A stretch of DNA of 64,000 bases from Selaginella moellendorffii. Its lineage: Eukaryota > Plantae > Lycopodiophyta. Under the pieces are notes generated by a model, which saw only the letters and a list, made by a program, of their open reading frames with translations, was not told the origin of the DNA and searched no databases. The stretch spans positions 1,685,471 to 1,749,470 of the forward strand of contig NW_003314285.1 in NCBI RefSeq assembly GCF_000143415.4, given 5' to 3'. Of the stretch, positions 1 to 64,000 are shown piece after piece. Within the stretch, counting starts at the first letter, position 1; each line of letters begins with the position of its first letter. The translations under genes were made by a program, and so were the position numbers.

Positions 1-867
1 AGAGCTGTTTTTAATTAGCATTGAATCAAAGTTCATAACAATGAGATTGTGAGTATTGTTATTCCTGATAGCAGAACATTTTCCAGCCGACACCACCATT
101 TTTGGCTTCACCAGCAACATTTAGGACATCTTATTTAAGTGCTTCTCACTTCAGTGCCATGATCTTTTTGGTTGTTAGGTTTACCCTCTACTAACAATAA
201 TCAACTCCTGTCTACAGGTTACTAGTATACATCCAAAAATCTTTGCTTTTTGCCCCTGCTATTTGCCTCCTGCTATTTGCCTTTTGCTGAAATATTGGCC
301 TTTGCTTGGATATAGTAGAATATTTTCCACACACCACCATCTTATGCCTTCAAAACAAAACAAACAATGTGGGGAAGTCTTCACACTCATCCTTTGCCAA
401 AACCCTCACCCAGGCTTGTTGGTTTCCCCACCAACAACCTTGCAAACTCCAAATACTGTGCCATATCAGTCAAGATACGATTAGGCACAATACCGAGTGA
501 AATTTTCAATGTGATCATGTGGAAGAAAACCTGAAGCAAGATTAAACATAAGCAAGTTCATGGCGTGCTGGAGAAAGTGGATTGTTAGCTGCTCCATGTT
601 GAGCTCTAAATGCCTAAACTCAGAATCTGCAACTGATGAAGAAGACTTGTTATCCGAGATGCACTCCTGAAAATTTAACTCGCGAAGTAGCTGAGAGAAC
701 TGTCCACGAGCCTGACCTAATGAAATAGTTTGTGCCTTGTACTCCACTGAGCTACTTGTTTTTTGCACTGGCATGGACCACAAAAGCCCAGATGCCTAAT
801 AAGAAAACTGTAGCTGCGACTTACCTCTACTTTGATAAGCACGCCTGTTTGAAAATTATCAAACTAA

Positions 868-980
868 ACCATATCAACATGCCAAGAATGCATAAGAAAC
901 CCAGCTACCTCAGCTTAGCGTGCAAACCTTTCTATACATGTTGAACGCGATTGCAAGCAGCTTGTCTGGCTCAAAATGTT
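868..980 (-). pseudogene. Duplicated fragment (intron plus exon end) of the neighbouring mRNA capping enzyme gene
   Basis: atcaacatgccaagaatgcataagaaacc...cagcttagcgtgcaaacctttctatacatgttgaacgcg...ttgcaagcagcttgtc closely matches 2015-2110 (the KPLANAFNTYRK exon and adjacent intron). Confidence 0.85.
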
Positions 981-1049
981 GGCATGTTGGCTTGGCATTT
1001 GCTTCGGCTCACCATAGCGCACTCCAATTCCCACATTGTTGTAGCCAAC

Positions 1050-1720
1050 GAGCTCATTGATCAAAAGATATGGCCTCTACAAAGTGGCTGCGAAAGATTT
1101 GCCAAGTTACAAAGCAGAGAATAGATTCTTTTTCTTGGGTGAGATCTGTCAAGAGTCTTTCGTGTTTTGCTAGAACCGAATGATAGGAAAGCGGCAGTAA
1201 ACTTGCGAGAGCTCAAGACTGTCAACTTTCACATTCAACGCATATATTGATGAGCAAGAGATTTTTTGGTGATGCTTCCAGAAGTAGACAAAAAATCCAT
1301 AGAGTCCCAGAGATCTATACTCCAGAGCTTAAGCATGGGTGCCAAGTTCCACATTACTGAGTTTATTCCAGCCTACCTTGAGTGGCATCCGTCAATTCAA
1401 GAAGCTATATGAGATTCAAGACAATTCTTGCAGAAAATACTCAAGGAGCATAAGGAATCACGTCAGGGTCCCAAGGATTTCATGGGTGTCATGCTAGAGA
1501 ACTCATACTAGAGGAAGGCTCTGGAGGGGAAGACGTTGTCAAAGCAATTATAACAGAGCATAGAAAATTATCAAACTAGACCAAATCATTGTCCTGGACT
1601 GGAGACAACAATGCTTGGCACTAGTCCCAGCTTCAGATACATGATTGGCCGACACTTCCGGAAGAGTGCTTGCAGAGATCTGTGTGCTGCAAATAATTGT
1701 CAACTTGATATTCAAAGATT
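1050..1720 (+). pseudogene. Degenerate cytochrome P450 fragment (CYP71-clan-like)
   Basis: Manual translation across broken frames gives AVNLREL, ILMSKRFFGD, FHITEFIPAYLEW, FLQKILKEHK, KDFMGVML and GLETT (I-helix-like), with several stops and frameshifts. Boundaries are approximate. Confidence 0.65.
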
Positions 1721-1897
1721 CTGCTACACGAACACGTGAAAACAATGAGAACTGAATATGATCTAATTACGTGTTGAGTCTCCACTTTGAGAGGAAACTT
1801 CATGGTAATCAACACCATTCTTTTAACTACTAAGCTTTTGGTTGAACAACATAAATGTATAGTTTCTCCTCCATCTGCGCGGACAAGTCAGCTAAAC

Positions 1898-4629
1898 TTA
1901 CTTCAGAAACTGTTTGTCCTTTTCTTTGTACATGGGGAGCTTGACCGTTCTGTCGATCTCCTCAACTAGCTCTTCCTGTGTGATGTTGTCCTTGATGCTA
2001 TTGAATACCTGAGATCAACATGCCAAGAATGCGTAAGAAACCCCGCTGGCTCAGCTTAGCGCGCAAACCTTTCTATACGTGTTGAACGCGTTTGCAAGCG
2101 GCTTGTCCGGCCTCAATCGCATGAATTCCCAGGATTGCCTCTCGTTGTTCCACGAGCACTCGATCACCTTGTTCTCCAGCGTCGAGGGATCAACCGAGTC
2201 TGTCAAGCCGAGAATCAGGATCGCCGCGCACTTGCCAGGCGACTTACCATCAAAACTTACTGAAGCTCCCGGGAGCACTTGATGATTTCCTTTCTCTAAC
2301 AGCGACAAAGTAAAAGTATCCCCTGATCTCTGAAAGCAAACATCCCAAAACTTAGAACGTGATAGAGACAGTCATTAGCGTCCCACCTGGAGGTAAAAAT
2401 CCACTGAGTTTAAACTGGGAAACTTCCACTTCAGTAAACTATCTGACGTTCGGCAAACATATGGCATCTCAAATCCCTGCATTGCGAAAACGAGCTTGTG
2501 TCGGCCGACAAGTATGATCAAGTTACAAACCTGGAAGATGAGTCCATCTGATCGGTGCGAAAGACCGGGAATGAGCTTCTGGAAAAGCAGTTTTGTGCTC
2601 GAAAGGGGCCAAAAGTTTTTCCTACGGACCTGGAAAAAAACCAAGCGAAGCAGGTGAAGCACAAACATGGTCCCAAAGGTTCCATACTCTGAATTCTTCA
2701 TCCTTGTAAAGATAGCCACTTGAGCCCGCGTCATTGTGTCTGGGCCTTATAACGTCCGATTCTATCCCATGAAATCTTTGCGAGAAGGGTTTCTGCAAAA
2801 GTCAACCAGGCTAAATAGCTCCACGAACAATCGGACGAACCTTGACGAGTGACTCGGCGTTAACGACCATCATGTCATATATGAGGTACCTCCTCTCCAG
2901 TTTCCCCGTCTCTGGATGTTTGTCAATCACCATTTCTCCGTCTAGGAGCGTCATATGATGCACGGGCAAAGGAGAGTCCTAAACAAAATGGAGAGTAGAA
3001 TAGTCTCAACCAACTTAGCAATTCCACACCTTTCGAGGATGAGGAAACCGCATCTGGATTCTCCTAAACTCAAACTTCCTATCAATAAGGTAGCAGCCAT
3101 AAGAAAGTATGAGCATCATGTATCTGGTTCCATCCGCTTTCCACGTTGCAAAATAGTAATGTTGTTTCAGCAGTTGAAGCTTGCTCCTGCCCAGGCCTTG
3201 TAAGAATCAGATACATAACAAGAAAGGGGCATACCTGTCCAGCGACACGGGATGTGAGCCTGGAAAAGACAAGTTTCTGGATTGTGAAGCCTGGAGGTTG
3301 AAGTCGAACAGATCAGCTGAAGAATTCCGATGGCTTACCAGGTCAAGCAACGACAGACACAATCGTTGGAGTTCGATTTGCTCCTCACTTGAAATTGCAT
3401 CGCCAAGAACATCATCGTTTGTCATTGGAGCAGCGTTTTCTTGCCGGTCTAGCGTAGGGTCGTCCTCCTCGTCATCGCCGTCATCATCATCGACGGTACC
3501 ATTCAAATCGAGCCTTTTCCAATCAGGAACAGCAGGAGCAGCGAAAGGAGTGGGGTCGTGGTAGAGCGCATATAATTTCCGAATGTAGCTCTTTTTATAG
3601 ATACCGGGAGGCCTTGCAGCGGCGAATTTTGCGAGAGCCTACACGGAAAGAAATCAGAGTTCCGAATGCGAGACAAAAATAAAAACAATAAGCACACCTG
3701 AGTCACGGGGAGGCCGCAATAGCGAACGAGATAGTTGACAATCATGTACCCGGTCCTGTTAAATCCGTGCGTGCAGTGAACGAGGACGCGTGAGGTCTTG
3801 GATCTTTGAAGGTAGCGATGTGTCTAAGCGCAACAGTTACACCGGCATTACGCCATAGAAAACAGAATCACATACCTCATAGACAAAAGTATTTACAGCC
3901 TCAGCGTCAGGGACTTCGTTCCTACCTTTGCATGGAATCTAAGCAGTGAGCAAGACGATGTAATACACAAAAGCAAGAAAAAGCAGCTTACTTTGAAATG
4001 GCTGAGACCAGCTCTCGTCACTTCGTTCGCGGAGTAGTATCTGGTCGTGTTGGTGAGATCGATTATCAAACCAACATCCTTGTGCTGTCGTAGGATACGC
4101 TTCCAGCTATATCGCTTCCCCGGCTCTATGGCAGCATTGTAGGCCTCCCCAAGAAAGACTTTAGATGGGACAAACCTGAGAACAGGCTCGCCAAATGGAG
4201 GACAATCGATCCAGCCTAAGGAAAACCAAATGAAAACGAAACCAAGAACAAAAAATCTGAGTGGTACCCTTGGGAATCAAAGGAATCGAAGAAGCAGCAT
4301 ACTGTTGCTGCGGTGGGGGCGGAGCTGGAGCTGCTGGAGCCCGGCGGGGTTTCTCGGGTTGTATAGAAGCGTTCTCAAGCTTTCGTTTCAGCCTCGCCCT
4401 TCGTTCCTCGCGCTCCTGGGCGAGACAAGGGATTCTCAATTCGATATTTTAATCTCTCTCTCTCATTTACCCGCCGATACGTCTCCACGCCCGTCTCGAC
4501 GCGGCCATCCTCCTCCGCCGCCTCCTCCTCCTCTGGATTCTCTTCCGCCGCCGCTTCAATTTCCTCCTGCAATGCAACCTGGCATTCCTCCTCCTCCTCC
4601 GTCTCCTCTGGCAGCACGTTGAGATCCAT
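1898..4629 (-). CDS. Bifunctional mRNA capping enzyme (RNA triphosphatase plus guanylyltransferase), multi-exon
   Basis: Starts MDLNVLPEE at 4629. Phosphatase motif VHCTHGFNRTGY at about 3745-3790, GTase motif I ATWKADGTRYM at about 3120-3160, plus SDGLIFQ, LLKWK and RPDKPLANAFNT. Many short GT-AG introns; the 3' end is approximate. Confidence 0.93.
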
Positions 4630-4633
4630 CCAC

Positions 4634-4658
4634 AAACCCTAAATCCCAAGAACCCTAA
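4634..4658. promoter_or_regulatory. Telo-box-like elements just upstream of the capping enzyme start
   Basis: aaaccctaa and aaccctaa lie immediately upstream of the ATG at 4629. Confidence 0.5.
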
Positions 4659-4774
4659 AATAGATTAATGCCCAAGGGAAAAATAGGATCTCCAAAGGTA
4701 TATTCCAGGATATTCGCCCTTCTTCCTCGCGATAGTTTCCGGTGTTCTCGGAGCGCCCAAAACTTCCACTGTGC

Positions 4775-4876
4775 GATCGACCACTTCCCTGGAGACTCAC
4801 ACACGATGGATCGACCATTTTCACGATGAATCGACCATGGTTTCGACCATTTCCACGATGGTTTCGATCGACCAGT
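4775..4876. repeat. Imperfect short tandem repeat (TCGACCA x5, CACGATG x3)
   Basis: TCGACCA at 4777, 4811, 4831, 4843 and 4868, between the PPR stop and the capping enzyme start. Confidence 0.75.
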
Positions 4877-4877
4877 T

Positions 4878-7562
4878 TCAAGTGAATTCCAGCGCCCTCC
4901 ATCCAAGCGCCTTCTCCACTCTCTCCACGCCGTCCCAGTGCCCCGCGGCCGCGAAGATGTTCCACAGCAGCACATACGGCACCTGGTCGCTCGCGTCCAG
5001 GCCGAAAACGAGCTCCGCCGCTCGGATCCCGCGCTTCAAGTCCCCCTGAGTCGTGCAAGCCCCCAGCAGCGACGTGACGATCACGTTGTCCGGCTGGAAC
5101 GGCAGGCCGCGAACCAGCTCCTCGGCCTCGTCCAGCCTCCCGGAGCGAGCTAGGAGATCGATCACGCACGAGAAGTGCTCCTGGCCGGGCGTCAGGCCAT
5201 AGTCTCGCTGCATCGCGAACAAGTAGCTCTTGGACTCGCGCACGAACCCGAGGTGGCTGCAAGCGAAGAGCACCCCCAGGAACGTAACTTCGTTTGGCTC
5301 CGTGTAGTCCTGCTGCATCAGCCGGAAGAGCTCCAGTCCTTCCATGCCGTGCCCGTTGGAAGCATACGTTGCCAGCAGCGATGACCAAGTTACCACGTCC
5401 CGGACGATCATCTTGTCGAACAGCCCCCTCGCGGTTCCAACTTGTCCACACTTCCCATACATGTTTACCAGCGTGTTGCCGATGATGAGGTCCAGGTCGA
5501 GGCCGGAAGCAACCACACTGGCGTGGATTCTCCTCCCTTCTTCCAGGCAGGGCTTGCAGGCGCAGCAGTCGATTGCCACCACGAACGTCACGCGGTCGGG
5601 CTTCACCTCCTTCTCGGCCTCGAGCCGCTGGAACAGCACCAGTGCCTCGCCAAATTCGCCTTGCAAAGCGTAAGCTTTCATGATCCCGTTCCAGGTGATG
5701 ACGTTCCGGCGGCTCATGCTCTCAAACACGGCTCTCGCGTCGGCCGAGGTCCCACTCTTGGCGTACATGGACAGCAGCGTGTTGCACACAACCACGTCGG
5801 TCTTGACGGCTTCGCTGCTGTCGGCTAGAGACTTGTGAATCGCCTTTCCATCCGCTAGAGACTTCACGTTGGCACACGACTGCAAAGCGATGCTGAAGAT
5901 GACTGTGTCGGGCTGTAGTTCGTCGGAGAGAACCATCTCGTGAAAGAGCTGGATGACTTCCCGGTCGTCGCCATTGTTGCCGTAGGCCCGAAACATCGCC
6001 GTCCAGGAGGCCATGTCCCGCTCTCGGAGTTTGTCAAAGGCTGCTCGAGCTAGCCGGACTTCACCACACCTACTGTAGAAGTTGACGAGCGTGTTACCGA
6101 CTTGAGGTGCCGTTTCTTCGCTCCAGAGAATGCAGGAATGAATTCCCTTCCCGGCTGATAGATCCCCCAGTTCCGCACAAGCATCCAGAGCTATCTTCAA
6201 CGTCACCTGATTCGGCTTTCCTCCCTCCAAGCACATCTCTCTGTACAAAGCCAGAGCTTCTCCGGAGAATCCCGTCTCAACGTAAACAGAGATCATGGCT
6301 GTCCACGAGATCACGTCTCTCATCGGCATCTGGTCGAAGATAATCCTGGCATCCTCCGGACGACCACACCTCCCATAGAAGTTCGTAAGAGCGTTGTTGA
6401 CGCAAACAGCTCTCGAGTCCGAGCAACCGAGGCTGTCATGAATCGCCTTGCCAAACTCTAGTGCCTTCGCGTGCGCACAGGCGTCGAGAGCACTGGAGAA
6501 GCTCACGCAGTCAGCCTCGACACCTTCGATGTCCATCTTTTGGAACGTCTCGAGGGCTTCCTTCACGTATCCGCTGTGAGCGTAAGCCAGGATCATGATA
6601 TTCCATGCCACGAACGAAGGACTGTCCATCGTCGCAAACATGGTCTTGGCATCGTCTAGGCTCCGGCACTTCCAGTACATGTTGAGGATGCTGTTCTCGA
6701 GAACTGTGTCGGGTTTGACGCCACCTTTGTCAATCCTAGCGTGGATCATTCTACCCTGTTCTAAGTCTTGCGAGCTCGCACAAGCCTCGATAGCACCGAC
6801 GTACGTTATCTTGTCCGGCGTCCAGTCCATGTCGTTGTAGAGCTCGAGAGCTTCCTTCCCACGACCATTCTGCGCGTAAGCCGATATGATCGAGTTCCAA
6901 GTCACCACATCTTTCTTCTTCATCTCGTTGAAAACGCTTCTGGCCGCGTCCAAGTCCCTGCATTTGCCATACATGTGAATCAGAGAGTTTCCAACAAGAC
7001 TGGAATCGAAAAAACCACAAGGAACAAGGAAATTGTGAAGAGCCTTACCGCGTCTGGGATCTCCGAGTATGGCGCACGCATTGATAGCGACGACGAAGGT
7101 GATGGCGTTGGCCTTGATCCCCTCCAGAGCCATTTTGCTGAAGAACACCAGCGCCTCATCCAAATGCCCGTTTTGGGCATATGCAGTGATGAGAATCGTC
7201 CAGGAGTAGAGGTTTGGAAGCGCGATCCGGGCGAAGCAATCCCACGCCTCGGGCAAGCTCCCACACTTACCATACATCTCCACCAGCAAGTTCTCGAGGT
7301 ATCTTTCACCCTGGTAGCCGCGTCTCACCATGTGTTCGTGGATCTTCCGGCCCTCTGGGAGAGCGCCCTGGATCCCACATTGCCGGAGTAGAGCCGCGAA
7401 TTCGTCCGACTCCACCCTCGAGCCCTGGTCTAACCTGTGGAGAGCGCTCTCCAGATCGTCTTGATCGGATGATACTACTGCGACGGGCGCCAGGGATTCC
7501 AAGAATGCCGGCGCGCGCCTCGGTCGATCCAGATGCCGCAGCTTGAATCGCCATAGTACCAT
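4878..7562 (-). CDS. PLS-class pentatricopeptide repeat protein with E domain, no DYW (organellar RNA editing factor)
   Basis: 894-aa intronless ORF with repeated LVxMYxKC / VVTWN / PNxVTF P-L-S motifs and E-domain signatures HFSCVIDLLARSG, LLGAC and PYVLLWNIFAAAGHW. It ends without a DYW domain. Confidence 0.95.
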   Translation of the reverse strand: MVLWRFKLRHLDRPRRAPAFLESLAPVAVVSSDQDDLESALHRLDQGSRVESDEFAALLRQCGIQGALPEGRKIHEHMVRRGYQGERYLENLLVEMYGKCGSLPEAWDCFARIALPNLYSWTILITAYAQNGHLDEALVFFSKMALEGIKANAITFVVAINACAILGDPRRGKALHNFLVPCGFFDSSLVGNSLIHMYGKCRDLDAARSVFNEMKKKDVVTWNSIISAYAQNGRGKEALELYNDMDWTPDKITYVGAIEACASSQDLEQGRMIHARIDKGGVKPDTVLENSILNMYWKCRSLDDAKTMFATMDSPSFVAWNIMILAYAHSGYVKEALETFQKMDIEGVEADCVSFSSALDACAHAKALEFGKAIHDSLGCSDSRAVCVNNALTNFYGRCGRPEDARIIFDQMPMRDVISWTAMISVYVETGFSGEALALYREMCLEGGKPNQVTLKIALDACAELGDLSAGKGIHSCILWSEETAPQVGNTLVNFYSRCGEVRLARAAFDKLRERDMASWTAMFRAYGNNGDDREVIQLFHEMVLSDELQPDTVIFSIALQSCANVKSLADGKAIHKSLADSSEAVKTDVVVCNTLLSMYAKSGTSADARAVFESMSRRNVITWNGIMKAYALQGEFGEALVLFQRLEAEKEVKPDRVTFVVAIDCCACKPCLEEGRRIHASVVASGLDLDLIIGNTLVNMYGKCGQVGTARGLFDKMIVRDVVTWSSLLATYASNGHGMEGLELFRLMQQDYTEPNEVTFLGVLFACSHLGFVRESKSYLFAMQRDYGLTPGQEHFSCVIDLLARSGRLDEAEELVRGLPFQPDNVIVTSLLGACTTQGDLKRGIRAAELVFGLDASDQVPYVLLWNIFAAAGHWDGVERVEKALGWRALEFT

Positions 7563-7612
7563 AAACCCTAGCTCGTCGATCGACCAGATGCCGCCACGAT
7601 CGAGCTTCTTCG
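7563..7612. promoter_or_regulatory. 50-bp spacer between divergent PPR ORFs containing a telo-box
   Basis: Start codons at 7562 (-) and 7613 (+). AAACCCTAG at 7563-7571. Confidence 0.55.
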
Positions 7613-9754
7613 ATGCTCGTGAGAAGAAATCTTGTCAAGAGGAGCATCCACTGCTCTGTCTCGAAATATCGGCATCGCGGCGACCAAGAGACAATCGATC
7701 TGGCCGCCCTGGACACGGCTCACCCGGATTCCCTGAAAGACCTCTGCTCGTCTCTGATCAAGCGCTGCGGAAGATCCAAGAACCTAGCCGATGGCCGGCG
7801 GATTCACCACCGCCTGGCCAGGAATTCGCAGCTGGATCGCTTCCTTGCGAATCTACTGATCGAAATGTATGGCAAATGCGGCAGCGTCGGCGATGCCCGG
7901 CGCGTGTTCGATGAAATCGGCGACCGAAAGAACATCTACTCGTGGACGATTATGATCGCCGCGGCCGCGAGCAACGGATCCAAGCACCTGGCGATGCAAA
8001 TCTTCCGCGAGATGGATCTCCAGGGAGTGAGCCCCAACCACATAACCTACGTGGTTGCCCTAGAGGCGTGCTCGAGCTTGATAGAGGGCCGACATTTGTA
8101 CGACTGCATGGTCGCGGATGAGACACTGGCCAGAGACCATATTCTCGGCAATGCGCTTATAACAATGTACGGAAGATTCCAGCGGCTAGACGAAGCATTT
8201 TCTATCTTTAAAGAAAGGTTGGAGAAAGACGTTGTTACTTGGAACGCAATGGTAGCAGCATTTGCCCAGAATGGGTATTTTGACAGGGCAATGGATTTGT
8301 TTAAAAGTATGGATCTAAAACCCGACGCTGTAACATTTCTGGGTCTGATAGCTGGAGTAGAGAGATTAGAACAGGGTTTAGCTGTCCACACGAAGATTTT
8401 GGCGAACAAGTCGATAGATCTGAGACGAGAAACCAATCTGAGCAACTCGCTAATCAGTATGTATGGGAGGTTTTGTTGTATTGGCGAGGCTAGAAAATGT
8501 TTTAGCAACTTAAAGGATAAAGATGTTGTATCGTGGAATGCGATGCTTTTGGCAAATGCCCAAAGTGGGGATTACATGAACGTTTTGGAGCTGTACCAGG
8601 CGATGGACTTGGAGCCAGACCAGCGAACTTTTCTGGCAGCTCTCGATGCCTGTGCAAACTTAACAGCGATCCAGCAAGGAAGAGAGGTTCACTCTCGAAT
8701 CTCTCGACATCACAATCTCGACACGGATGTTCTCGTTGGCAACTCGCTCATCTACATGTATGCCAAGTTTGGATGTGTCGAAGACGCAAGGCTCGTATTT
8801 GATAGAATCCACAACAAAGACGTGATCTCCTGGACTGCGATCATCGCTGCTCACTGCCAAAACGGCTACCCGATAGAATCACTGGAACTCTTTGTGGAGA
8901 TGCAGCAGCAGGGAATCAAGCCGGATCTCATCACCTATGGATGTGTTCTATCGGCTTGTAGCTATGCAGGCCTGGTCTATAGATCTGGCGTCCTCTTTCT
9001 CGGCATTTCAAGCGACTATGGCCTCACTCCAAATGCCGATAACTTCTCCACCATGGTTGACGTCTTGAGCCGAGCAGGATGGCTGGAACACGCAGAAGAA
9101 CTCATCCGAACCATGCCTTTTCTTCCGGATCCAGTGACTTGGACGATGCTGCTTGGAGCATGCAAGGTTCACGGGGACGTGGATCGAGCAAAACGCATAG
9201 CCGAGGCGGTCTGTAAGTCGCAGTCCAAAGGGCAAGCTTCCGGAGATCACGTACTTCTCTCGAATCTCTTCGCCGCTGCCAAGAAGTGGGACGACGTCAA
9301 GGACACTCGCAAGAGAATGGAGAGGAGCGGCGTGAGAAAGCAACCCGGGCGGAGCTGGATCGAGATCGATGGCAAGATCCACGAGTTCTTGGTGGGAGAC
9401 ACGAGCCACAATAGGTGGGAAGAGATCCACGCCAAGCTTCTCGAGCTGGGCGACGCGATCGCGAAAGCGGGGTATGTTCCAAGCACCGAGGAGGTCTTGC
9501 ATGACATCGAGGACGCGAGCAAGAGCAAGCTTTTGGGATACCACAGCGAAAAGGTGGCGATCGCGTTTGGGGTGTTGTCGACGCCGCATGGAACACCGCT
9601 GAGGGTGATGAAGAACTTGAGAATGTGCTGCGATTGTCACGCTGCCGCGAAGATGATCTCCAAAGTCACGGGGCGCGAGATCATTGTCCGCGACGCAAAC
9701 CGCTTCCACAAGTTCGTGAGCCTTGGAGAGTGCACTTGTCGGGACTTTTGGTAG
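7613..9754 (+). CDS. PLS-class PPR protein with E and DYW cytidine deaminase domain (ends DFW)
   Basis: 713-aa ORF with PG box KQPGRSWIE, zinc motifs HSEKVA and CCDCH, and C-terminus RDANRFHKF...CTCRDFW. Confidence 0.96.
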   Translation: MLVRRNLVKRSIHCSVSKYRHRGDQETIDLAALDTAHPDSLKDLCSSLIKRCGRSKNLADGRRIHHRLARNSQLDRFLANLLIEMYGKCGSVGDARRVFDEIGDRKNIYSWTIMIAAAASNGSKHLAMQIFREMDLQGVSPNHITYVVALEACSSLIEGRHLYDCMVADETLARDHILGNALITMYGRFQRLDEAFSIFKERLEKDVVTWNAMVAAFAQNGYFDRAMDLFKSMDLKPDAVTFLGLIAGVERLEQGLAVHTKILANKSIDLRRETNLSNSLISMYGRFCCIGEARKCFSNLKDKDVVSWNAMLLANAQSGDYMNVLELYQAMDLEPDQRTFLAALDACANLTAIQQGREVHSRISRHHNLDTDVLVGNSLIYMYAKFGCVEDARLVFDRIHNKDVISWTAIIAAHCQNGYPIESLELFVEMQQQGIKPDLITYGCVLSACSYAGLVYRSGVLFLGISSDYGLTPNADNFSTMVDVLSRAGWLEHAEELIRTMPFLPDPVTWTMLLGACKVHGDVDRAKRIAEAVCKSQSKGQASGDHVLLSNLFAAAKKWDDVKDTRKRMERSGVRKQPGRSWIEIDGKIHEFLVGDTSHNRWEEIHAKLLELGDAIAKAGYVPSTEEVLHDIEDASKSKLLGYHSEKVAIAFGVLSTPHGTPLRVMKNLRMCCDCHAAAKMISKVTGREIIVRDANRFHKFVSLGECTCRDFW

Positions 9755-9909
9755 TTTTTTACTTTGCAAAACTTTTCGAGGTTTTGCCATGTGTGACGAG
9801 AAACAGGCCAAACTTGCATAGCTGTGACGGGATCTCCAAAGCGGTCAAAGAATGGCGACAGATTTCTTTCTGTTTTAAAAACTGGCGTTAGTTAACCTTT
9901 ACTGGATCA

Positions 9910-12044
9910 ATGGGTCGTGTGCTGGTCATCCTCCTCTTCACAGTCTTCTCCAGGATTTTCTCAGTATGTGCAGTTCTAGAAACTTTTGTTCTTACCGGCT
10001 TTTCATAACTTGTACTGTAGGCTAACGTCACAGATCACTCATCAGAGGCAAGGATGACATTTTGCTTCATTCCCCAAAGTTTTGATTTTTGATCGTCCAA
10101 TTTTGTGCAGGAAGATCTGAAGTTTGCTCCTACAGATGAGACCTTGCAAAGAAGAGAGAGAGTGAGGGCAGCCATGCTCCATGCCTGGACATCATATGAG
10201 AAATTCGCCTGGGGTGAAGACGAGCTACAAGTAATATGGAAAACCTTTAACCCTCTGTCTCTCGTTTTGACTTTTTTTTTCCTTCTGATATTTTTGTTTA
10301 GCCTTTGACAAAAAATGGGGTGAACAGTTTTGGTGGTCTTGGTGCCACCATTATAGACGCAATGGACACACTCTATATTATGGGCCTCCACACCCAATTT
10401 CAGAAAGCTAGAACGTACTTATCCTTGTAACAGATGATACATCATGTGCCTAACTTAATGCACAGGTTCGTAGCTGGGCTCAACTTTAACATAAACTATG
10501 AGGTCAATCTGTTTGAAACAACAGTTCGGTAATGATTTCTACAAATATTGTCTCAATTTCCTAAGTTTTTGTTATGCATAGAATTCTGGGAGGGTTGATA
10601 AGCACATATGACCTCACAAAGGATGATATTTTCTTAACGAAAGCGAGACAATTAGCAGATAGGTTACTTCCAGCATTCAATACTGAGACTGGAATACCCT
10701 ATGGGAGGGTGAATCTGGCAAGTGGAGAGGCGAGAAATCTCGTGGTATATATATGTTCTTTGGTAAACCTGATTTCCAAAACTTATGGATTGATTAGGGA
10801 GCCAGTGTGCTGGCTGAACTTGGAACCTTGCAAGTTGAGTTTATTGCTCTGTCACAAAGAACTGGATTGCAAAAGTATCGCATCAAGGTTAATGGAATCA
10901 TCTCTAATGAAAGCTATTAATTGTGTTTTACAGGTTGAAACTGCCATGAGAACAATTCAGAAAATATTTCCAAAAGATGGACTCCTTCCTGTTTACATTG
11001 ACCCACATACCCTACAACGGTATGACAAAGTTACCTTTGGGGGTACAGGTGACAGGTATTCTATAATCTTTTTAATATTTTCTATGCTTATAGAATTAAT
11101 TCTAGCTTTTATGAGTACCTTCTAAAAACATGGGTTCTTGGAGGTAAAACACAAGCAGTACAAGGTTATAGGTATTCCTTACTCCTTTCCATTTATTTTA
11201 ATATTTTTTATTATCATTTAGACAAATGTGGGAGAGATCTATGGATGGTTTGATGACCTTGATTAAAAAAAAAGCACCATACTATTATGTATTTGAACGC
11301 AATAGTAATGGTGACCTTTTTCCCAAGGTAAGCTTTTTCATATAAACTTTTGCATATTCATATGAAACATTTCAGATGGAGGAGCTTGCTTGTTTTGTTC
11401 CTGCTATGCTTGTTCTTGGCTCTTATGATGCTTCAGCTCAAAAGAAAAATCAGTATCTTTGGCTTGCCCAACAGGTTTTTTTTTCTCTTTCCTTTTCTTT
11501 TTATAATTTCACTACACATATAAATCAGTTGACCACCACCTGCTATAATTTTTTCTATTCCTCACCTATAAGAATTGCTGCTGACACTTATATTTATAAT
11601 GGCAAGGTTGATACAAAGTTCTTAGTAAATCTTCTTGCAAATACTAATTCTATATTTGTGAAGGAAATGACAATTCAAGATCCAAAGAACATTATGAGAC
11701 CAGAGACTCTTGAGTCAATTTTTTATATGTGGCAATTAACAAACAATAAAGCATATAGAGAATGGGGTTGGAACATTTTTTTGGCATATGAGAAATACTC
11801 ACGAGTGGAAAATGGCTATGTTGGTCATGTTGATGTAAGATTAATGTTTAATATGCGTTTCAATAATAAATTTATTATCTTATTACAGGTTACTACTGGT
11901 AAAAAAGACAATAAGATGCAAAGTTATTTTTTAGCAGAGACCCTTAAGTATCTTTTTCTTTTATATTCTTCTTCTGATAATTTCCCCTTCAATCAATGGG
12001 TATTTAACACAGAGGCTCATCCTATCAAAATTATTCCTAGGTAA
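9910..12044 (+). CDS. Class I alpha-1,2-mannosidase (glycoside hydrolase family 47), multi-exon
   Basis: Exons encode [69 protein letters not shown] and FNTEAHP. The N-terminus is short and hydrophobic ([18 protein letters not shown]). Confidence 0.92.
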
Positions 12045-12927
12045 AGCTTTATTAATTAAAGATACTTTTCTCCATTAATATATAGTTTCAATTTGAATAC
12101 ACTTGCTGATTATTAAAATTAAATTTCACTTAAAAGTTTTTTTTTGGAATTCCACCCAAATTTTAATAAAGATAAAAATTGTCTTCAAGTGAGGGAGTGC
12201 CTAGACAAGAATTTTAATTTTTCTAAACTATAATGGGTGAATTTAATTTTGTAAAGGAGTCATATGGAAAGTCAAGAAGTGCTTTAAATTTTTTTTTAAT
12301 TTTCTTAGGTGGGTTTAGTTTTGTAAAAGAGTCATTTGGAAGACAAAAGTATTATAAATAATATTAAATCTTTTATGCTAAAAGTGAAAATTTACTTTGT
12401 ACTTATTTAATATATAGAGTGTATATTATATTTTACTGAAATTATATATCACTTTTCAATTGTTATAATTTACAATTACTTCTAAGAAATAAAAGATAAT
12501 GACTTGAGAGACAATTTATTTGGGTTCAAATGTAAAAAGAAAATTCCTATAAATAATGTTTTTCAATTAATTAAATATTTTAAGATATTTAGAATTAAAC
12601 ATCTTTGTGCACTAAATAACCTTTGAGGAGATTTAAAGTTATAAACTTAGAATATAATAATTCTAAATGTTCCCAAAGAATGTTTAAATATTAAATTAAA
12701 ATAATAAAGAAATAGATAGTGAATAAATAAATATTGCAAATGTAGAATTTTATTTTATCTTGTTGCTTCATAAAACATAATTTATATTAAACCAATCAAG
12801 CTACTCCAAATAATTCCATTATTTATTTTTTCCTTTTTTTAAAAATATATTCCTTTTCTTTTATTATGAATATATGATTATAAATTAAAATGACGAGGGG
12901 TTTAGGGTGTAAGAATGTGGGCAGAGG

Positions 12928-15747
12928 ATGCGCTTGGGGCTCCTGCGCCCTCGCTCGCGCTTCTTCCGTCTCAATCTCGATAGCAATGCTTCCTCCTCCT
13001 CATCTTCCACTGGCGACAATGGTGGGGAAAATGGCCGCTCGAATCCAGTGCTCAAGAAGAAGAAGCACCCCGGCTCGCAAGACAGCAATGGCGATCCCTT
13101 GAAGGAGCTGTGCTCGCTCGTCGCCTCTGCTACTTCCAAGCCAAATGCGGTGCTCATCTCGGCGTCGTCCCGGACGAAATCGCTCCAGCAGCGCTACAAT
13201 CGCGTGGAATGCAGCATCCGCCAGGTACGCTCGAGTCGCTCGAGTGGATTCTTCGGCCATGCCGATGCGATCCTCGATATTTTGGGGTTCCTAGAGCATG
13301 GACAGGAAATCGGCAGTGCTCTGGGGCAGCGATTCGAGTCTCTTCTCTCGGATTTTCTAGTCGCTAGGGTTGTGCTTGGAGCTCAGAGCTTAGAGATGGC
13401 GTGCTCGTTCTTCGAGTGGGCGTCTGGAAGTGGTGGGAGCTACAGGCCCGGGATCTTGGCATACGATTGCCTCGTTCATGTTCTTGTCAAGGGTGGAAGA
13501 GCTGGGCAGGCATACGATAGATTCCAGGAGCTCTCCAGGTTTTCCTTGGCTCCCTCCAAGTTCATGTATGGGATTCTCGTGGATGGTCTAGCGGCACAGG
13601 GCGATACCGAGAAGGCACTGGCGATCTTCGAAGAGTTTAAGGAACGCTATGGTGGAGAAGAAGAAGAGAGGGTCGTCCAGTGCTTTGGTTTCCTCGTCAC
13701 TGGACTTTGCAAGGCTGGGAAGATCTCCGAGGCCACGGATCACTACCAAAGGCTGCGAAAGAGCTTGCGATTCTTGAGCGTGGTGGTGTATAACAGTCTC
13801 ATAGACGGGCTTGTCAAGGCCAAGCTCGTGGACAAGGCACTGGAGATTTTCTCTCGAGACATGGACGAGGCTCTCTGCCAGCCAAACTCTCACACTTATG
13901 GAGCTCTTGTCTCGGGGCTTTGCAAGGCCGGCAGGATCGCAGAGGCTTGCGAGCTCTTCCAGCAGATGATCGAGAGAAGATACACTCCTCACGTAGTGCT
14001 CTACACGACTGTGATCGATGGGCTTTGCAAGGCACGGCAGTTTGACAAGGCTTGCTCGTACCTGGAAAAGATGGAAAGTCCCGACATCGTTACGTATAGT
14101 GCGTTTATAGACGGGCTTTGCAACGTTGGAAAGGTGGACTATGCTTTTGAGCTCCTCAAGCAGATCCAAGAGCGTGGAAACGCTCGGCCCGACGTGGTGC
14201 TCTACACTATATTCATCAAGGGACTGTGCAAGGCTGGGCAAGTGGACAACGCTGTGGAGTTGTTCTACAAGATGGAAGATATCGGCTGTCCTCCCAATGC
14301 TGTGACTTACAACTCGCTCATGCGAGCGCTGGCTTGGCACAAGAGCGTGGACGCTGCCCGGAGGCTCTTCACGGAGATGATAAGAAAAGGATGCGAGCCC
14401 GATGGAGCGACTTACGTGCTTATCTCCGAAGTTTTTTTCAAGAGCAAGAGCTTGGAGGACGCTCGCAAGTTTGAGGAAGATGTGAGAAACGAATGCGGCA
14501 GCCTCAAAGGCTTGGCTGCGTATGTTTCTCAGATCAACAAGCTCTGCAGGGAAAGGAAGCTGGAAGAGGCGTACAGGATTCTCCAGACGATCGCCAAAGA
14601 CATGCAGCCAACAGTGGGGATGTACGCAACGCTCGTTCGCGCCTTTCTGCGAGACGAAAGAGCCATGGAGGTGGACGAGCTCGTGAAAGACATGGTCCGG
14701 AGAGGGTGTGCTCCATCGTGTGAACTTCACAACGCCATCATGGCTGGCTTGAGGTGGATCGCTAGGAACAAGAAGCTGCCAGCCTTCGTCCACAAGTTGG
14801 TCTCGGAGATGGAAGAGAAGCAGTGGATTCCAGACGCACTTTTTTGCACCAGTCTTGTGGAAGGACTGTGCCAAGCCGGCTATCCAGGCCTTGCACAGCA
14901 GCTAGTGACACAAGCTGACAGCAAACAAGGCTCGATCAATCACCACCTGTGGGATACTCTCGTCAGGATGCTTTTCACGTCGGGAAAACTCAAGATAAGC
15001 TTGACAGTTGCTGAGCAAGCGCTGGAAAGGGGTTGTGAGATCCATGTTTTGACGTACTACGAGATCATACGAGGACTTGTGAGGCTTGGCAAGGTGAGCA
15101 AGGCACTGGCGCAGTTCCAGAAAATGGTCGAGCATGGAAAGCCGACACTCAGCAGACAGATGGCCATGGTTCACAGCAGCCTTGTAACAAAGCTGTGTAG
15201 GAGGGGCCGACTAGAGGACGCTTACGAGCTCCACCAGAAAATGGTGAAGCGAGGATTGTCCCCGACGATAAAGTCCTACAAGCTTCTGATCAAGTACCAC
15301 TTCAAGGCTGGAAAAGCTGGAGTTTCTCGGCAGTTGTTTGAGCAGATGCAAAAGGTGGATTCGCCGCAAACTCGAGACACTTACAGGGTGCTGTTGGAAG
15401 GCTACTGTCAAGCCGGAATGCTGGACGAAGCCTATGGAGCTTTGGAAGAAACTGTTGCCCGCCAGTTCAAGCCCACTGGAGCGAGCTACCTTGAGCTGAT
15501 CCGAAAGCTCTGTGAGCTGGGAAGAACCGAGGAGGCGCACCACATACTCCAGAGGATGGTTTCGCTCGGCCATCGCCCCCTGCTGCTGTCTTACAACGCC
15601 GTCTTTCAGGCCTACTACGAGAGTGGAAGGTTTGCAAACGCTCGCGAAGTTTTCCAGGAGATCCTAAGGCTGTTTAGGATCGATAAAGCCAGACAGTTCC
15701 CTATCACGGAGGATCAGCTGCGAGTCATCTTCGATCGACCATATTAA
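12928..15747 (+). CDS. P-class pentatricopeptide repeat protein
   Basis: 939-aa intronless ORF with tandem 35-aa YNSLIDGLCKAG-type repeats and an Arg/Ser-rich, organelle-targeting-like N-terminus. Confidence 0.95.
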   Translation: MRLGLLRPRSRFFRLNLDSNASSSSSSTGDNGGENGRSNPVLKKKKHPGSQDSNGDPLKELCSLVASATSKPNAVLISASSRTKSLQQRYNRVECSIRQVRSSRSSGFFGHADAILDILGFLEHGQEIGSALGQRFESLLSDFLVARVVLGAQSLEMACSFFEWASGSGGSYRPGILAYDCLVHVLVKGGRAGQAYDRFQELSRFSLAPSKFMYGILVDGLAAQGDTEKALAIFEEFKERYGGEEEERVVQCFGFLVTGLCKAGKISEATDHYQRLRKSLRFLSVVVYNSLIDGLVKAKLVDKALEIFSRDMDEALCQPNSHTYGALVSGLCKAGRIAEACELFQQMIERRYTPHVVLYTTVIDGLCKARQFDKACSYLEKMESPDIVTYSAFIDGLCNVGKVDYAFELLKQIQERGNARPDVVLYTIFIKGLCKAGQVDNAVELFYKMEDIGCPPNAVTYNSLMRALAWHKSVDAARRLFTEMIRKGCEPDGATYVLISEVFFKSKSLEDARKFEEDVRNECGSLKGLAAYVSQINKLCRERKLEEAYRILQTIAKDMQPTVGMYATLVRAFLRDERAMEVDELVKDMVRRGCAPSCELHNAIMAGLRWIARNKKLPAFVHKLVSEMEEKQWIPDALFCTSLVEGLCQAGYPGLAQQLVTQADSKQGSINHHLWDTLVRMLFTSGKLKISLTVAEQALERGCEIHVLTYYEIIRGLVRLGKVSKALAQFQKMVEHGKPTLSRQMAMVHSSLVTKLCRRGRLEDAYELHQKMVKRGLSPTIKSYKLLIKYHFKAGKAGVSRQLFEQMQKVDSPQTRDTYRVLLEGYCQAGMLDEAYGALEETVARQFKPTGASYLELIRKLCELGRTEEAHHILQRMVSLGHRPLLLSYNAVFQAYYESGRFANAREVFQEILRLFRIDKARQFPITEDQLRVIFDRPY

Positions 15748-15871
15748 GTAAGTCATCTGATATTGATATTTCTTTGTTTGCTTGCTCCTTTCGTGCAATG
15801 CAGCTTGTATCAAAGGCATAACTTATGATGCTTGTGGGTTTATAGGAATGCAAAAGAGCTCTTCTTTCTAA

Positions 15872-16100
15872 GAGACGAGCCGCGACAAGATCCACTCCAA
15901 GCTTCTCGAGCTAGGCGATGGCGATCGCGAAGGTTCCAAGCATATATAGGAGCAGGCACGAGATCATTGTCCGCGTTAATGGAATCATCTTACTAATTAG
16001 TGGAAGTTATTAATTGTGTTTTACAGGTTTGCCGTAAAATTTAGAGAATTTTACACTCCTTCCTGTTTATGAATATTTCCAGCACCTTCTAAAAGCATGG
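15872..16100 (+). pseudogene. Deletion-compacted relic of the DYW-PPR 3' end and part of the GH47 gene
   Basis: Collinear short blocks match 9423-9452, 9476-9485 and 9676-9692 (DYW gene), then 10888-10936, 10981-10995 and 11117-11133 (mannosidase intron and exons). Confidence 0.85.
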
Positions 16101-17661
16101 ACATCACTAAAATCCACTCTTTAAGTTCTACTCAATAGAATCAAATAAACCAAGAGAAGATACTTGGAGCAAAGAAAAATGTTTGAATTCCCTAAGATAA
16201 TTAACTTTTCTTTGGAAGGACTATCTCTATGAGATCTAAGACACACATGGTAAGGTATGGCTATCAAGTTAAGATTCTAGAGAATTTTATTCTAAGGAAG
16301 TTAAAGTGGCAATTTATTGTGCAAAAGTGATTAGGGGAAGCAAGAGAGGAGCACGTGATGATGAGTGGAGCTGGGATAATGGAGCATAACATAGAGCTGA
16401 TGTGTTGGAGTAGATTATATCCAGTGGGGAATGTAAAATAAAGGGTAGAGGTGGAACCAATCAGATGAAGCCAATCATCATCTTATGTCCCTTCTTATTT
16501 TTTTTTTCCTCTGGAGCAAGATCAGATTTATACTCAGATTGGTAGTATGCAATTATAGGCAAGAGTGCATCAAATTATTGGCTGAGAACTTGGCCACTTG
16601 CTGGATGAATAGATTCACTGCCCTTTGTAGTGGAGTTCAAGCACAAACTCTAGTGGATGCATTGCTTGGTTTTTGGTTGTGTTGGCCAGGAGCTGCATTT
16701 GTGAGTAGAGTAAGGAGGGCCAGCAAGCCATGTGTAGCCAGGGACAACAACAAGAACAAGTAAAAAAAATTGTTGAAAATTTTCTTAGGAAGGAAAAATA
16801 GAATAAAAAAGTCTTAACAGTAGCCTATCAAAGTGTGCCACCACCTAGCAAGAGCAACAACAAAATCAATCAAATCTAGTTGTCAACATAGCCACACTAG
16901 CAGTGACAAGTCAGATGAAGTATCCTAATGAACTTGTGAGCATGACAAACAATGAGCAACAACAATGTTTTCCTGCAATGATGTAATAGTAGAGTGGTAC
17001 ACAATAGTAATGGCAACAGCAACTTTTGTAGATTAGGATGCTTGGAAGAATGCATTTTTAAATGTTTCTTGCCTTCTGGGATTTTGTCAACAATGGTTAC
17101 CTTGTTGTCAATCTAGAGGTATGCAATGTAATAATGGTAACTTCTCTCAAAGAAGGATCCATGACCTTCAGTGAATGATCAATTGTGATAGACATGTCCA
17201 TACTGAGATCATGTTTTTTTTCAATTAGCTTAAGGTTTTATAAAAATAAGTTTTTACAAAAATAGACTTATAAAAATAAAGGTTTTAGGATTTTGAAGGC
17301 ATTAATTTGCACTACTTTGTTTTATGGAAATTGAGAGAAAACTTTGATAATTTGTATACAATTAGTCAATATTTCTTAAAAGAAATAAAAAGTCTACATT
17401 CATATACTTTCCCTAGCCAGATTCTTTATTGATTTACATGGGTTAATTTCAGTTTAAAGATAGTTTTTAAGTTATAGCATATATCACAGAAACTTCTGAA
17501 CAATCAAACATGGGGTGTGATGTGGATTAAGGCATGCAAGGTGGCTCAATTATAGTGCAGATTTAGAGATCATGAGAATCTCTGAGCTAGAGAATAAAAG
17601 CGGGATGCAATATGATTTCTTTTAAAAATTAAATAAAATTACCTAAATGCAGAATCTCCAA

Positions 17662-18564
17662 TTAATTGCATGGGTTTGTATTTGAAGCCCATAATACCCT
17701 CAATTTAGGATGTTTTAAAAATGTTTTTTGATGGGATTCATATAATACCAAATTACAGTCACTTTGAAGAGAAAGAAATGTTTTTACTATATCACAATTT
17801 CTCTTCTTATTACAATATATATTAGGAGACCAAACCATAATTGAATTTTCAGAATATAATACAATATTCCCATCTATTCCTATCTTAAATTCACAGTATT
17901 TAAACTTTGAAGATCCTTTATACCATTTTATATGATCTCCTACATATAAAGCAAGAATGCAATTTAAATGTAAATATAAATAAGCTTTATGATTTGGTGA
18001 TATTAAAAATTCAGTAGCTTTTAAAGAATTATAAGGCATGTTACTAATTAAAGTAGTGAGATCAATTCTACAATCATGTAATTTATTGAGCATAATACTT
18101 TGAATTTGTGGTAATTTATATTGAAAGTTTTTTTCTATAAACTCAATAGCATAATAACCACTCACTATTCTAATAAATCTTGCACGTAAATCTTGAATAC
18201 GAATACGATATAAATCCAATAGAGTAGTCAAACTTTGTCTTACATTATCACCATCATCTTGTTCATATTCAATAAGATTTCCTCCACAAGTTGTATCAAT
18301 AAATTTTCCATCTGAACTATAAAGCCATATTTGATTTGTCATGTTTAAAGGTCCATATATATCATCTTGTATTGTATAATCATATTGCATACTTTGACCC
18401 TTTGGCAACTCTCCTGATTTCGTGTTATTAATCATTAATTCAATAGCAGTAATAATTAAATTAACACTATCAACTGTCATACCATTCCTTCCACTATAAT
18501 TTATAGTTGATATAGTAGATTTAATATAGAAAATTAAGAATATAAAAAAATTTATTTTAAACAT
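17662..18564 (-). CDS. Secreted protein: unknown N-terminal domain plus C-terminal bulb-type (GNA) mannose-binding lectin domain
   Basis: 300-aa intronless AT-rich ORF. Signal-peptide-like MFKINFFIFLIFYIKSTIS, then lectin motifs DGNIVLY, QSDCNLVLY and VLWASNT. Paralogous to 45889-46773. Confidence 0.85.
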   Translation of the reverse strand: MFKINFFIFLIFYIKSTISTINYSGRNGMTVDSVNLIITAIELMINNTKSGELPKGQSMQYDYTIQDDIYGPLNMTNQIWLYSSDGKFIDTTCGGNLIEYEQDDGDNVRQSLTTLLDLYRIRIQDLRARFIRIVSGYYAIEFIEKNFQYKLPQIQSIMLNKLHDCRIDLTTLISNMPYNSLKATEFLISPNHKAYLYLHLNCILALYVGDHIKWYKGSSKFKYCEFKIGIDGNIVLYSENSIMVWSPNIYCNKKRNCDIVKTFLSLQSDCNLVLYESHQKTFLKHPKLRVLWASNTNPCN

Positions 18565-19204
18565 TGTAAAGTGAATTCTTAAAAGCTTTGAAATATGATT
18601 TGGTCTTTCAAAATTCTAACAAAAAAAACTTTATGTACCACACAAATGATGTGAAATTAATACTTTACACACATGACCTTCACGACATAAGTTGTAACAT
18701 AGCCATCTCAAAATTTGACAAATGGCTTAATAATAATTAATTAAATAAGTTTATATTATTTTAAAACTTTTTTCTAAGTAACAACATGTGGTAATATGTA
18801 TTTAAAAAATTATTATATTAAATTAGTCATAGAGAAATAACAGCAACAACAATTGCATTTAAGCCAGTCCTAGTGCTACAAGTACTAGTTCCTGTCGTAA
18901 GTGATGATAATCATCCACATTAAAGGACGTGGTAAGCTAGAGTTATGCATTGGAGAACTGCAAAAAACAAATTACTGCGCAATGCCAGGTATAAGTGGTG
19001 CTTTCCTCAGGCAAGTCACGCAACAACTCCTCCAGATCTTATGTGCATGAAGAGCAATAGTTACTACCTTTAGTCAAATGGCCAAGTTGAGTATAGCAAC
19101 AAAATCTTGAAGACCATTCTCTCAAAGCTCACTAAAGATTATTCACATTGACATTCAAGACTGCTGTGGCTGCCACTCCATTCTCTCTAATGTATGGAGT
19201 TGAG

Positions 19205-20882
19205 TGTGAGACACAAAATCCCTAGGCCCCAAAGTGGAGCTGGAAAGGGTGCCATGTGGTAGTGGCTGAAGTGAAAGCCAAACGAGCGTAACACGTTTGG
19301 ACTAAAAGCTCCGACTTGAAAGGTCGAGAACGGGAGTGGAACTCCCAACAAAGTGCTCGAGGAACAAGCACGAAGCGAGCAATAAGTGAGCCTCTAAAAA
19401 GGGACCCAAAAAGGACCAACACATGACACGTGGAAGTGTCCGAGGTGGAGTCTGAGGTGGAGTCCAAGATGGAGTCCGAAGTGGAGTCCGAGATGGACCG
19501 AGACAGAGTCCGAGATGGAGTCTGAGATGGACCGAGACGGAGTCCGAGATGGAGTCCGAGATGGACCCGAGATGGAGTCCGAGATGGAGTCCGAAGTGGA
19601 GTCTGAGATGGAGTCTGAGATGGACCGAGACGGAGTCCGAGATGGAGTCCGAGATGGAATCCGAGATGGAGTCCGAGAAGGACCCGAGATGAAGTCCGAG
19701 GTCGAGACCGAGACTGGGACTAAGACCGAGACCGAGACCGAGACTGGGACCGAGACCGAGACCGAGATCGGGACCGAGACCGAGACCGAGGCGGGGACCG
19801 AGACCGAGCCCGAGTCCAAGTCCGAGTCCGAGTCTGAGTCCGAGTCCGAGTCCGAGTCCGAGTCCGAGTCCGAGTCCGAGTCCGAGTTCGAGTCTAAGAG
19901 GGTGAAAGCCCAAAGCGTTCGTCTCCCAGACCCTGGGGGGTTTGGTGAGCTCCAAAAGTATAGTAAGGGGGAGGACTGCAGTGGAGCCAGTTTGGCCAGG
20001 AAAGGCCAGTTTGGCCCAGGAAGGCCAGACCCAGTGTTGGGTGATGAACTGACCACTGGGAAGTCCAAGACTAGAGTGAATACGGACCGACAAGCGGGGT
20101 AGCTTGGTGAAGTGTTCTAGTTCCCCCGGGAGATCGACTGGCCGATGCTCCCAGTCCAAGTGTGGGTGGCACTACCTACTTGGATACCAGGCGTGGCTCA
20201 ACGGAACCTCGCTCTAAGCCCATGGCTAGAGCACCTAAAGGCAAAAAGTGGGGAGAGTACCCAGGTGGCTCGCGTAAGGCCACGGTGTTCTGAAATGTTG
20301 TCCCAAAGGCCCAGACTGTGGAAAGGAAGAGGAGCAGTCCTCTGGGGTAGTGACCAAGGACACAGTCGTGTGGTGAGGAAGTCCCAGAAGACCGTGGGAC
20401 TTAGTGGTCAGGCCTGTGGGCCTCGATCCAGTGGTAGTGTTGGTGAACACGACCATGGGCAGAAAGGGACTTGGTGGGGACCAGAAAAGGGATATTGGGG
20501 AAGGCTATTCCTCACATCTGCGGGCATCCTAAGGATGCTAAGGAGTGGATCTGGAATGATCACTCATGGACGGATGGTCCAGTCCTTGAGAGACGGGATT
20601 CTGATGCAGGTGGTGTTAGACCACCGGTATGACCAAGGTAAAGGGGCATGGCCTTACCGTAACGGGCTAGTATGTCGGTGATACCTTGGGGTGTCGGTCT
20701 TAGGACCGGACACGTGGAGCACTTGGACTAAGTGCAAGGGATGAGTGGCATGGATGCCATTCTCGGGGCTAGCAAGTCCTAAGTTCTGAATTGGACTTAA
20801 GGAGGTGGTGAGTGAGACCCCTCCAAGTGGTCGAAGGTGTGGTTAAGTGACTAAAGTAGAATGGAAAAATTAATCGCTTACA
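19205..20882 (+). mobile_element. Solo LTR (1678 bp) of the same family as the 24219-37124 element
   Basis: TG...CA termini (tgtgagacac...cgcttaca), a 5-bp TSD TTGAG on both sides, and collinearity with the LTRs at 24219 and 35636. Confidence 0.93.
19435..19895. repeat. 6/12-bp tandem arrays inside the LTR (GAGATGGAGTCC, GAGACC, GAGTCC)
   Basis: Directly visible. Equivalent arrays occur at about 24400-24875 and 35818-36142. Confidence 0.9.
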
Positions 20883-23800
20883 TTGAGGCTATTCTCTCAA
20901 TTGAGCTCCAAATCCCTTCACTCTAGCTTGTTTTGCAATGTGCGGCTTAGTTTCAACTTACTGATGAGGAGCAGCTCCAAGCTTGGGCATGGGATCTTCT
21001 CAAACTTGATCAGCAATATTTGAGCACCTTCTTGCCACCAAGTGTAGGTACAAGGGACAACAAAATCAGTTCCAACAAAATGAGCTTTTTCCCATTGGCC
21101 AGTTTCTGATGCTTCAGGACTTTGCACCATTCACAAAGTTCTCTACTAGATGGCTTGGTCCTTTCTTCATGAAGAAGCATATTAGAGGTGGTGCCTACAT
21201 CCTCACAAATGAATCAAGCTAAGAGTTGCCCCATGCACATAATCACTGCCACCTCAAGCTCTTTCAGTAGTGAGCTGGCTTTATACTCTCCTTTCCTTCT
21301 TTACTTTTCTTTGCTTTTACCTTTTTTTTTTTGTCTCTTCTAGGATGTGATCCCAAAGGTGGAGCAAGCATAAGCCTGAATTTTCACCTCGAGGTTGCAA
21401 CAATTCCTCTTTGTCTAGAACTTTATGCATTTTCCAATTTGTTCCTTAAGGTTCCTAGGTTTTCACTACATCATTCTCCATCACTCACAGCCATCATCTA
21501 TTCATCTCTCTACTTTCTCTACCATAGTTTTGTACTTGATACAATTGCTTGCTCACTTTCCAATTGCTTTTCATGCCATGCACACACAATCTTAAGGATC
21601 CCATTACATCACTATCTTCAGCATCAATAGACATGGTAAATGAATCAAGCATCAGTAAAATCTGATACACAAACTCAAGATATGGCACGAACTCTCATGA
21701 TGCAACGATTTTGGGCAAATCTAAGACACTTAACTGTTGGTTTTTGAGAGCTAGTTGGACCTAATATGCACAAGAGACTAGGCATTACCATGGGTGGATG
21801 TTTTTTCTTGATCCCAATGATTTGTTCTAGCACAAGTAGTGATCCATGCAAGCACTAGCACAGATTGTGAGTGTTTTCTTCTTCCACTAGCACATGAACT
21901 GCAGGCCACTTTGACAGGTATCAGAGGCTGAAAAATCCCCTCCACTACCACTACATTACAATCAAACATTATATTCACCCATAGTCCATTTCTTTAGCCA
22001 TCATCTTCCTTCACTCCAGCAATTACCATCCCCAAGCAATACATTCACTCTACCACCCTATATCCTTGGAACTCGGCCATGCTGGAGGAATTTTCCAGAG
22101 GTGAGGGCACCTTGAGGTGGAATTCCAAGTAAGTGATTCTCCTCCATTTGGTTTTATGTATCTTCATTGATCCCTTTCTTTTTTTACTTAATTTTCCACA
22201 TTTTATACTTTGCTTTGGGTTGAGTGTCAAGTTCCCACTTCAAGTTTCCCCTCCGTGGTTTTCCTTTGAACCCAGAACTTCTCACTTCCTCCTGTTCTCT
22301 TTTCTTTCTTTTTCATTTATATTTTCTCACTTCTTCTTGCATTAGTGTTAGCATAATGTATCACATTGTAGTGGTTGTGGGTTTCTTGTATGCAATAGAG
22401 TCTGATGTGATCAATTATTTGTTAGTATATACATAAGTGAAATCCCTAAAATATTCCACTATCAGAATAATCTAGAGGTGTGAGGGATATGGGGTGGCTA
22501 AGGTTATGAAAGGGGGAGTTCACACAAGAGATTTTGAGTTACACTTGAGTGAAATGGAATCATGTGTTTTTCCCCATATTGAAGGGCTTCCCCCTCAACA
22601 ACATATACAGAAACAACTTAGTTTATAATTGACTTTGTTTACGACTTTGGTCTCGAGATTTGATGGTTTCTTCTGTTTTGGTTATTGATTGTGTGGAATG
22701 GGATGAGAGCATTAAGTAGCTAGAGAAGCTATTGCAAAATTGAAGTTGTCTATATGCAAGAATTCTAATAATAGTAACATTCACTATAACTTGAGACATA
22801 TGAGGATTTCTTTCTTAAGGGGTTTTTCATGTCTAGCTGCTAGTATCATCAAAATTTCTTGTATATTCTTAAAAATATATATTACTTTTTATATAATTTA
22901 AAATATATAAAGGTATTTTAAATAATAAAATTCTAATATTTCAATATTTTTATTTAATTAATTTTAATTAATTTTTTAATTTCAATATTTAAAAATAAAA
23001 TAAAATATATATTAAAAATAAATAAAAATTAAAGCTTTTGCATATTCCAAAGTATAGATTGAATCTTTAGTTATAAATAATTGTAGAAATACTCTCTTTT
23101 TTGCCTTAATCATAAAAGTTCTTATAGCCATATGCAAATAATTTAGTATCATATAGTTAATAGCTCATCTCAACATTGAAGGATTTACACTTTAACAAAT
23201 AAGCAATATAAGATATATGTGGTGGGAACTTTGTCATATATTTATTGTGGGGGTGGTGTGTGTTTAACCTCGAGAAAGCTCACCAAGATTATAAAACATC
23301 TATACCTAAATAGTTACTAAAGTCTAATCTCATTAATAATTTTTATTTAAATCCTCCTACATGCCTATTTATTATCTAGAGATAAATCCCTTTATCTTAC
23401 TATTTCTGTAAGTTGTCATTATCCCATTTCTTTCAGTGTTAGAGAAATGTGATCTTGCTCTTGAAGCTTTATCCCACCCTAAGAATTCTGCTCTAGAAAT
23501 TGGTAGAAAAATAGTAAGGAAAGGATATAAAAAAATTAAACTAAATTTTATAATTACATAAATTTTATCTAAGGTTTCTAAAATTATAATTTAAGATCTG
23601 TATAATTAGTAATTTATATTTTAAAATAAACTCAGATATTTTTATTGTTAAACCCCAAAACCTCTTAAATTAAACACACTCTAAATATTTAACAAACCTT
23701 AATAAAAGAGTGTTTTTCCCATATCAAGTAGTTCATTTTTATTTAGGACTGAGTTCTTAATAATAAAGAGTGTTAGGTGGTGTTCATTAACTTATTTGAA

Positions 23801-23979
23801 CTCTTTGATACTATGAATAAAAAAAGGCATTGCAAGGCTTATAATGTTGCTATAAACATCAATTTTAGCCATTATGTGCCACTAGAGTTAGAATTCCACA
23901 TTACATAAGAAATTTTATATATGGCATTATTTTTCATGGCATTCATGTTAATGTATGCCCATAAAATTTTACATATAAA

Positions 23980-24218
23980 TATTATTTTTTAGTGTTAATA
24001 ATATTATTTTAAAGTTATATTAGATAATATGGCATTGATGAAGATGTTCTATATGTTATTATATGAACTTTTATAAATGAAATTAAAAGAAATCTTTCAA
24101 TTACATAAAGTTTTTTATAGTAATATAGTTATTGGATATAAAAATAAATACATCTTATTATTAAATATGGTGTTTATATATATCACATAGTTGAGGAGAA
24201 AAGGAGTCTAAAAAAATA
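23980..24218 (+). pseudogene. 5' part of a third lectin-family paralog, disrupted by the LTR element
   Basis: ataatattatttt..., gaagatgttctatatgttattata..., ctttcaattacataaagt and aatatagttattggatat align in order with 45918-46120 of the intact paralog. Confidence 0.6.
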
Positions 24219-27138
24219 TGTGAGACACAAATCCCTAAGCCCCAAAGTGGAGCTAAAAGGGTGCCACGTGGTAGTGGCCAAAGCAAAAGCCAAACAAACG
24301 TAACACATTTAGACTAAAAGGCTCCAACTTGAAAGGTTGAGAGTGGGAGTGGAACTCCCAACGGAGTGCTCAAGAAATGAGCATGAAGTGAGCAATAAAG
24401 GAGTCTGAGATGGCATCCGAAATGGAGTTCGAGATGGACCTGAGATAAAGTCCGAGATGGACCGAGATGGAGTCTGAAATGGAGTCCGAGATGGAGTCCG
24501 AGATGGACCCGAGATGGAGTCCGAGATGGACTCGAGATGGAGTCCGAGATGGACCCGAGATGGAGTCCAAGATGGAGTCTGAGATGGAGTTCAAGATGGA
24601 CCAAGATGGTGTCCGAAATGGAGTCCGAGATAGACCTGAGATGGAGTCCGAGATGGACCGAGATGGGGTCCGAGATGGAGTCTGAGATGGACCCGAGATG
24701 GAGTCCGAAATGGACCCGAGATGGAATATGAGATGGAATCCGAGAAGGACCCGAGATGGAGTCTGAAGTCGAGACCGAGACCGGGACCGAGACCGAGACC
24801 AAGGCCGAGGCCGAGACCGAGCCCGAGTCCGAGTCCAAGTCCGAGTCCGAGTCTGAGTCTGAGTTTGAGTCTGAGAGGGTGAAATCCCAAAGTGTTCGTC
24901 TCCCAGACCCTGGGGGGTTTGGTAAGCTCCAAAAGTATAGTAGGGGGAGGACTCAAGTGGAGCCAGTTTGGCCTAGGAAGGCTGTGCCCAGGTGTTGGGA
25001 GACGGGATAACCACTGGGAGGTCCAAGGCTAGAGTGAATATGGATTATTAAGTGGGGTAGCTTGGTGAAGTGTTCAAGAGCCAGCTTTAGTTCCCCCAGG
25101 AGATCAAATGGTCGATGCCCCCAGTCCAAGTGTGGGTGGCACTACCTACTTGGATACCTGGCATGGCTCAATGGAACCTCGCTCTAAGCCTATGGCTAAA
25201 GCACCAAAAGGCAGAAGGTGGGGAGAGTACCCATGAGGCTTGCGTAAGGCCATGGTGTTCCGAAATGTTGTCCCAAAGTCCCAGACTATGGAAAGGAAGA
25301 GTGGACCTTTGGTGTAGTGACTAATGATACAATCATGTGGTGAGGAAGTCCTAGAAAACAGTGGGACTTAGTGGTCGGGCCTATGGGCCCTATCCCAGTG
25401 GCAGTGTTGGCGAACACGGCTATGGGCAGAAAAGAGACTTGGTGGGGATTATAAAAAGGATATTGTGGAAGGCTGTTCCCTATGTCTGCAGACATCTTAA
25501 GGATGCTAAGGAGTGGATCTTGGATGGTCACTATTGGATGGATGGCCTAGTCCTTGAGAGATGGGACTGTGATGTAGGTGGTGTTAGACCACCGGTGTGA
25601 CCAATGTGAAGGGGCATGGCCTTAGCTTAATAGGCTAGTATGTCGGTGGTACGGTCTTGGGACCGGGCACGTGGAGCACTTGGACTAAGTGCAATGGATG
25701 AGTGGCATGGATGCCATTCTCAGGGCTAGCAAGTCCTAAGTCCTAAATTGGACTTAAGGAGGTTGTGAATAAGACTCCTCCAAGTGGTCGGAGGTGTGGT
25801 TAAGTGACTAAATTAGAGTGGAAAAATTAGTCGCTTACAACTTGGTATCGGAGTTGTTCCTTAGTCCGAATTTTATTGGTGCTCAAGTATATCACCACTG
25901 GTGTTGGCATTGGAAGGTCCTAGAAGTGGGCCTATTTGTGAGGAGTAGCAAGTCGGGAAAACATGGCTCTTCACTATAGTTTATGTGTGAACTGTTAGGT
26001 GAGGTGGTGGATAGAAAAGGGCCAATAATGGAACGACTTTGGGATCTTGGGAACAGTATAAGGTTTTCCTCAAAGAGTTGAGGATGTGATCTAAATGAAC
26101 ATTTGACTCAGCAAATTGGCTAATGTAGTTGTGGTAAACAACTATAGTTGGGATCACGGGAAAAATAAAGACTCCGAAACCATAAAAGAGTCACAAGATT
26201 ATCCTCATATAGTTAAGGTTGGTGCTCATGAATTTGAGACCAAAATTAATGACTGTGGAAAGTCAAATACGGAAAAGGACACAAGTCTTTGAAATGGTAG
26301 CCAAGGCTACCCTTGATAAATGTTGGAACAACCTAAGGAATTAGGGGTGTACTTAGAAGATGAGTTGGTATTCTCATCACATGGACAAGTAGTCCAAAGG
26401 GGCAAAGGTTGCCCCAGGGAACAACATCAAGTGTTGGAGGTGACATTTGCAAAGAAGGGTTCTTGGGGGTAGGACATGAATACAGGAAGTGGTATTCCGA
26501 AAAGCTAGCACCTCAAATAGGACATTATGGGTCATTAGATTTTAAAGTCCAAAAATGCTAGATGACTCAAGTAGAGTCAAGGAATTGGTCCTAAGGGATT
26601 GCTAAAAGCATTTAGACTGAGGTGTGTTGTGCCCCACAAAGGTTGAGAAGGATCATAGGATCCAAGTATGAGAATAGTGAGTATCTCATCGATGGCGAAA
26701 TGGGCCATACTAAAGTTGTGGAGAAGGTGTTCCCAGAAGAAAACAACTTTGACACAAAGTTGTGAATAAACTCTATGATGCAATGCTAATGAATAGTTGG
26801 CATGAGAAAAAACTGTATTGGTCTTGGCAAAGACCTAAACATAAGTAACAAGTGTCATAAAGGTAAGTCTGTGGAGCCGATGGTGTGGAGACACCAAATG
26901 TGCCAAGGCGTGATGCTTTAAGGTGAGTTGGTGGGTTCACGAGAACCCCTTCCCAAAGGAATTCTAATGGAAATGGAAATAGCATAGCCTAAATTAGAAG
27001 GCATGCAGTTGGAGTGTGGTGACCCAGATAATGATGGAGGTGTGGAAGCACTAGCAATGAGTTGTAGGACTTGACAACTATAAGGCAACTAAGCAAAAGG
27101 TGCAAAATAATCAGTTAAACTGGTAGCAGGTAGCTACT

Positions 27139-30100
27139 TGTTAGAAATCCCCCAATTCTTGCCACATTCCTGACTCTTGCCGGATTCCTAACCTGTAGAC
27201 CATATTCTTGACTCTCGAGACACTTCCCTATTCCTGACTCTTGAGACACTTCCCTATTTCTGACTCTCGAGACACTTCCCTATTCCTGACTCTTTGATTT
27301 CCCATACGATTCCTGAGTGTCGAGCCACATTCCTGATGATGATGTGGCGCCTCCTCGACCTCAGCTATATTTAGGCTATCCTTGATCCAAAAGTGGTGGA
27401 GCTTCATCGGCCTATAGTATATATAGGTTAGCCTTGTTCCATTTCTCCACAATCTAAATCAATGCCAGTCTAAGGCCTTTTTTTCGTTTCCACTAGTTTT
27501 TCTCTTTGTCTTTTGCATTTTCTAGTCTTGATCTTGTTGGGGGTCTTGACAGTTTGATTCAGATTGTGTTTTTTCGTTTTTTACTTTAGCTCGTTTTGAT
27601 TGTTTGACTGCCTTTGCCTTTTTTCCCCCTTTTTTTCTTTTTTCTTTGCCGATGGAGTCTCCAAGCCATCCTGATTTCTTTGCCAAAGTCCTTGCAAAAA
27701 TCCAGTCTGAGAATACCAAGCTGAAGGCAACCCTTCTTCGCATGCAGTAGGAGCTTGCTTCACTTTCAGCTCAAGGATCCAGCAAAGTTCCTGAACCAAA
27801 GGTGAGTTTCCCGGCAAAATTTTCAGGCAAGCTTTCGGAGCTTCACGGATTTCTGAACCAGATGAAGCTGATCTTCGCACTTCAACATCAGCAGTACCCC
27901 ACTCCCGAGTCTCAAATTGGCGCGATTGAGACGTTGCTCTAAGGTGTAGCCTTGTCATGGTTTTCTCCTCTCCTAGAGAAGAGCATGAAAGGGGTTGTGG
28001 TTCCGGAGCTAATGGATCTTTAATTGTTCAAAGAGAAGCTCGAAGCATGTTTTGGCGAGACGGATCAGGTTCGGGCTGCCACCACAAAGATGAGACGTCT
28101 CTCTCAGAGGTCTCATCTTGCCTCGATCTATGCTGCAGAGTTCCAACTCTTTACCTTGGACACTCAGTGGGATGAGCGGGCCTTGATTGATCAATTTCGT
28201 TTCGGCCTCAACAATGGTGTCAAGGATTTGTTGCTCACCATGGAGGATCCTATAGACTTGTCGGACGCCATCAACAAACCTGTTCAATGTGACAATCGTC
28301 TCTTTGAACGTCGTCAGGAAAGTCGCCACGCTGCCTTTTTCCCGTCCTAGACTTAGGAATCCTAGCTTGAGTCTTTGGGGCATACTCCTGAACATACTGC
28401 TCTGGTCCCGATGGATATTTCTGGTACTCCCCGACTCATCAAAGGGAAGTTGAGTCCTGCTGAAAAGCAATGTCAGATATCTCATAATCTTTGCCTCTAC
28501 TGTGCTGATCCTAATCACAAAGCAACTGTGTGTCCCAAGAAGCCTCCGCGATTGCTTGAGTTCACTCTGCCTCAAAGTCCAACTTTGTTGCAGTCGGGAA
28601 ACGACTCTATCCAAACAGAGTAGGAGCTGTTTGTTTGGACTCCCCGAATAAAAGTCACTTTTCTTCTTTATCAAGCTCTTCACCACCTTTCATCAAAGCC
28701 ACCACCAATTCCCACAACTTTCGCGTCCCATGTCTCCTTTTTTTCACCTGACAATCAGGACTTAAGGCTTTGGCGCTATTGGACTCGGGTGCAACTTTCT
28801 GCTTCATGGATGCGGACTTTTCTGCTTGACATCACGTTCCTCTTTCTCCTACCATACGGGATTTGAGGGTTGAAGGCATCGGCGGGCATTTTGTGTCTCC
28901 ATCTTCTGGACTTAGGGAAACATTGCCTATTCGAGTACACATCGGGTCCACCATCACCGATATCGCCTTCAACATCATCAACAGCAAGTCCTCCTTTGTG
29001 GTGCTCAGCCTTCCTTGGTTCCAACTACATCAGCCTTTGATCTGTTGGAAGGAGTTACAGCTCGTCTCTCCCACATCACCATCTCCCATGGCTTCCCTTG
29101 CTATTCATCGAGTTCGAATCTGGAAAAGTTCCCTAAACTCAAATCGGGGTTCTGTTCCTGACTCTATGATGTTTTCACCCTCTTCTTTTTCCTCTCTTCC
29201 ATCTTACACTGGACAGTATCCTCGTCTCACCATTCCATTTAGTTGTACACCGCCTCCTATCTCCACAATCACTATGAAAGGACTCCTTCATGAAGAACTT
29301 ATTTTCCTTTTTGCTTTGCATGTTTTTCTTGTCAGTCTTCCTGAAAAGTATCATGATTTTGGGGATGTGTTTGACAAAAAAAAAGCTAGTGTATTGCCTG
29401 TTCATCGGCCTTATGACTATCCCATTGATTTACAGGAAGGAGCGTCACCTCCGTGGGGGCTATCTACAAGTTATCCCCGTTCGAGCTTAAGGCCCTCAAA
29501 GAGTACGTGGAGGAGAACCTTGCCTCGGGGCACATTCAGCATTCGCAGTCCCCGGCTGGAGTGCCTATCTTCTTTGTCAAGAAGAAGGATAGGAGTTTGC
29601 AGCTAGTCATCGACTACCGAGGTTTGAATAAGGTGACTATTCAAAACTGTTATCCGCTACCCCTTATCTCGGACCTGTTGGAATGCCTCAGTGGTGCCCG
29701 CTTCTTCACCAAGATCGACCTCTATGGAGCATACAACCTGATCCGGATCTGGCCTAGTGATGAATGGAAGACTGCATTCCGAACCCGCTATGGCCACTTC
29801 GAGTACATTGTCATGCCATTTGGCTTGACAAATGCTCCAATAGTTTTCCAACACATGGCGAATGACGTCTTTCAAGAGTTTCTTGATCAGATGGTGATCG
29901 TCTACCTCGATGACATCCTCATCTACTCAAAAACTCAAAAGGAGCACGACGAGCATGTGCACAAGGTGCTGGCAAAGCTGCGGGAACACGGCATATACGC
30001 GAAGCTTGAGAAATGTTCCTTCGATCAAGAGTCTATGGAGTTCCTTGGGTACATTGTCACTCCTGAGGGTATCACAATGGATCCTACCAAAGTCAAATGG

Positions 30101-32886
30101 GAGCCTCCACAATCAATGTCGGATGTTCAAGTTTTTCTTAGCTTCGCCAACTTCTACCACAAATTCATTGATCACTACTCTGACATTGTCCTTCCTCTCA
30201 TGCATCTCACTCGCAAAGATGTTCCCTTCTCTAGGTCTGCTGCTGCTCAGCAGGCCTTCGACACACTCAAGGCGGCCTTCAGTTTTGCTTCCGTCTTGAT
30301 CCACCCTGATCCCTCACAACCTTTCTTCATCGAGGCTGACGCCTCCGACTTTGCCACCGGTGTTGTGCTGTTTCAACTCGAAGCTGATCAAGAATTTCAT
30401 CCGGTTGCTTTCCATTCTCAGAAACTCCAGCCTACGGAGATCAATTACGAAATCCACGACAAGGAGCTCCTCGCCATTGTGGATTCCTTTAGAGATTGGC
30501 ATCGTTTTTTGGAGGGGGCGGGCCATCAAACAACAGTCTGGACAGATCAACAAAAATCTCGAGTATTTTGCCACTTCCCGAGTCATGAGCTATCGCCAGG
30601 CAAGGTGGGCACAATTCCTGAGTCGGTTTGACTTTGTTATCAAGTACAAACCTGGAAAGCTTCAAGGCCTTCCTAATGCTCTTTCAAGGCACTCCTATCT
30701 CAGTCTCAGGCCTGGTAATCCTGCCTTCGATCAACAGGATCAGGTTATCCTCAGTCCTGATCGGCTTCAAATTATGGCAATTTTCCTGGCCCCTCAGGAC
30801 TCCTCCTTGATGGATGCGATCAGAAACGATCTTCAATCCGATTACCTCACCAGTGATATTTTCCCCCATCTTCAAGCTAGACACCCAATGACTCCCGACT
30901 GCTGGCGATTTGACGAGTTTGAGTTCTTAGATGGCTTGTTGTACCGTGGGGAGCAGCTTCGTTCTTGAAGGTGATGCTCGAAGGTTCGTCCTGATGGCGT
31001 GCACCATGATAGCTCGACTGCTGGTCACTTCGGCATTGCAAAAACCTATGAGCTGGTTGCACAAGACTTTTGGTGGCCTCACATGGATGACTACATCAAA
31101 GCTTTTGTTACCTCCTGTGACACTTGTGGTCAGAATAAGGTACCTCGCCACCTTCCTTCAGGTTTGCTTCATTCCCTCCCGGTCCCTTCAGGTCCTTGGG
31201 AATCCATCTCCATGGATTTCTTGAGTGATCTTCCGATTTCTGAAGGCTTCAATAGCATTTTAGTCATGGTGGATCGCTTCACAAAGATGGCACATTTCCT
31301 GCCATGTACCAGGAGAATCCACCACAGAAACCTCCGGCCGGGGAGTGGGGCAACAAGCGGCGGAGAGGAACAACACCCACCACCACCACCACCACCACCA
31401 CCACCCATCATCATCCGACAACAGTCGCCGGGTTGCTGGTGAACAACGGAGGGTGGACGGAGCAGCGCAGGAGTTTTCGGGCGAGGACATGGCAAAACTG
31501 ATATTCAGGGAAATTTACTGACTTCTTGGGATTCCTACAGATGTGGTTTCGGATTGGGGACCTCAATTCATCTCTCATTTCTGGCAACTGTTCTTACAGC
31601 TACTTAGAATGAAGGCCAACCTCTCTTCGGTGTATCATCCTCAAACTGATGGATAGTTCGAGCGAACGATTCAGACGTTGGAACAATTCCTGAGGCCCTT
31701 CATCAATTATTATCAGGATGACTGGTTCAATATCCTTCCCCTTGCTGAGTTCTCCTATAACAACTCTGTTCACTCCTCTCTTCGAGTTTCCCCCTTCTTT
31801 GTGAACTCTGGCTGAAATCCCCAATTCAATCTCTCACTTCTTTCTCCATCCGAATCCTCTTGTTCAAATCCCCGCTCTGAGGCATTTGTCTCCAAGCTCC
31901 AGGAAATCCACAACTCCATCTCCTTCCACCTCCATCGTGCTCAGGAATCTCACAAAACATTTGCCAATGTCCATCGTCAGGATTGTCCCCCTTACAATAT
32001 CGGGGATAAAGTCTGGCTCCTCAGGCGAAATATCTCCACCACCAGGCCATATCCCAAATTCGATTTCAAATGCCTCGATCCTTTCCCTATCACTGCCATC
32101 ATTAATCCTGTCACTTATCGCCTTGCACTTCCCTCCTCATATCAAATTCACCCTGTTTTTCACTCCTCTGTCCTTGAGCCTTATATTCCTAGTCCTATTC
32201 CAAATCGGGTCATTCCTCCACCTCCACCAGTGCAGCTCGAGGATGGGTCTGAGTACGAGGTTTAGGACATCCTTGATTCCAAGATCTCACGGTCTAAACT
32301 CTACTATCTGGTCGACTGGAAGGGTTATGGACCTGAAGAACGCACTTGGGAACCTACGGACAACCTGATTTATTCTCCTGACCTTGTTCAGGACTTCCAT
32401 TGCCACTATCCTTCTCGTCCCAGTCCTCATTCTTTTTCTCCATCTCTCATCCCTCGCCGCCCATCTCATCCTCCTCCTCGTTCTCATTCACGTCTTCGTT
32501 CCACTCATTCTTGAGGAGGGGGTGCTGTCAGGAATCCCCCAATTCTTGCCACATTCCTGACTCTCGCTGGATTCCTGACCTGCAGACCATATTCCTGACT
32601 CTCAAGACACTTCCCTATTCCTGACTCTCTGATTTCCCATATGATTCTTGAGTCTCAAGCCACATTCCTAATGATGATGTGGTGCCTCCTCAACCTCAGC
32701 TATATTTAGGCCGTCCTCGATCCATGAGTGGTGGAGTTTCATCGACCTATAGTATATATAGGTTAGCCTTGTTCCATTTCTCCACAATCTAAATCAACAC
32801 CAGTCTAAGGCCTTTTCTTCGTTTCCACTAACTTTTCTCTTTGTCTTTTGCATTTTCCAGTCTTGATTTTGTTGGGGGTCTTGACA
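27139..32886 (+). mobile_element. Nested Ty3/gypsy chromovirus (Tcn1/Tf1-like), defective
   Basis: LTRs at 27139-27551 and 32526-32886, near-TSD CTACT/CTACC and PPT gaggaggggg. Gag knuckle CLYCADPNHKATVC, protease LLDSGA, RT YLDD, RNase H DAS/HDKELLAI, integrase HHCC core and chromodomain EYEV*DILDSK...YLVDWKGYGPEERTWEP. Many stops and frameshifts. Confidence 0.93.
28596..28639 (+). other. Putative gag-pol -1 frameshift signal of the chromovirus
   Basis: G GGA AAC in the gag frame just before the gag stop, a 7-nt spacer, then hairpin tccaaacag/ttgtttgga. Confidence 0.7.
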
Positions 32887-35800
32887 CTACCCAAGACTTC
32901 TTAATGGCATAAGGAAGTTAGATATACCTTTATGGGGGGATAAATTGTTTATGTGCCGATATAGTAAGTCAATGTCATAAAAGGGAATGTTCGTTGGCAA
33001 AGATGCCATCATTAGGACACCCAAACACTCTAGAACACTAGGAGGTGTTGTTTGATATCACGAGGGCAATAGATAAGGCCCAAGAGACTAAGTTCTTAGC
33101 GAATGATGAATTGAAGGTGCTATCCAAACGTCTAAAGTTGCGAAGACGGGAGAAGTTCGTCTACCCGAATTAGACAAAGCCAAAAATGGAATTTTGGCAA
33201 GGCTAGTGATGGGCATATAAAGGCCCATATGTAGCAACATTAATCTTGGTATGTGGGATTATAAGGTGACCATACCCAGATTGAGGAACCACTCCCTAAG
33301 CTATTGGGTAGGTTCATCCCCAAGAATACTTGCTAAGGCATGGTAAAAAGTGCAAAACCATTCTCCTATTTTGGAGATGAATAACCGAAGGAAATGTGTG
33401 AGGCCAAAAGCAAGTAGTAAGGGGATAGAACCAAACCATAGGAATCGAAGAGTATAACCAAAGGTGGTTATATTAGTTGGGAGTAGAGAATCAAGTGGGC
33501 ACTCGAGCATGTTGTTACTAGCAATCGTAGTGCCATGAAGAGTCTAAAGCATGGAATTGTCTATTAAAAAGCTTGCGAAAGGAAAAGCTTTAGCAAGCTA
33601 AGGGACAAAGTTCCTTCAAGGTTCCCAAAGATAATTCTAGGTAGTGTAGTACTTAAAAAGCCAAGTGTAAATGGTTCATAAAACACACAAAATTAGAGTG
33701 GCATAGCAAAAGTGTGGTCTTGAAACTTGCCATAAAGCAATGCTATCAAGGTTGGGGAAATAGTTCCCGAGTGTTCAAAAGGATAACTTTCAACAAAAGT
33801 TGATGGTTAAGGACTTTTACGCTTATGCATGAAACCATGTTACATTGGTTGAATGACTTGCTAAGCGAGAATGGCAAGTCAGGGGAATGAATCCCCTAGT
33901 TGAAGGTGCTAACTTCAAAAGGGGTGGCCCATGGGGCCAAACATGGAAGAGTCCATGCATGATCATAGACTTGTCAAGTGAGAGGACTTGGCAATTTAGA
34001 GAGACTAGATTCCTAAGCTATGATTCGTAACGTGCTTTGGATATAAATTGGTGCACTGGCGCGGGGAGTCATGCCAAGCATCTAGGGTGATGCTGTCCGT
34101 AGATGCATATACGAAGGTTGGGTTCAAGTCCCAACCCTCTAGTGCTTGGGTTCGAGTCCCAAATCACTAGGGCGAAGTGATGATTTGGAATATGAGGACA
34201 CTCATATTTCAGTGGTCATGGACTCTCAATGAGGAGATTGGCTTGGGCACACCACAAAGCGGGGGATGCCCCGGAGTCATGATGTACAGTTAGATTGCTT
34301 AGAGTGAAAGTTCGGTATATCTAATTTGAATACTTTGGTGCAAAAGGCACCAAAGACGTGGTGAATGAGATGGGGACACTCAGTCTCAATTGCTATGGAT
34401 CCTTGGCTAGAAGGGCTAGCTTGGGCACACCACCAAGCGTGGGGGATGCCCCCGGGGTCATAGTCAACAATTTAAAAGGGTCTGAAAGACTTAGTTCTTA
34501 TTGGTAGACTTGTTAAGGGGTCAAAATAAGATCACTAGGTAATCTTATAGCTAAACAAGGACAAAGTCTTTGTTTGGGTTAAGGAATATAATTCCTAGTT
34601 CAAAGTGTTGAGTTGAACTATTGAGAATGGTGTGGCTTGGTCAAGGTGACTAAGTGGGAAGGACACTTAAAGGGAAATCAGTTGTACCAAAACGATGGTA
34701 TAATAAGTCCAAGAAAATAGTCTCTAGGAGAGACCTATGGGAGGGTTACAAAGTTGGGTCGTGGACGAAACTTGTGGCAGAAAATGCTAAAGAGACCTAT
34801 TAGAGGTGAGCACCCTCTGGACTTAGCAAAGTAGAGCCTTTGCCACAGAACCAAAAAGGATATCTCGAGAATGGAGGTAGTGATCCTATGTTGCCCAGTG
34901 CAACAATCAATAGATAAAAGCAAAAGACTAGTAGCCAAATGTGGGCCATGGAGTTCATTGGAAGGAATACAAATAGCAAAGTTAGGTATGGAACATTATG
35001 TTGGATACTAACAGATTGTGAGAAAGGAAATGTGCTTCCAAGGATGGATTCCTAAATGCTCCAAGTTGGCAAAGGTGAAAGCTCCAAGGGAGGGAGCGGC
35101 AAAGTAGCCAAATGATAGGGCCGTGGACAACTCTAGCACAACTTACGATAGCTGGAACTTAGTGCCAAAGGTGGCACAAAATAGAAAGGAGAATGATGGT
35201 GCCCTCAAGTGGAAAATTTTCTAAGATAGGGAAGTGAAGTTGCACAATATGTGCAATGAAAGGTGTTAAAGACACCAAAGAAATTGACTTCGAGAAGTCA
35301 AAATTAAAAGTTCCAACGTGAACTGGTTATATCAATAGAAGTTGAGACTACTCGAGAATGAATAATGGGATTGAGCTAGAAAAGGTGTTTCTAATGAGTT
35401 TAGCGAGAGCTAAACCAATAAAAGGGAGAGAACCACTTGAGGTGGTTAAATGAGTCTTTATGTTGGAGACACTATGCTCCTTAGAGGTTGGACAAGGCAT
35501 GGCAAGCCTTCGGTGTAAAACTATTGATAAATATGGGCTAGGTGCCAAAGATGGAAAAGGTAATACATGCTGGTGTTACTTTATAAAATGGTTTATCATT
35601 CGATAAGGACATCAAACTTTGTCGATGGGTGGTGTTGTGAGACACAAATCCCTAAGCCCCAAAGTGGAGCCAAAAGGGTGCCATGTGGTAGTGGCCAAAG
35701 CGAAAGCTAAACAAACATAACACATTTGGACTAAAAGGTTCCAACTTGAAAGGTCGAGAGCGCGAGTGGAACTCCCAACGGAGTTCTCAAGAAACAAGCA

Positions 35801-37129
35801 TGAAGTGAGCAATAAAGGAGTCCGAGATGGACCCAAGATGGAGTCTGAGATGGAGTCCGAGATGGACCGAGATGGGGTCCAAGATGGAGTCCGAGATGGA
35901 GTCCGAGATGGAGTCCGAGATGGACCCGAGATGGAATCCGAGATGGAGTCCGAGAAGGACCCGAGATGGAGTCCGAAATCGAGACCGAGACCGAGACCAA
36001 AACCGGGACCGAGACCAGGACTAGGACCGGGACCGAGACCGAGACCGGGGCCGAGGCTAAGACCGAGCCCAAGCCCGAGTCCAAGTCCGAGTTTGAGTCC
36101 GAGTCCGAGTCCGAATCCAAGTCCGAGTCCGAGTTCAAGTCTAAGAGGGTGAAAGCCCAAAGCGTTTGTCTCCCAGACCCTGGAGGGTTTGGTAAGCTCC
36201 AAAAGTATAGTAGGGGGATGACTCAAGTGGAGCCAGTTTGGCCTAGGAAGGCTGTGCCCAAGTGTTGGGAGACGGGATAACCACTGGGAGGTCCAAGGCT
36301 AGAGTGAATACGAACTGTCAAGTGGGGTAACTTGGTGAAGTGTTCAAGAGTCGGCTTTAGTTCCCTCGGGAGATCGAATGGTCGATGCTCCCAGTCCAAG
36401 TGTGGGTGGCACTACCTACTTGGATACCTGGCGTGGCTCAACGGAACCTCACTCTAAGCCCATGGCTAAAGCACCAAAAGGCGGAAGGTGGGGAGGGTAC
36501 CCATGAAGCTTGCATAAGGCCACGGTGTTCCGAAATGTTGTCCCAAAGTCCCAGACTATGGAAAGGAAGAGGAGTGGACCTCTGGTGTAGTGACTAATGA
36601 TACGGTCATGTAGTGAGGAAGTCCCAGAGGACAATGGGACTTAGTGGTCGGGCCTATGGGCCCTGTCCCAGTGGCAGTGTTGGCGAACACGGCCATGGGC
36701 AGAAAAGGGACTTGGTGGGGACTGTAAAAGGGATATTGGGGAAGGCTGTTCCCCATGTCTGCGGACATTTTAAGGATGCTAAGGAGTGGATCTTGGATGG
36801 TCACTACTGGACAGATGGCCTAATCCTTGAGAGACAGGACTGCGATGCAGGTGGTGTTGAACCACCGATATGACCAAGGTGAAGGGGCATGGCCTTAGTG
36901 TAATAGACTAGTATGTTGGTGGTACCTTGGGGTGTTGGTCTTGGGACCGAGCACGTGGAGCACTTGGACTAAGTGCAAGGGATGAGTGGCATGGATGCTA
37001 TTCTCGGGGCTAGCAAGTCCTTAAGTCCTGAATTGGACTTAAAGAGGTTGTGAATGAGACTCCTCCAAGTGGTCGGAGGTGTGGTTAAGTGATTAAATTA
37101 GAGTGGAAAAATTAGTCACTTACAAAATA

Positions 37130-37409
37130 TTTCTTCCTAAGCTCAAAAATAAGTTGAGACTCCATAGACGTTTCTGTTCCAGAGTTCAGATTTAATCTTT
37201 GGATAAAGAATTGATTCCTTATTTAGAGATGAATAAATATTATGAGTTATTATTAGAACAGATATTAGTAAACTTTAACAAGATTATATTTGAGATATGT
37301 TAAATTTTGCTGCTTCATTTATTATTCTAGAAACTAGATATTTTTTAAAAATCATTATAATAATTTTAATTCTATTTTATCTTACTGGAATTCAATTTCG
37401 TTTTGCTAA
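37130..37409 (+). pseudogene. 3' part of the disrupted third lectin-family paralog (internally deleted)
   Basis: atgttaaattttgctgcttcatttattatt matches 46240-46270 (MLNFAASFII). It ends WNSISFC* like WDSKTFC* of the intact copy, but most of the lectin domain is missing. Confidence 0.75.
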
Positions 37410-37541
37410 TTAGTATTTTATTAATTTTTAGTTATTATTTTTAATAATTCATTGTGAGTATCTATGACTTATAATGACTTATTATTGATATATTTGATAT
37501 AAAATGAATTATTTAAAAATCAAATAATTTTAATAAATATG

Positions 37542-39314
37542 TTAGACAAGAGAACATATATGGGCAAATAGCACAAATGCCCCTGCATTTTTTTCATCCA
37601 GCCTTATTACTTCTTCCATTGCTGCCAATCCACATTTTTCATTTTTGACACTTTTACAAGCTCCAAGCAAGCATCGCCAGTCAAGCACATTTGGCTCAAC
37701 TGGCATTTCTCTTATTAGATCATTGGCATTATCTAAATACCCAACACGACCCAGAAGATCTATCATCCAGCAAAAGTGTTGCCTCTCCGGCCAAATTCCA
37801 AAGTCTCCTATCATCGATCTAAACAATGAGAGCCCTCTTTCGATATCTCCTTTATGGCTGCATGCCATGAGGGCACTTGCAAAGCTAATTCCATCAGGAA
37901 TTTCAGCAGCCATCTTAAGCAAATGAGAAACTTCTAAAGCTTCAACGGGATATCCACTTTGAGCATATGCAGCTAGCATAGCATTCCATGCAATTAAATC
38001 ATGATTTTGCATCCTATCAAACAAAACCTTTGCTTGGGCAATGTTCCCAGAACGTGCAAATGCTGTTAATATTGTAGTCCAGGAAACCAAGTCCACTTCT
38101 GGCATTTGGAACATGAATTCCAGCATAAGCTTCAGATGCCCCTGGGCGGCATATGCTAAGAGCATTGCATTCGTGACAGCCATGTCCCACCCTTGCATGG
38201 AATCATATACGTGCTTAGCTTCTTCCACAAAACCGTGTTGCCCATAACATACTAGCATCACAGAGAAAGTTATGGAGTCCTTCTCAGGCATCAAGTCAAG
38301 CAAGAGCTCCGCTTCTTTGATATACCCGTTGTGGGCATATCCCGTCAGCATGGTGTTCCATGAAGCTTGTGTTCTCTCTGGCATGGAATCAAACACTGCT
38401 CTAGCCTTGTCAAGATCCCCGATTTGGTTATATGCTGTCACCATTGCTCCCCACGAGACAACACTGCGTTCCTCCATTTCATCAAATATTTTCTCTGCCA
38501 GTCTCAAGTTTCCAGCTCGAACGTAAGCGACCAACAAGACAGTCCATGACACGGAGTTTCTCTCAGGCATCGTATCGAACATTCTCTCGGCATCTTGGAG
38601 CTTCCCTTTCTGAGCATATGCGCTCAGCATCGATGTCCACGACACAATGTCTCTCACTTCCATTTCCTCAAAGATTTCCTTTGCGCCATCGAGAATCTGG
38701 GTTTGAGAATATCCACAGAGCATTGCCGTGGATGAGACGAGATCTCTCTCGGGCATGCCATTATAGACCTCTCTAGCGCCATGCGTATGCCCGTTCCAGG
38801 TATATGCTAGGATCAAAGCCGTCCACGAGGAGAGATTCCTCTCTGGCATCTGGTCAAACACGCGTCCCGCATCCTCGACCCGACCGTTGCTTCCAAATGC
38901 CGCCACCAGTGTGTTCCACGAAACAATGTCCCTCGCGGGCATCTCCAAGAATGTCACTTTTGCTTTCTCCAGATGCCCTTTGTGGGAATATGCAGAGAGC
39001 ATGAAGTTCCAGGAGAAAATGTCCTTGCGGGGAATGCTATCGAATATTCGCCGGGCCGAGCTGATGCTCCCGCACTTGTCGTAGAGCTGCAGAAGCATGT
39101 TTGCGACGAATGAATCCGACGCAAGGCGGTGCTCCACTCGCGAGTGAACTTCCTTGGCCATGGATAGTGTCGTGCACGATCTGATAAGCTCCAAGCACGC
39201 ATTTCGATCGAGCGGCTTCTCTCCATGCATTTCTTTTGCTCTTGGCTTGTCATTGGAAAGGAATCCAATGCTAAGTGGCAACCAAAGTAGTATAACTTTC
39301 TCGGAGAAAATCAA
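37542..39314 (-). CDS. PLS-class PPR protein made of tandem short (about 31-aa) motifs with a truncated E domain
   Basis: 590-aa ORF (first ATG at 39230; true start uncertain) with repeated FDxMPERxxVSWT motifs, HFCWMIDLLGRVG and WRCLLGAC. It ends at FVLFAHICSLV. Confidence 0.88.
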   Translation of the reverse strand: MIFSEKVILLWLPLSIGFLSNDKPRAKEMHGEKPLDRNACLELIRSCTTLSMAKEVHSRVEHRLASDSFVANMLLQLYDKCGSISSARRIFDSIPRKDIFSWNFMLSAYSHKGHLEKAKVTFLEMPARDIVSWNTLVAAFGSNGRVEDAGRVFDQMPERNLSSWTALILAYTWNGHTHGAREVYNGMPERDLVSSTAMLCGYSQTQILDGAKEIFEEMEVRDIVSWTSMLSAYAQKGKLQDAERMFDTMPERNSVSWTVLLVAYVRAGNLRLAEKIFDEMEERSVVSWGAMVTAYNQIGDLDKARAVFDSMPERTQASWNTMLTGYAHNGYIKEAELLLDLMPEKDSITFSVMLVCYGQHGFVEEAKHVYDSMQGWDMAVTNAMLLAYAAQGHLKLMLEFMFQMPEVDLVSWTTILTAFARSGNIAQAKVLFDRMQNHDLIAWNAMLAAYAQSGYPVEALEVSHLLKMAAEIPDGISFASALMACSHKGDIERGLSLFRSMIGDFGIWPERQHFCWMIDLLGRVGYLDNANDLIREMPVEPNVLDWRCLLGACKSVKNEKCGLAAMEEVIRLDEKNAGAFVLFAHICSLV

Positions 39315-39429
39315 ACCTTAAAATTTCTCCCAAGGAAGAGTTCGATAGATTTTATCAAACTTTCCTTCGCACTGAAAATCGAAAGGACAGCAGTGCTCAA
39401 AGCAAGGAGAAATTGAAATGATACCGGAA

Positions 39430-39990
39430 CATTTATTACCGGTAAACAACTCGCGGGTGTCGGACCAATGTCGAGAGCTCTCGTTCGACGATCCGGTGGG
39501 ATGATGGAGAGGTTCGTGATCCGTGCTCCACCCTCGGAGCACCAGCCATCGCACTGGATCTTCAGCTTCTTTGTTGGCGTTGAGCAGCTTCTTCTTTGAC
39601 TTCTGCTTGTGAGACTTCATCTCGCGGGAAGAGTGTTTAAAGCAAAATTTGGATGAACATTTTTGTTACCTTCACTCTGGAAATGTCTATGCCTTTATCC
39701 TTGAGAGTGCTGGGAAATCCTCCCAGGTTGGGCGGTAGACTGTGAGCTTCAAGCAACTGTTGCTGCCAAACACATGAGCTTGTACTGAGCTATGAAACGC
39801 AACTATTTGGAATGCCGTTTCCATTTCCATTACATTCATTGTCGTTGACATGAGAGAGGGGGTCTCCTCTAGCTTTGACCCTTCGTGGCTCAATGCCTCC
39901 TCAACAGTAGTCGCGAAGCTCGCTGCTTCATCGCTCACAGAATCCATTCGGACACATTGTTGGCCTTGAGCAACTTCTTCTTTGACTTTT
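39430..39990 (-). pseudogene. Rearranged duplicate of the 3' exons of the IQM gene
   Basis: gtcgagagctctcgttcgacgatc, ccaccctcggagcaccagccat, gttaccttcactctgg and gctcgctgcttcatcgctcac match 48040-48610, with block order partly shuffled. Confidence 0.85.
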
Positions 39991-41547
39991 AGCAAATAAA
40001 AGATGTTCTATCAAGTTTATACTCGTCAAACTTTTATATCTTCTGGAGAGGTGTCAGATTAGTACATATATATACTAATGTGCAGATAACTATTGCATAT
40101 GAACCATCTGAGTGGATTGGATTTGGTTCATTTGGATAATGACAGTAATATGCTTGAAAATTAGATAGAAGGTATCTATAGTAGATAGAATATTTTATTT
40201 TATTTTTAAAACAAAAATACATTATTAAACATTGTGAGGGCCAAGTGTACGGCTACGATGCCGTATACTAATATTAGCGTAGTGGATTTTGGTAGCCGTC
40301 GGATTGGTTTCAATCCGGACCACTCGCTCCTGTATATAAGCTAGGGTTTTTGGGTTAATTGATATGCACATTTCTGTATTCCCTTTCTATATTCCATGCA
40401 CTCACATTGGTGGAGGTGAGGGGCACCTTTGATTGTCCCTGGGGAGTGCTTGGATTTGGGATTTCGGTTTAGATCTAGCTTTTGCATTGTCTAGATCTAG
40501 CTTTTTCCATTTCCTTTCTTTTGTTCTTTCCTTTCAGGATTTTGGTTTAGATCTAGCTTTTTGCATTGTCTAGATCTACCATTTCTTTCTAGCTTTTTGT
40601 CATTTCTCTTCTTTTGCTCTTTCTTTCTCATTCATTTTCATGGCCGATCCGCAATCTCCTCCTTTGACTCTAGAGCAGCAGTTGGTTCAATTGCTTGATG
40701 CTATGCGCCTGCAATTGAACAACCAAACTCAGTTGATGGCGGCGTTCACGGCACATGGTACAACTCCTCTTGCTTTTGGTGCCAATCCTCGCGTTCGGCC
40801 GGAGTTCTTTCGTGGGAATCCTGGGGATGATGTGTACCATTGGTTCGATCACTTCACGGTGATTGCCACATATCATTCTTGGGATGATGCTCGGCGTTTG
40901 CGTGAGTTCCCCACATGTCTTCAAGGGACGGCATTGCAGTGGTACAATGGATTGAGCGCAGCTACTCGTGGCGATTGGAGTGTTCTTCCGGACGTCTTCA
41001 AACTCGCCTTCGGACACGCCGACGATTGTGATGATGCCTTCCAACAATTGCATCGTCTTCGCCAAGGGCCATCTGAGTCGGTGATGCAATTTGGCGTTCG
41101 TTTCCGAAGTCTTTTGCTTCGTGCGGAGCCAAATATGTCGGAGCGGATCAAGCTAGGAATGCTGTGGCCAGCACTTCGTCAAGATCTTGTCGGACTTGTG
41201 CATGCACTTGCTCCTGCCACTCTTGACGATGCTCTTCGCTTGGCACAACGTTATGAGACGTCGCCTCTTCCACTTCTTGCTACACGTCCTTCAGCTCCAC
41301 TTCCTATGAGTGATGGTCCTGTTCCCATGGAAGTTGATGCTGCTGCTACTTGAGTCCAAGGACAAGGGCGAGGACGTGGTCGTGGCCGTGACATTCGTTG
41401 CTGGGCGTGTGATGAAGTTGGTCATACTTATCGGCGTTGTCGGCGCTTTCCGGATTGGCGACCTCCATTTCCTGGGTGGAGACCTTGGCGTCAGCAACGT
41501 CCCGTTGGTGCTGCTGCGGTGGAAGGTTTGGATACCGAGGTGCATTC

Positions 41548-41611
41548 GGGAAACGAGGAGTCGCGCGAGTAATGGAGGGACCTTGCGCGAATAAGTTAGT
41601 GACCCCTCCAT
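41548..41611 (+). other. -1 programmed ribosomal frameshift signal (slippery heptamer plus H-type pseudoknot)
   Basis: G GGA AAC at 41548-41554, 6-nt spacer, stem 1 tcgcgcgag/cttgcgcga, stem 2 atggaggg/ccctccat. The pol ORF is in the -1 frame. Confidence 0.85.
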
Positions 41612-42912
41612 CTTTCTTTCGGGAGTATCATCAAGGGGTTCACTCGGCACCGGTTCATCCAGTGTTTACTTTCCAAGCTCGTTTTTATAACAAGAGGTCT
41701 CCTATTCTTCTCTCCGTGTTGGTTGATACAGGTTCGAGTTTATCTTCTATTGCTCGACCTGTTGCCACACGTTGTCGTCTACACTTGCGTCATGCGGCAG
41801 ATCCAGTTTTCATTCTTTATGGCAACGGCCGTACACATGCATGTGCACGAGATGAGGCGGACCTGGTTGTGCGTGTGGGCGATCTCAAGCTTGAGTTGCA
41901 GTCGTTGCGGGTGGTGCCGAGTCAAGCTTTTGACCTCATTCTTGGTATGGATTGGTTGCAGCACAATCATGCCAAGTGTGACTTTGAGGCTTTTCCCCCT
42001 TGTCTCATACTTCCTTATGTTTCATCCATTCCTCTCACTTCTGTACCTCTTCGTCCCTCTACTTCTACCTCTGCTTCCATTACTTTTGTTCCCCCATTAT
42101 TTCCTCTTGTGTTTCCATCTTGTTCTGCTCTTCCCTTTTCCGATCCCTCCGATGATCTTTGTGTTGCAGCTGTTGATCAGCTCATGAAGGAGTATTCTGA
42201 TCTCTTTGAATTTGACCTATCGTCTGGGGCCAAGATTGCCACATGTCATCCCATTCCAACCGGGGATGCTCGTCCAATCAAGGTTCCTGTTCGTCGTCGG
42301 TCACCCAAGGAGATCAAGATTTTACGTGCAAACGTCAAGGAGATGTTGGAGAAGGGTGTTATTCGGAAGTCGCGGAGTCCTTGGGCATGTGAACCTCATC
42401 TTGTGACGAAGCCTGATGGGAGTATTCGTTTCTGCATCGACTATCGTTCGTTAAATGAAGTGACGATCCCGGACGTGTACCCTCTTCCTCACACTGCTGA
42501 TCTCTTGGATCGTCTGGGGCGAAGTCGTTGGTTCACCAAGCTAGATCTTGCTTCTGGGTATTGGCAAGTACCGATGGCTGAAGACGATATTCCTAAGACT
42601 GCTTTTCGTACACCATTTGGTTTGTACGAGTTTTTGGTGATGCCGTTTGGTTTGAACAATGCTCCAGCAACTTTTCAGCGAATGATGGACGAGGTTCTTT
42701 GCGATATGCCAGAGGTGACGGCTGACTTCATTGATGATGTCTTGATCCACTCGGAGGGGACGTGGGAGGAGCATGTTCGTGATGTTTGTAAAGTGTTGGA
42801 TCGGCTACGCGATGTTGGTTAAAGCTGAAGCGGTCGAAGTGCGTGTTTGGGTCCAAGGACACAACTTATCTTGGGTACCGTATTTCTCGTGAGGGTTTGC
42901 AAGTTGATCCTG

Positions 42913-43439
42913 NNNNNNNNNNNNNNNNNNNNNNNNNNNNNNNNNNNNNNNNNNNNNNNNNNNNNNNNNNNNNNNNNNNNNNNNNNNNNNNNNNNNNNNN
43001 NNNNNNNNNNNNNNNNNNNNNNNNNNNNNNNNNNNNNNNNNNNNNNNNNNNNNNNNNNNNNNNNNNNNNNNNNNNNNNNNNNNNNNNNNNNNNNNNNNNN
43101 NNNNNNNNNNNNNNNNNNNNNNNNNNNNNNNNNNNNNNNNNNNNNNNNNNNNNNNNNNNNNNNNNNNNNNNNNNNNNNNNNNNNNNNNNNNNNNNNNNNN
43201 NNNNNNNNNNNNNNNNNNNNNNNNNNNNNNNNNNNNNNNNNNNNNNNNNNNNNNNNNNNNNNNNNNNNNNNNNNNNNNNNNNNNNNNNNNNNNNNNNNNN
43301 NNNNNNNNNNNNNNNNNNNNNNNNNNNNNNNNNNNNNNNNNNNNNNNNNNNNNNNNNNNNNNNNNNNNNNNNNNNNNNNNNNNNNNNNNNNNNNNNNNNN
43401 NNNNNNNNNNNNNNNNNNNNNNNNNNNNNNNNNNNNNNN
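42913..43439. other. Assembly gap (N run) within the RT/RNase H region
   Basis: Run of N bases. Confidence 1.
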
Positions 43440-45265
43440 GCTCGATGGGCTTTGAAGCTTCAGATATATGATTTCGATGTTGTTCATCGCCCAGGGAGTT
43501 CTATGGCTGATGCTGATGCCCTTTCTCGAGCTCCTCTTCCTTCTCCACTCACTTCTCATGTTTCTGATGAACCTGTTGTTCCAGCATCTGTGGATTTTCT
43601 AGATGAGGATTCTGTGCCGTCGGCGGTTGCTGTCCTTGACGTTTAGTGTCCACAGGGCGTAGAGCAAGATCTACCTTCTCTGGATGAGGTTCGCGAGGCT
43701 CAAAAGATTGAGCCGTGGATTCTAAGGCTTCGAGATGGGTTTGAGAATCTTGCATCACTTGCTGATGACTTGCCTTTTCGGCATTTACATTCTCAATATC
43801 GCCTTGAAGATGGCCTTCTTTATTTTGTGGGAACGGATCCTGATGCTCATTTACGGCTAGTGGTGCCTTCGGTGTTTATTCCGCGGTTTCTCCATGCCTA
43901 CCATGATTCTCCTATTCTAGGTGGGCATATGGGACACCGTCGTGTCACCGAGAAGTTGCACAGATCTTTCTATTGGCCAGAGATGCGACGTGATATTATC
44001 CGGTATGTGCGTAGCTGCGTTTGGTGCCAAGCTCGTAATACTCCCCCTTGTGCTGCGGAAGGACGGTTGGAGTCAATTGCAGTTTCTCGTCCGTTTGAGT
44101 TGGTGGTGTTTGATCTTATGGGACCTTTTCCGCGATCGACTGCTGGCAATGAGTATGTTATTATTGCTTCTGACTACTTGACTCGTTGGGTGGAAGTTGG
44201 TGCTCTTGCTAGTGCCTCTGCAACTGCTGTTGGATACTTCCTCCTCAATCGAGTGGTGTTCCAGCATTCTTGTCCAGAACGGATTCTTTCGGATAATGGT
44301 CCTGCATTTATGGCTGAGGTATTTCATGTTTTGACATCTCGGTTGGGGATACGCCACACTTTTACGAGTGCTTATCATCCACAATCAGACGGTCTGGTGG
44401 AACGGCTCGTTCGGACATTCAAAGGGATGATTGCGAAGTATGTGAACTTTCAACATTCGGATTGGGATGGTTATTTGCCGTCTCTTCGGTATGCTTATGT
44501 CACAGGGGTGCAGAGTTCTGTTGGTGCTTCACCATATAAACTTCTATATGGTCATGATCCAATATTACCAACAGAGCTAGGTTTACCTTCGCGATTGCCA
44601 CGAACTCCTGATGCTAGGTCATGGGATCAATATTTGACAAGCATTCTTCCACTTGTCCGAGCAGAGTCTACTGAACACTTAGGCCGCGTACAAGTGGGAC
44701 AACAACGGCGCTACAATTCCCATCATCGTCCACCAGCGGAGTACAAAGTGGATGATTTGGTGTTAGTCCGTTTTCCCCATCTTACGGTACGTGGTTTATC
44801 TAAGGGGCTCCTTGCGCAGTGGAAAGGACCGTATCGGGTGTTGCGGCAAGTTGGACCACAAGTTTATGAGGTTCGGCATGACGTTCAGCAGGCTGATCCT
44901 CCGGAGATTGTGCATGTGCAGCGGTTAAAACGCTTCATACAGAGGGATCAGGAGCAGTTAATACCGTCTACAGATCCACCGATGCCTCCTCCTGACGTTC
45001 CTCCAGATCCCGGCCCATCTACAAGAGAATCCTGACGGCCTTCCATTATTCCGAGAGGAGGGGATGATGTGAGGGCCAAGTGTACGGCTACGATGCCGTA
45101 TACTAATATTAGCGTAGTGGATTTTGGTAGCCGTCGGATTGGTTTCAATCCGGACCACTCGCTCCTGTATATAAGCTAGGGTTTTTGGGTTAATTGATAT
45201 GCACATTTCTGTATTCCCTTTCTATATTCCATGCACTCACAACATAAAATATAATAAATTATTTT

Positions 45266-45313
45266 CTATATACATACATATATATATATACAAACATACA
45301 TATATATATATAC

Positions 45314-45386
<73 letters not shown>

Positions 45387-45430
45387 TATCTATACATACA
45401 TACATATATATACATATATATCTATACATA
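45266..45430. repeat. (TA)n / TACA microsatellite
   Basis: Directly visible. Confidence 0.97.
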
Positions 45431-45888
45431 TTGTCACACCCTTGTACCATTTAATCCTACAATAGTTTAAATAAAATTACCAAGAATTGATTCTAGGAAA
45501 TACAGCTATGCCCAGCTCAAATTAAAATATAAAAAATTAATATTTTGAAGCTTTATATATGCCCAGGCTCCTTCGCAGGGAGATCACACCACTAGCAAAG
45601 ATGCTCCAATTGGTGGGATTAGGGGGGTGCTGAGCATAATCTGGCCACGGGGTAGTGTCTTTGGGAATGGCCCACCCTGCCATGGAACAGCCCGAAAGAA
45701 GGTGCTTGAATTAGATTTATTATTGTATTTACCTTATAACTCTATTTTTTACTCTTACTTTAATTAAAGTAAGAATCATATATACATTCAAAGGTATCTA
45801 TATTATACTATATATAATTTTATTTTAAACTAAACTTTAATGAGCTTTAATAAAAAAAATTAATATCTTAAAATGTTTTGTAGTTACT

Positions 45889-46773
45889 ATGGGAGTAGTG
45901 ATTATTGCTTTAATTTCAATAATATTGTTTAGAATTTCTTTTGCACAATATGAAGTTGGAGATGTAGGTGTTATAAAGAAAGAAGCTGTACATATTATCA
46001 TACAAACTCTTCTAAATACAATTAGTGAGATACCAGATAGTAGCCTTCCAACTATGCAAAGTATTCATGGAAGTATAAATATTGAATTTGAAGATACAAC
46101 AAATATTGTTATTGGATATGGTATTTTTATTTTTCGAACAATTGGGGAAATTTGTAATATAGAATTTGGAGAAGATGAAGTATCAGGAAGTGTTATACGA
46201 AATTTATTAAATAAACGTTTACAAGATTCTACTTTAAAGATGTTAAATTTTGCTGCTTCCTTTATTATTTTAAAACATAAGTATTTTAATATTTATTATT
46301 ATGTTAGAGATTATAATCATCAACAAAATAGAAGACAACAAATGTTTGTAGAACATCCAAAATGCAGCATATTTTCAAGTATTTTAATTAGTGGATATAC
46401 TAATATGCCTCATCAATATTTATTATCAACACAATTTCTAATTTCTTCAAATAGAGAGGCTTATTTATATTTAAGTATTGATTGTAAATTACATATATAT
46501 AAAGGAAATAATAATTTATGGTCTTCAAAAAACTTAATTGAAGGAATTAATTGCATTTTAAGAGTACAAGAAGATGGAAATTTAGTTTTATACTCTGATA
46601 ATAATAGAGTTGTTTGGGCTTCAAATACATACTGCACTTATCAAAATTGTTTTAAAGATACATATTTATTTATGCAAAATAATTGTAATTTAGTTTTATA
46701 TACTACGCATCAGAAAACTTTTACCACTAATCCTAAAGTAGAACTTGTATGGGATTCCAAAACATTTTGCTAA
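45889..46773 (+). CDS. Secreted protein: unknown N-terminal domain plus C-terminal bulb-type (GNA) mannose-binding lectin domain
   Basis: 294-aa intronless AT-rich ORF. Signal peptide MGVVIIALISIILFRISFA, lectin motifs QEDGNLVLY, VVWASNT and QNNCNLVLY. Shares FLIS-N--AYLYL and HQKTF---PK with 17662-18564. Confidence 0.87.
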   Translation: MGVVIIALISIILFRISFAQYEVGDVGVIKKEAVHIIIQTLLNTISEIPDSSLPTMQSIHGSINIEFEDTTNIVIGYGIFIFRTIGEICNIEFGEDEVSGSVIRNLLNKRLQDSTLKMLNFAASFIILKHKYFNIYYYVRDYNHQQNRRQQMFVEHPKCSIFSSILISGYTNMPHQYLLSTQFLISSNREAYLYLSIDCKLHIYKGNNNLWSSKNLIEGINCILRVQEDGNLVLYSDNNRVVWASNTYCTYQNCFKDTYLFMQNNCNLVLYTTHQKTFTTNPKVELVWDSKTFC

Positions 46774-47429
46774 TTTTATATTTTATTTATTTCAAATTAA
46801 TTCTTAATAATTTTAATTTTAAGATCATAATTATAATCACTGTGAGATTAATAATTACTTACTTATATTTAAGCACAATTAGTTTCAAAAATACTAATAA
46901 TTATCACCAAAGATAAGCTTGAGTATGCTTATAGTAGAGGATTATAATTGGTGGACAATAATAAGAGTTATAGCATTGTTGTGGTCACACTTCTATGCAA
47001 GTGGGGGTTTGGGAAGATATATGGAGATAAAATTGAGGCATTTTTGTGTCAGTGGGAATTTTAGAACTCCGTAGTTTAGCTCTAGCTGAAATGACACTCA
47101 AAATGGGGGGATCTAGTTCCAAAGAACTCAAATCAAACAATACGAACCACTAGCATCATTGGTCTTGTGAGTGTTTTCATTTGTTCTTCAATGAATTTGG
47201 ATCTAACTGAAGAGTATCAGGTGCAAATTTAAGTTACTTTTATAAAGGCATGCATCATCTTGTTAGAGGTAGGATGGGTTGTAAGTAGACCTTGATGATG
47301 GAGAAATGACCAAAAGAACGAAAATAATTTATAAGTGTGTTGTGGTAAAGCCAATGCCTCTTGTGCTTTAATAGCTTTTTATTGGCATTATACACTACTT
47401 TATCACTTCTTAGCACTATCTTCCTTTTT

Positions 47430-47720
47430 GTCTCCCAACGAGACAACACTGCGTTCCTCCATTTCCTCAAATATTTTCTCTGCCTGGTTTAGGTTTCCAG
47501 CTCGAACATAAGCGACCAGCATCGCTGTCTACAAGACGTTAACAGAGCATCTCTCTTGCACACCGCAAATGCCCTATATGCCAGGATCAAACGAGAGATT
47601 CCTCCGGCGTCTTTGGCCATGGATAGTGTCGTGCCCAATCTGATAAGCTCCAGGCACACATTTCGATCGTGTTCCACGCATTTCTTGTGCTCTTGGCTTG
47701 TCATTGGAAAGGAATCCAGT
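47430..47720 (-). pseudogene. Deletion-compacted relic of the 37542-39314 PPR gene
   Basis: Blocks match 38450-38535, 38801-38842 and 39153-39268 in order. Confidence 0.88.
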
Positions 47721-48040
47721 GTCAAGAAAACGAAGTGGCTTTCCTTCACTTAAGTATAGTATATCTTCCCTGGAATCGAACCTTTTGACGCAAGTACTCT
47801 TATCTTTCAAAGGATGAGTTTGATTGAAAATTCTCAACACCTATAGAGAGCTAACGATGTGTTCGAAGAAAAGTTTGATTTGAAAAATCCTGAAAGAGAC
47901 GACAATGTATGTACACCTTCACAAGCTGCCAAAACATCTTGTAGCAATCTGAAAAGGAGAGACAGAAAAGTTCCACCATCAGTGCTGAAAGCTACTAGCA
48001 ACGAGAAAGTGAAAGAAACATGGAGCTTACTGACCAGTTA

Positions 48041-49852
48041 TTACCAGCGAACAGTGGCCAGGACCCGCGGGGTTGAAACGGCGTCGAGAGCTCTCGTTCG
48101 ACGATCAGGTGGAATGACGGAGAGGCTTGTGATCCGTGCTCCACCCTCGGAGCACCAGCCATTTCGCTTGATCTCGAGCATTGGAGGGCGATGCTTCATG
48201 TGCTTGTGCAGATCTCCATTTCCATTACACTCGTTGCCGTTGACGTCTACATGAGTGAGGGAAGGGGTCTCCTCCGGCTTTGATGCTTCCTGGCTCAATG
48301 CCTCCACAAAAGTCGTTGCGAGGCTCGCTGCTTCATCGCTCACGGAATCCTTGTTGGCCTTGAGGAACTTCTTCTTTGACTTTTGCTTGTGAGATTTCAT
48401 CTCGCGGGAAGAGTACTCCACCTATTTAAAACAATTTGGACGACAGTGATGAACGTTGAGCACTGCGAAGTAGACTTGTTACCTTCACTCTGGACATGTC
48501 CACGCCTTTATCCTTGAGAGTGTTGAGGAAGTATCTGAAATCCTCCTCGGTCGGCCGGTAGTGGCCGCTGTGAGCTTCAAGCAACTGTTGTTGACAAACA
48601 CATCATACATGAGCTTCCGAGCTATGGAACTTAACTATTTGGTACCTCCAAAATGCCGTTCATTAGAACCAGTCGGCCAGCCGCTGTGGCAGCTCCTCCT
48701 GCTAGAAAGCTCGAGTGCTGAAATTTCCCCTTCTTTTTCTGCGCATATGAAAGCATGTCAACTCCCTGGCGCAAAGGCGCTCCATAAACTAAGTACCTGG
48801 CCTACGTATATCCTTCCAGTCGTGCTCATCACAAATATCCACTTGTCGTCATCGTCCACCACGCCGGTGTCAATGATCTTCCCGTCTAAGTATCTCCACA
48901 CCCCGTTTTGTATCGACACTTCATACTCTTTCCTTTGCCGCTGTCAAAGACACGACTTTTAGTCAGAAATAGAGCGACCACGCGTTCGCAAGCACTTACA
49001 GGGCCAAGATAATCTATCTGGTCCTTGAAAAGCTTCGCTCGAGAACAATCTTCGTGCTCGACTTGCCTGCCCTCTCCCACATCCAGCCTGTTTCACAAGC
49101 TCAATAAGATTTCGCTGCAGGGAGAAGCAGCAAACATACCAGTAAAAGAAAGGCTCGGTTGTCCCACTCGAGAACCAGATCTTATAAAACTTATGCAAGT
49201 TGTGTCCATAGCGATGTCTGGCATCAATCTGCAATGAATGCGGGTCATAAAATAGAACAAACAAAATAAACGACAAGCGTACAGCTTCCAGCCAGTGTTC
49301 GAATGCAAGTTTTCTTGCGTTTTCGTCCTTGGACAGGCCCTTTCCGAGCTGGATGAAAGAAAGCAACTCACAGCTCAAGATAAGTCTGAGAAATGACTAC
49401 TCCACTCACCTTGGCCGCTAGTTTCTTAGCACGAATCCATTTGTGGGACACATTTTCTTCGCGCTCCTGGTCGAACTCGATGTTCTGTCTCAGGATAACT
49501 CCTTCTAGGACGTTCCACCTAAACTTTTAAGTTAGAATTTATGGGCCATGGAAAGTGACTCGGTAGAAATTGGTTCTAGTGTTCTTGCTTACCATCCATA
49601 GTCTCTGGCAATCACTGCGCAATCCGCGAGCTGCCGCCTCCGCCGATAGCCGCGATACGTCTTCTGCATCGTGATCGCAGCATCGTCTTGAGGACTAAGC
49701 GCTGATCGATCTGGAGAGGAGCCAAGGAAACCTGAGAGAAAGAAAGAAAGAAGGCGACACCCACCATAGTTCCGGACGGAGTATGGCGATCCGCTCAAAT
49801 CCCAGAAGAAGCGCCTCGCGGTCTTGACATCGACGGACAGATTCTTCTCCAT
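48041..49852 (-). CDS. IQ-motif-containing calmodulin-binding protein (IQM family), multi-exon
   Basis: [85 protein letters not shown] and [10 protein letters not shown]. The 3' end is approximate. Confidence 0.9.
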
Positions 49853-51148
49853 GCCCGATATTTCGAGAAATCCCGCCCACAATCGCCAATGCCGCCACAC
49901 AAAAATCGCCAAGATCACGGCTCAGCGCCCAGATCCTCGTCGCCGCCGCGGTCGTCCAGTCCCTTCCTTCCACTGGGGAAATCCTTGACCTGGAAAGAGC
50001 TATCGCGAGGATTAAAATGGCGCTGGCGATCAAAGCCGGGCAGGCGAGTCAAGGCAGCACACGGATTCTTTTTCCAGCACGAGGGAAGAAAGGAAGCTCC
50101 CAGCTATGAAAAACAAAACCTGGTCGCCAATCACCATAGCTACATGCGTACATTGACCGTACCACGGACCAGCATGCCCTAAAACCTCAACGCTGGCGTA
50201 AGAGTGGCACCAATTCCGCGACAAACAAGGCAGGGTTGACGGCCGCCAAACAAGAAATCTTTATCGACACCGAGTTAAAAGAGAAAGAGAGACCGTTTAT
50301 TTTGACCGTTGACCGATAGCGTGTGCCCGGTCGCCGCGTTGACCCCGGGGAATGGCCTTGGTCTTTGTGGCGCCTTCCAGCAACATCCAAAGAGTAGAAG
50401 CTTTCAAACAGGTATGATGGATTCCAAGTCTATGTGTCATGATAAAACTTCCATTGTCCTTGATGCCAACCGGAATCATAGCTTTGATTCATCATATGTA
50501 TCCTCTGGCTAGCCACTAGAGCTGCAAGCATTTAGACAAAGATTGATCATATCAAAACTATATCATAGTAATAAAACTACTACTATTATCGGTGAGGATG
50601 ATGTATTTGATGCTATTATGCTATGACAGTGGCAGACCGGGACAGAAGCAAGGGAGAAGAAAAGTACGATTTGTGGGGCTTTTTCTTTTCTAATGATCGG
50701 GATCCATGCAACACACCCTCGAAGAGAACCCAAGTTTCTCGCCACTCGATCACAATCATGCTGGGTGAGATTCTCCTCGCATCTGAGTTTGAGAAGAATT
50801 CCCAAACCAACCAAGTATTATTATAGAATCCATAGATTATTATATAAGAAAGCTTAGATTGAAACAAAGAGAAGTTCGTCGAGCTTCACACCAAGCTCGT
50901 CGTGGAGTGCTTACTGCAAACACTAGGAGGAAGTTAATCGAAACGCACAAAAGGTTTCCTGGAAGAACTATAAGATAGAAGATCTCCACACCGCAGCTAG
51001 CACAGCTTTAAGACTTTAAGAAAACCATTCTTATCTCGATGGCGATGCTGACGGCGATGGAGTGGACGATGGTCGCTTTATCCATTTTTAAGTTTGAAGC
51101 ATTCAAAGTAGCGACGAGCAGCTGCTAGTCCCAGTGCTGCCTGGCTTT

Positions 51149-52697
51149 TCATCCCAATAAGAAAACGTTTGGAGGGGCCAAGCCTTGGAAGCCACACACC
51201 TGGGAAGTCTGAGGATCGCCCGGAGAGGAAGCTTGCGTCCATGGCATGGACAGAAAGCCCGGCTCTTGCTCCATCCTGCGCAACTCCTCGGGAGCCAGGC
51301 AGATACACACGTCGATGTCCCCAGAGCCCCTGGCACCTGTGAAGAAGGTGATGATCCCGGCCCATGCTAGCTTGCCAGGCCTCACTGCAACAGGATCACC
51401 CCAGCCGTAGTTTATGCCGTAAGCTGGAAACTTTGGCGAGCTTACCACCACAAAGTTGTTGTCGAGGGCGTAGTCGGCACCTCGAAAGTAAGCGTTGCCT
51501 TGCTTGTCACACCACTCGAGCAGCGACTTTATGTTCCCGTCTGTGGCACCTGCAATCGCTTGGCTTAGAATCCGGACTCCATGAGCGGTACCTTTCTCGG
51601 GACTCAGCAGCTCGCCGGCACGGGACTCGGCGTAGACAGCACACACCGCGTTGCCAAAGTATCCATCCGGGAGGCACGGCACCAGCCGCTTCCTCACGTC
51701 CACCCCGACGAAGAAGCGTGTCTCCTCCGACTCCTCGAGCCCCCGAGCTCGGACTAGACACCGCCATATGTGCGCACACAGGACGCGGAAGGACGACACC
51801 TGCTGGATGTCCCCGTTGCTGCCGGCCATGGCCTGGAGCTTGAGCCTCCGGATGAACTGAGCCGAGAAGCTGTACATTCTCTGCTGTATGTTGGAGAAGC
51901 CGATGGGTGCCTCCATGGAGGCCGTCGCGGGGATGGCGAAGTAGCGAGGCAGGGAGCTCATATAAGTGACTGGCGGCTGCGATATCAGAATTTCCCGGGA
52001 GTGAACCGGCGGCAGGGAGATGGACTGTCCGCAGGCGACTTCGGACCACGACTTCATAAAGTGCCAGAAGGAGTAACCATCTATGAGGAAATGGTTGTAG
52101 GAGACACCAACCGCTAGACCACCACTTTTGAATCGTGTCACCTGGGAAAACATTCGTCGTCGTGGTCGTCGTCGTCGAAAAGAAAAAAATAAAATGGAAA
52201 ACAAAGAGCAAGTGAGTACCGACAGACAGGAGATCACAAAAAACTTAAATGCGTACCTGAACCGATACCGGAGCTATGTGTGGAGCATCTGCAAGCTCCG
52301 AGCTCTCCACATGAGCCAGCTCCGAGCAGAGATCCATGCAGTGAGGCGAGGCGAGGAAGTCGCCTAGAGACTTTCGGAGCATCGCTGCCTCAATGAAAGG
52401 GACACCGGCGTCGTTGCAATTGATCCTCGGCTTCTCGGACTCTCCATCGGTGAAGCGGCCGGCGAGGGGATAGAACCGGACCAGCGTCTCTGCCAGGCTG
52501 CCCTTGAGCTTGTCGACGAAGGAGTCGTAGTTGTCGAGCGAATCCAAGTCGAGCGAATAGAACAGTATCCTTTGCATGCAAGCCACATTCCTGTTGAGAA
52601 AATCCAAGCTGGTGAGCGGTAGGATGCATCTGCGCGTGAGGGAAGCCGGCACCACAGTGGATATCGAGTGGATATGAATGCTGAAGTCGCTATCCAT
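51149..52697 (-). CDS. BAHD acyl-CoA-dependent acyltransferase, two exons
   Basis: LAETLVRFYPLAGR, INCNDAGVPF, intron at QVT (52144-52256), catalytic HFLID (HxxxD) and a DFGWG-like NYGWG. Confidence 0.93.
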
Positions 52698-54312
52698 GGT
52701 TTCCGCGGAAGCAGCAGCAGCACGCACTAGAGCAAAGGCGAGGCGAGCCAGTGACACGAGCCCAAGGTCGCTTTAAGTTCAATGAATTCGCCTCTGCTGT
52801 GATCTAGTGTCCATGTCACAGTAAATCTCCCTGCTCTCGAGCGGTCGATATATGGTTTCACTTTTGCTGCCTGCTGCTGCCTCGTCTGCTGGTTTGTACC
52901 AGTGCTGCCGGCTGGTGTTTGGGAGTCAGAAAACCAGCGAGAAGAAACTGTCCGATTCGGCTGGAGCTGCTCCTGCACACACACAAGCGTCGACATAACC
53001 GATTTGACAATGCAAACTGATGCGAAAAGAAAAAGCCAGTGCAGTGCCAGTATTACTTACTTGGCGGAGGGAGAGAGAAAAGGAGCAGCACACAGTTCCA
53101 AGGAAGAGAGAGGCTCTTCGATATGTTGCTGCCCGCTGCTCGCTCGCTGGAGAAGCCAATAAGGCATGTGATGTCCTGTTCGGTCCTGTCCCACCTTCAA
53201 CTGGCGTTGCCATGAAAAGCAGTGAGGAACAGTCTCAAGTACATATTCCTTCCTGCTTGAATACTCAAATATATATATATCGCTCTCTCTCGCTCGCTTA
53301 CCAGCCTCGGAAAAGCAAGCCAAACAAACAGGTCCTGTTCTTTCTTCGTCTCCTCCCCTGTGTCAAATCATATCTCCTGTCATTCATACCAAAGCTTGTC
53401 ATGTCTACATCCTGCATACAATGGATACATACATATGCGTGACATCCCAGGTAGCTCCTCTCGCAGATTCACAATCCTGAAACCCCCGCAACGCAACTTT
53501 CAGTAGAGAAATTACTTCTAATTATAACCCACAAAGCTCTAGGAGAATTGCAATCCGGGAGCTACATTTGGCATGTGGAGGAGAGATTTCTAATTCCGGG
53601 ATGCTGGTGGTGGTGGTGAAAAGGAAAAGTTTATGTAGCTATTCGAGGAAAACGGGGGAATAATAACGAAACTACTATGCCTCAACACTGCCGTAACCAA
53701 TGCAAAAACAAATGACCTCCAAGACACAAACAAAAGAATGCAGCTTTCCCAATCCTACGTTTAATAATTGAAATGCATCAATCAAGTCGGGAGAATGACT
53801 ACTGAAGTTTAAAAGTCAGTACCCCCTAGAAGAGACGCAATGCAAGGAAAATAGAGGAGCTGAAAGAACTAGCAGAAGAGCAAGTACCAGTTTTTGAAAG
53901 AAGCAAAGCTCCTCGAGCTCAAGACTTTCACGTCCGTTTCGTTGCTTTTCTCCTGGCCAAAGTACTCTGCAACAGTCCAAGTCCGAAAGATTATGAACAC
54001 ACTTCAGCAACCAGACACGGATCTTAGAAAAATAATATGTATCTAGCTAGGAAGAACGTACCATTAGAAGAAGTACACCGATTGGATCACTTTTTATTTG
54101 CATTGGAATAGAGCGAAACAGTACAGCACTGACACGAGTTGCAAAGCCCGATTAGGAATCATAGCGAATAAGTAAGATCGAGTTAGGCCTATAGATAAAT
54201 TGACCTGGAAAATTCTACACCTCATGAGCATGATTATAACTCGCTCTGTAAACGCACCTGATTTCTCAGGTTTTGGGAGTCTCGCTACCTGTCGCGCGAG
54301 GTTTCTTGCTAA

Positions 54313-55811
54313 TCAATCTGCAGGCTGCAGCCAGCGAGAAGAAAAAGATCAAACATGACTTGAAAAAAACATGGACTTGAGGAAACTTACGCTCCATAAA
54401 TGTTCAGTCAACGATGAACCCATGGCCATTCGTCGTTGCTCCTCCCGTCCCCATAGCACAGAACAAGTGCCAAAAATCACTAGGACTGTACCAATTAAAC
54501 TGAAAAAAAAAAAACGATCATTGATACGGGCACGTCTTTTTTGCAAGTGATACGTACCTGCCGAAATGAAATGGCTGATGTAAAAGAACTGCAGCAAGAG
54601 TACATGTAAAAACCATTCTCAGGGGCTGATAAACAGCAACTATGACCGGGCCACCCCGAAAAACACCCCAGGAATAAGTTCCAAACGCCAAAGCTGTTCC
54701 AATAAAACCCTGAGCGAGCAGCGAGGAAAAGTGAGAACTGTTCCATCTCCAAATGCAAACAAACTTACAGCGTAAATCACACAATAAATTTGCGAGCCAG
54801 GCTCCAGAATCCACTTGGAGGTATCTCGTTCAAAAATGGCTGACAAAATACCAAGCTCTAAGACTCCAAATAAACAAGAAAAAGCTGCAACCGAAAGCGG
54901 AGCAGGATAGCGTGTCAAAATTGGAACCTGGAATGTCAAGTTTAAGGACCGATGCAAATGCAGGAGTCAGTACAAAACTAAACCTGTAAGATGAGGTAGA
55001 TTCCCAAACATATGCTGCCAATTAAAGCAATCGAGCTAAGCTGCCAAGACTCGCTTGACACTTGCACCTGTAGGAGATTGTTTGTCGGGACAGCCAAGGA
55101 TCTCAGAAGCACAGGTCCTTTACCAAGAGCGATGACTACTGCACCCAGACAACTGAGAAGAATACCGAGAACTTTTGCTTTTCCATCTCGTCTTCGCAGG
55201 TGAATTTCTTCGAGCCTGATTAAAGAGGTATTAGAAATAGAAAGAAAATTATCTCAAACTACTGACCAGCATGCCCCGGCTAGAATTAAGGTAAAAAGTG
55301 GTGTGATACTCTCAATTGCTGCTGGAATTGATGGTGAAACCAAGCTGGAAACTGAGCTAGAGCTCGTCACATACGTCACTTGATTGATCACGACCCTGGA
55401 GAAAGGAAAGACGTAATTCATGCATGCTAAAAAAAATTCTGGACATACCCGATAGAGCCGAGAATAAACAACCGGCAAGCAGTCGAGAAGCGTAGTTCCG
55501 GACGTTGATCTCTGCCAAGAATCAGTCCAAGAAGGAAAACCAAAACAAACAACATGTTTAGAGCTTTAGAAAAGGAGGAGGAGAAAAAAAAGAGCTGCTA
55601 GGTACCTCTCATAGAAGAAAGCCAATGGCGCGAGGATTAAGAATCCGATGCAGTTCTGATAGAGCGGAAAAACAAAACGACCGAGAGATCCAACGCGTGA
55701 AGTTTTCAGAAGAATCGTGAATCCGGCGCTTCCCAACTGCACTATCGCGAGCGCCGCGTTGAGATAGCTCTTGTCTGGCGCATTTTGGTAATACGAGGGC
55801 AACTCCGCCAT
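54313..55811 (-). CDS. WAT1-related / UMAMIT (nodulin MtN21, EamA) transporter, multi-exon
   Basis: LILAPLAFFYE, AIESITPLFTLILA, DGKAKVLGILLSCLGAVVIAL, RYPAPLSV, GGPVIVAVYQPL and VLWG. The last exon is tentative. Confidence 0.85.
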
Positions 55812-56020
55812 TTGATCGCTATCGGCAGGAGCCGCAATCGAAGATCCTGAGCAGTCCCACGGGAGCACTCGATTTTTATTCCTGAGCAACGAGTGGAGAG
55901 ATTCACTGCGAGATCTTGGATGAGAGAATGCGTACCAGGTCGATAGAAAGCCCCATCGCTTAAAAGCCCTAGTCTCGCGGATTTTGCCATGAGAATATAC
56001 TTCTAGGCGTTAGAGCATCT

Positions 56021-56056
56021 GACACGTGGCCGCATTTGAGCCAGGGTTTTAGGGTT
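56021..56056. promoter_or_regulatory. G-box and telo-like element in the divergent UMAMIT/MPH1 spacer
   Basis: gacacgtggc at 56021-56030; ttagggtt at about 56049-56056. Confidence 0.55.
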
Positions 56057-56076
56057 CCAGCTCTGTGGTGGAATCC

Positions 56077-56808
56077 ATGGCTGCCTCTCTCGTTGGCTCT
56101 TCGTCTACCTCCACTACTCGATCATTCCTAGGGTTTACGCCTAGGAAGCAACAACAACGGAGATTTTCGCTCCAGATCGTCCGGGCCATCAAGGCGCCAG
56201 AAGAATGCAACGAGGAAGAATGCGCTCCCACCAAGGAGGTAAATATCTCGTGAAACAATTCGTGAGCCTAGAACATTTGATCCAGGACCGAAATTTTCAC
56301 TCGATTGATCTCTAGGTTGGGAGCTTGAGCATGGACTGGAAAGCCGAAGAGAACACCAAAGTGGTAGGAACTTTCCCCCCAATCGGGAAGCAAAACAGGG
56401 TCACAGGCTATGTCGAGAAGGATTCTGCCGGTCAGACCAACGTCTACGCAGTCGAGGTACGTAGAATCGATCAAAATTCTTTCCAGCCGCTGAGATTTCC
56501 TCCCAAAATTCCTGCTCCAGCCCCCGGTTTATGTCGCGGAATCGGCCATTAGCACTGGATCGGCTGGAGCATCGTCTCAAGGCAGCGAGAACACAGTCGC
56601 GATCATCGCAGGGCTGGGAATCGTCACAGTGGCCGCCACTGCTGTGATTCTATCCCAAGAATCGGCTCCACCGCAAGCAGGGTACTCGGGGCCTCCTCTC
56701 AGCTATTACATCCAGAAATTCCAACCATCGCCCGCTCTCACCCCAGTCCAGATCGAGGAACCACCATTGATTAGCGGAGAAGAAGAAGCTCCTCCTCTTT
56801 CTCAGTAG
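56077..56808 (+). CDS. MPH1: Maintenance of PSII under high light 1 (thylakoid protein), three exons
   Basis: Transit peptide, then ECNEEECAP-KEVG-LSM-W-AEE-TKVVGTFPP, GYVEKDSAGQTNVYAVEP-VYVAESAIS, one TM helix and YSGPPLSYYI. Confidence 0.88.
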
Positions 56809-56860
56809 TAAAGCCCTACATTTCCCTCTAAAAACGAAAGATTTTTTTTAAAATCACGCT

Positions 56861-56920
56861 TGACGTGTCACGTAACGCCACGTGTCACACGCAGGACCAA
56901 TGGCGGCGGATAAGCTTATC
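56861..56920 (+). promoter_or_regulatory. Light-responsive promoter module (ACGT/G-boxes, CCAAT, I-box) of PsbW
   Basis: tgacgtgtcacgt, gccacgtgtc, ccaat and ggataagcttatc lie 80-140 bp upstream of the ATG. Confidence 0.65.
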
Positions 56921-57001
56921 GTCAGACCTAGACCGAAGCTAGTAACGAGATCCAAGCCTATTAACCGAGCTCACATTTGTGGTAGAGAGAGCGTCTGAGC
57001 T

Positions 57002-57453
57002 ATGGCCGCCTCTACTCTCGCCGTGAGCACTGTGAGCGCTGGGGCATTCCTTGGCCAATCCGTTTCTGTGAATCGCGCCTCAGTGAAGCCAATCGTGGGT
57101 AAGTCGTTCGATGCTTAATTCGAGACTCCAATCCAATTCTATGGGAATTTTGCCCAGGATTGCCGGCATTGCGAGGCGGGAGGATCCTTTGCTCGGCCGA
57201 GAAGAAGGAATCCGCAGCATCTGGCATCGCTGCATCGTTTGCTACAGCGGCAGCTACCTTCGCCGCAGCTCATCCTGCTCTAGCTCTTGTGGATGAGAGA
57301 TTATCGACAGAGGGCACTGGGCTTGGATTGGGAGTGAGCGATGGATCGCTAGCTTGGATTCTCGTCATCGTTCCTTTCGCGCTGTGGGGCTTCTTCTACA
57401 GTTTCTCTCAGACGCTCCCCAGTGGAGAGGACGATGGAGGATTGTCGCTGTAA
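57002..57453 (+). CDS. PsbW: Photosystem II reaction centre W protein, two exons
   Basis: Bipartite transit peptide ending HPALA, mature LVDERLSTEGTGLGLGVS, a TM helix and EDDGGLSL. Confidence 0.95.
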
Positions 57454-57531
57454 AATCACTTGAATATCTTAAATGTAAAATCTAGCCCGCCATAATTTCA
57501 AGGTTTCTAGGGTTCTTCATTCTTTAGTGGA

Positions 57532-59886
57532 ATGGCGATGGCGCTCCCGCATTGCGCCATGGTTGGGAGATCTATCTCTCCGCTAGTGAAGGTCAGGAAG
57601 GTCTCGATTTCCAGAAGAGTCACGGCGTGCGCTGTTGGGGAAGGAGAACGCGCAGCATTGAGGCAAGATCGCGATAGTTCGAATCGAAATGGAACAGTCT
57701 ATGCTCGAGCCATGGATTCCATGCCTCCGGAGGGCTTTGCAGTGCTCATGTCCTGTGGCGTGGGGCTCTTGACTGGAATCGGCGTCGTAGCATTCAACTA
57801 CACAGTAAGTGATCTTTCTTGGAGAATTTTTTCTCCCAAAATCTCAGTGTTTTTCTATCCAGGTGCACGAAATCCATGACATTGTGTGGCATGGAGTTCC
57901 TCGAGTGACGTGGTTTAGATCCCAGCCGCTTGCCGAAACTTGGAAGCAGATTATGATTGTGCCTGTGGGTGGTGGATTCGTTGTTGGTTTGATCAACTTC
58001 CTACAGTCCTGGATCGATCGGAGCGACTCCAAATTGTGGACAAAGGTACAAGCTCTTTCGAGGCCGCTCTTAAAAAGCGTAGCTGCTGCTGTGACTCTTG
58101 GCACGGCCAATTCACTGGGTCCAGAAGGCCCGAGTGTGGAGATCGGTGCATCGGTTGGTAATGGCATCGGCTCAGCGTTTAGAAGTAGCCGCGAGAGAAC
58201 GCTAGCCCTCAAGGCTGCCGGATCTGCAGCAGGCATTTCATCTGGTAAAGTTCTTCATCACTTTTAAGTTGCTTGACATCTATACGTTCTTGTGAATTTT
58301 TGCAGGACTGTTGTGATTTATATACCTTTGTGGTATGCTGCAGGATTTAATGCAGCTGTAGCCGGGTGCTTCTTCGCTGTTGAATCCGTGCTAAAATCTT
58401 CACTTGCTGCTGATTCGGCTGGGTCTTTAACCACTGCCATGGTTATATTAAGTTCCGTTCTTGCCACCGTTGTTTCCCAAGCAGGACTTGGAAGCGATCC
58501 GGCTTTTAAGATTCCAAGTTATGACTTTCGATCTCCCGCAGGTATGTGACAAAAAACTTTTTTGGTGCAAGTTTGAACGGCATTCTGTGCAGAGCTCCCT
58601 TTGTATCTCGTGCTTGGTGTCATTTGTGGAGGTTTGTCGATCTCCTTGACAAAGTGTTCCGCAGCCGCTTCTTCTTTATTTGACAACCTGCAGAAATCAA
58701 CAGGCATTCCTTCAGCGTTTTTGCCACCTCTTGGGGGATTATGTGTTGCAGTGATCGCTCTTGCGTACCCGGAAGTTCTCTACTGGGGTTTCGAGAACGT
58801 CGATGCAATATTAGAGTCAAGACCCTGGGCAAGAGGTCCGCCAGCTGATCTACTTTTCCAGATTGTCGCAGCAAAAGTGGTAGCTACATCTCTGTGCCGC
58901 GGTTCTAGACTCGTTGGAGGTTTTTATGCGCCTTCTCTCTTTATTGGAGCTTCTCTGGGGTCAGCTTATGGTAAACTAGCAGGATACATTATCAGCCACG
59001 CGAATCCTATGTATCATCTCGACGCTTTGGAAGTGGCTGCGCCGCAAGCATATGCGTTGGTAAGCTACGTTGTTTTATCAACGTATGTAACTTAAATTGC
59101 ATCGCAGGTCGGAATGGCAGCAGTGCTTGCGGGAGTCTGTCAAGTGCCTTTTACATCTATTTTGCTGCTTTTTGAACTCACCCGTGACTACCGTATCATA
59201 CTACCTCTCATGGCAGCGGTTGGTCTATCATCGTGGATTGCCTCGAGCTATATTAGCCAAGAAAAGTCTGGATCACTGGATGCGACGAGTTCAAAGGATG
59301 ATAAGGAGGAACTTTGCTACGTTGAAGAGTCGTTATGCGTGACAGATGTTTCTGAAACCAAGCTGGCTAAGGAACTTCTCGTATCGGCTGCTGTTCGGGA
59401 GGACTACCTCGCAGTTACTCCAGATGCTAACGTTGAAGCCACGCTTTTTTCGATGCTTAGAGAGAAGAAATGGTGCGCGCTGGTCATTGGAAGCAACAAG
59501 TGTCTGGAAGGTATTCTTACTCTCGGAGACATCCAGGAAGAACTTCGAAAGCCTTCTGAGGTATGGACGGCAATATTTTCAGGCTGACATTGTCTTTCTT
59601 TCCCAGGTTCCTCAAAAGAAAGTATCTGATATCTGCAGGACGAACGTCGTTACTGCAAAGCTCCGTATGAATTTGGAAAGTGCTCAAAGGCTTCTAGCCA
59701 ATCGTGGCTTGAGGCAGCTTCCTGTTTTATCAGAAGATGGACAGGTTGTTGGCATCATCGATCAAGATGCGATTAAGCTAGCTTGCAGGTAAGAAGTCTT
59801 TAAGGTTTTTTCATGACAAGGAATGCATGCTAACATAATTTTCTGCCAGGGTAGAGGCAACAAAGAAGCTTCTGCCTATGCAGTGA
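57532..59886 (+). CDS. CLCe: Chloride channel CLC, CLC-e/f subclass (most like thylakoid CLC-e), multi-exon
   Basis: Transit-peptide-like N-terminus, NSLGPEGPSVEIG, AAGSAAGISSGFNAAVAGCFFAVESV, GGFYAPSLFIGA, LFELTRDYRII and C-terminal CBS domains. Confidence 0.85.
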
Positions 59887-60219
59887 ACTTGCTCTCACTC
59901 GAAGTTCTCGGAATGTTTTAACGGAAATGGTCGGCACGGGTTCCACTTCTTTTATATTTTTCAAGAACCGAGGCGTAATGCGACCTTATCTTATCAGCGG
60001 CGAGCCGTAACAGACATGGATTATGAAAATCCTTCGCACTCAGTGGGTCGTGGGCACGGACGGAAATTGCTAGAAAACTCGCACGTCTTGGGATCCTGGT
60101 GCGCTGCTTCAAGCCCCGGGGTTAAGCTTTTCCGCATGCTTCTTTGGATCGCCTCACTCGTGCTCTCGCTATGGCGCTCCAGGGCTTAAGAAGACGGCCC
60201 TGTTTCTTCTCCATGGCGG

Positions 60220-61791
60220 ATGGGGCGGTCAGATCAAGCAGGTAAGCCAGTGAGGTATTTCAGGATGCATCACCACCAGCAGCAGCAACACGGTCGAAGA
60301 TCATGTTGCCACGGTTTGAAGCTGTGGAGGATAGTGTGGAGCATACAGGTCCTTCTGGCAATGCTGGTGGTAACAGTCATGGCTACCAGCCTGGTGCGGC
60401 TCTACTTTATGGGTTTCTTCGGCAAGGACCATGCTCACTTCTTCAATCGTCCTTGGTCAACTCTGGGAGGGGACACTCAGCACATTGACAGGCAAGGGAT
60501 GGTAGTGGGTAGTCCTCAGCTAGATTCACTAGTATCAAGTGTCAGCAGTCTCCAGGGGAAAGTAGGCAAGGCTATGGAGTCGATCCAGGAGAGCATGACT
60601 ACGGGACAGGGAGAAAAATCGCCGGAGTGGCAGGAGCAGAGCAGGCTTCTGTTGGACGTTGCTGTCGCTCTTGACCAGGCCAAGTCACTCCTCATGCAGC
60701 TCAAAATCACTGGATGCGTGCAGCAGAGTACGGCAGCGTCCAAAGTCCAAGACAACAAAACCTCGAACTTGGAGTCTTCTAGCTTCGGCGTGGAGGAGAT
60801 TAACAAGTACCTTCTTCCCAGGGAGCATAGGCTGGAGCCTGGAAAGAAAAACTTCATGGGAGGGAACGCAACGTTTCCGTCCGTCGGGCTGGCCTGTGCT
60901 ACGTCGATGAAGGCAGAGCTGGAGCAGTACATGGACTACGACGTCGGAGATTACTGTCCGGATGATTGGACGCTGGGACAGAAGCTCTTGGTGCATGGAT
61001 GCGATCCTCTTCCTCGAAGGAGATGCCTTGCCCGAGCACCGCAGTTATACCAGAAGCCACTAGCTGCAAATGAGTCGCTGTGGCGGATTCCGGACAGCCG
61101 AAACGTCCGATGGAACAACTACAAGTGCAAGAACTTTGAGTGTTTGGCTGGGAACAAACCAAAGAACGGCACTTCAAACTCCTCATCCAGCAAGGGCTTC
61201 TACAAGTGCTCCGAGTGCTTCGACCTCCTTGGATATGAGAAGTGGAGATGGGTGACGGTGAATCTAAGCACAAGCACGGCTGCGGACTTCCGGATCTCCG
61301 ATGTTCTGGCGCTCAAGCCCGCGGGGGAAATCCGGATTGGAGTCGACTTTAGCGTTGGGACAGGGACGTTTGCTGCCAGGATGAAGGAGCACAACGTGAC
61401 AATCATCTCGGCCACTCTAAACCTCGGTGCACCCTTCAACGAGATGATCGCCTTGCGTGGACTCGTCCCGCTCTATCTCTCCGTCAACCAGCGCCTTCCT
61501 TTCTTCGACAATACACTGGATATATTACATACGACGCTTTTTCTGGATGGCTGGATCGATCACATCCTACTGGACTATATTCTCTTCGACTGGGACCGTG
61601 TTCTTCGTCCGGGAGGTTTGCTTTGGATCGACCGTTTCTTCTGCCCGAAGCAAGACATTGATGACTATCTTTACTTCTTCCTCCAGCTGCACTACAAGAA
61701 GCATCTCTGGGTGGTTACTCCGAAGCTGGACAAAGATGGAAAAGAGCTCTTTTTCTCGGCCGTGCTAGAGAAACCGCCCAGGCCCTTTTGA
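60220..61791 (+). CDS. Type II membrane SAM-dependent methyltransferase (Methyltransf_29/DUF248-related)
   Basis: 523-aa ORF with an N-terminal TM anchor, CPDDW, GCDPLPRRRC, IRIGVDFSVGTGTFAARM, QRLPFFDNTLD and DRVLRPGGLLW. Confidence 0.9.
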   Translation: MGRSDQAGKPVRYFRMHHHQQQQHGRRSCCHGLKLWRIVWSIQVLLAMLVVTVMATSLVRLYFMGFFGKDHAHFFNRPWSTLGGDTQHIDRQGMVVGSPQLDSLVSSVSSLQGKVGKAMESIQESMTTGQGEKSPEWQEQSRLLLDVAVALDQAKSLLMQLKITGCVQQSTAASKVQDNKTSNLESSSFGVEEINKYLLPREHRLEPGKKNFMGGNATFPSVGLACATSMKAELEQYMDYDVGDYCPDDWTLGQKLLVHGCDPLPRRRCLARAPQLYQKPLAANESLWRIPDSRNVRWNNYKCKNFECLAGNKPKNGTSNSSSSKGFYKCSECFDLLGYEKWRWVTVNLSTSTAADFRISDVLALKPAGEIRIGVDFSVGTGTFAARMKEHNVTIISATLNLGAPFNEMIALRGLVPLYLSVNQRLPFFDNTLDILHTTLFLDGWIDHILLDYILFDWDRVLRPGGLLWIDRFFCPKQDIDDYLYFFLQLHYKKHLWVVTPKLDKDGKELFFSAVLEKPPRPF

Positions 61792-61878
61792 CATCCAAGT
61801 AAATCTCGGTCTATTTTACTTTTTCGCTTTTCATATGCGTTCTTTGTAGAACATACACACAGGCAAGACAGAGAACAG

Positions 61879-63990
61879 TTATCTCCCCTCCAGTGGAGCA
61901 GTATTATACCTCCTACTCAAAACTGCAGCTGTTTCCCACTCCAGGGAGCTCTCCAGCAGCTTGGAGAGCTTAAAAGTTACGTCTTTCGTATTGGGCCGCG
62001 CATCCGGATCAGCGTCCACACAGGATCTCGCCACCTCCACAAAGTTGAGAGCTATGTCCCAAGGGACCGCATTGTCCAAGATGGGATCAGCCCAGTGCTT
62101 GAGCTTCTCAATCTTCTCATCATTGTCGTCACCAGCAAACCCGTCGGTCAGCTTCACAAACGCGTCGGCCAAGTACTGCTTTTCCGAGCCGGTGCCCGTG
62201 CTGAGAATGGCCTCCCGTCCCGTGAAGAGCTCCAGCAGTACAACGCCGAAGGCATATACGTCCACTTTGGTGGTGACAAAACCATGCGTCAGGTACTCCG
62301 GAGACATATATCCCTGCGTTCCGGCAATGTGCTTGGTGAGAGCCGCATCGTTCACCAGTCTGGCCATCCCGAAGTTGGCAACTTTGGCACGCAGATTGGC
62401 GTCCAGCAATATGTTGCTGCTCTTCACGTCCTTGTGCACGAAGCTGGGCTTGGTGTAGTCGTGAATGTACTCGAGGCCCGTGGCAACGTCCATAGCTACC
62501 TGGAGTCTCGTGTTCCAGCTCAGGAAAGCCGAAGACACCGACGCCGAGCCCATGGGAGCGTTCTCTATCTTAGACATCGCAGTAGCGGCAGGGGTCCTGT
62601 TATGGAGGCAGCTGCTCAAGGAGCCATTGTCGGCATACTCGTAAACCAGGAACAGCTTGTCGTCACCGCTGCAAATTCCAATCAGCTTCACCAGGTTGCT
62701 GTGGTGGACTTTGCACAGGATTTTCAGCTCCTGGGACGTGGTTCCTCCCTTCATCTCCTTGATGGCAACCAGCTGCTTCCGGAGTATTCCCCGGTAAACA
62801 GAACCTTGGATGAGATGAGAAGCACTGAAGTTGTTTGTGGCGTCGCAGAGCTCCTCATACGAGAACACGACTGGCCTCTCCGAGTCGACGAGGCCATGCA
62901 TCCCCGCAAGGAGAGGTGCGTGCGGAGACGGCTGCTCTTTCGACGGCTCGGCGTAGCTGCTGCTCACGGAGCTCCCAAACGCGCCAAAGTTGCGGTCATC
63001 CTTGCTGCCGCCGTGGCCATAGCTGGACTTCTGCAAGGACGCCTTCGTCACCTTTCTCGGCCTCCGCCTGTAGAAGATGACGAGCGCCAGGACGACGAGA
63101 AGAACCGCCGCTACGCAGGCCACTGCAATGCCAACGTACATCCCAGTGTTGCTGCCGGAAGACGACGAAGAGTCCGGAGAAGGAGAATTATTTGGGGGAT
63201 TATTCGCGGGAGGCGGAGCCGCCGGCGAAAGCGTCTGGCGAGGCAGCGGTGGCGGGTCTTGGCTCGCCCTTAGCAGCAGTGTCGTGAAGGCTTGCAAGTT
63301 GGAGTCCTGGACAGCACTCCCGGACACCGTATTATCGGAAGCTAGCCGAGTCCGTGAAACGTTCCAGGCCCTGGCGATCCCGTCCAAGATCTCCCCCGGC
63401 CAGATGCTGTAAGTCACCAGCGACGTCACCCCCGCGGCGACTTGTGCGGAGCTCGGGCATGCGCAGCGGATGGGGAAGACTATCGAATCGCCAGGCTGCA
63501 AGTTCGTGGGAACCGCCAGTGGGTTTGCGCGCTCCACCGCCTGGTACGTCGTCAATCCTTGGAAGGTCCCGTTGGAGACGAGATAGAGCGTATCTCCTGA
63601 CTGGATGATGTAGGTGGCGTTGAACTGGGAGCGTCCGGAGGCGCAGGAGCAGTTCAAGGGGATGAGGAGGACCTGGTCGGGGACGAGCGTCGCGGACTGG
63701 GCGATTTGCGAGGCCTCGGCGAGCTGCTCCACGCTCAATCGAAAGCGGAGGCCGACCGACTGGAGAGTGTCGCCCTGGAGAGCTCGGTACGCTGCGTAGG
63801 CCTGGCAGGAAGTGGAGTTACTGACGCAGCTATAGCCCTCTTGGTCGGATTCGATGTAGGCTTGCTGGGCATTCGCGGATGGATCGCTCCATAGCAGCAG
63901 GAGAACCAGCAAAGCGGTGGAGATCATCCCGAGCAGTGGCGATGGCGATCGCCGCAGCGGCATCGGAAATCTAGCCCCCGCGATCGCCAT
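61879..63990 (-). CDS. LysM receptor-like kinase, LYR type (LYK4/LYK5/NFP-like, predicted inactive kinase)
   Basis: 703-aa intronless ORF: signal peptide, three LysM repeats separated by CSC and CAC, Pro/Ser linker and TM helix. The kinase has a degenerate Gly-loop (IQGSVY), HKD, and NFG in place of DFG. Confidence 0.95.
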   Translation of the reverse strand: MAIAGARFPMPLRRSPSPLLGMISTALLVLLLLWSDPSANAQQAYIESDQEGYSCVSNSTSCQAYAAYRALQGDTLQSVGLRFRLSVEQLAEASQIAQSATLVPDQVLLIPLNCSCASGRSQFNATYIIQSGDTLYLVSNGTFQGLTTYQAVERANPLAVPTNLQPGDSIVFPIRCACPSSAQVAAGVTSLVTYSIWPGEILDGIARAWNVSRTRLASDNTVSGSAVQDSNLQAFTTLLLRASQDPPPLPRQTLSPAAPPPANNPPNNSPSPDSSSSSGSNTGMYVGIAVACVAAVLLVVLALVIFYRRRPRKVTKASLQKSSYGHGGSKDDRNFGAFGSSVSSSYAEPSKEQPSPHAPLLAGMHGLVDSERPVVFSYEELCDATNNFSASHLIQGSVYRGILRKQLVAIKEMKGGTTSQELKILCKVHHSNLVKLIGICSGDDKLFLVYEYADNGSLSSCLHNRTPAATAMSKIENAPMGSASVSSAFLSWNTRLQVAMDVATGLEYIHDYTKPSFVHKDVKSSNILLDANLRAKVANFGMARLVNDAALTKHIAGTQGYMSPEYLTHGFVTTKVDVYAFGVVLLELFTGREAILSTGTGSEKQYLADAFVKLTDGFAGDDNDEKIEKLKHWADPILDNAVPWDIALNFVEVARSCVDADPDARPNTKDVTFKLSKLLESSLEWETAAVLSRRYNTAPLEGR

Positions 63991-64000
63991 TGGAATGGGA

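Follow-up and report, generated by a model that had tools for sequence, protein, structure and literature searches.

The question raised by this locus, in the genome of the spikemoss Selaginella moellendorffii, is whether two open reading frames in AT-rich DNA are genes and, if they are, what sort of protein they specify. I will argue that they are probably native spikemoss genes for a secreted protein that joins a GNA-type lectin to a DUF26/Gnk2-like N-domain and that likely serves in defence recognition. The window, i.e., the whole stretch of DNA that was analysed, is 64,000 nucleotides long. The two frames and their parts are as follows:

17662..18564, minus strand: ORF1, an intact intronless gene of 300 aa, with a signal-peptide-like start, an orphan N-domain and a GNA-type lectin domain
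18040..18501, minus strand: ORF1 N-domain (residues 22-175), an orphan alpha+beta domain with one Cys (C93), plus the linker Cys C165
17665..18039, minus strand: ORF1 lectin domain (residues 176-300), with six Cys
45889..46773, plus strand: ORF2, an intact intronless gene of 294 aa with the architecture of ORF1
45946..46401, plus strand: ORF2 N-domain (residues 20-171), the domain that was modelled, with best fold matches to Gnk2/DUF26
46402..46770, plus strand: ORF2 lectin domain, with six Cys

Both frames exist at exactly these coordinates and on these strands, intact, intronless and AT-rich, as the preliminary description had them, and its account of a shared architecture also holds: a signal-peptide-like start (a hydrophobic N-terminal segment in both, judged from sequence), an orphan domain of about 150 aa, and a GNA-type lectin domain at the C-terminus. 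The two proteins are paralogues, with 32% identity over residues ~32-296 (E 7e-38). All eight cysteine positions are conserved between them: the lectin domain accounts for six, and the linker and the N-domain have one each (in the N-domain, C93 in ORF1 and C89 in ORF2).

The C-terminal ~120 aa form a bulb-type lectin domain in both proteins. Its Pfam B_lectin scores (19.3 and 29.0 bits) fall below the gathering score of 32.4, and HMMER database matches to proteins bearing PF01453 reach E-values of 1e-20 to 1e-24. All three subdomains align with GNA-type lectins, and each copy has one canonical motif, one near-canonical motif and a degenerate first one. Site III of ORF1 is the canonical QxDxNxVxY, its site II has G for Q and its site I is degenerate; in ORF2 the canonical site is II, with N for D in site III and site I again degenerate. 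Each copy is thus predicted to keep one of the three canonical mannose sites, III in ORF1 and II in ORF2. Structure prediction added little concerning the expected beta-prism II fold, as the full-length AlphaFold model of ORF1 has a pLDDT of 36 and a fold search with it missed even the known lectin domain.

The closest well-known relatives are the monocot mannose-binding lectins of the GNA type (PF01453), e.g., the Gastrodia antifungal protein. They have in common with ORF1 and ORF2 the three-subdomain repeat of QxDxNxVxY type, a domain of ~110-120 aa, the conserved cysteine pair in subdomains I and II, and a precursor that is secreted (by prediction in ORF1 and ORF2). ORF1 and ORF2 differ from them in having only one canonical site per copy, an extra Cys-x5/6-Cys loop and an insert of ~9 residues in subdomain III, a 150-aa orphan domain ahead of the lectin, a score below the Pfam cut-off, and an extreme amino-acid composition driven by AT content. 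Word-based searches for full-length relatives, made with ORF2 and with the alignment of the two ORFs, returned matches to the C-terminal lectin only, and a literature search for the architecture found nothing.

The N-domain is harder to place. It is only 22% identical between the two copies, pointing to fast divergence, and its C-terminal strand differs between them. The PF01657 profile (DUF26/Gnk2/stress-antifungal) gave no match, whether run on the full proteins (E<=1) or on the isolated N-domains (E<=10); a PDB sequence search at E<=10 returned no DUF26 chain, a PDB sequence-profile search nothing below E 0.39, and a search of the language-model Atlas no usable match for either N-domain. 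Two candidates were set aside: a 12-fold tandem-repeat protein, judged spurious, that was the sole match (E 4e-4) of an N-domain profile run over 1.84 billion representatives, and the notion that the N-domain is a hidden lectin repeat, to which hhalign gave a probability of 0.3%.

DUF26-fold proteins were the best matches of the ORF2 N-domain model, a weak structure prediction, in three structure libraries. Five of the top six among 48,161 chains belong to this one fold group, and in the Atlas DUF26-fold proteins scored TM 0.55 and 0.51, with the next match at 0.38; a viral structure library gave noise only. The fold group takes in the PF01657 proteins (CRRSPs, CRKs, PDLPs) and the fungal lectins LDL and Y3. 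The N-domain model has in common with the DUF26 fold a core of ~110 aa, the same order of elements and two helices packed on an antiparallel sheet, and both sets are secreted plant proteins, by prediction in the case of ORF1 and ORF2. The order of secondary-structure elements is the same in the ORF1 and ORF2 models. The poor full-length ORF1 model is useless as a replicate, and that it shows no drift toward DUF26 matches counts in favour of the assignment, as does the noise from the viral library. DUF26 proteins carry six conserved cysteines that form three disulfides, including the motif C-8X-C-2X-C, and genuine single-DUF26 proteins are present in Selaginella (PMC6368629). The N-domain, in contrast, has neither sequence similarity to them nor that motif, has one cysteine instead of six, and does not demonstrably keep the mannose-binding residues of Gnk2. 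The fungal LDL and Y3 lectins illustrate that the fold is possible with fewer disulfides. The resemblance to Gnk2/DUF26 that had been proposed from the letters of the sequence fits the best fold matches of the weak ORF2 model but not the family profile or the six-cysteine motif, and the AlphaFold comparison that had been suggested was informative for one of the two proteins. On the strength of the model, the N-domain most likely adopts a DUF26/Gnk2-like lectin fold that lacks the family's three disulfides.

The genes could also be real and the N-domain nonetheless a new or unrelated alpha+beta fold, the DUF26 likeness having arisen only because the AlphaFold model is idealised and poorly determined; the lectin might then serve to deliver the domain as an effector or an enzyme-like head. 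I take this to be somewhat unlikely, since an artefact would have to put one fold group at the top of three libraries and to produce the score gap in the Atlas, and searches with the domain turned up neither a catalytic motif nor an enzyme family.

Each product is thus predicted to be a secreted protein of ~30 kDa. Its C-terminal half is a GNA-type lectin, presumably a beta-prism, with one canonical mannose pocket left, and its N-terminal half would be a lectin-like alpha+beta head. The eight cysteines probably form four disulfides, making the lectin more rigid and linking the N-domain to the linker. Such a protein would most likely act, by analogy, in defence, as an extracellular two-headed protein recognising carbohydrates or microbial surfaces, with the variable N-domain as a fast-evolving recognition head. 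Gnk2 and the CRRSPs of maize bind mannose and are antifungal (PMC6368629), and the source of one GNA-type database match calls it an antifungal protein.

The same architecture might instead serve self or cell-cell recognition, and cell recognition was already named as an alternative in the preliminary description. The proteins would then be secreted partners, themselves lacking a kinase, for a receptor kinase that shares their ectodomain, in the manner of SLG and SRK. The fast divergence of the N-domain would suit such a role. G-type (S-domain) lectin receptor kinases and S-locus glycoproteins likewise combine an extracellular GNA domain with a further recognition domain. Their GNA domain is N-terminal, however, and is followed by SLG, PAN, transmembrane and kinase parts, whereas the lectin of ORF1 and ORF2 is C-terminal and the frames end directly after it. 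A Pfam search of both proteins found no S-locus glycoprotein, PAN, transmembrane or kinase part, and the window holds no kinase form, S-locus glycoprotein or PAN domain. This reading seems to me improbable.

Are the frames in use at all? An exact-protein look-up found no annotation or transcription record for either, and both are missing from all public gene calls. CpG in their DNA is at 0.3 of its expected frequency, suggesting long-term methylation, and a sister copy has decayed, as seen in the first of the following features:

37221..37361, plus strand: a third copy reduced to a relic, most similar to ORF2 (74.6% nucleotide identity to 46164-46302)
37542..39314, minus strand: intact PPR gene, convergent with the relic in duplicated unit A
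47432..48642, minus strand: a PPR copy decayed to pieces, in unit B of the duplication, downstream of ORF2

The relic (~140 nt) corresponds to ORF2 residues ~102-133 and contains two in-frame stops. A third, broken copy had been described, and an ORF2-like relic is indeed there, but it is too short for the architecture to be visible. The PPR pieces of unit B are 70-90% identical in nucleotides to 38447-39990. A tblastn search of other AT-rich blocks (22601-24350 and others) for a further broken copy gave nothing significant.

These observations would fit silent relics, unexpressed in methylated DNA drifting toward AT, that had yet to acquire stops. Such survival by chance is hard to credit. 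At the local stop probability of 9.4% per codon, neutral drift would soon close a frame of 300 codons; the chance of an open frame at local composition is ~1e-13 for each ORF, the other five frames at each locus contain 14-43 stops apiece, and 500 shuffles of the AT-rich blocks produced no ORF longer than 117-128 aa, as against the 300 and 294 observed. Both copies have stayed open down to 32% identity, with core residues and all eight cysteines kept. The C-domain dN/dS (NG86) is 0.36. This supports the earlier suggestion of selection on the frames for the lectin domain; in the N-domain dN/dS is uninformative, its third positions being saturated and YN00 having failed. I regard silent relics as quite unlikely.

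The composition of the two genes raises the further matter of where they came from. Their DNA has a GC content of 0.25, and GC3 is 0.14 in ORF1 and 0.11 in ORF2, as compared to 0.50-0.65 in neighbouring genes. The setting is given by these features:

17001..19000: AT-rich, CpG-poor block containing ORF1 (GC 0.28)
45601..47100: AT-rich, CpG-poor block containing ORF2 (GC 0.27)
40233..45241, plus strand: young Ty3/gypsy-type LTR retroelement, outside the gene family, that holds the assembly gap 42913-43439

The retroelement has identical 174-bp LTRs (40233-40406 and 45068-45241) with TG..CA ends and ACAT on both sides; protease-RT lies left of the gap, and the RNase H end and integrase lie right of it. 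The gap is more than 2.4 kb from ORF2, touches neither ORF and is irrelevant to the finding. The span had been called a transposon core, a label that does not survive: it is a mosaic of PPR genes, retroelement pieces and repeats.

A foreign origin of the ORFs, by horizontal transfer from some AT-rich organism or virus, or their transport as the cargo of a transposon, would explain their composition and would suit their position among retroelements and the bacterial and metagenomic proteins that take the best E-values for the lectin domain, but it is very improbable: no TIR, LTR, target-site duplication or transposase brackets either ORF, the closest element-encoded proteins belong to separate retroelements, the flanks and a conserved GH47 host gene with several exons, also in the window, are just as AT-rich and CpG-poor, no viral fold matched, and 32% identity between the copies implies long residence in the genome.

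Among 177 lectin proteins, moreover, the loop that marks this lectin subtype, Trp..Cys-x(4-7)-Cys..QxDxN, occurs only in ORF1, ORF2 and four Adiantum proteins (P0018, P0057, P0058 and P0059, all "hypothetical"), which have the same eight-cysteine layout. Like ORF1 and ORF2, the fern proteins have a signal peptide, an N-region with a single cysteine that matches no Pfam family, and a cysteine just before the lectin domain; unlike them, they have a low-complexity linker of ~100 aa, normal composition and two canonical sites. An apparent colinearity, by eye, of the N-domain with the fern N-region was rejected (hhalign 0.1%; permutation z -0.2 to 1.5, where a positive control gave ~7). The native origin of ORF1 and ORF2 rests on this fern-shared loop, the lack of mobile-element termini and the GH47 gene.

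ORF1 and ORF2 would then be unannotated members of a dispersed, fast-diverging native family. A bolder reading, which I offer tentatively, is that the N-domain is a true DUF26-fold lectin domain with no disulfides and that the family, with the fern proteins, represents an old vascular-plant dual lectin (DUF26-like plus GNA), missed by annotation and by sequence-based detection because extreme AT mutation pressure and fast evolution have erased the signal.

The family is lineage-restricted and leaves major paradigms unchanged. Plant lectin surveys depend on annotated proteins and Pfam matches, both of which miss it; the fold evidence for the N-domain and the link to a fern lectin subtype are new. 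There is also the puzzle of how coding is kept at a GC3 close to 0.1 when the rest of the plant genome is GC-balanced. If the fold is true, then plants would be able to have the DUF26/Gnk2 fold without the disulfides regarded as its hallmark, and plant extracellular recognition proteins would gain a new two-lectin architecture; the literature surveys searched contained no DUF26-GNA fusion. If the dual-lectin reading is true as well, these proteins would be the first from plants to have the DUF26 fold but not its cysteine motif, would bridge plant DUF26 and the fungal lectins LDL and Y3, and would be the first in which the two antifungal lectin types are fused.

The two intact open reading frames of the preliminary description stand at exactly the coordinates it gave:

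17662-18564, minus strand: ORF1, 300 aa
45889-46773, plus strand: ORF2, 294 aa

They are paralogues, aligning over about 270 residues with 32% identity (E 7e-38), the identity being 22% in the N-terminal half and 43% in the C-terminal half, and each of the eight cysteines in the mature proteins has kept its position. The short hydrophobic start of each reads as a probable signal peptide. The coding DNA has a GC content of 0.25, a CpG observed/expected ratio of about 0.3, and GC3 values of 0.14 (ORF1) and 0.11 (ORF2), as compared to 0.50-0.65 in neighboring genes. With this composition a stop is expected at 9.4% of codons, and a frame of 294-300 codons would remain open by chance with a probability of about 1e-13. 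Since, in addition, the five other frames of each ORF contain 14-43 stops per frame and the longest ORF in AT-rich blocks shuffled 500 times reached only 117-128 aa, the open frames are not due to chance. Neither protein is present in public protein collections (there was no self-match in database searches, and exact look-up returned nothing), and they are thus unannotated. The preliminary observation is for the most part correct: ORF1 and ORF2 are genuine, unannotated genes under selection, both members of one spikemoss family.

The C-terminal domain scores 19.3 and 29.0 bits in the two proteins against the Pfam family B_lectin (PF01453), below the gathering score of 32.4 bits. HMMER matched it to many PF01453 proteins with E-values of 1e-20 to 1e-24, and all three subdomains of GNA-type lectins can be aligned. 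Among the three QxDxNxVxY-type mannose sites, ORF1 shows the canonical motif at site III and ORF2 at site II. ORF1 carries G instead of Q at site II, ORF2 carries N instead of D at site III, and in both proteins site I has degenerated. Judged site by site from these motifs, each copy is predicted to retain one textbook mannose pocket (site III in ORF1, site II in ORF2). The dN/dS ratio of the lectin domain (NG86, ORF1 vs ORF2) is 0.36. An extra Cys-x5/6-Cys loop precedes site III, and subdomain III carries an insert of roughly 9 residues.

The N-terminal domain is an orphan by all the sequence tests run. An exhaustive profile search of 1.84 billion representatives found no real relative, the sole match, a tandem-repeat protein, being spurious. 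Pfam offered no family, and the DUF26 (Gnk2-type) family PF01657 was absent even at E<=10; the PDB sequence search gave no match below E 0.39, and two language-model searches gave no usable match. That the domain might be a cryptic lectin repeat was ruled out (hhalign, 0.3%). It has one cysteine, with one more in the linker, and the DUF26 hallmark of six cysteines including C-8X-C-2X-C (PMC6368629) was not found in it. The failure of these searches may stem from AT-driven residue composition: the FYMINK fraction is 0.39-0.41 in ORF1 and ORF2 and 0.20-0.26 in neighboring genes and four lectin proteins of the fern Adiantum, and AT bias has remodelled the protein composition of the pair. Methylation-driven C-to-T drift, a candidate cause of the bias, agrees with the CpG deficit.

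A Gnk2/DUF26 fold had been proposed for this domain, and predicted structure supports that proposal in part, and at the level of fold only. Only two family sequences were available to AlphaFold2, and the models are consequently weak: full-length ORF1 reached a pLDDT of 36 and is useless for comparison, but the N-terminal domain of ORF2 alone (residues 20-171) reached a pLDDT of 47 and a pTM of 0.49, with core elements at 53-64. The order of elements is the same in both models (helix, strand, strand, helix, strand, strand). With the ORF2 model, three structure libraries gave a consistent DUF26-type answer. Foldseek against PDB placed PDLP8 (probability 0.99), PDLP5, and Gnk2 (TM 0.52 by target) within the first eleven matches. 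The two nearest clusters in the ESM Atlas were one of the "Gnk2-homologous domain", with PF01657 in 100% of members (TM 0.55, 104 residues, rmsd 3.1 A), and one of CRK kinases with PF01657 (TM 0.51), after which the next match dropped to TM 0.38. For scale, when the fungal lectins LDL and Y3, accepted relatives of the fold, are superposed on PDLP5, 75-78 residues align at about 2.4-2.6 A (PMC6368629). As controls, a viral structure library gave the ORF2 model only noise (TM <= 0.36), and the poor ORF1 model showed no drift towards DUF26, missing its own lectin domain as well.

A native plant origin of the pair is favored. Among 177 lectin-domain proteins compared, a Trp..Cys-x(4-7)-Cys..QxDxN loop was found only in ORF1, ORF2, and the four Adiantum proteins, which further resemble the pair in having a signal peptide, an N-region that is unassigned and contains one cysteine, another cysteine just ahead of the lectin domain, and eight cysteines in all. 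Their N-region has no detectable similarity to the spikemoss domain, and so the fern link is one of lectin subtype and layout, not of the N-terminal domain. Nor is AT-rich composition a mark of foreignness; it is regional, because the exons of a conserved gene of glycosyl hydrolase family 47 (GH47, multi-exon, alpha-mannosidase-like; 10574-12044) are likewise AT-rich and CpG-poor (GC 0.32-0.38, CpG observed/expected 0.12-0.31). Ordinary host genes thus occupy such blocks too.

The span 17662-46773, previously labelled a transposon core, is instead a mosaic in which PPR genes and AT-rich blocks alternate with fragments of retroelements and members of a repeat family, and no inverted or direct terminal repeats bracketing either ORF were found. 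Part of it belongs to a segmental duplication whose units each pair a lectin gene with a convergent PPR gene:

37001-39990: unit A, with a lectin relic (37221-37361) and an intact PPR gene (37542-39314, minus strand)
45889-48642: unit B, with intact ORF2 and decayed PPR pieces (47432-48642)
47489-47749: N-terminal remnant ORF of the unit B PPR copy

The PPR gene survives in unit A and the lectin gene in unit B, the partner having decayed each time. The relic is all that remains of the supposed third broken copy: a family trace 74.6% identical in DNA to ORF2 at 46164-46302 (residues about 102-133) and with two in-frame stops. The window has no further trace of the family beyond ORF1, ORF2, and this relic.

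A run of N at 42913-43439 falls inside a complete, young Ty3/gypsy-type retroelement (40233-45241; gag-like, protease-RT, and integrase ORFs) with 174-bp, 100% identical LTRs, TG..CA ends, and ACAT flanking both sides. On the left side of the gap lies protease-RT; integrase and the end of RNase H follow on the right. Because the LTRs are identical and the coding order is split across the gap, both sides belong to one element; the gap sits at the expected position of RNase H. Its distance to ORF2 exceeds 2.4 kb, and the lectin-gene finding is unaffected by it. Directly after the 3' LTR comes a long microsatellite of (AT)n/(ACAT)n type (45254-45431), which lies some 460 bp upstream of ORF2.

A 1.75-kb AT-rich block (22601-24350; GC 0.25, CpG observed/expected 0.14) has no ORF of at least 80 aa and no detectable lectin-family remnant. 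A GC-rich repeat occurs in three copies of 75-86% identity (19205-20500, 24219-25468, 35636-36741), each adjoining an AT-rich block; the long Gly-Leu and Ser-Asp ORFs in it are artefacts of its internal 12-nt tandem arrays. A cluster at 4878-15747 comprises three long PPR genes without introns, and the last three genes listed here flank the lectin region, the kinase ORF stopping 10 bases short of the window end:

4878-7562, minus strand: PPR gene, E motif
7613-9754, plus strand: PPR gene, DYW deaminase domain
12928-15747, plus strand: PPR gene
51149-52237, minus strand: BAHD-type acyltransferase
60220-61791, plus strand: ORF with weak Methyltransf_29 likeness
61879-63990, minus strand: LysM receptor kinase (LYK/CERK1-like ectodomain and kinase)

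What is new is the fold-search evidence for a Gnk2/DUF26-like N-terminal domain, the single canonical mannose site retained per copy, the Cys-loop link to ferns, and the reciprocal decay of a duplicated lectin-PPR unit. The models lend partial support to a protein in which a GNA lectin is fused to a DUF26-like domain that has one cysteine and lacks those of DUF26. Such a product would be a secreted, two-headed recognition protein stiffened by disulfides, one head a GNA-type beta-prism with a single working mannose pocket, the other rapidly diverging and probably DUF26-like. Gnk2 and maize CRRSPs bind mannose and are antifungal (PMC6368629), and by analogy with these and with GNA-type antifungal proteins, the likeliest target would be glycans or proteins of microbial surfaces.
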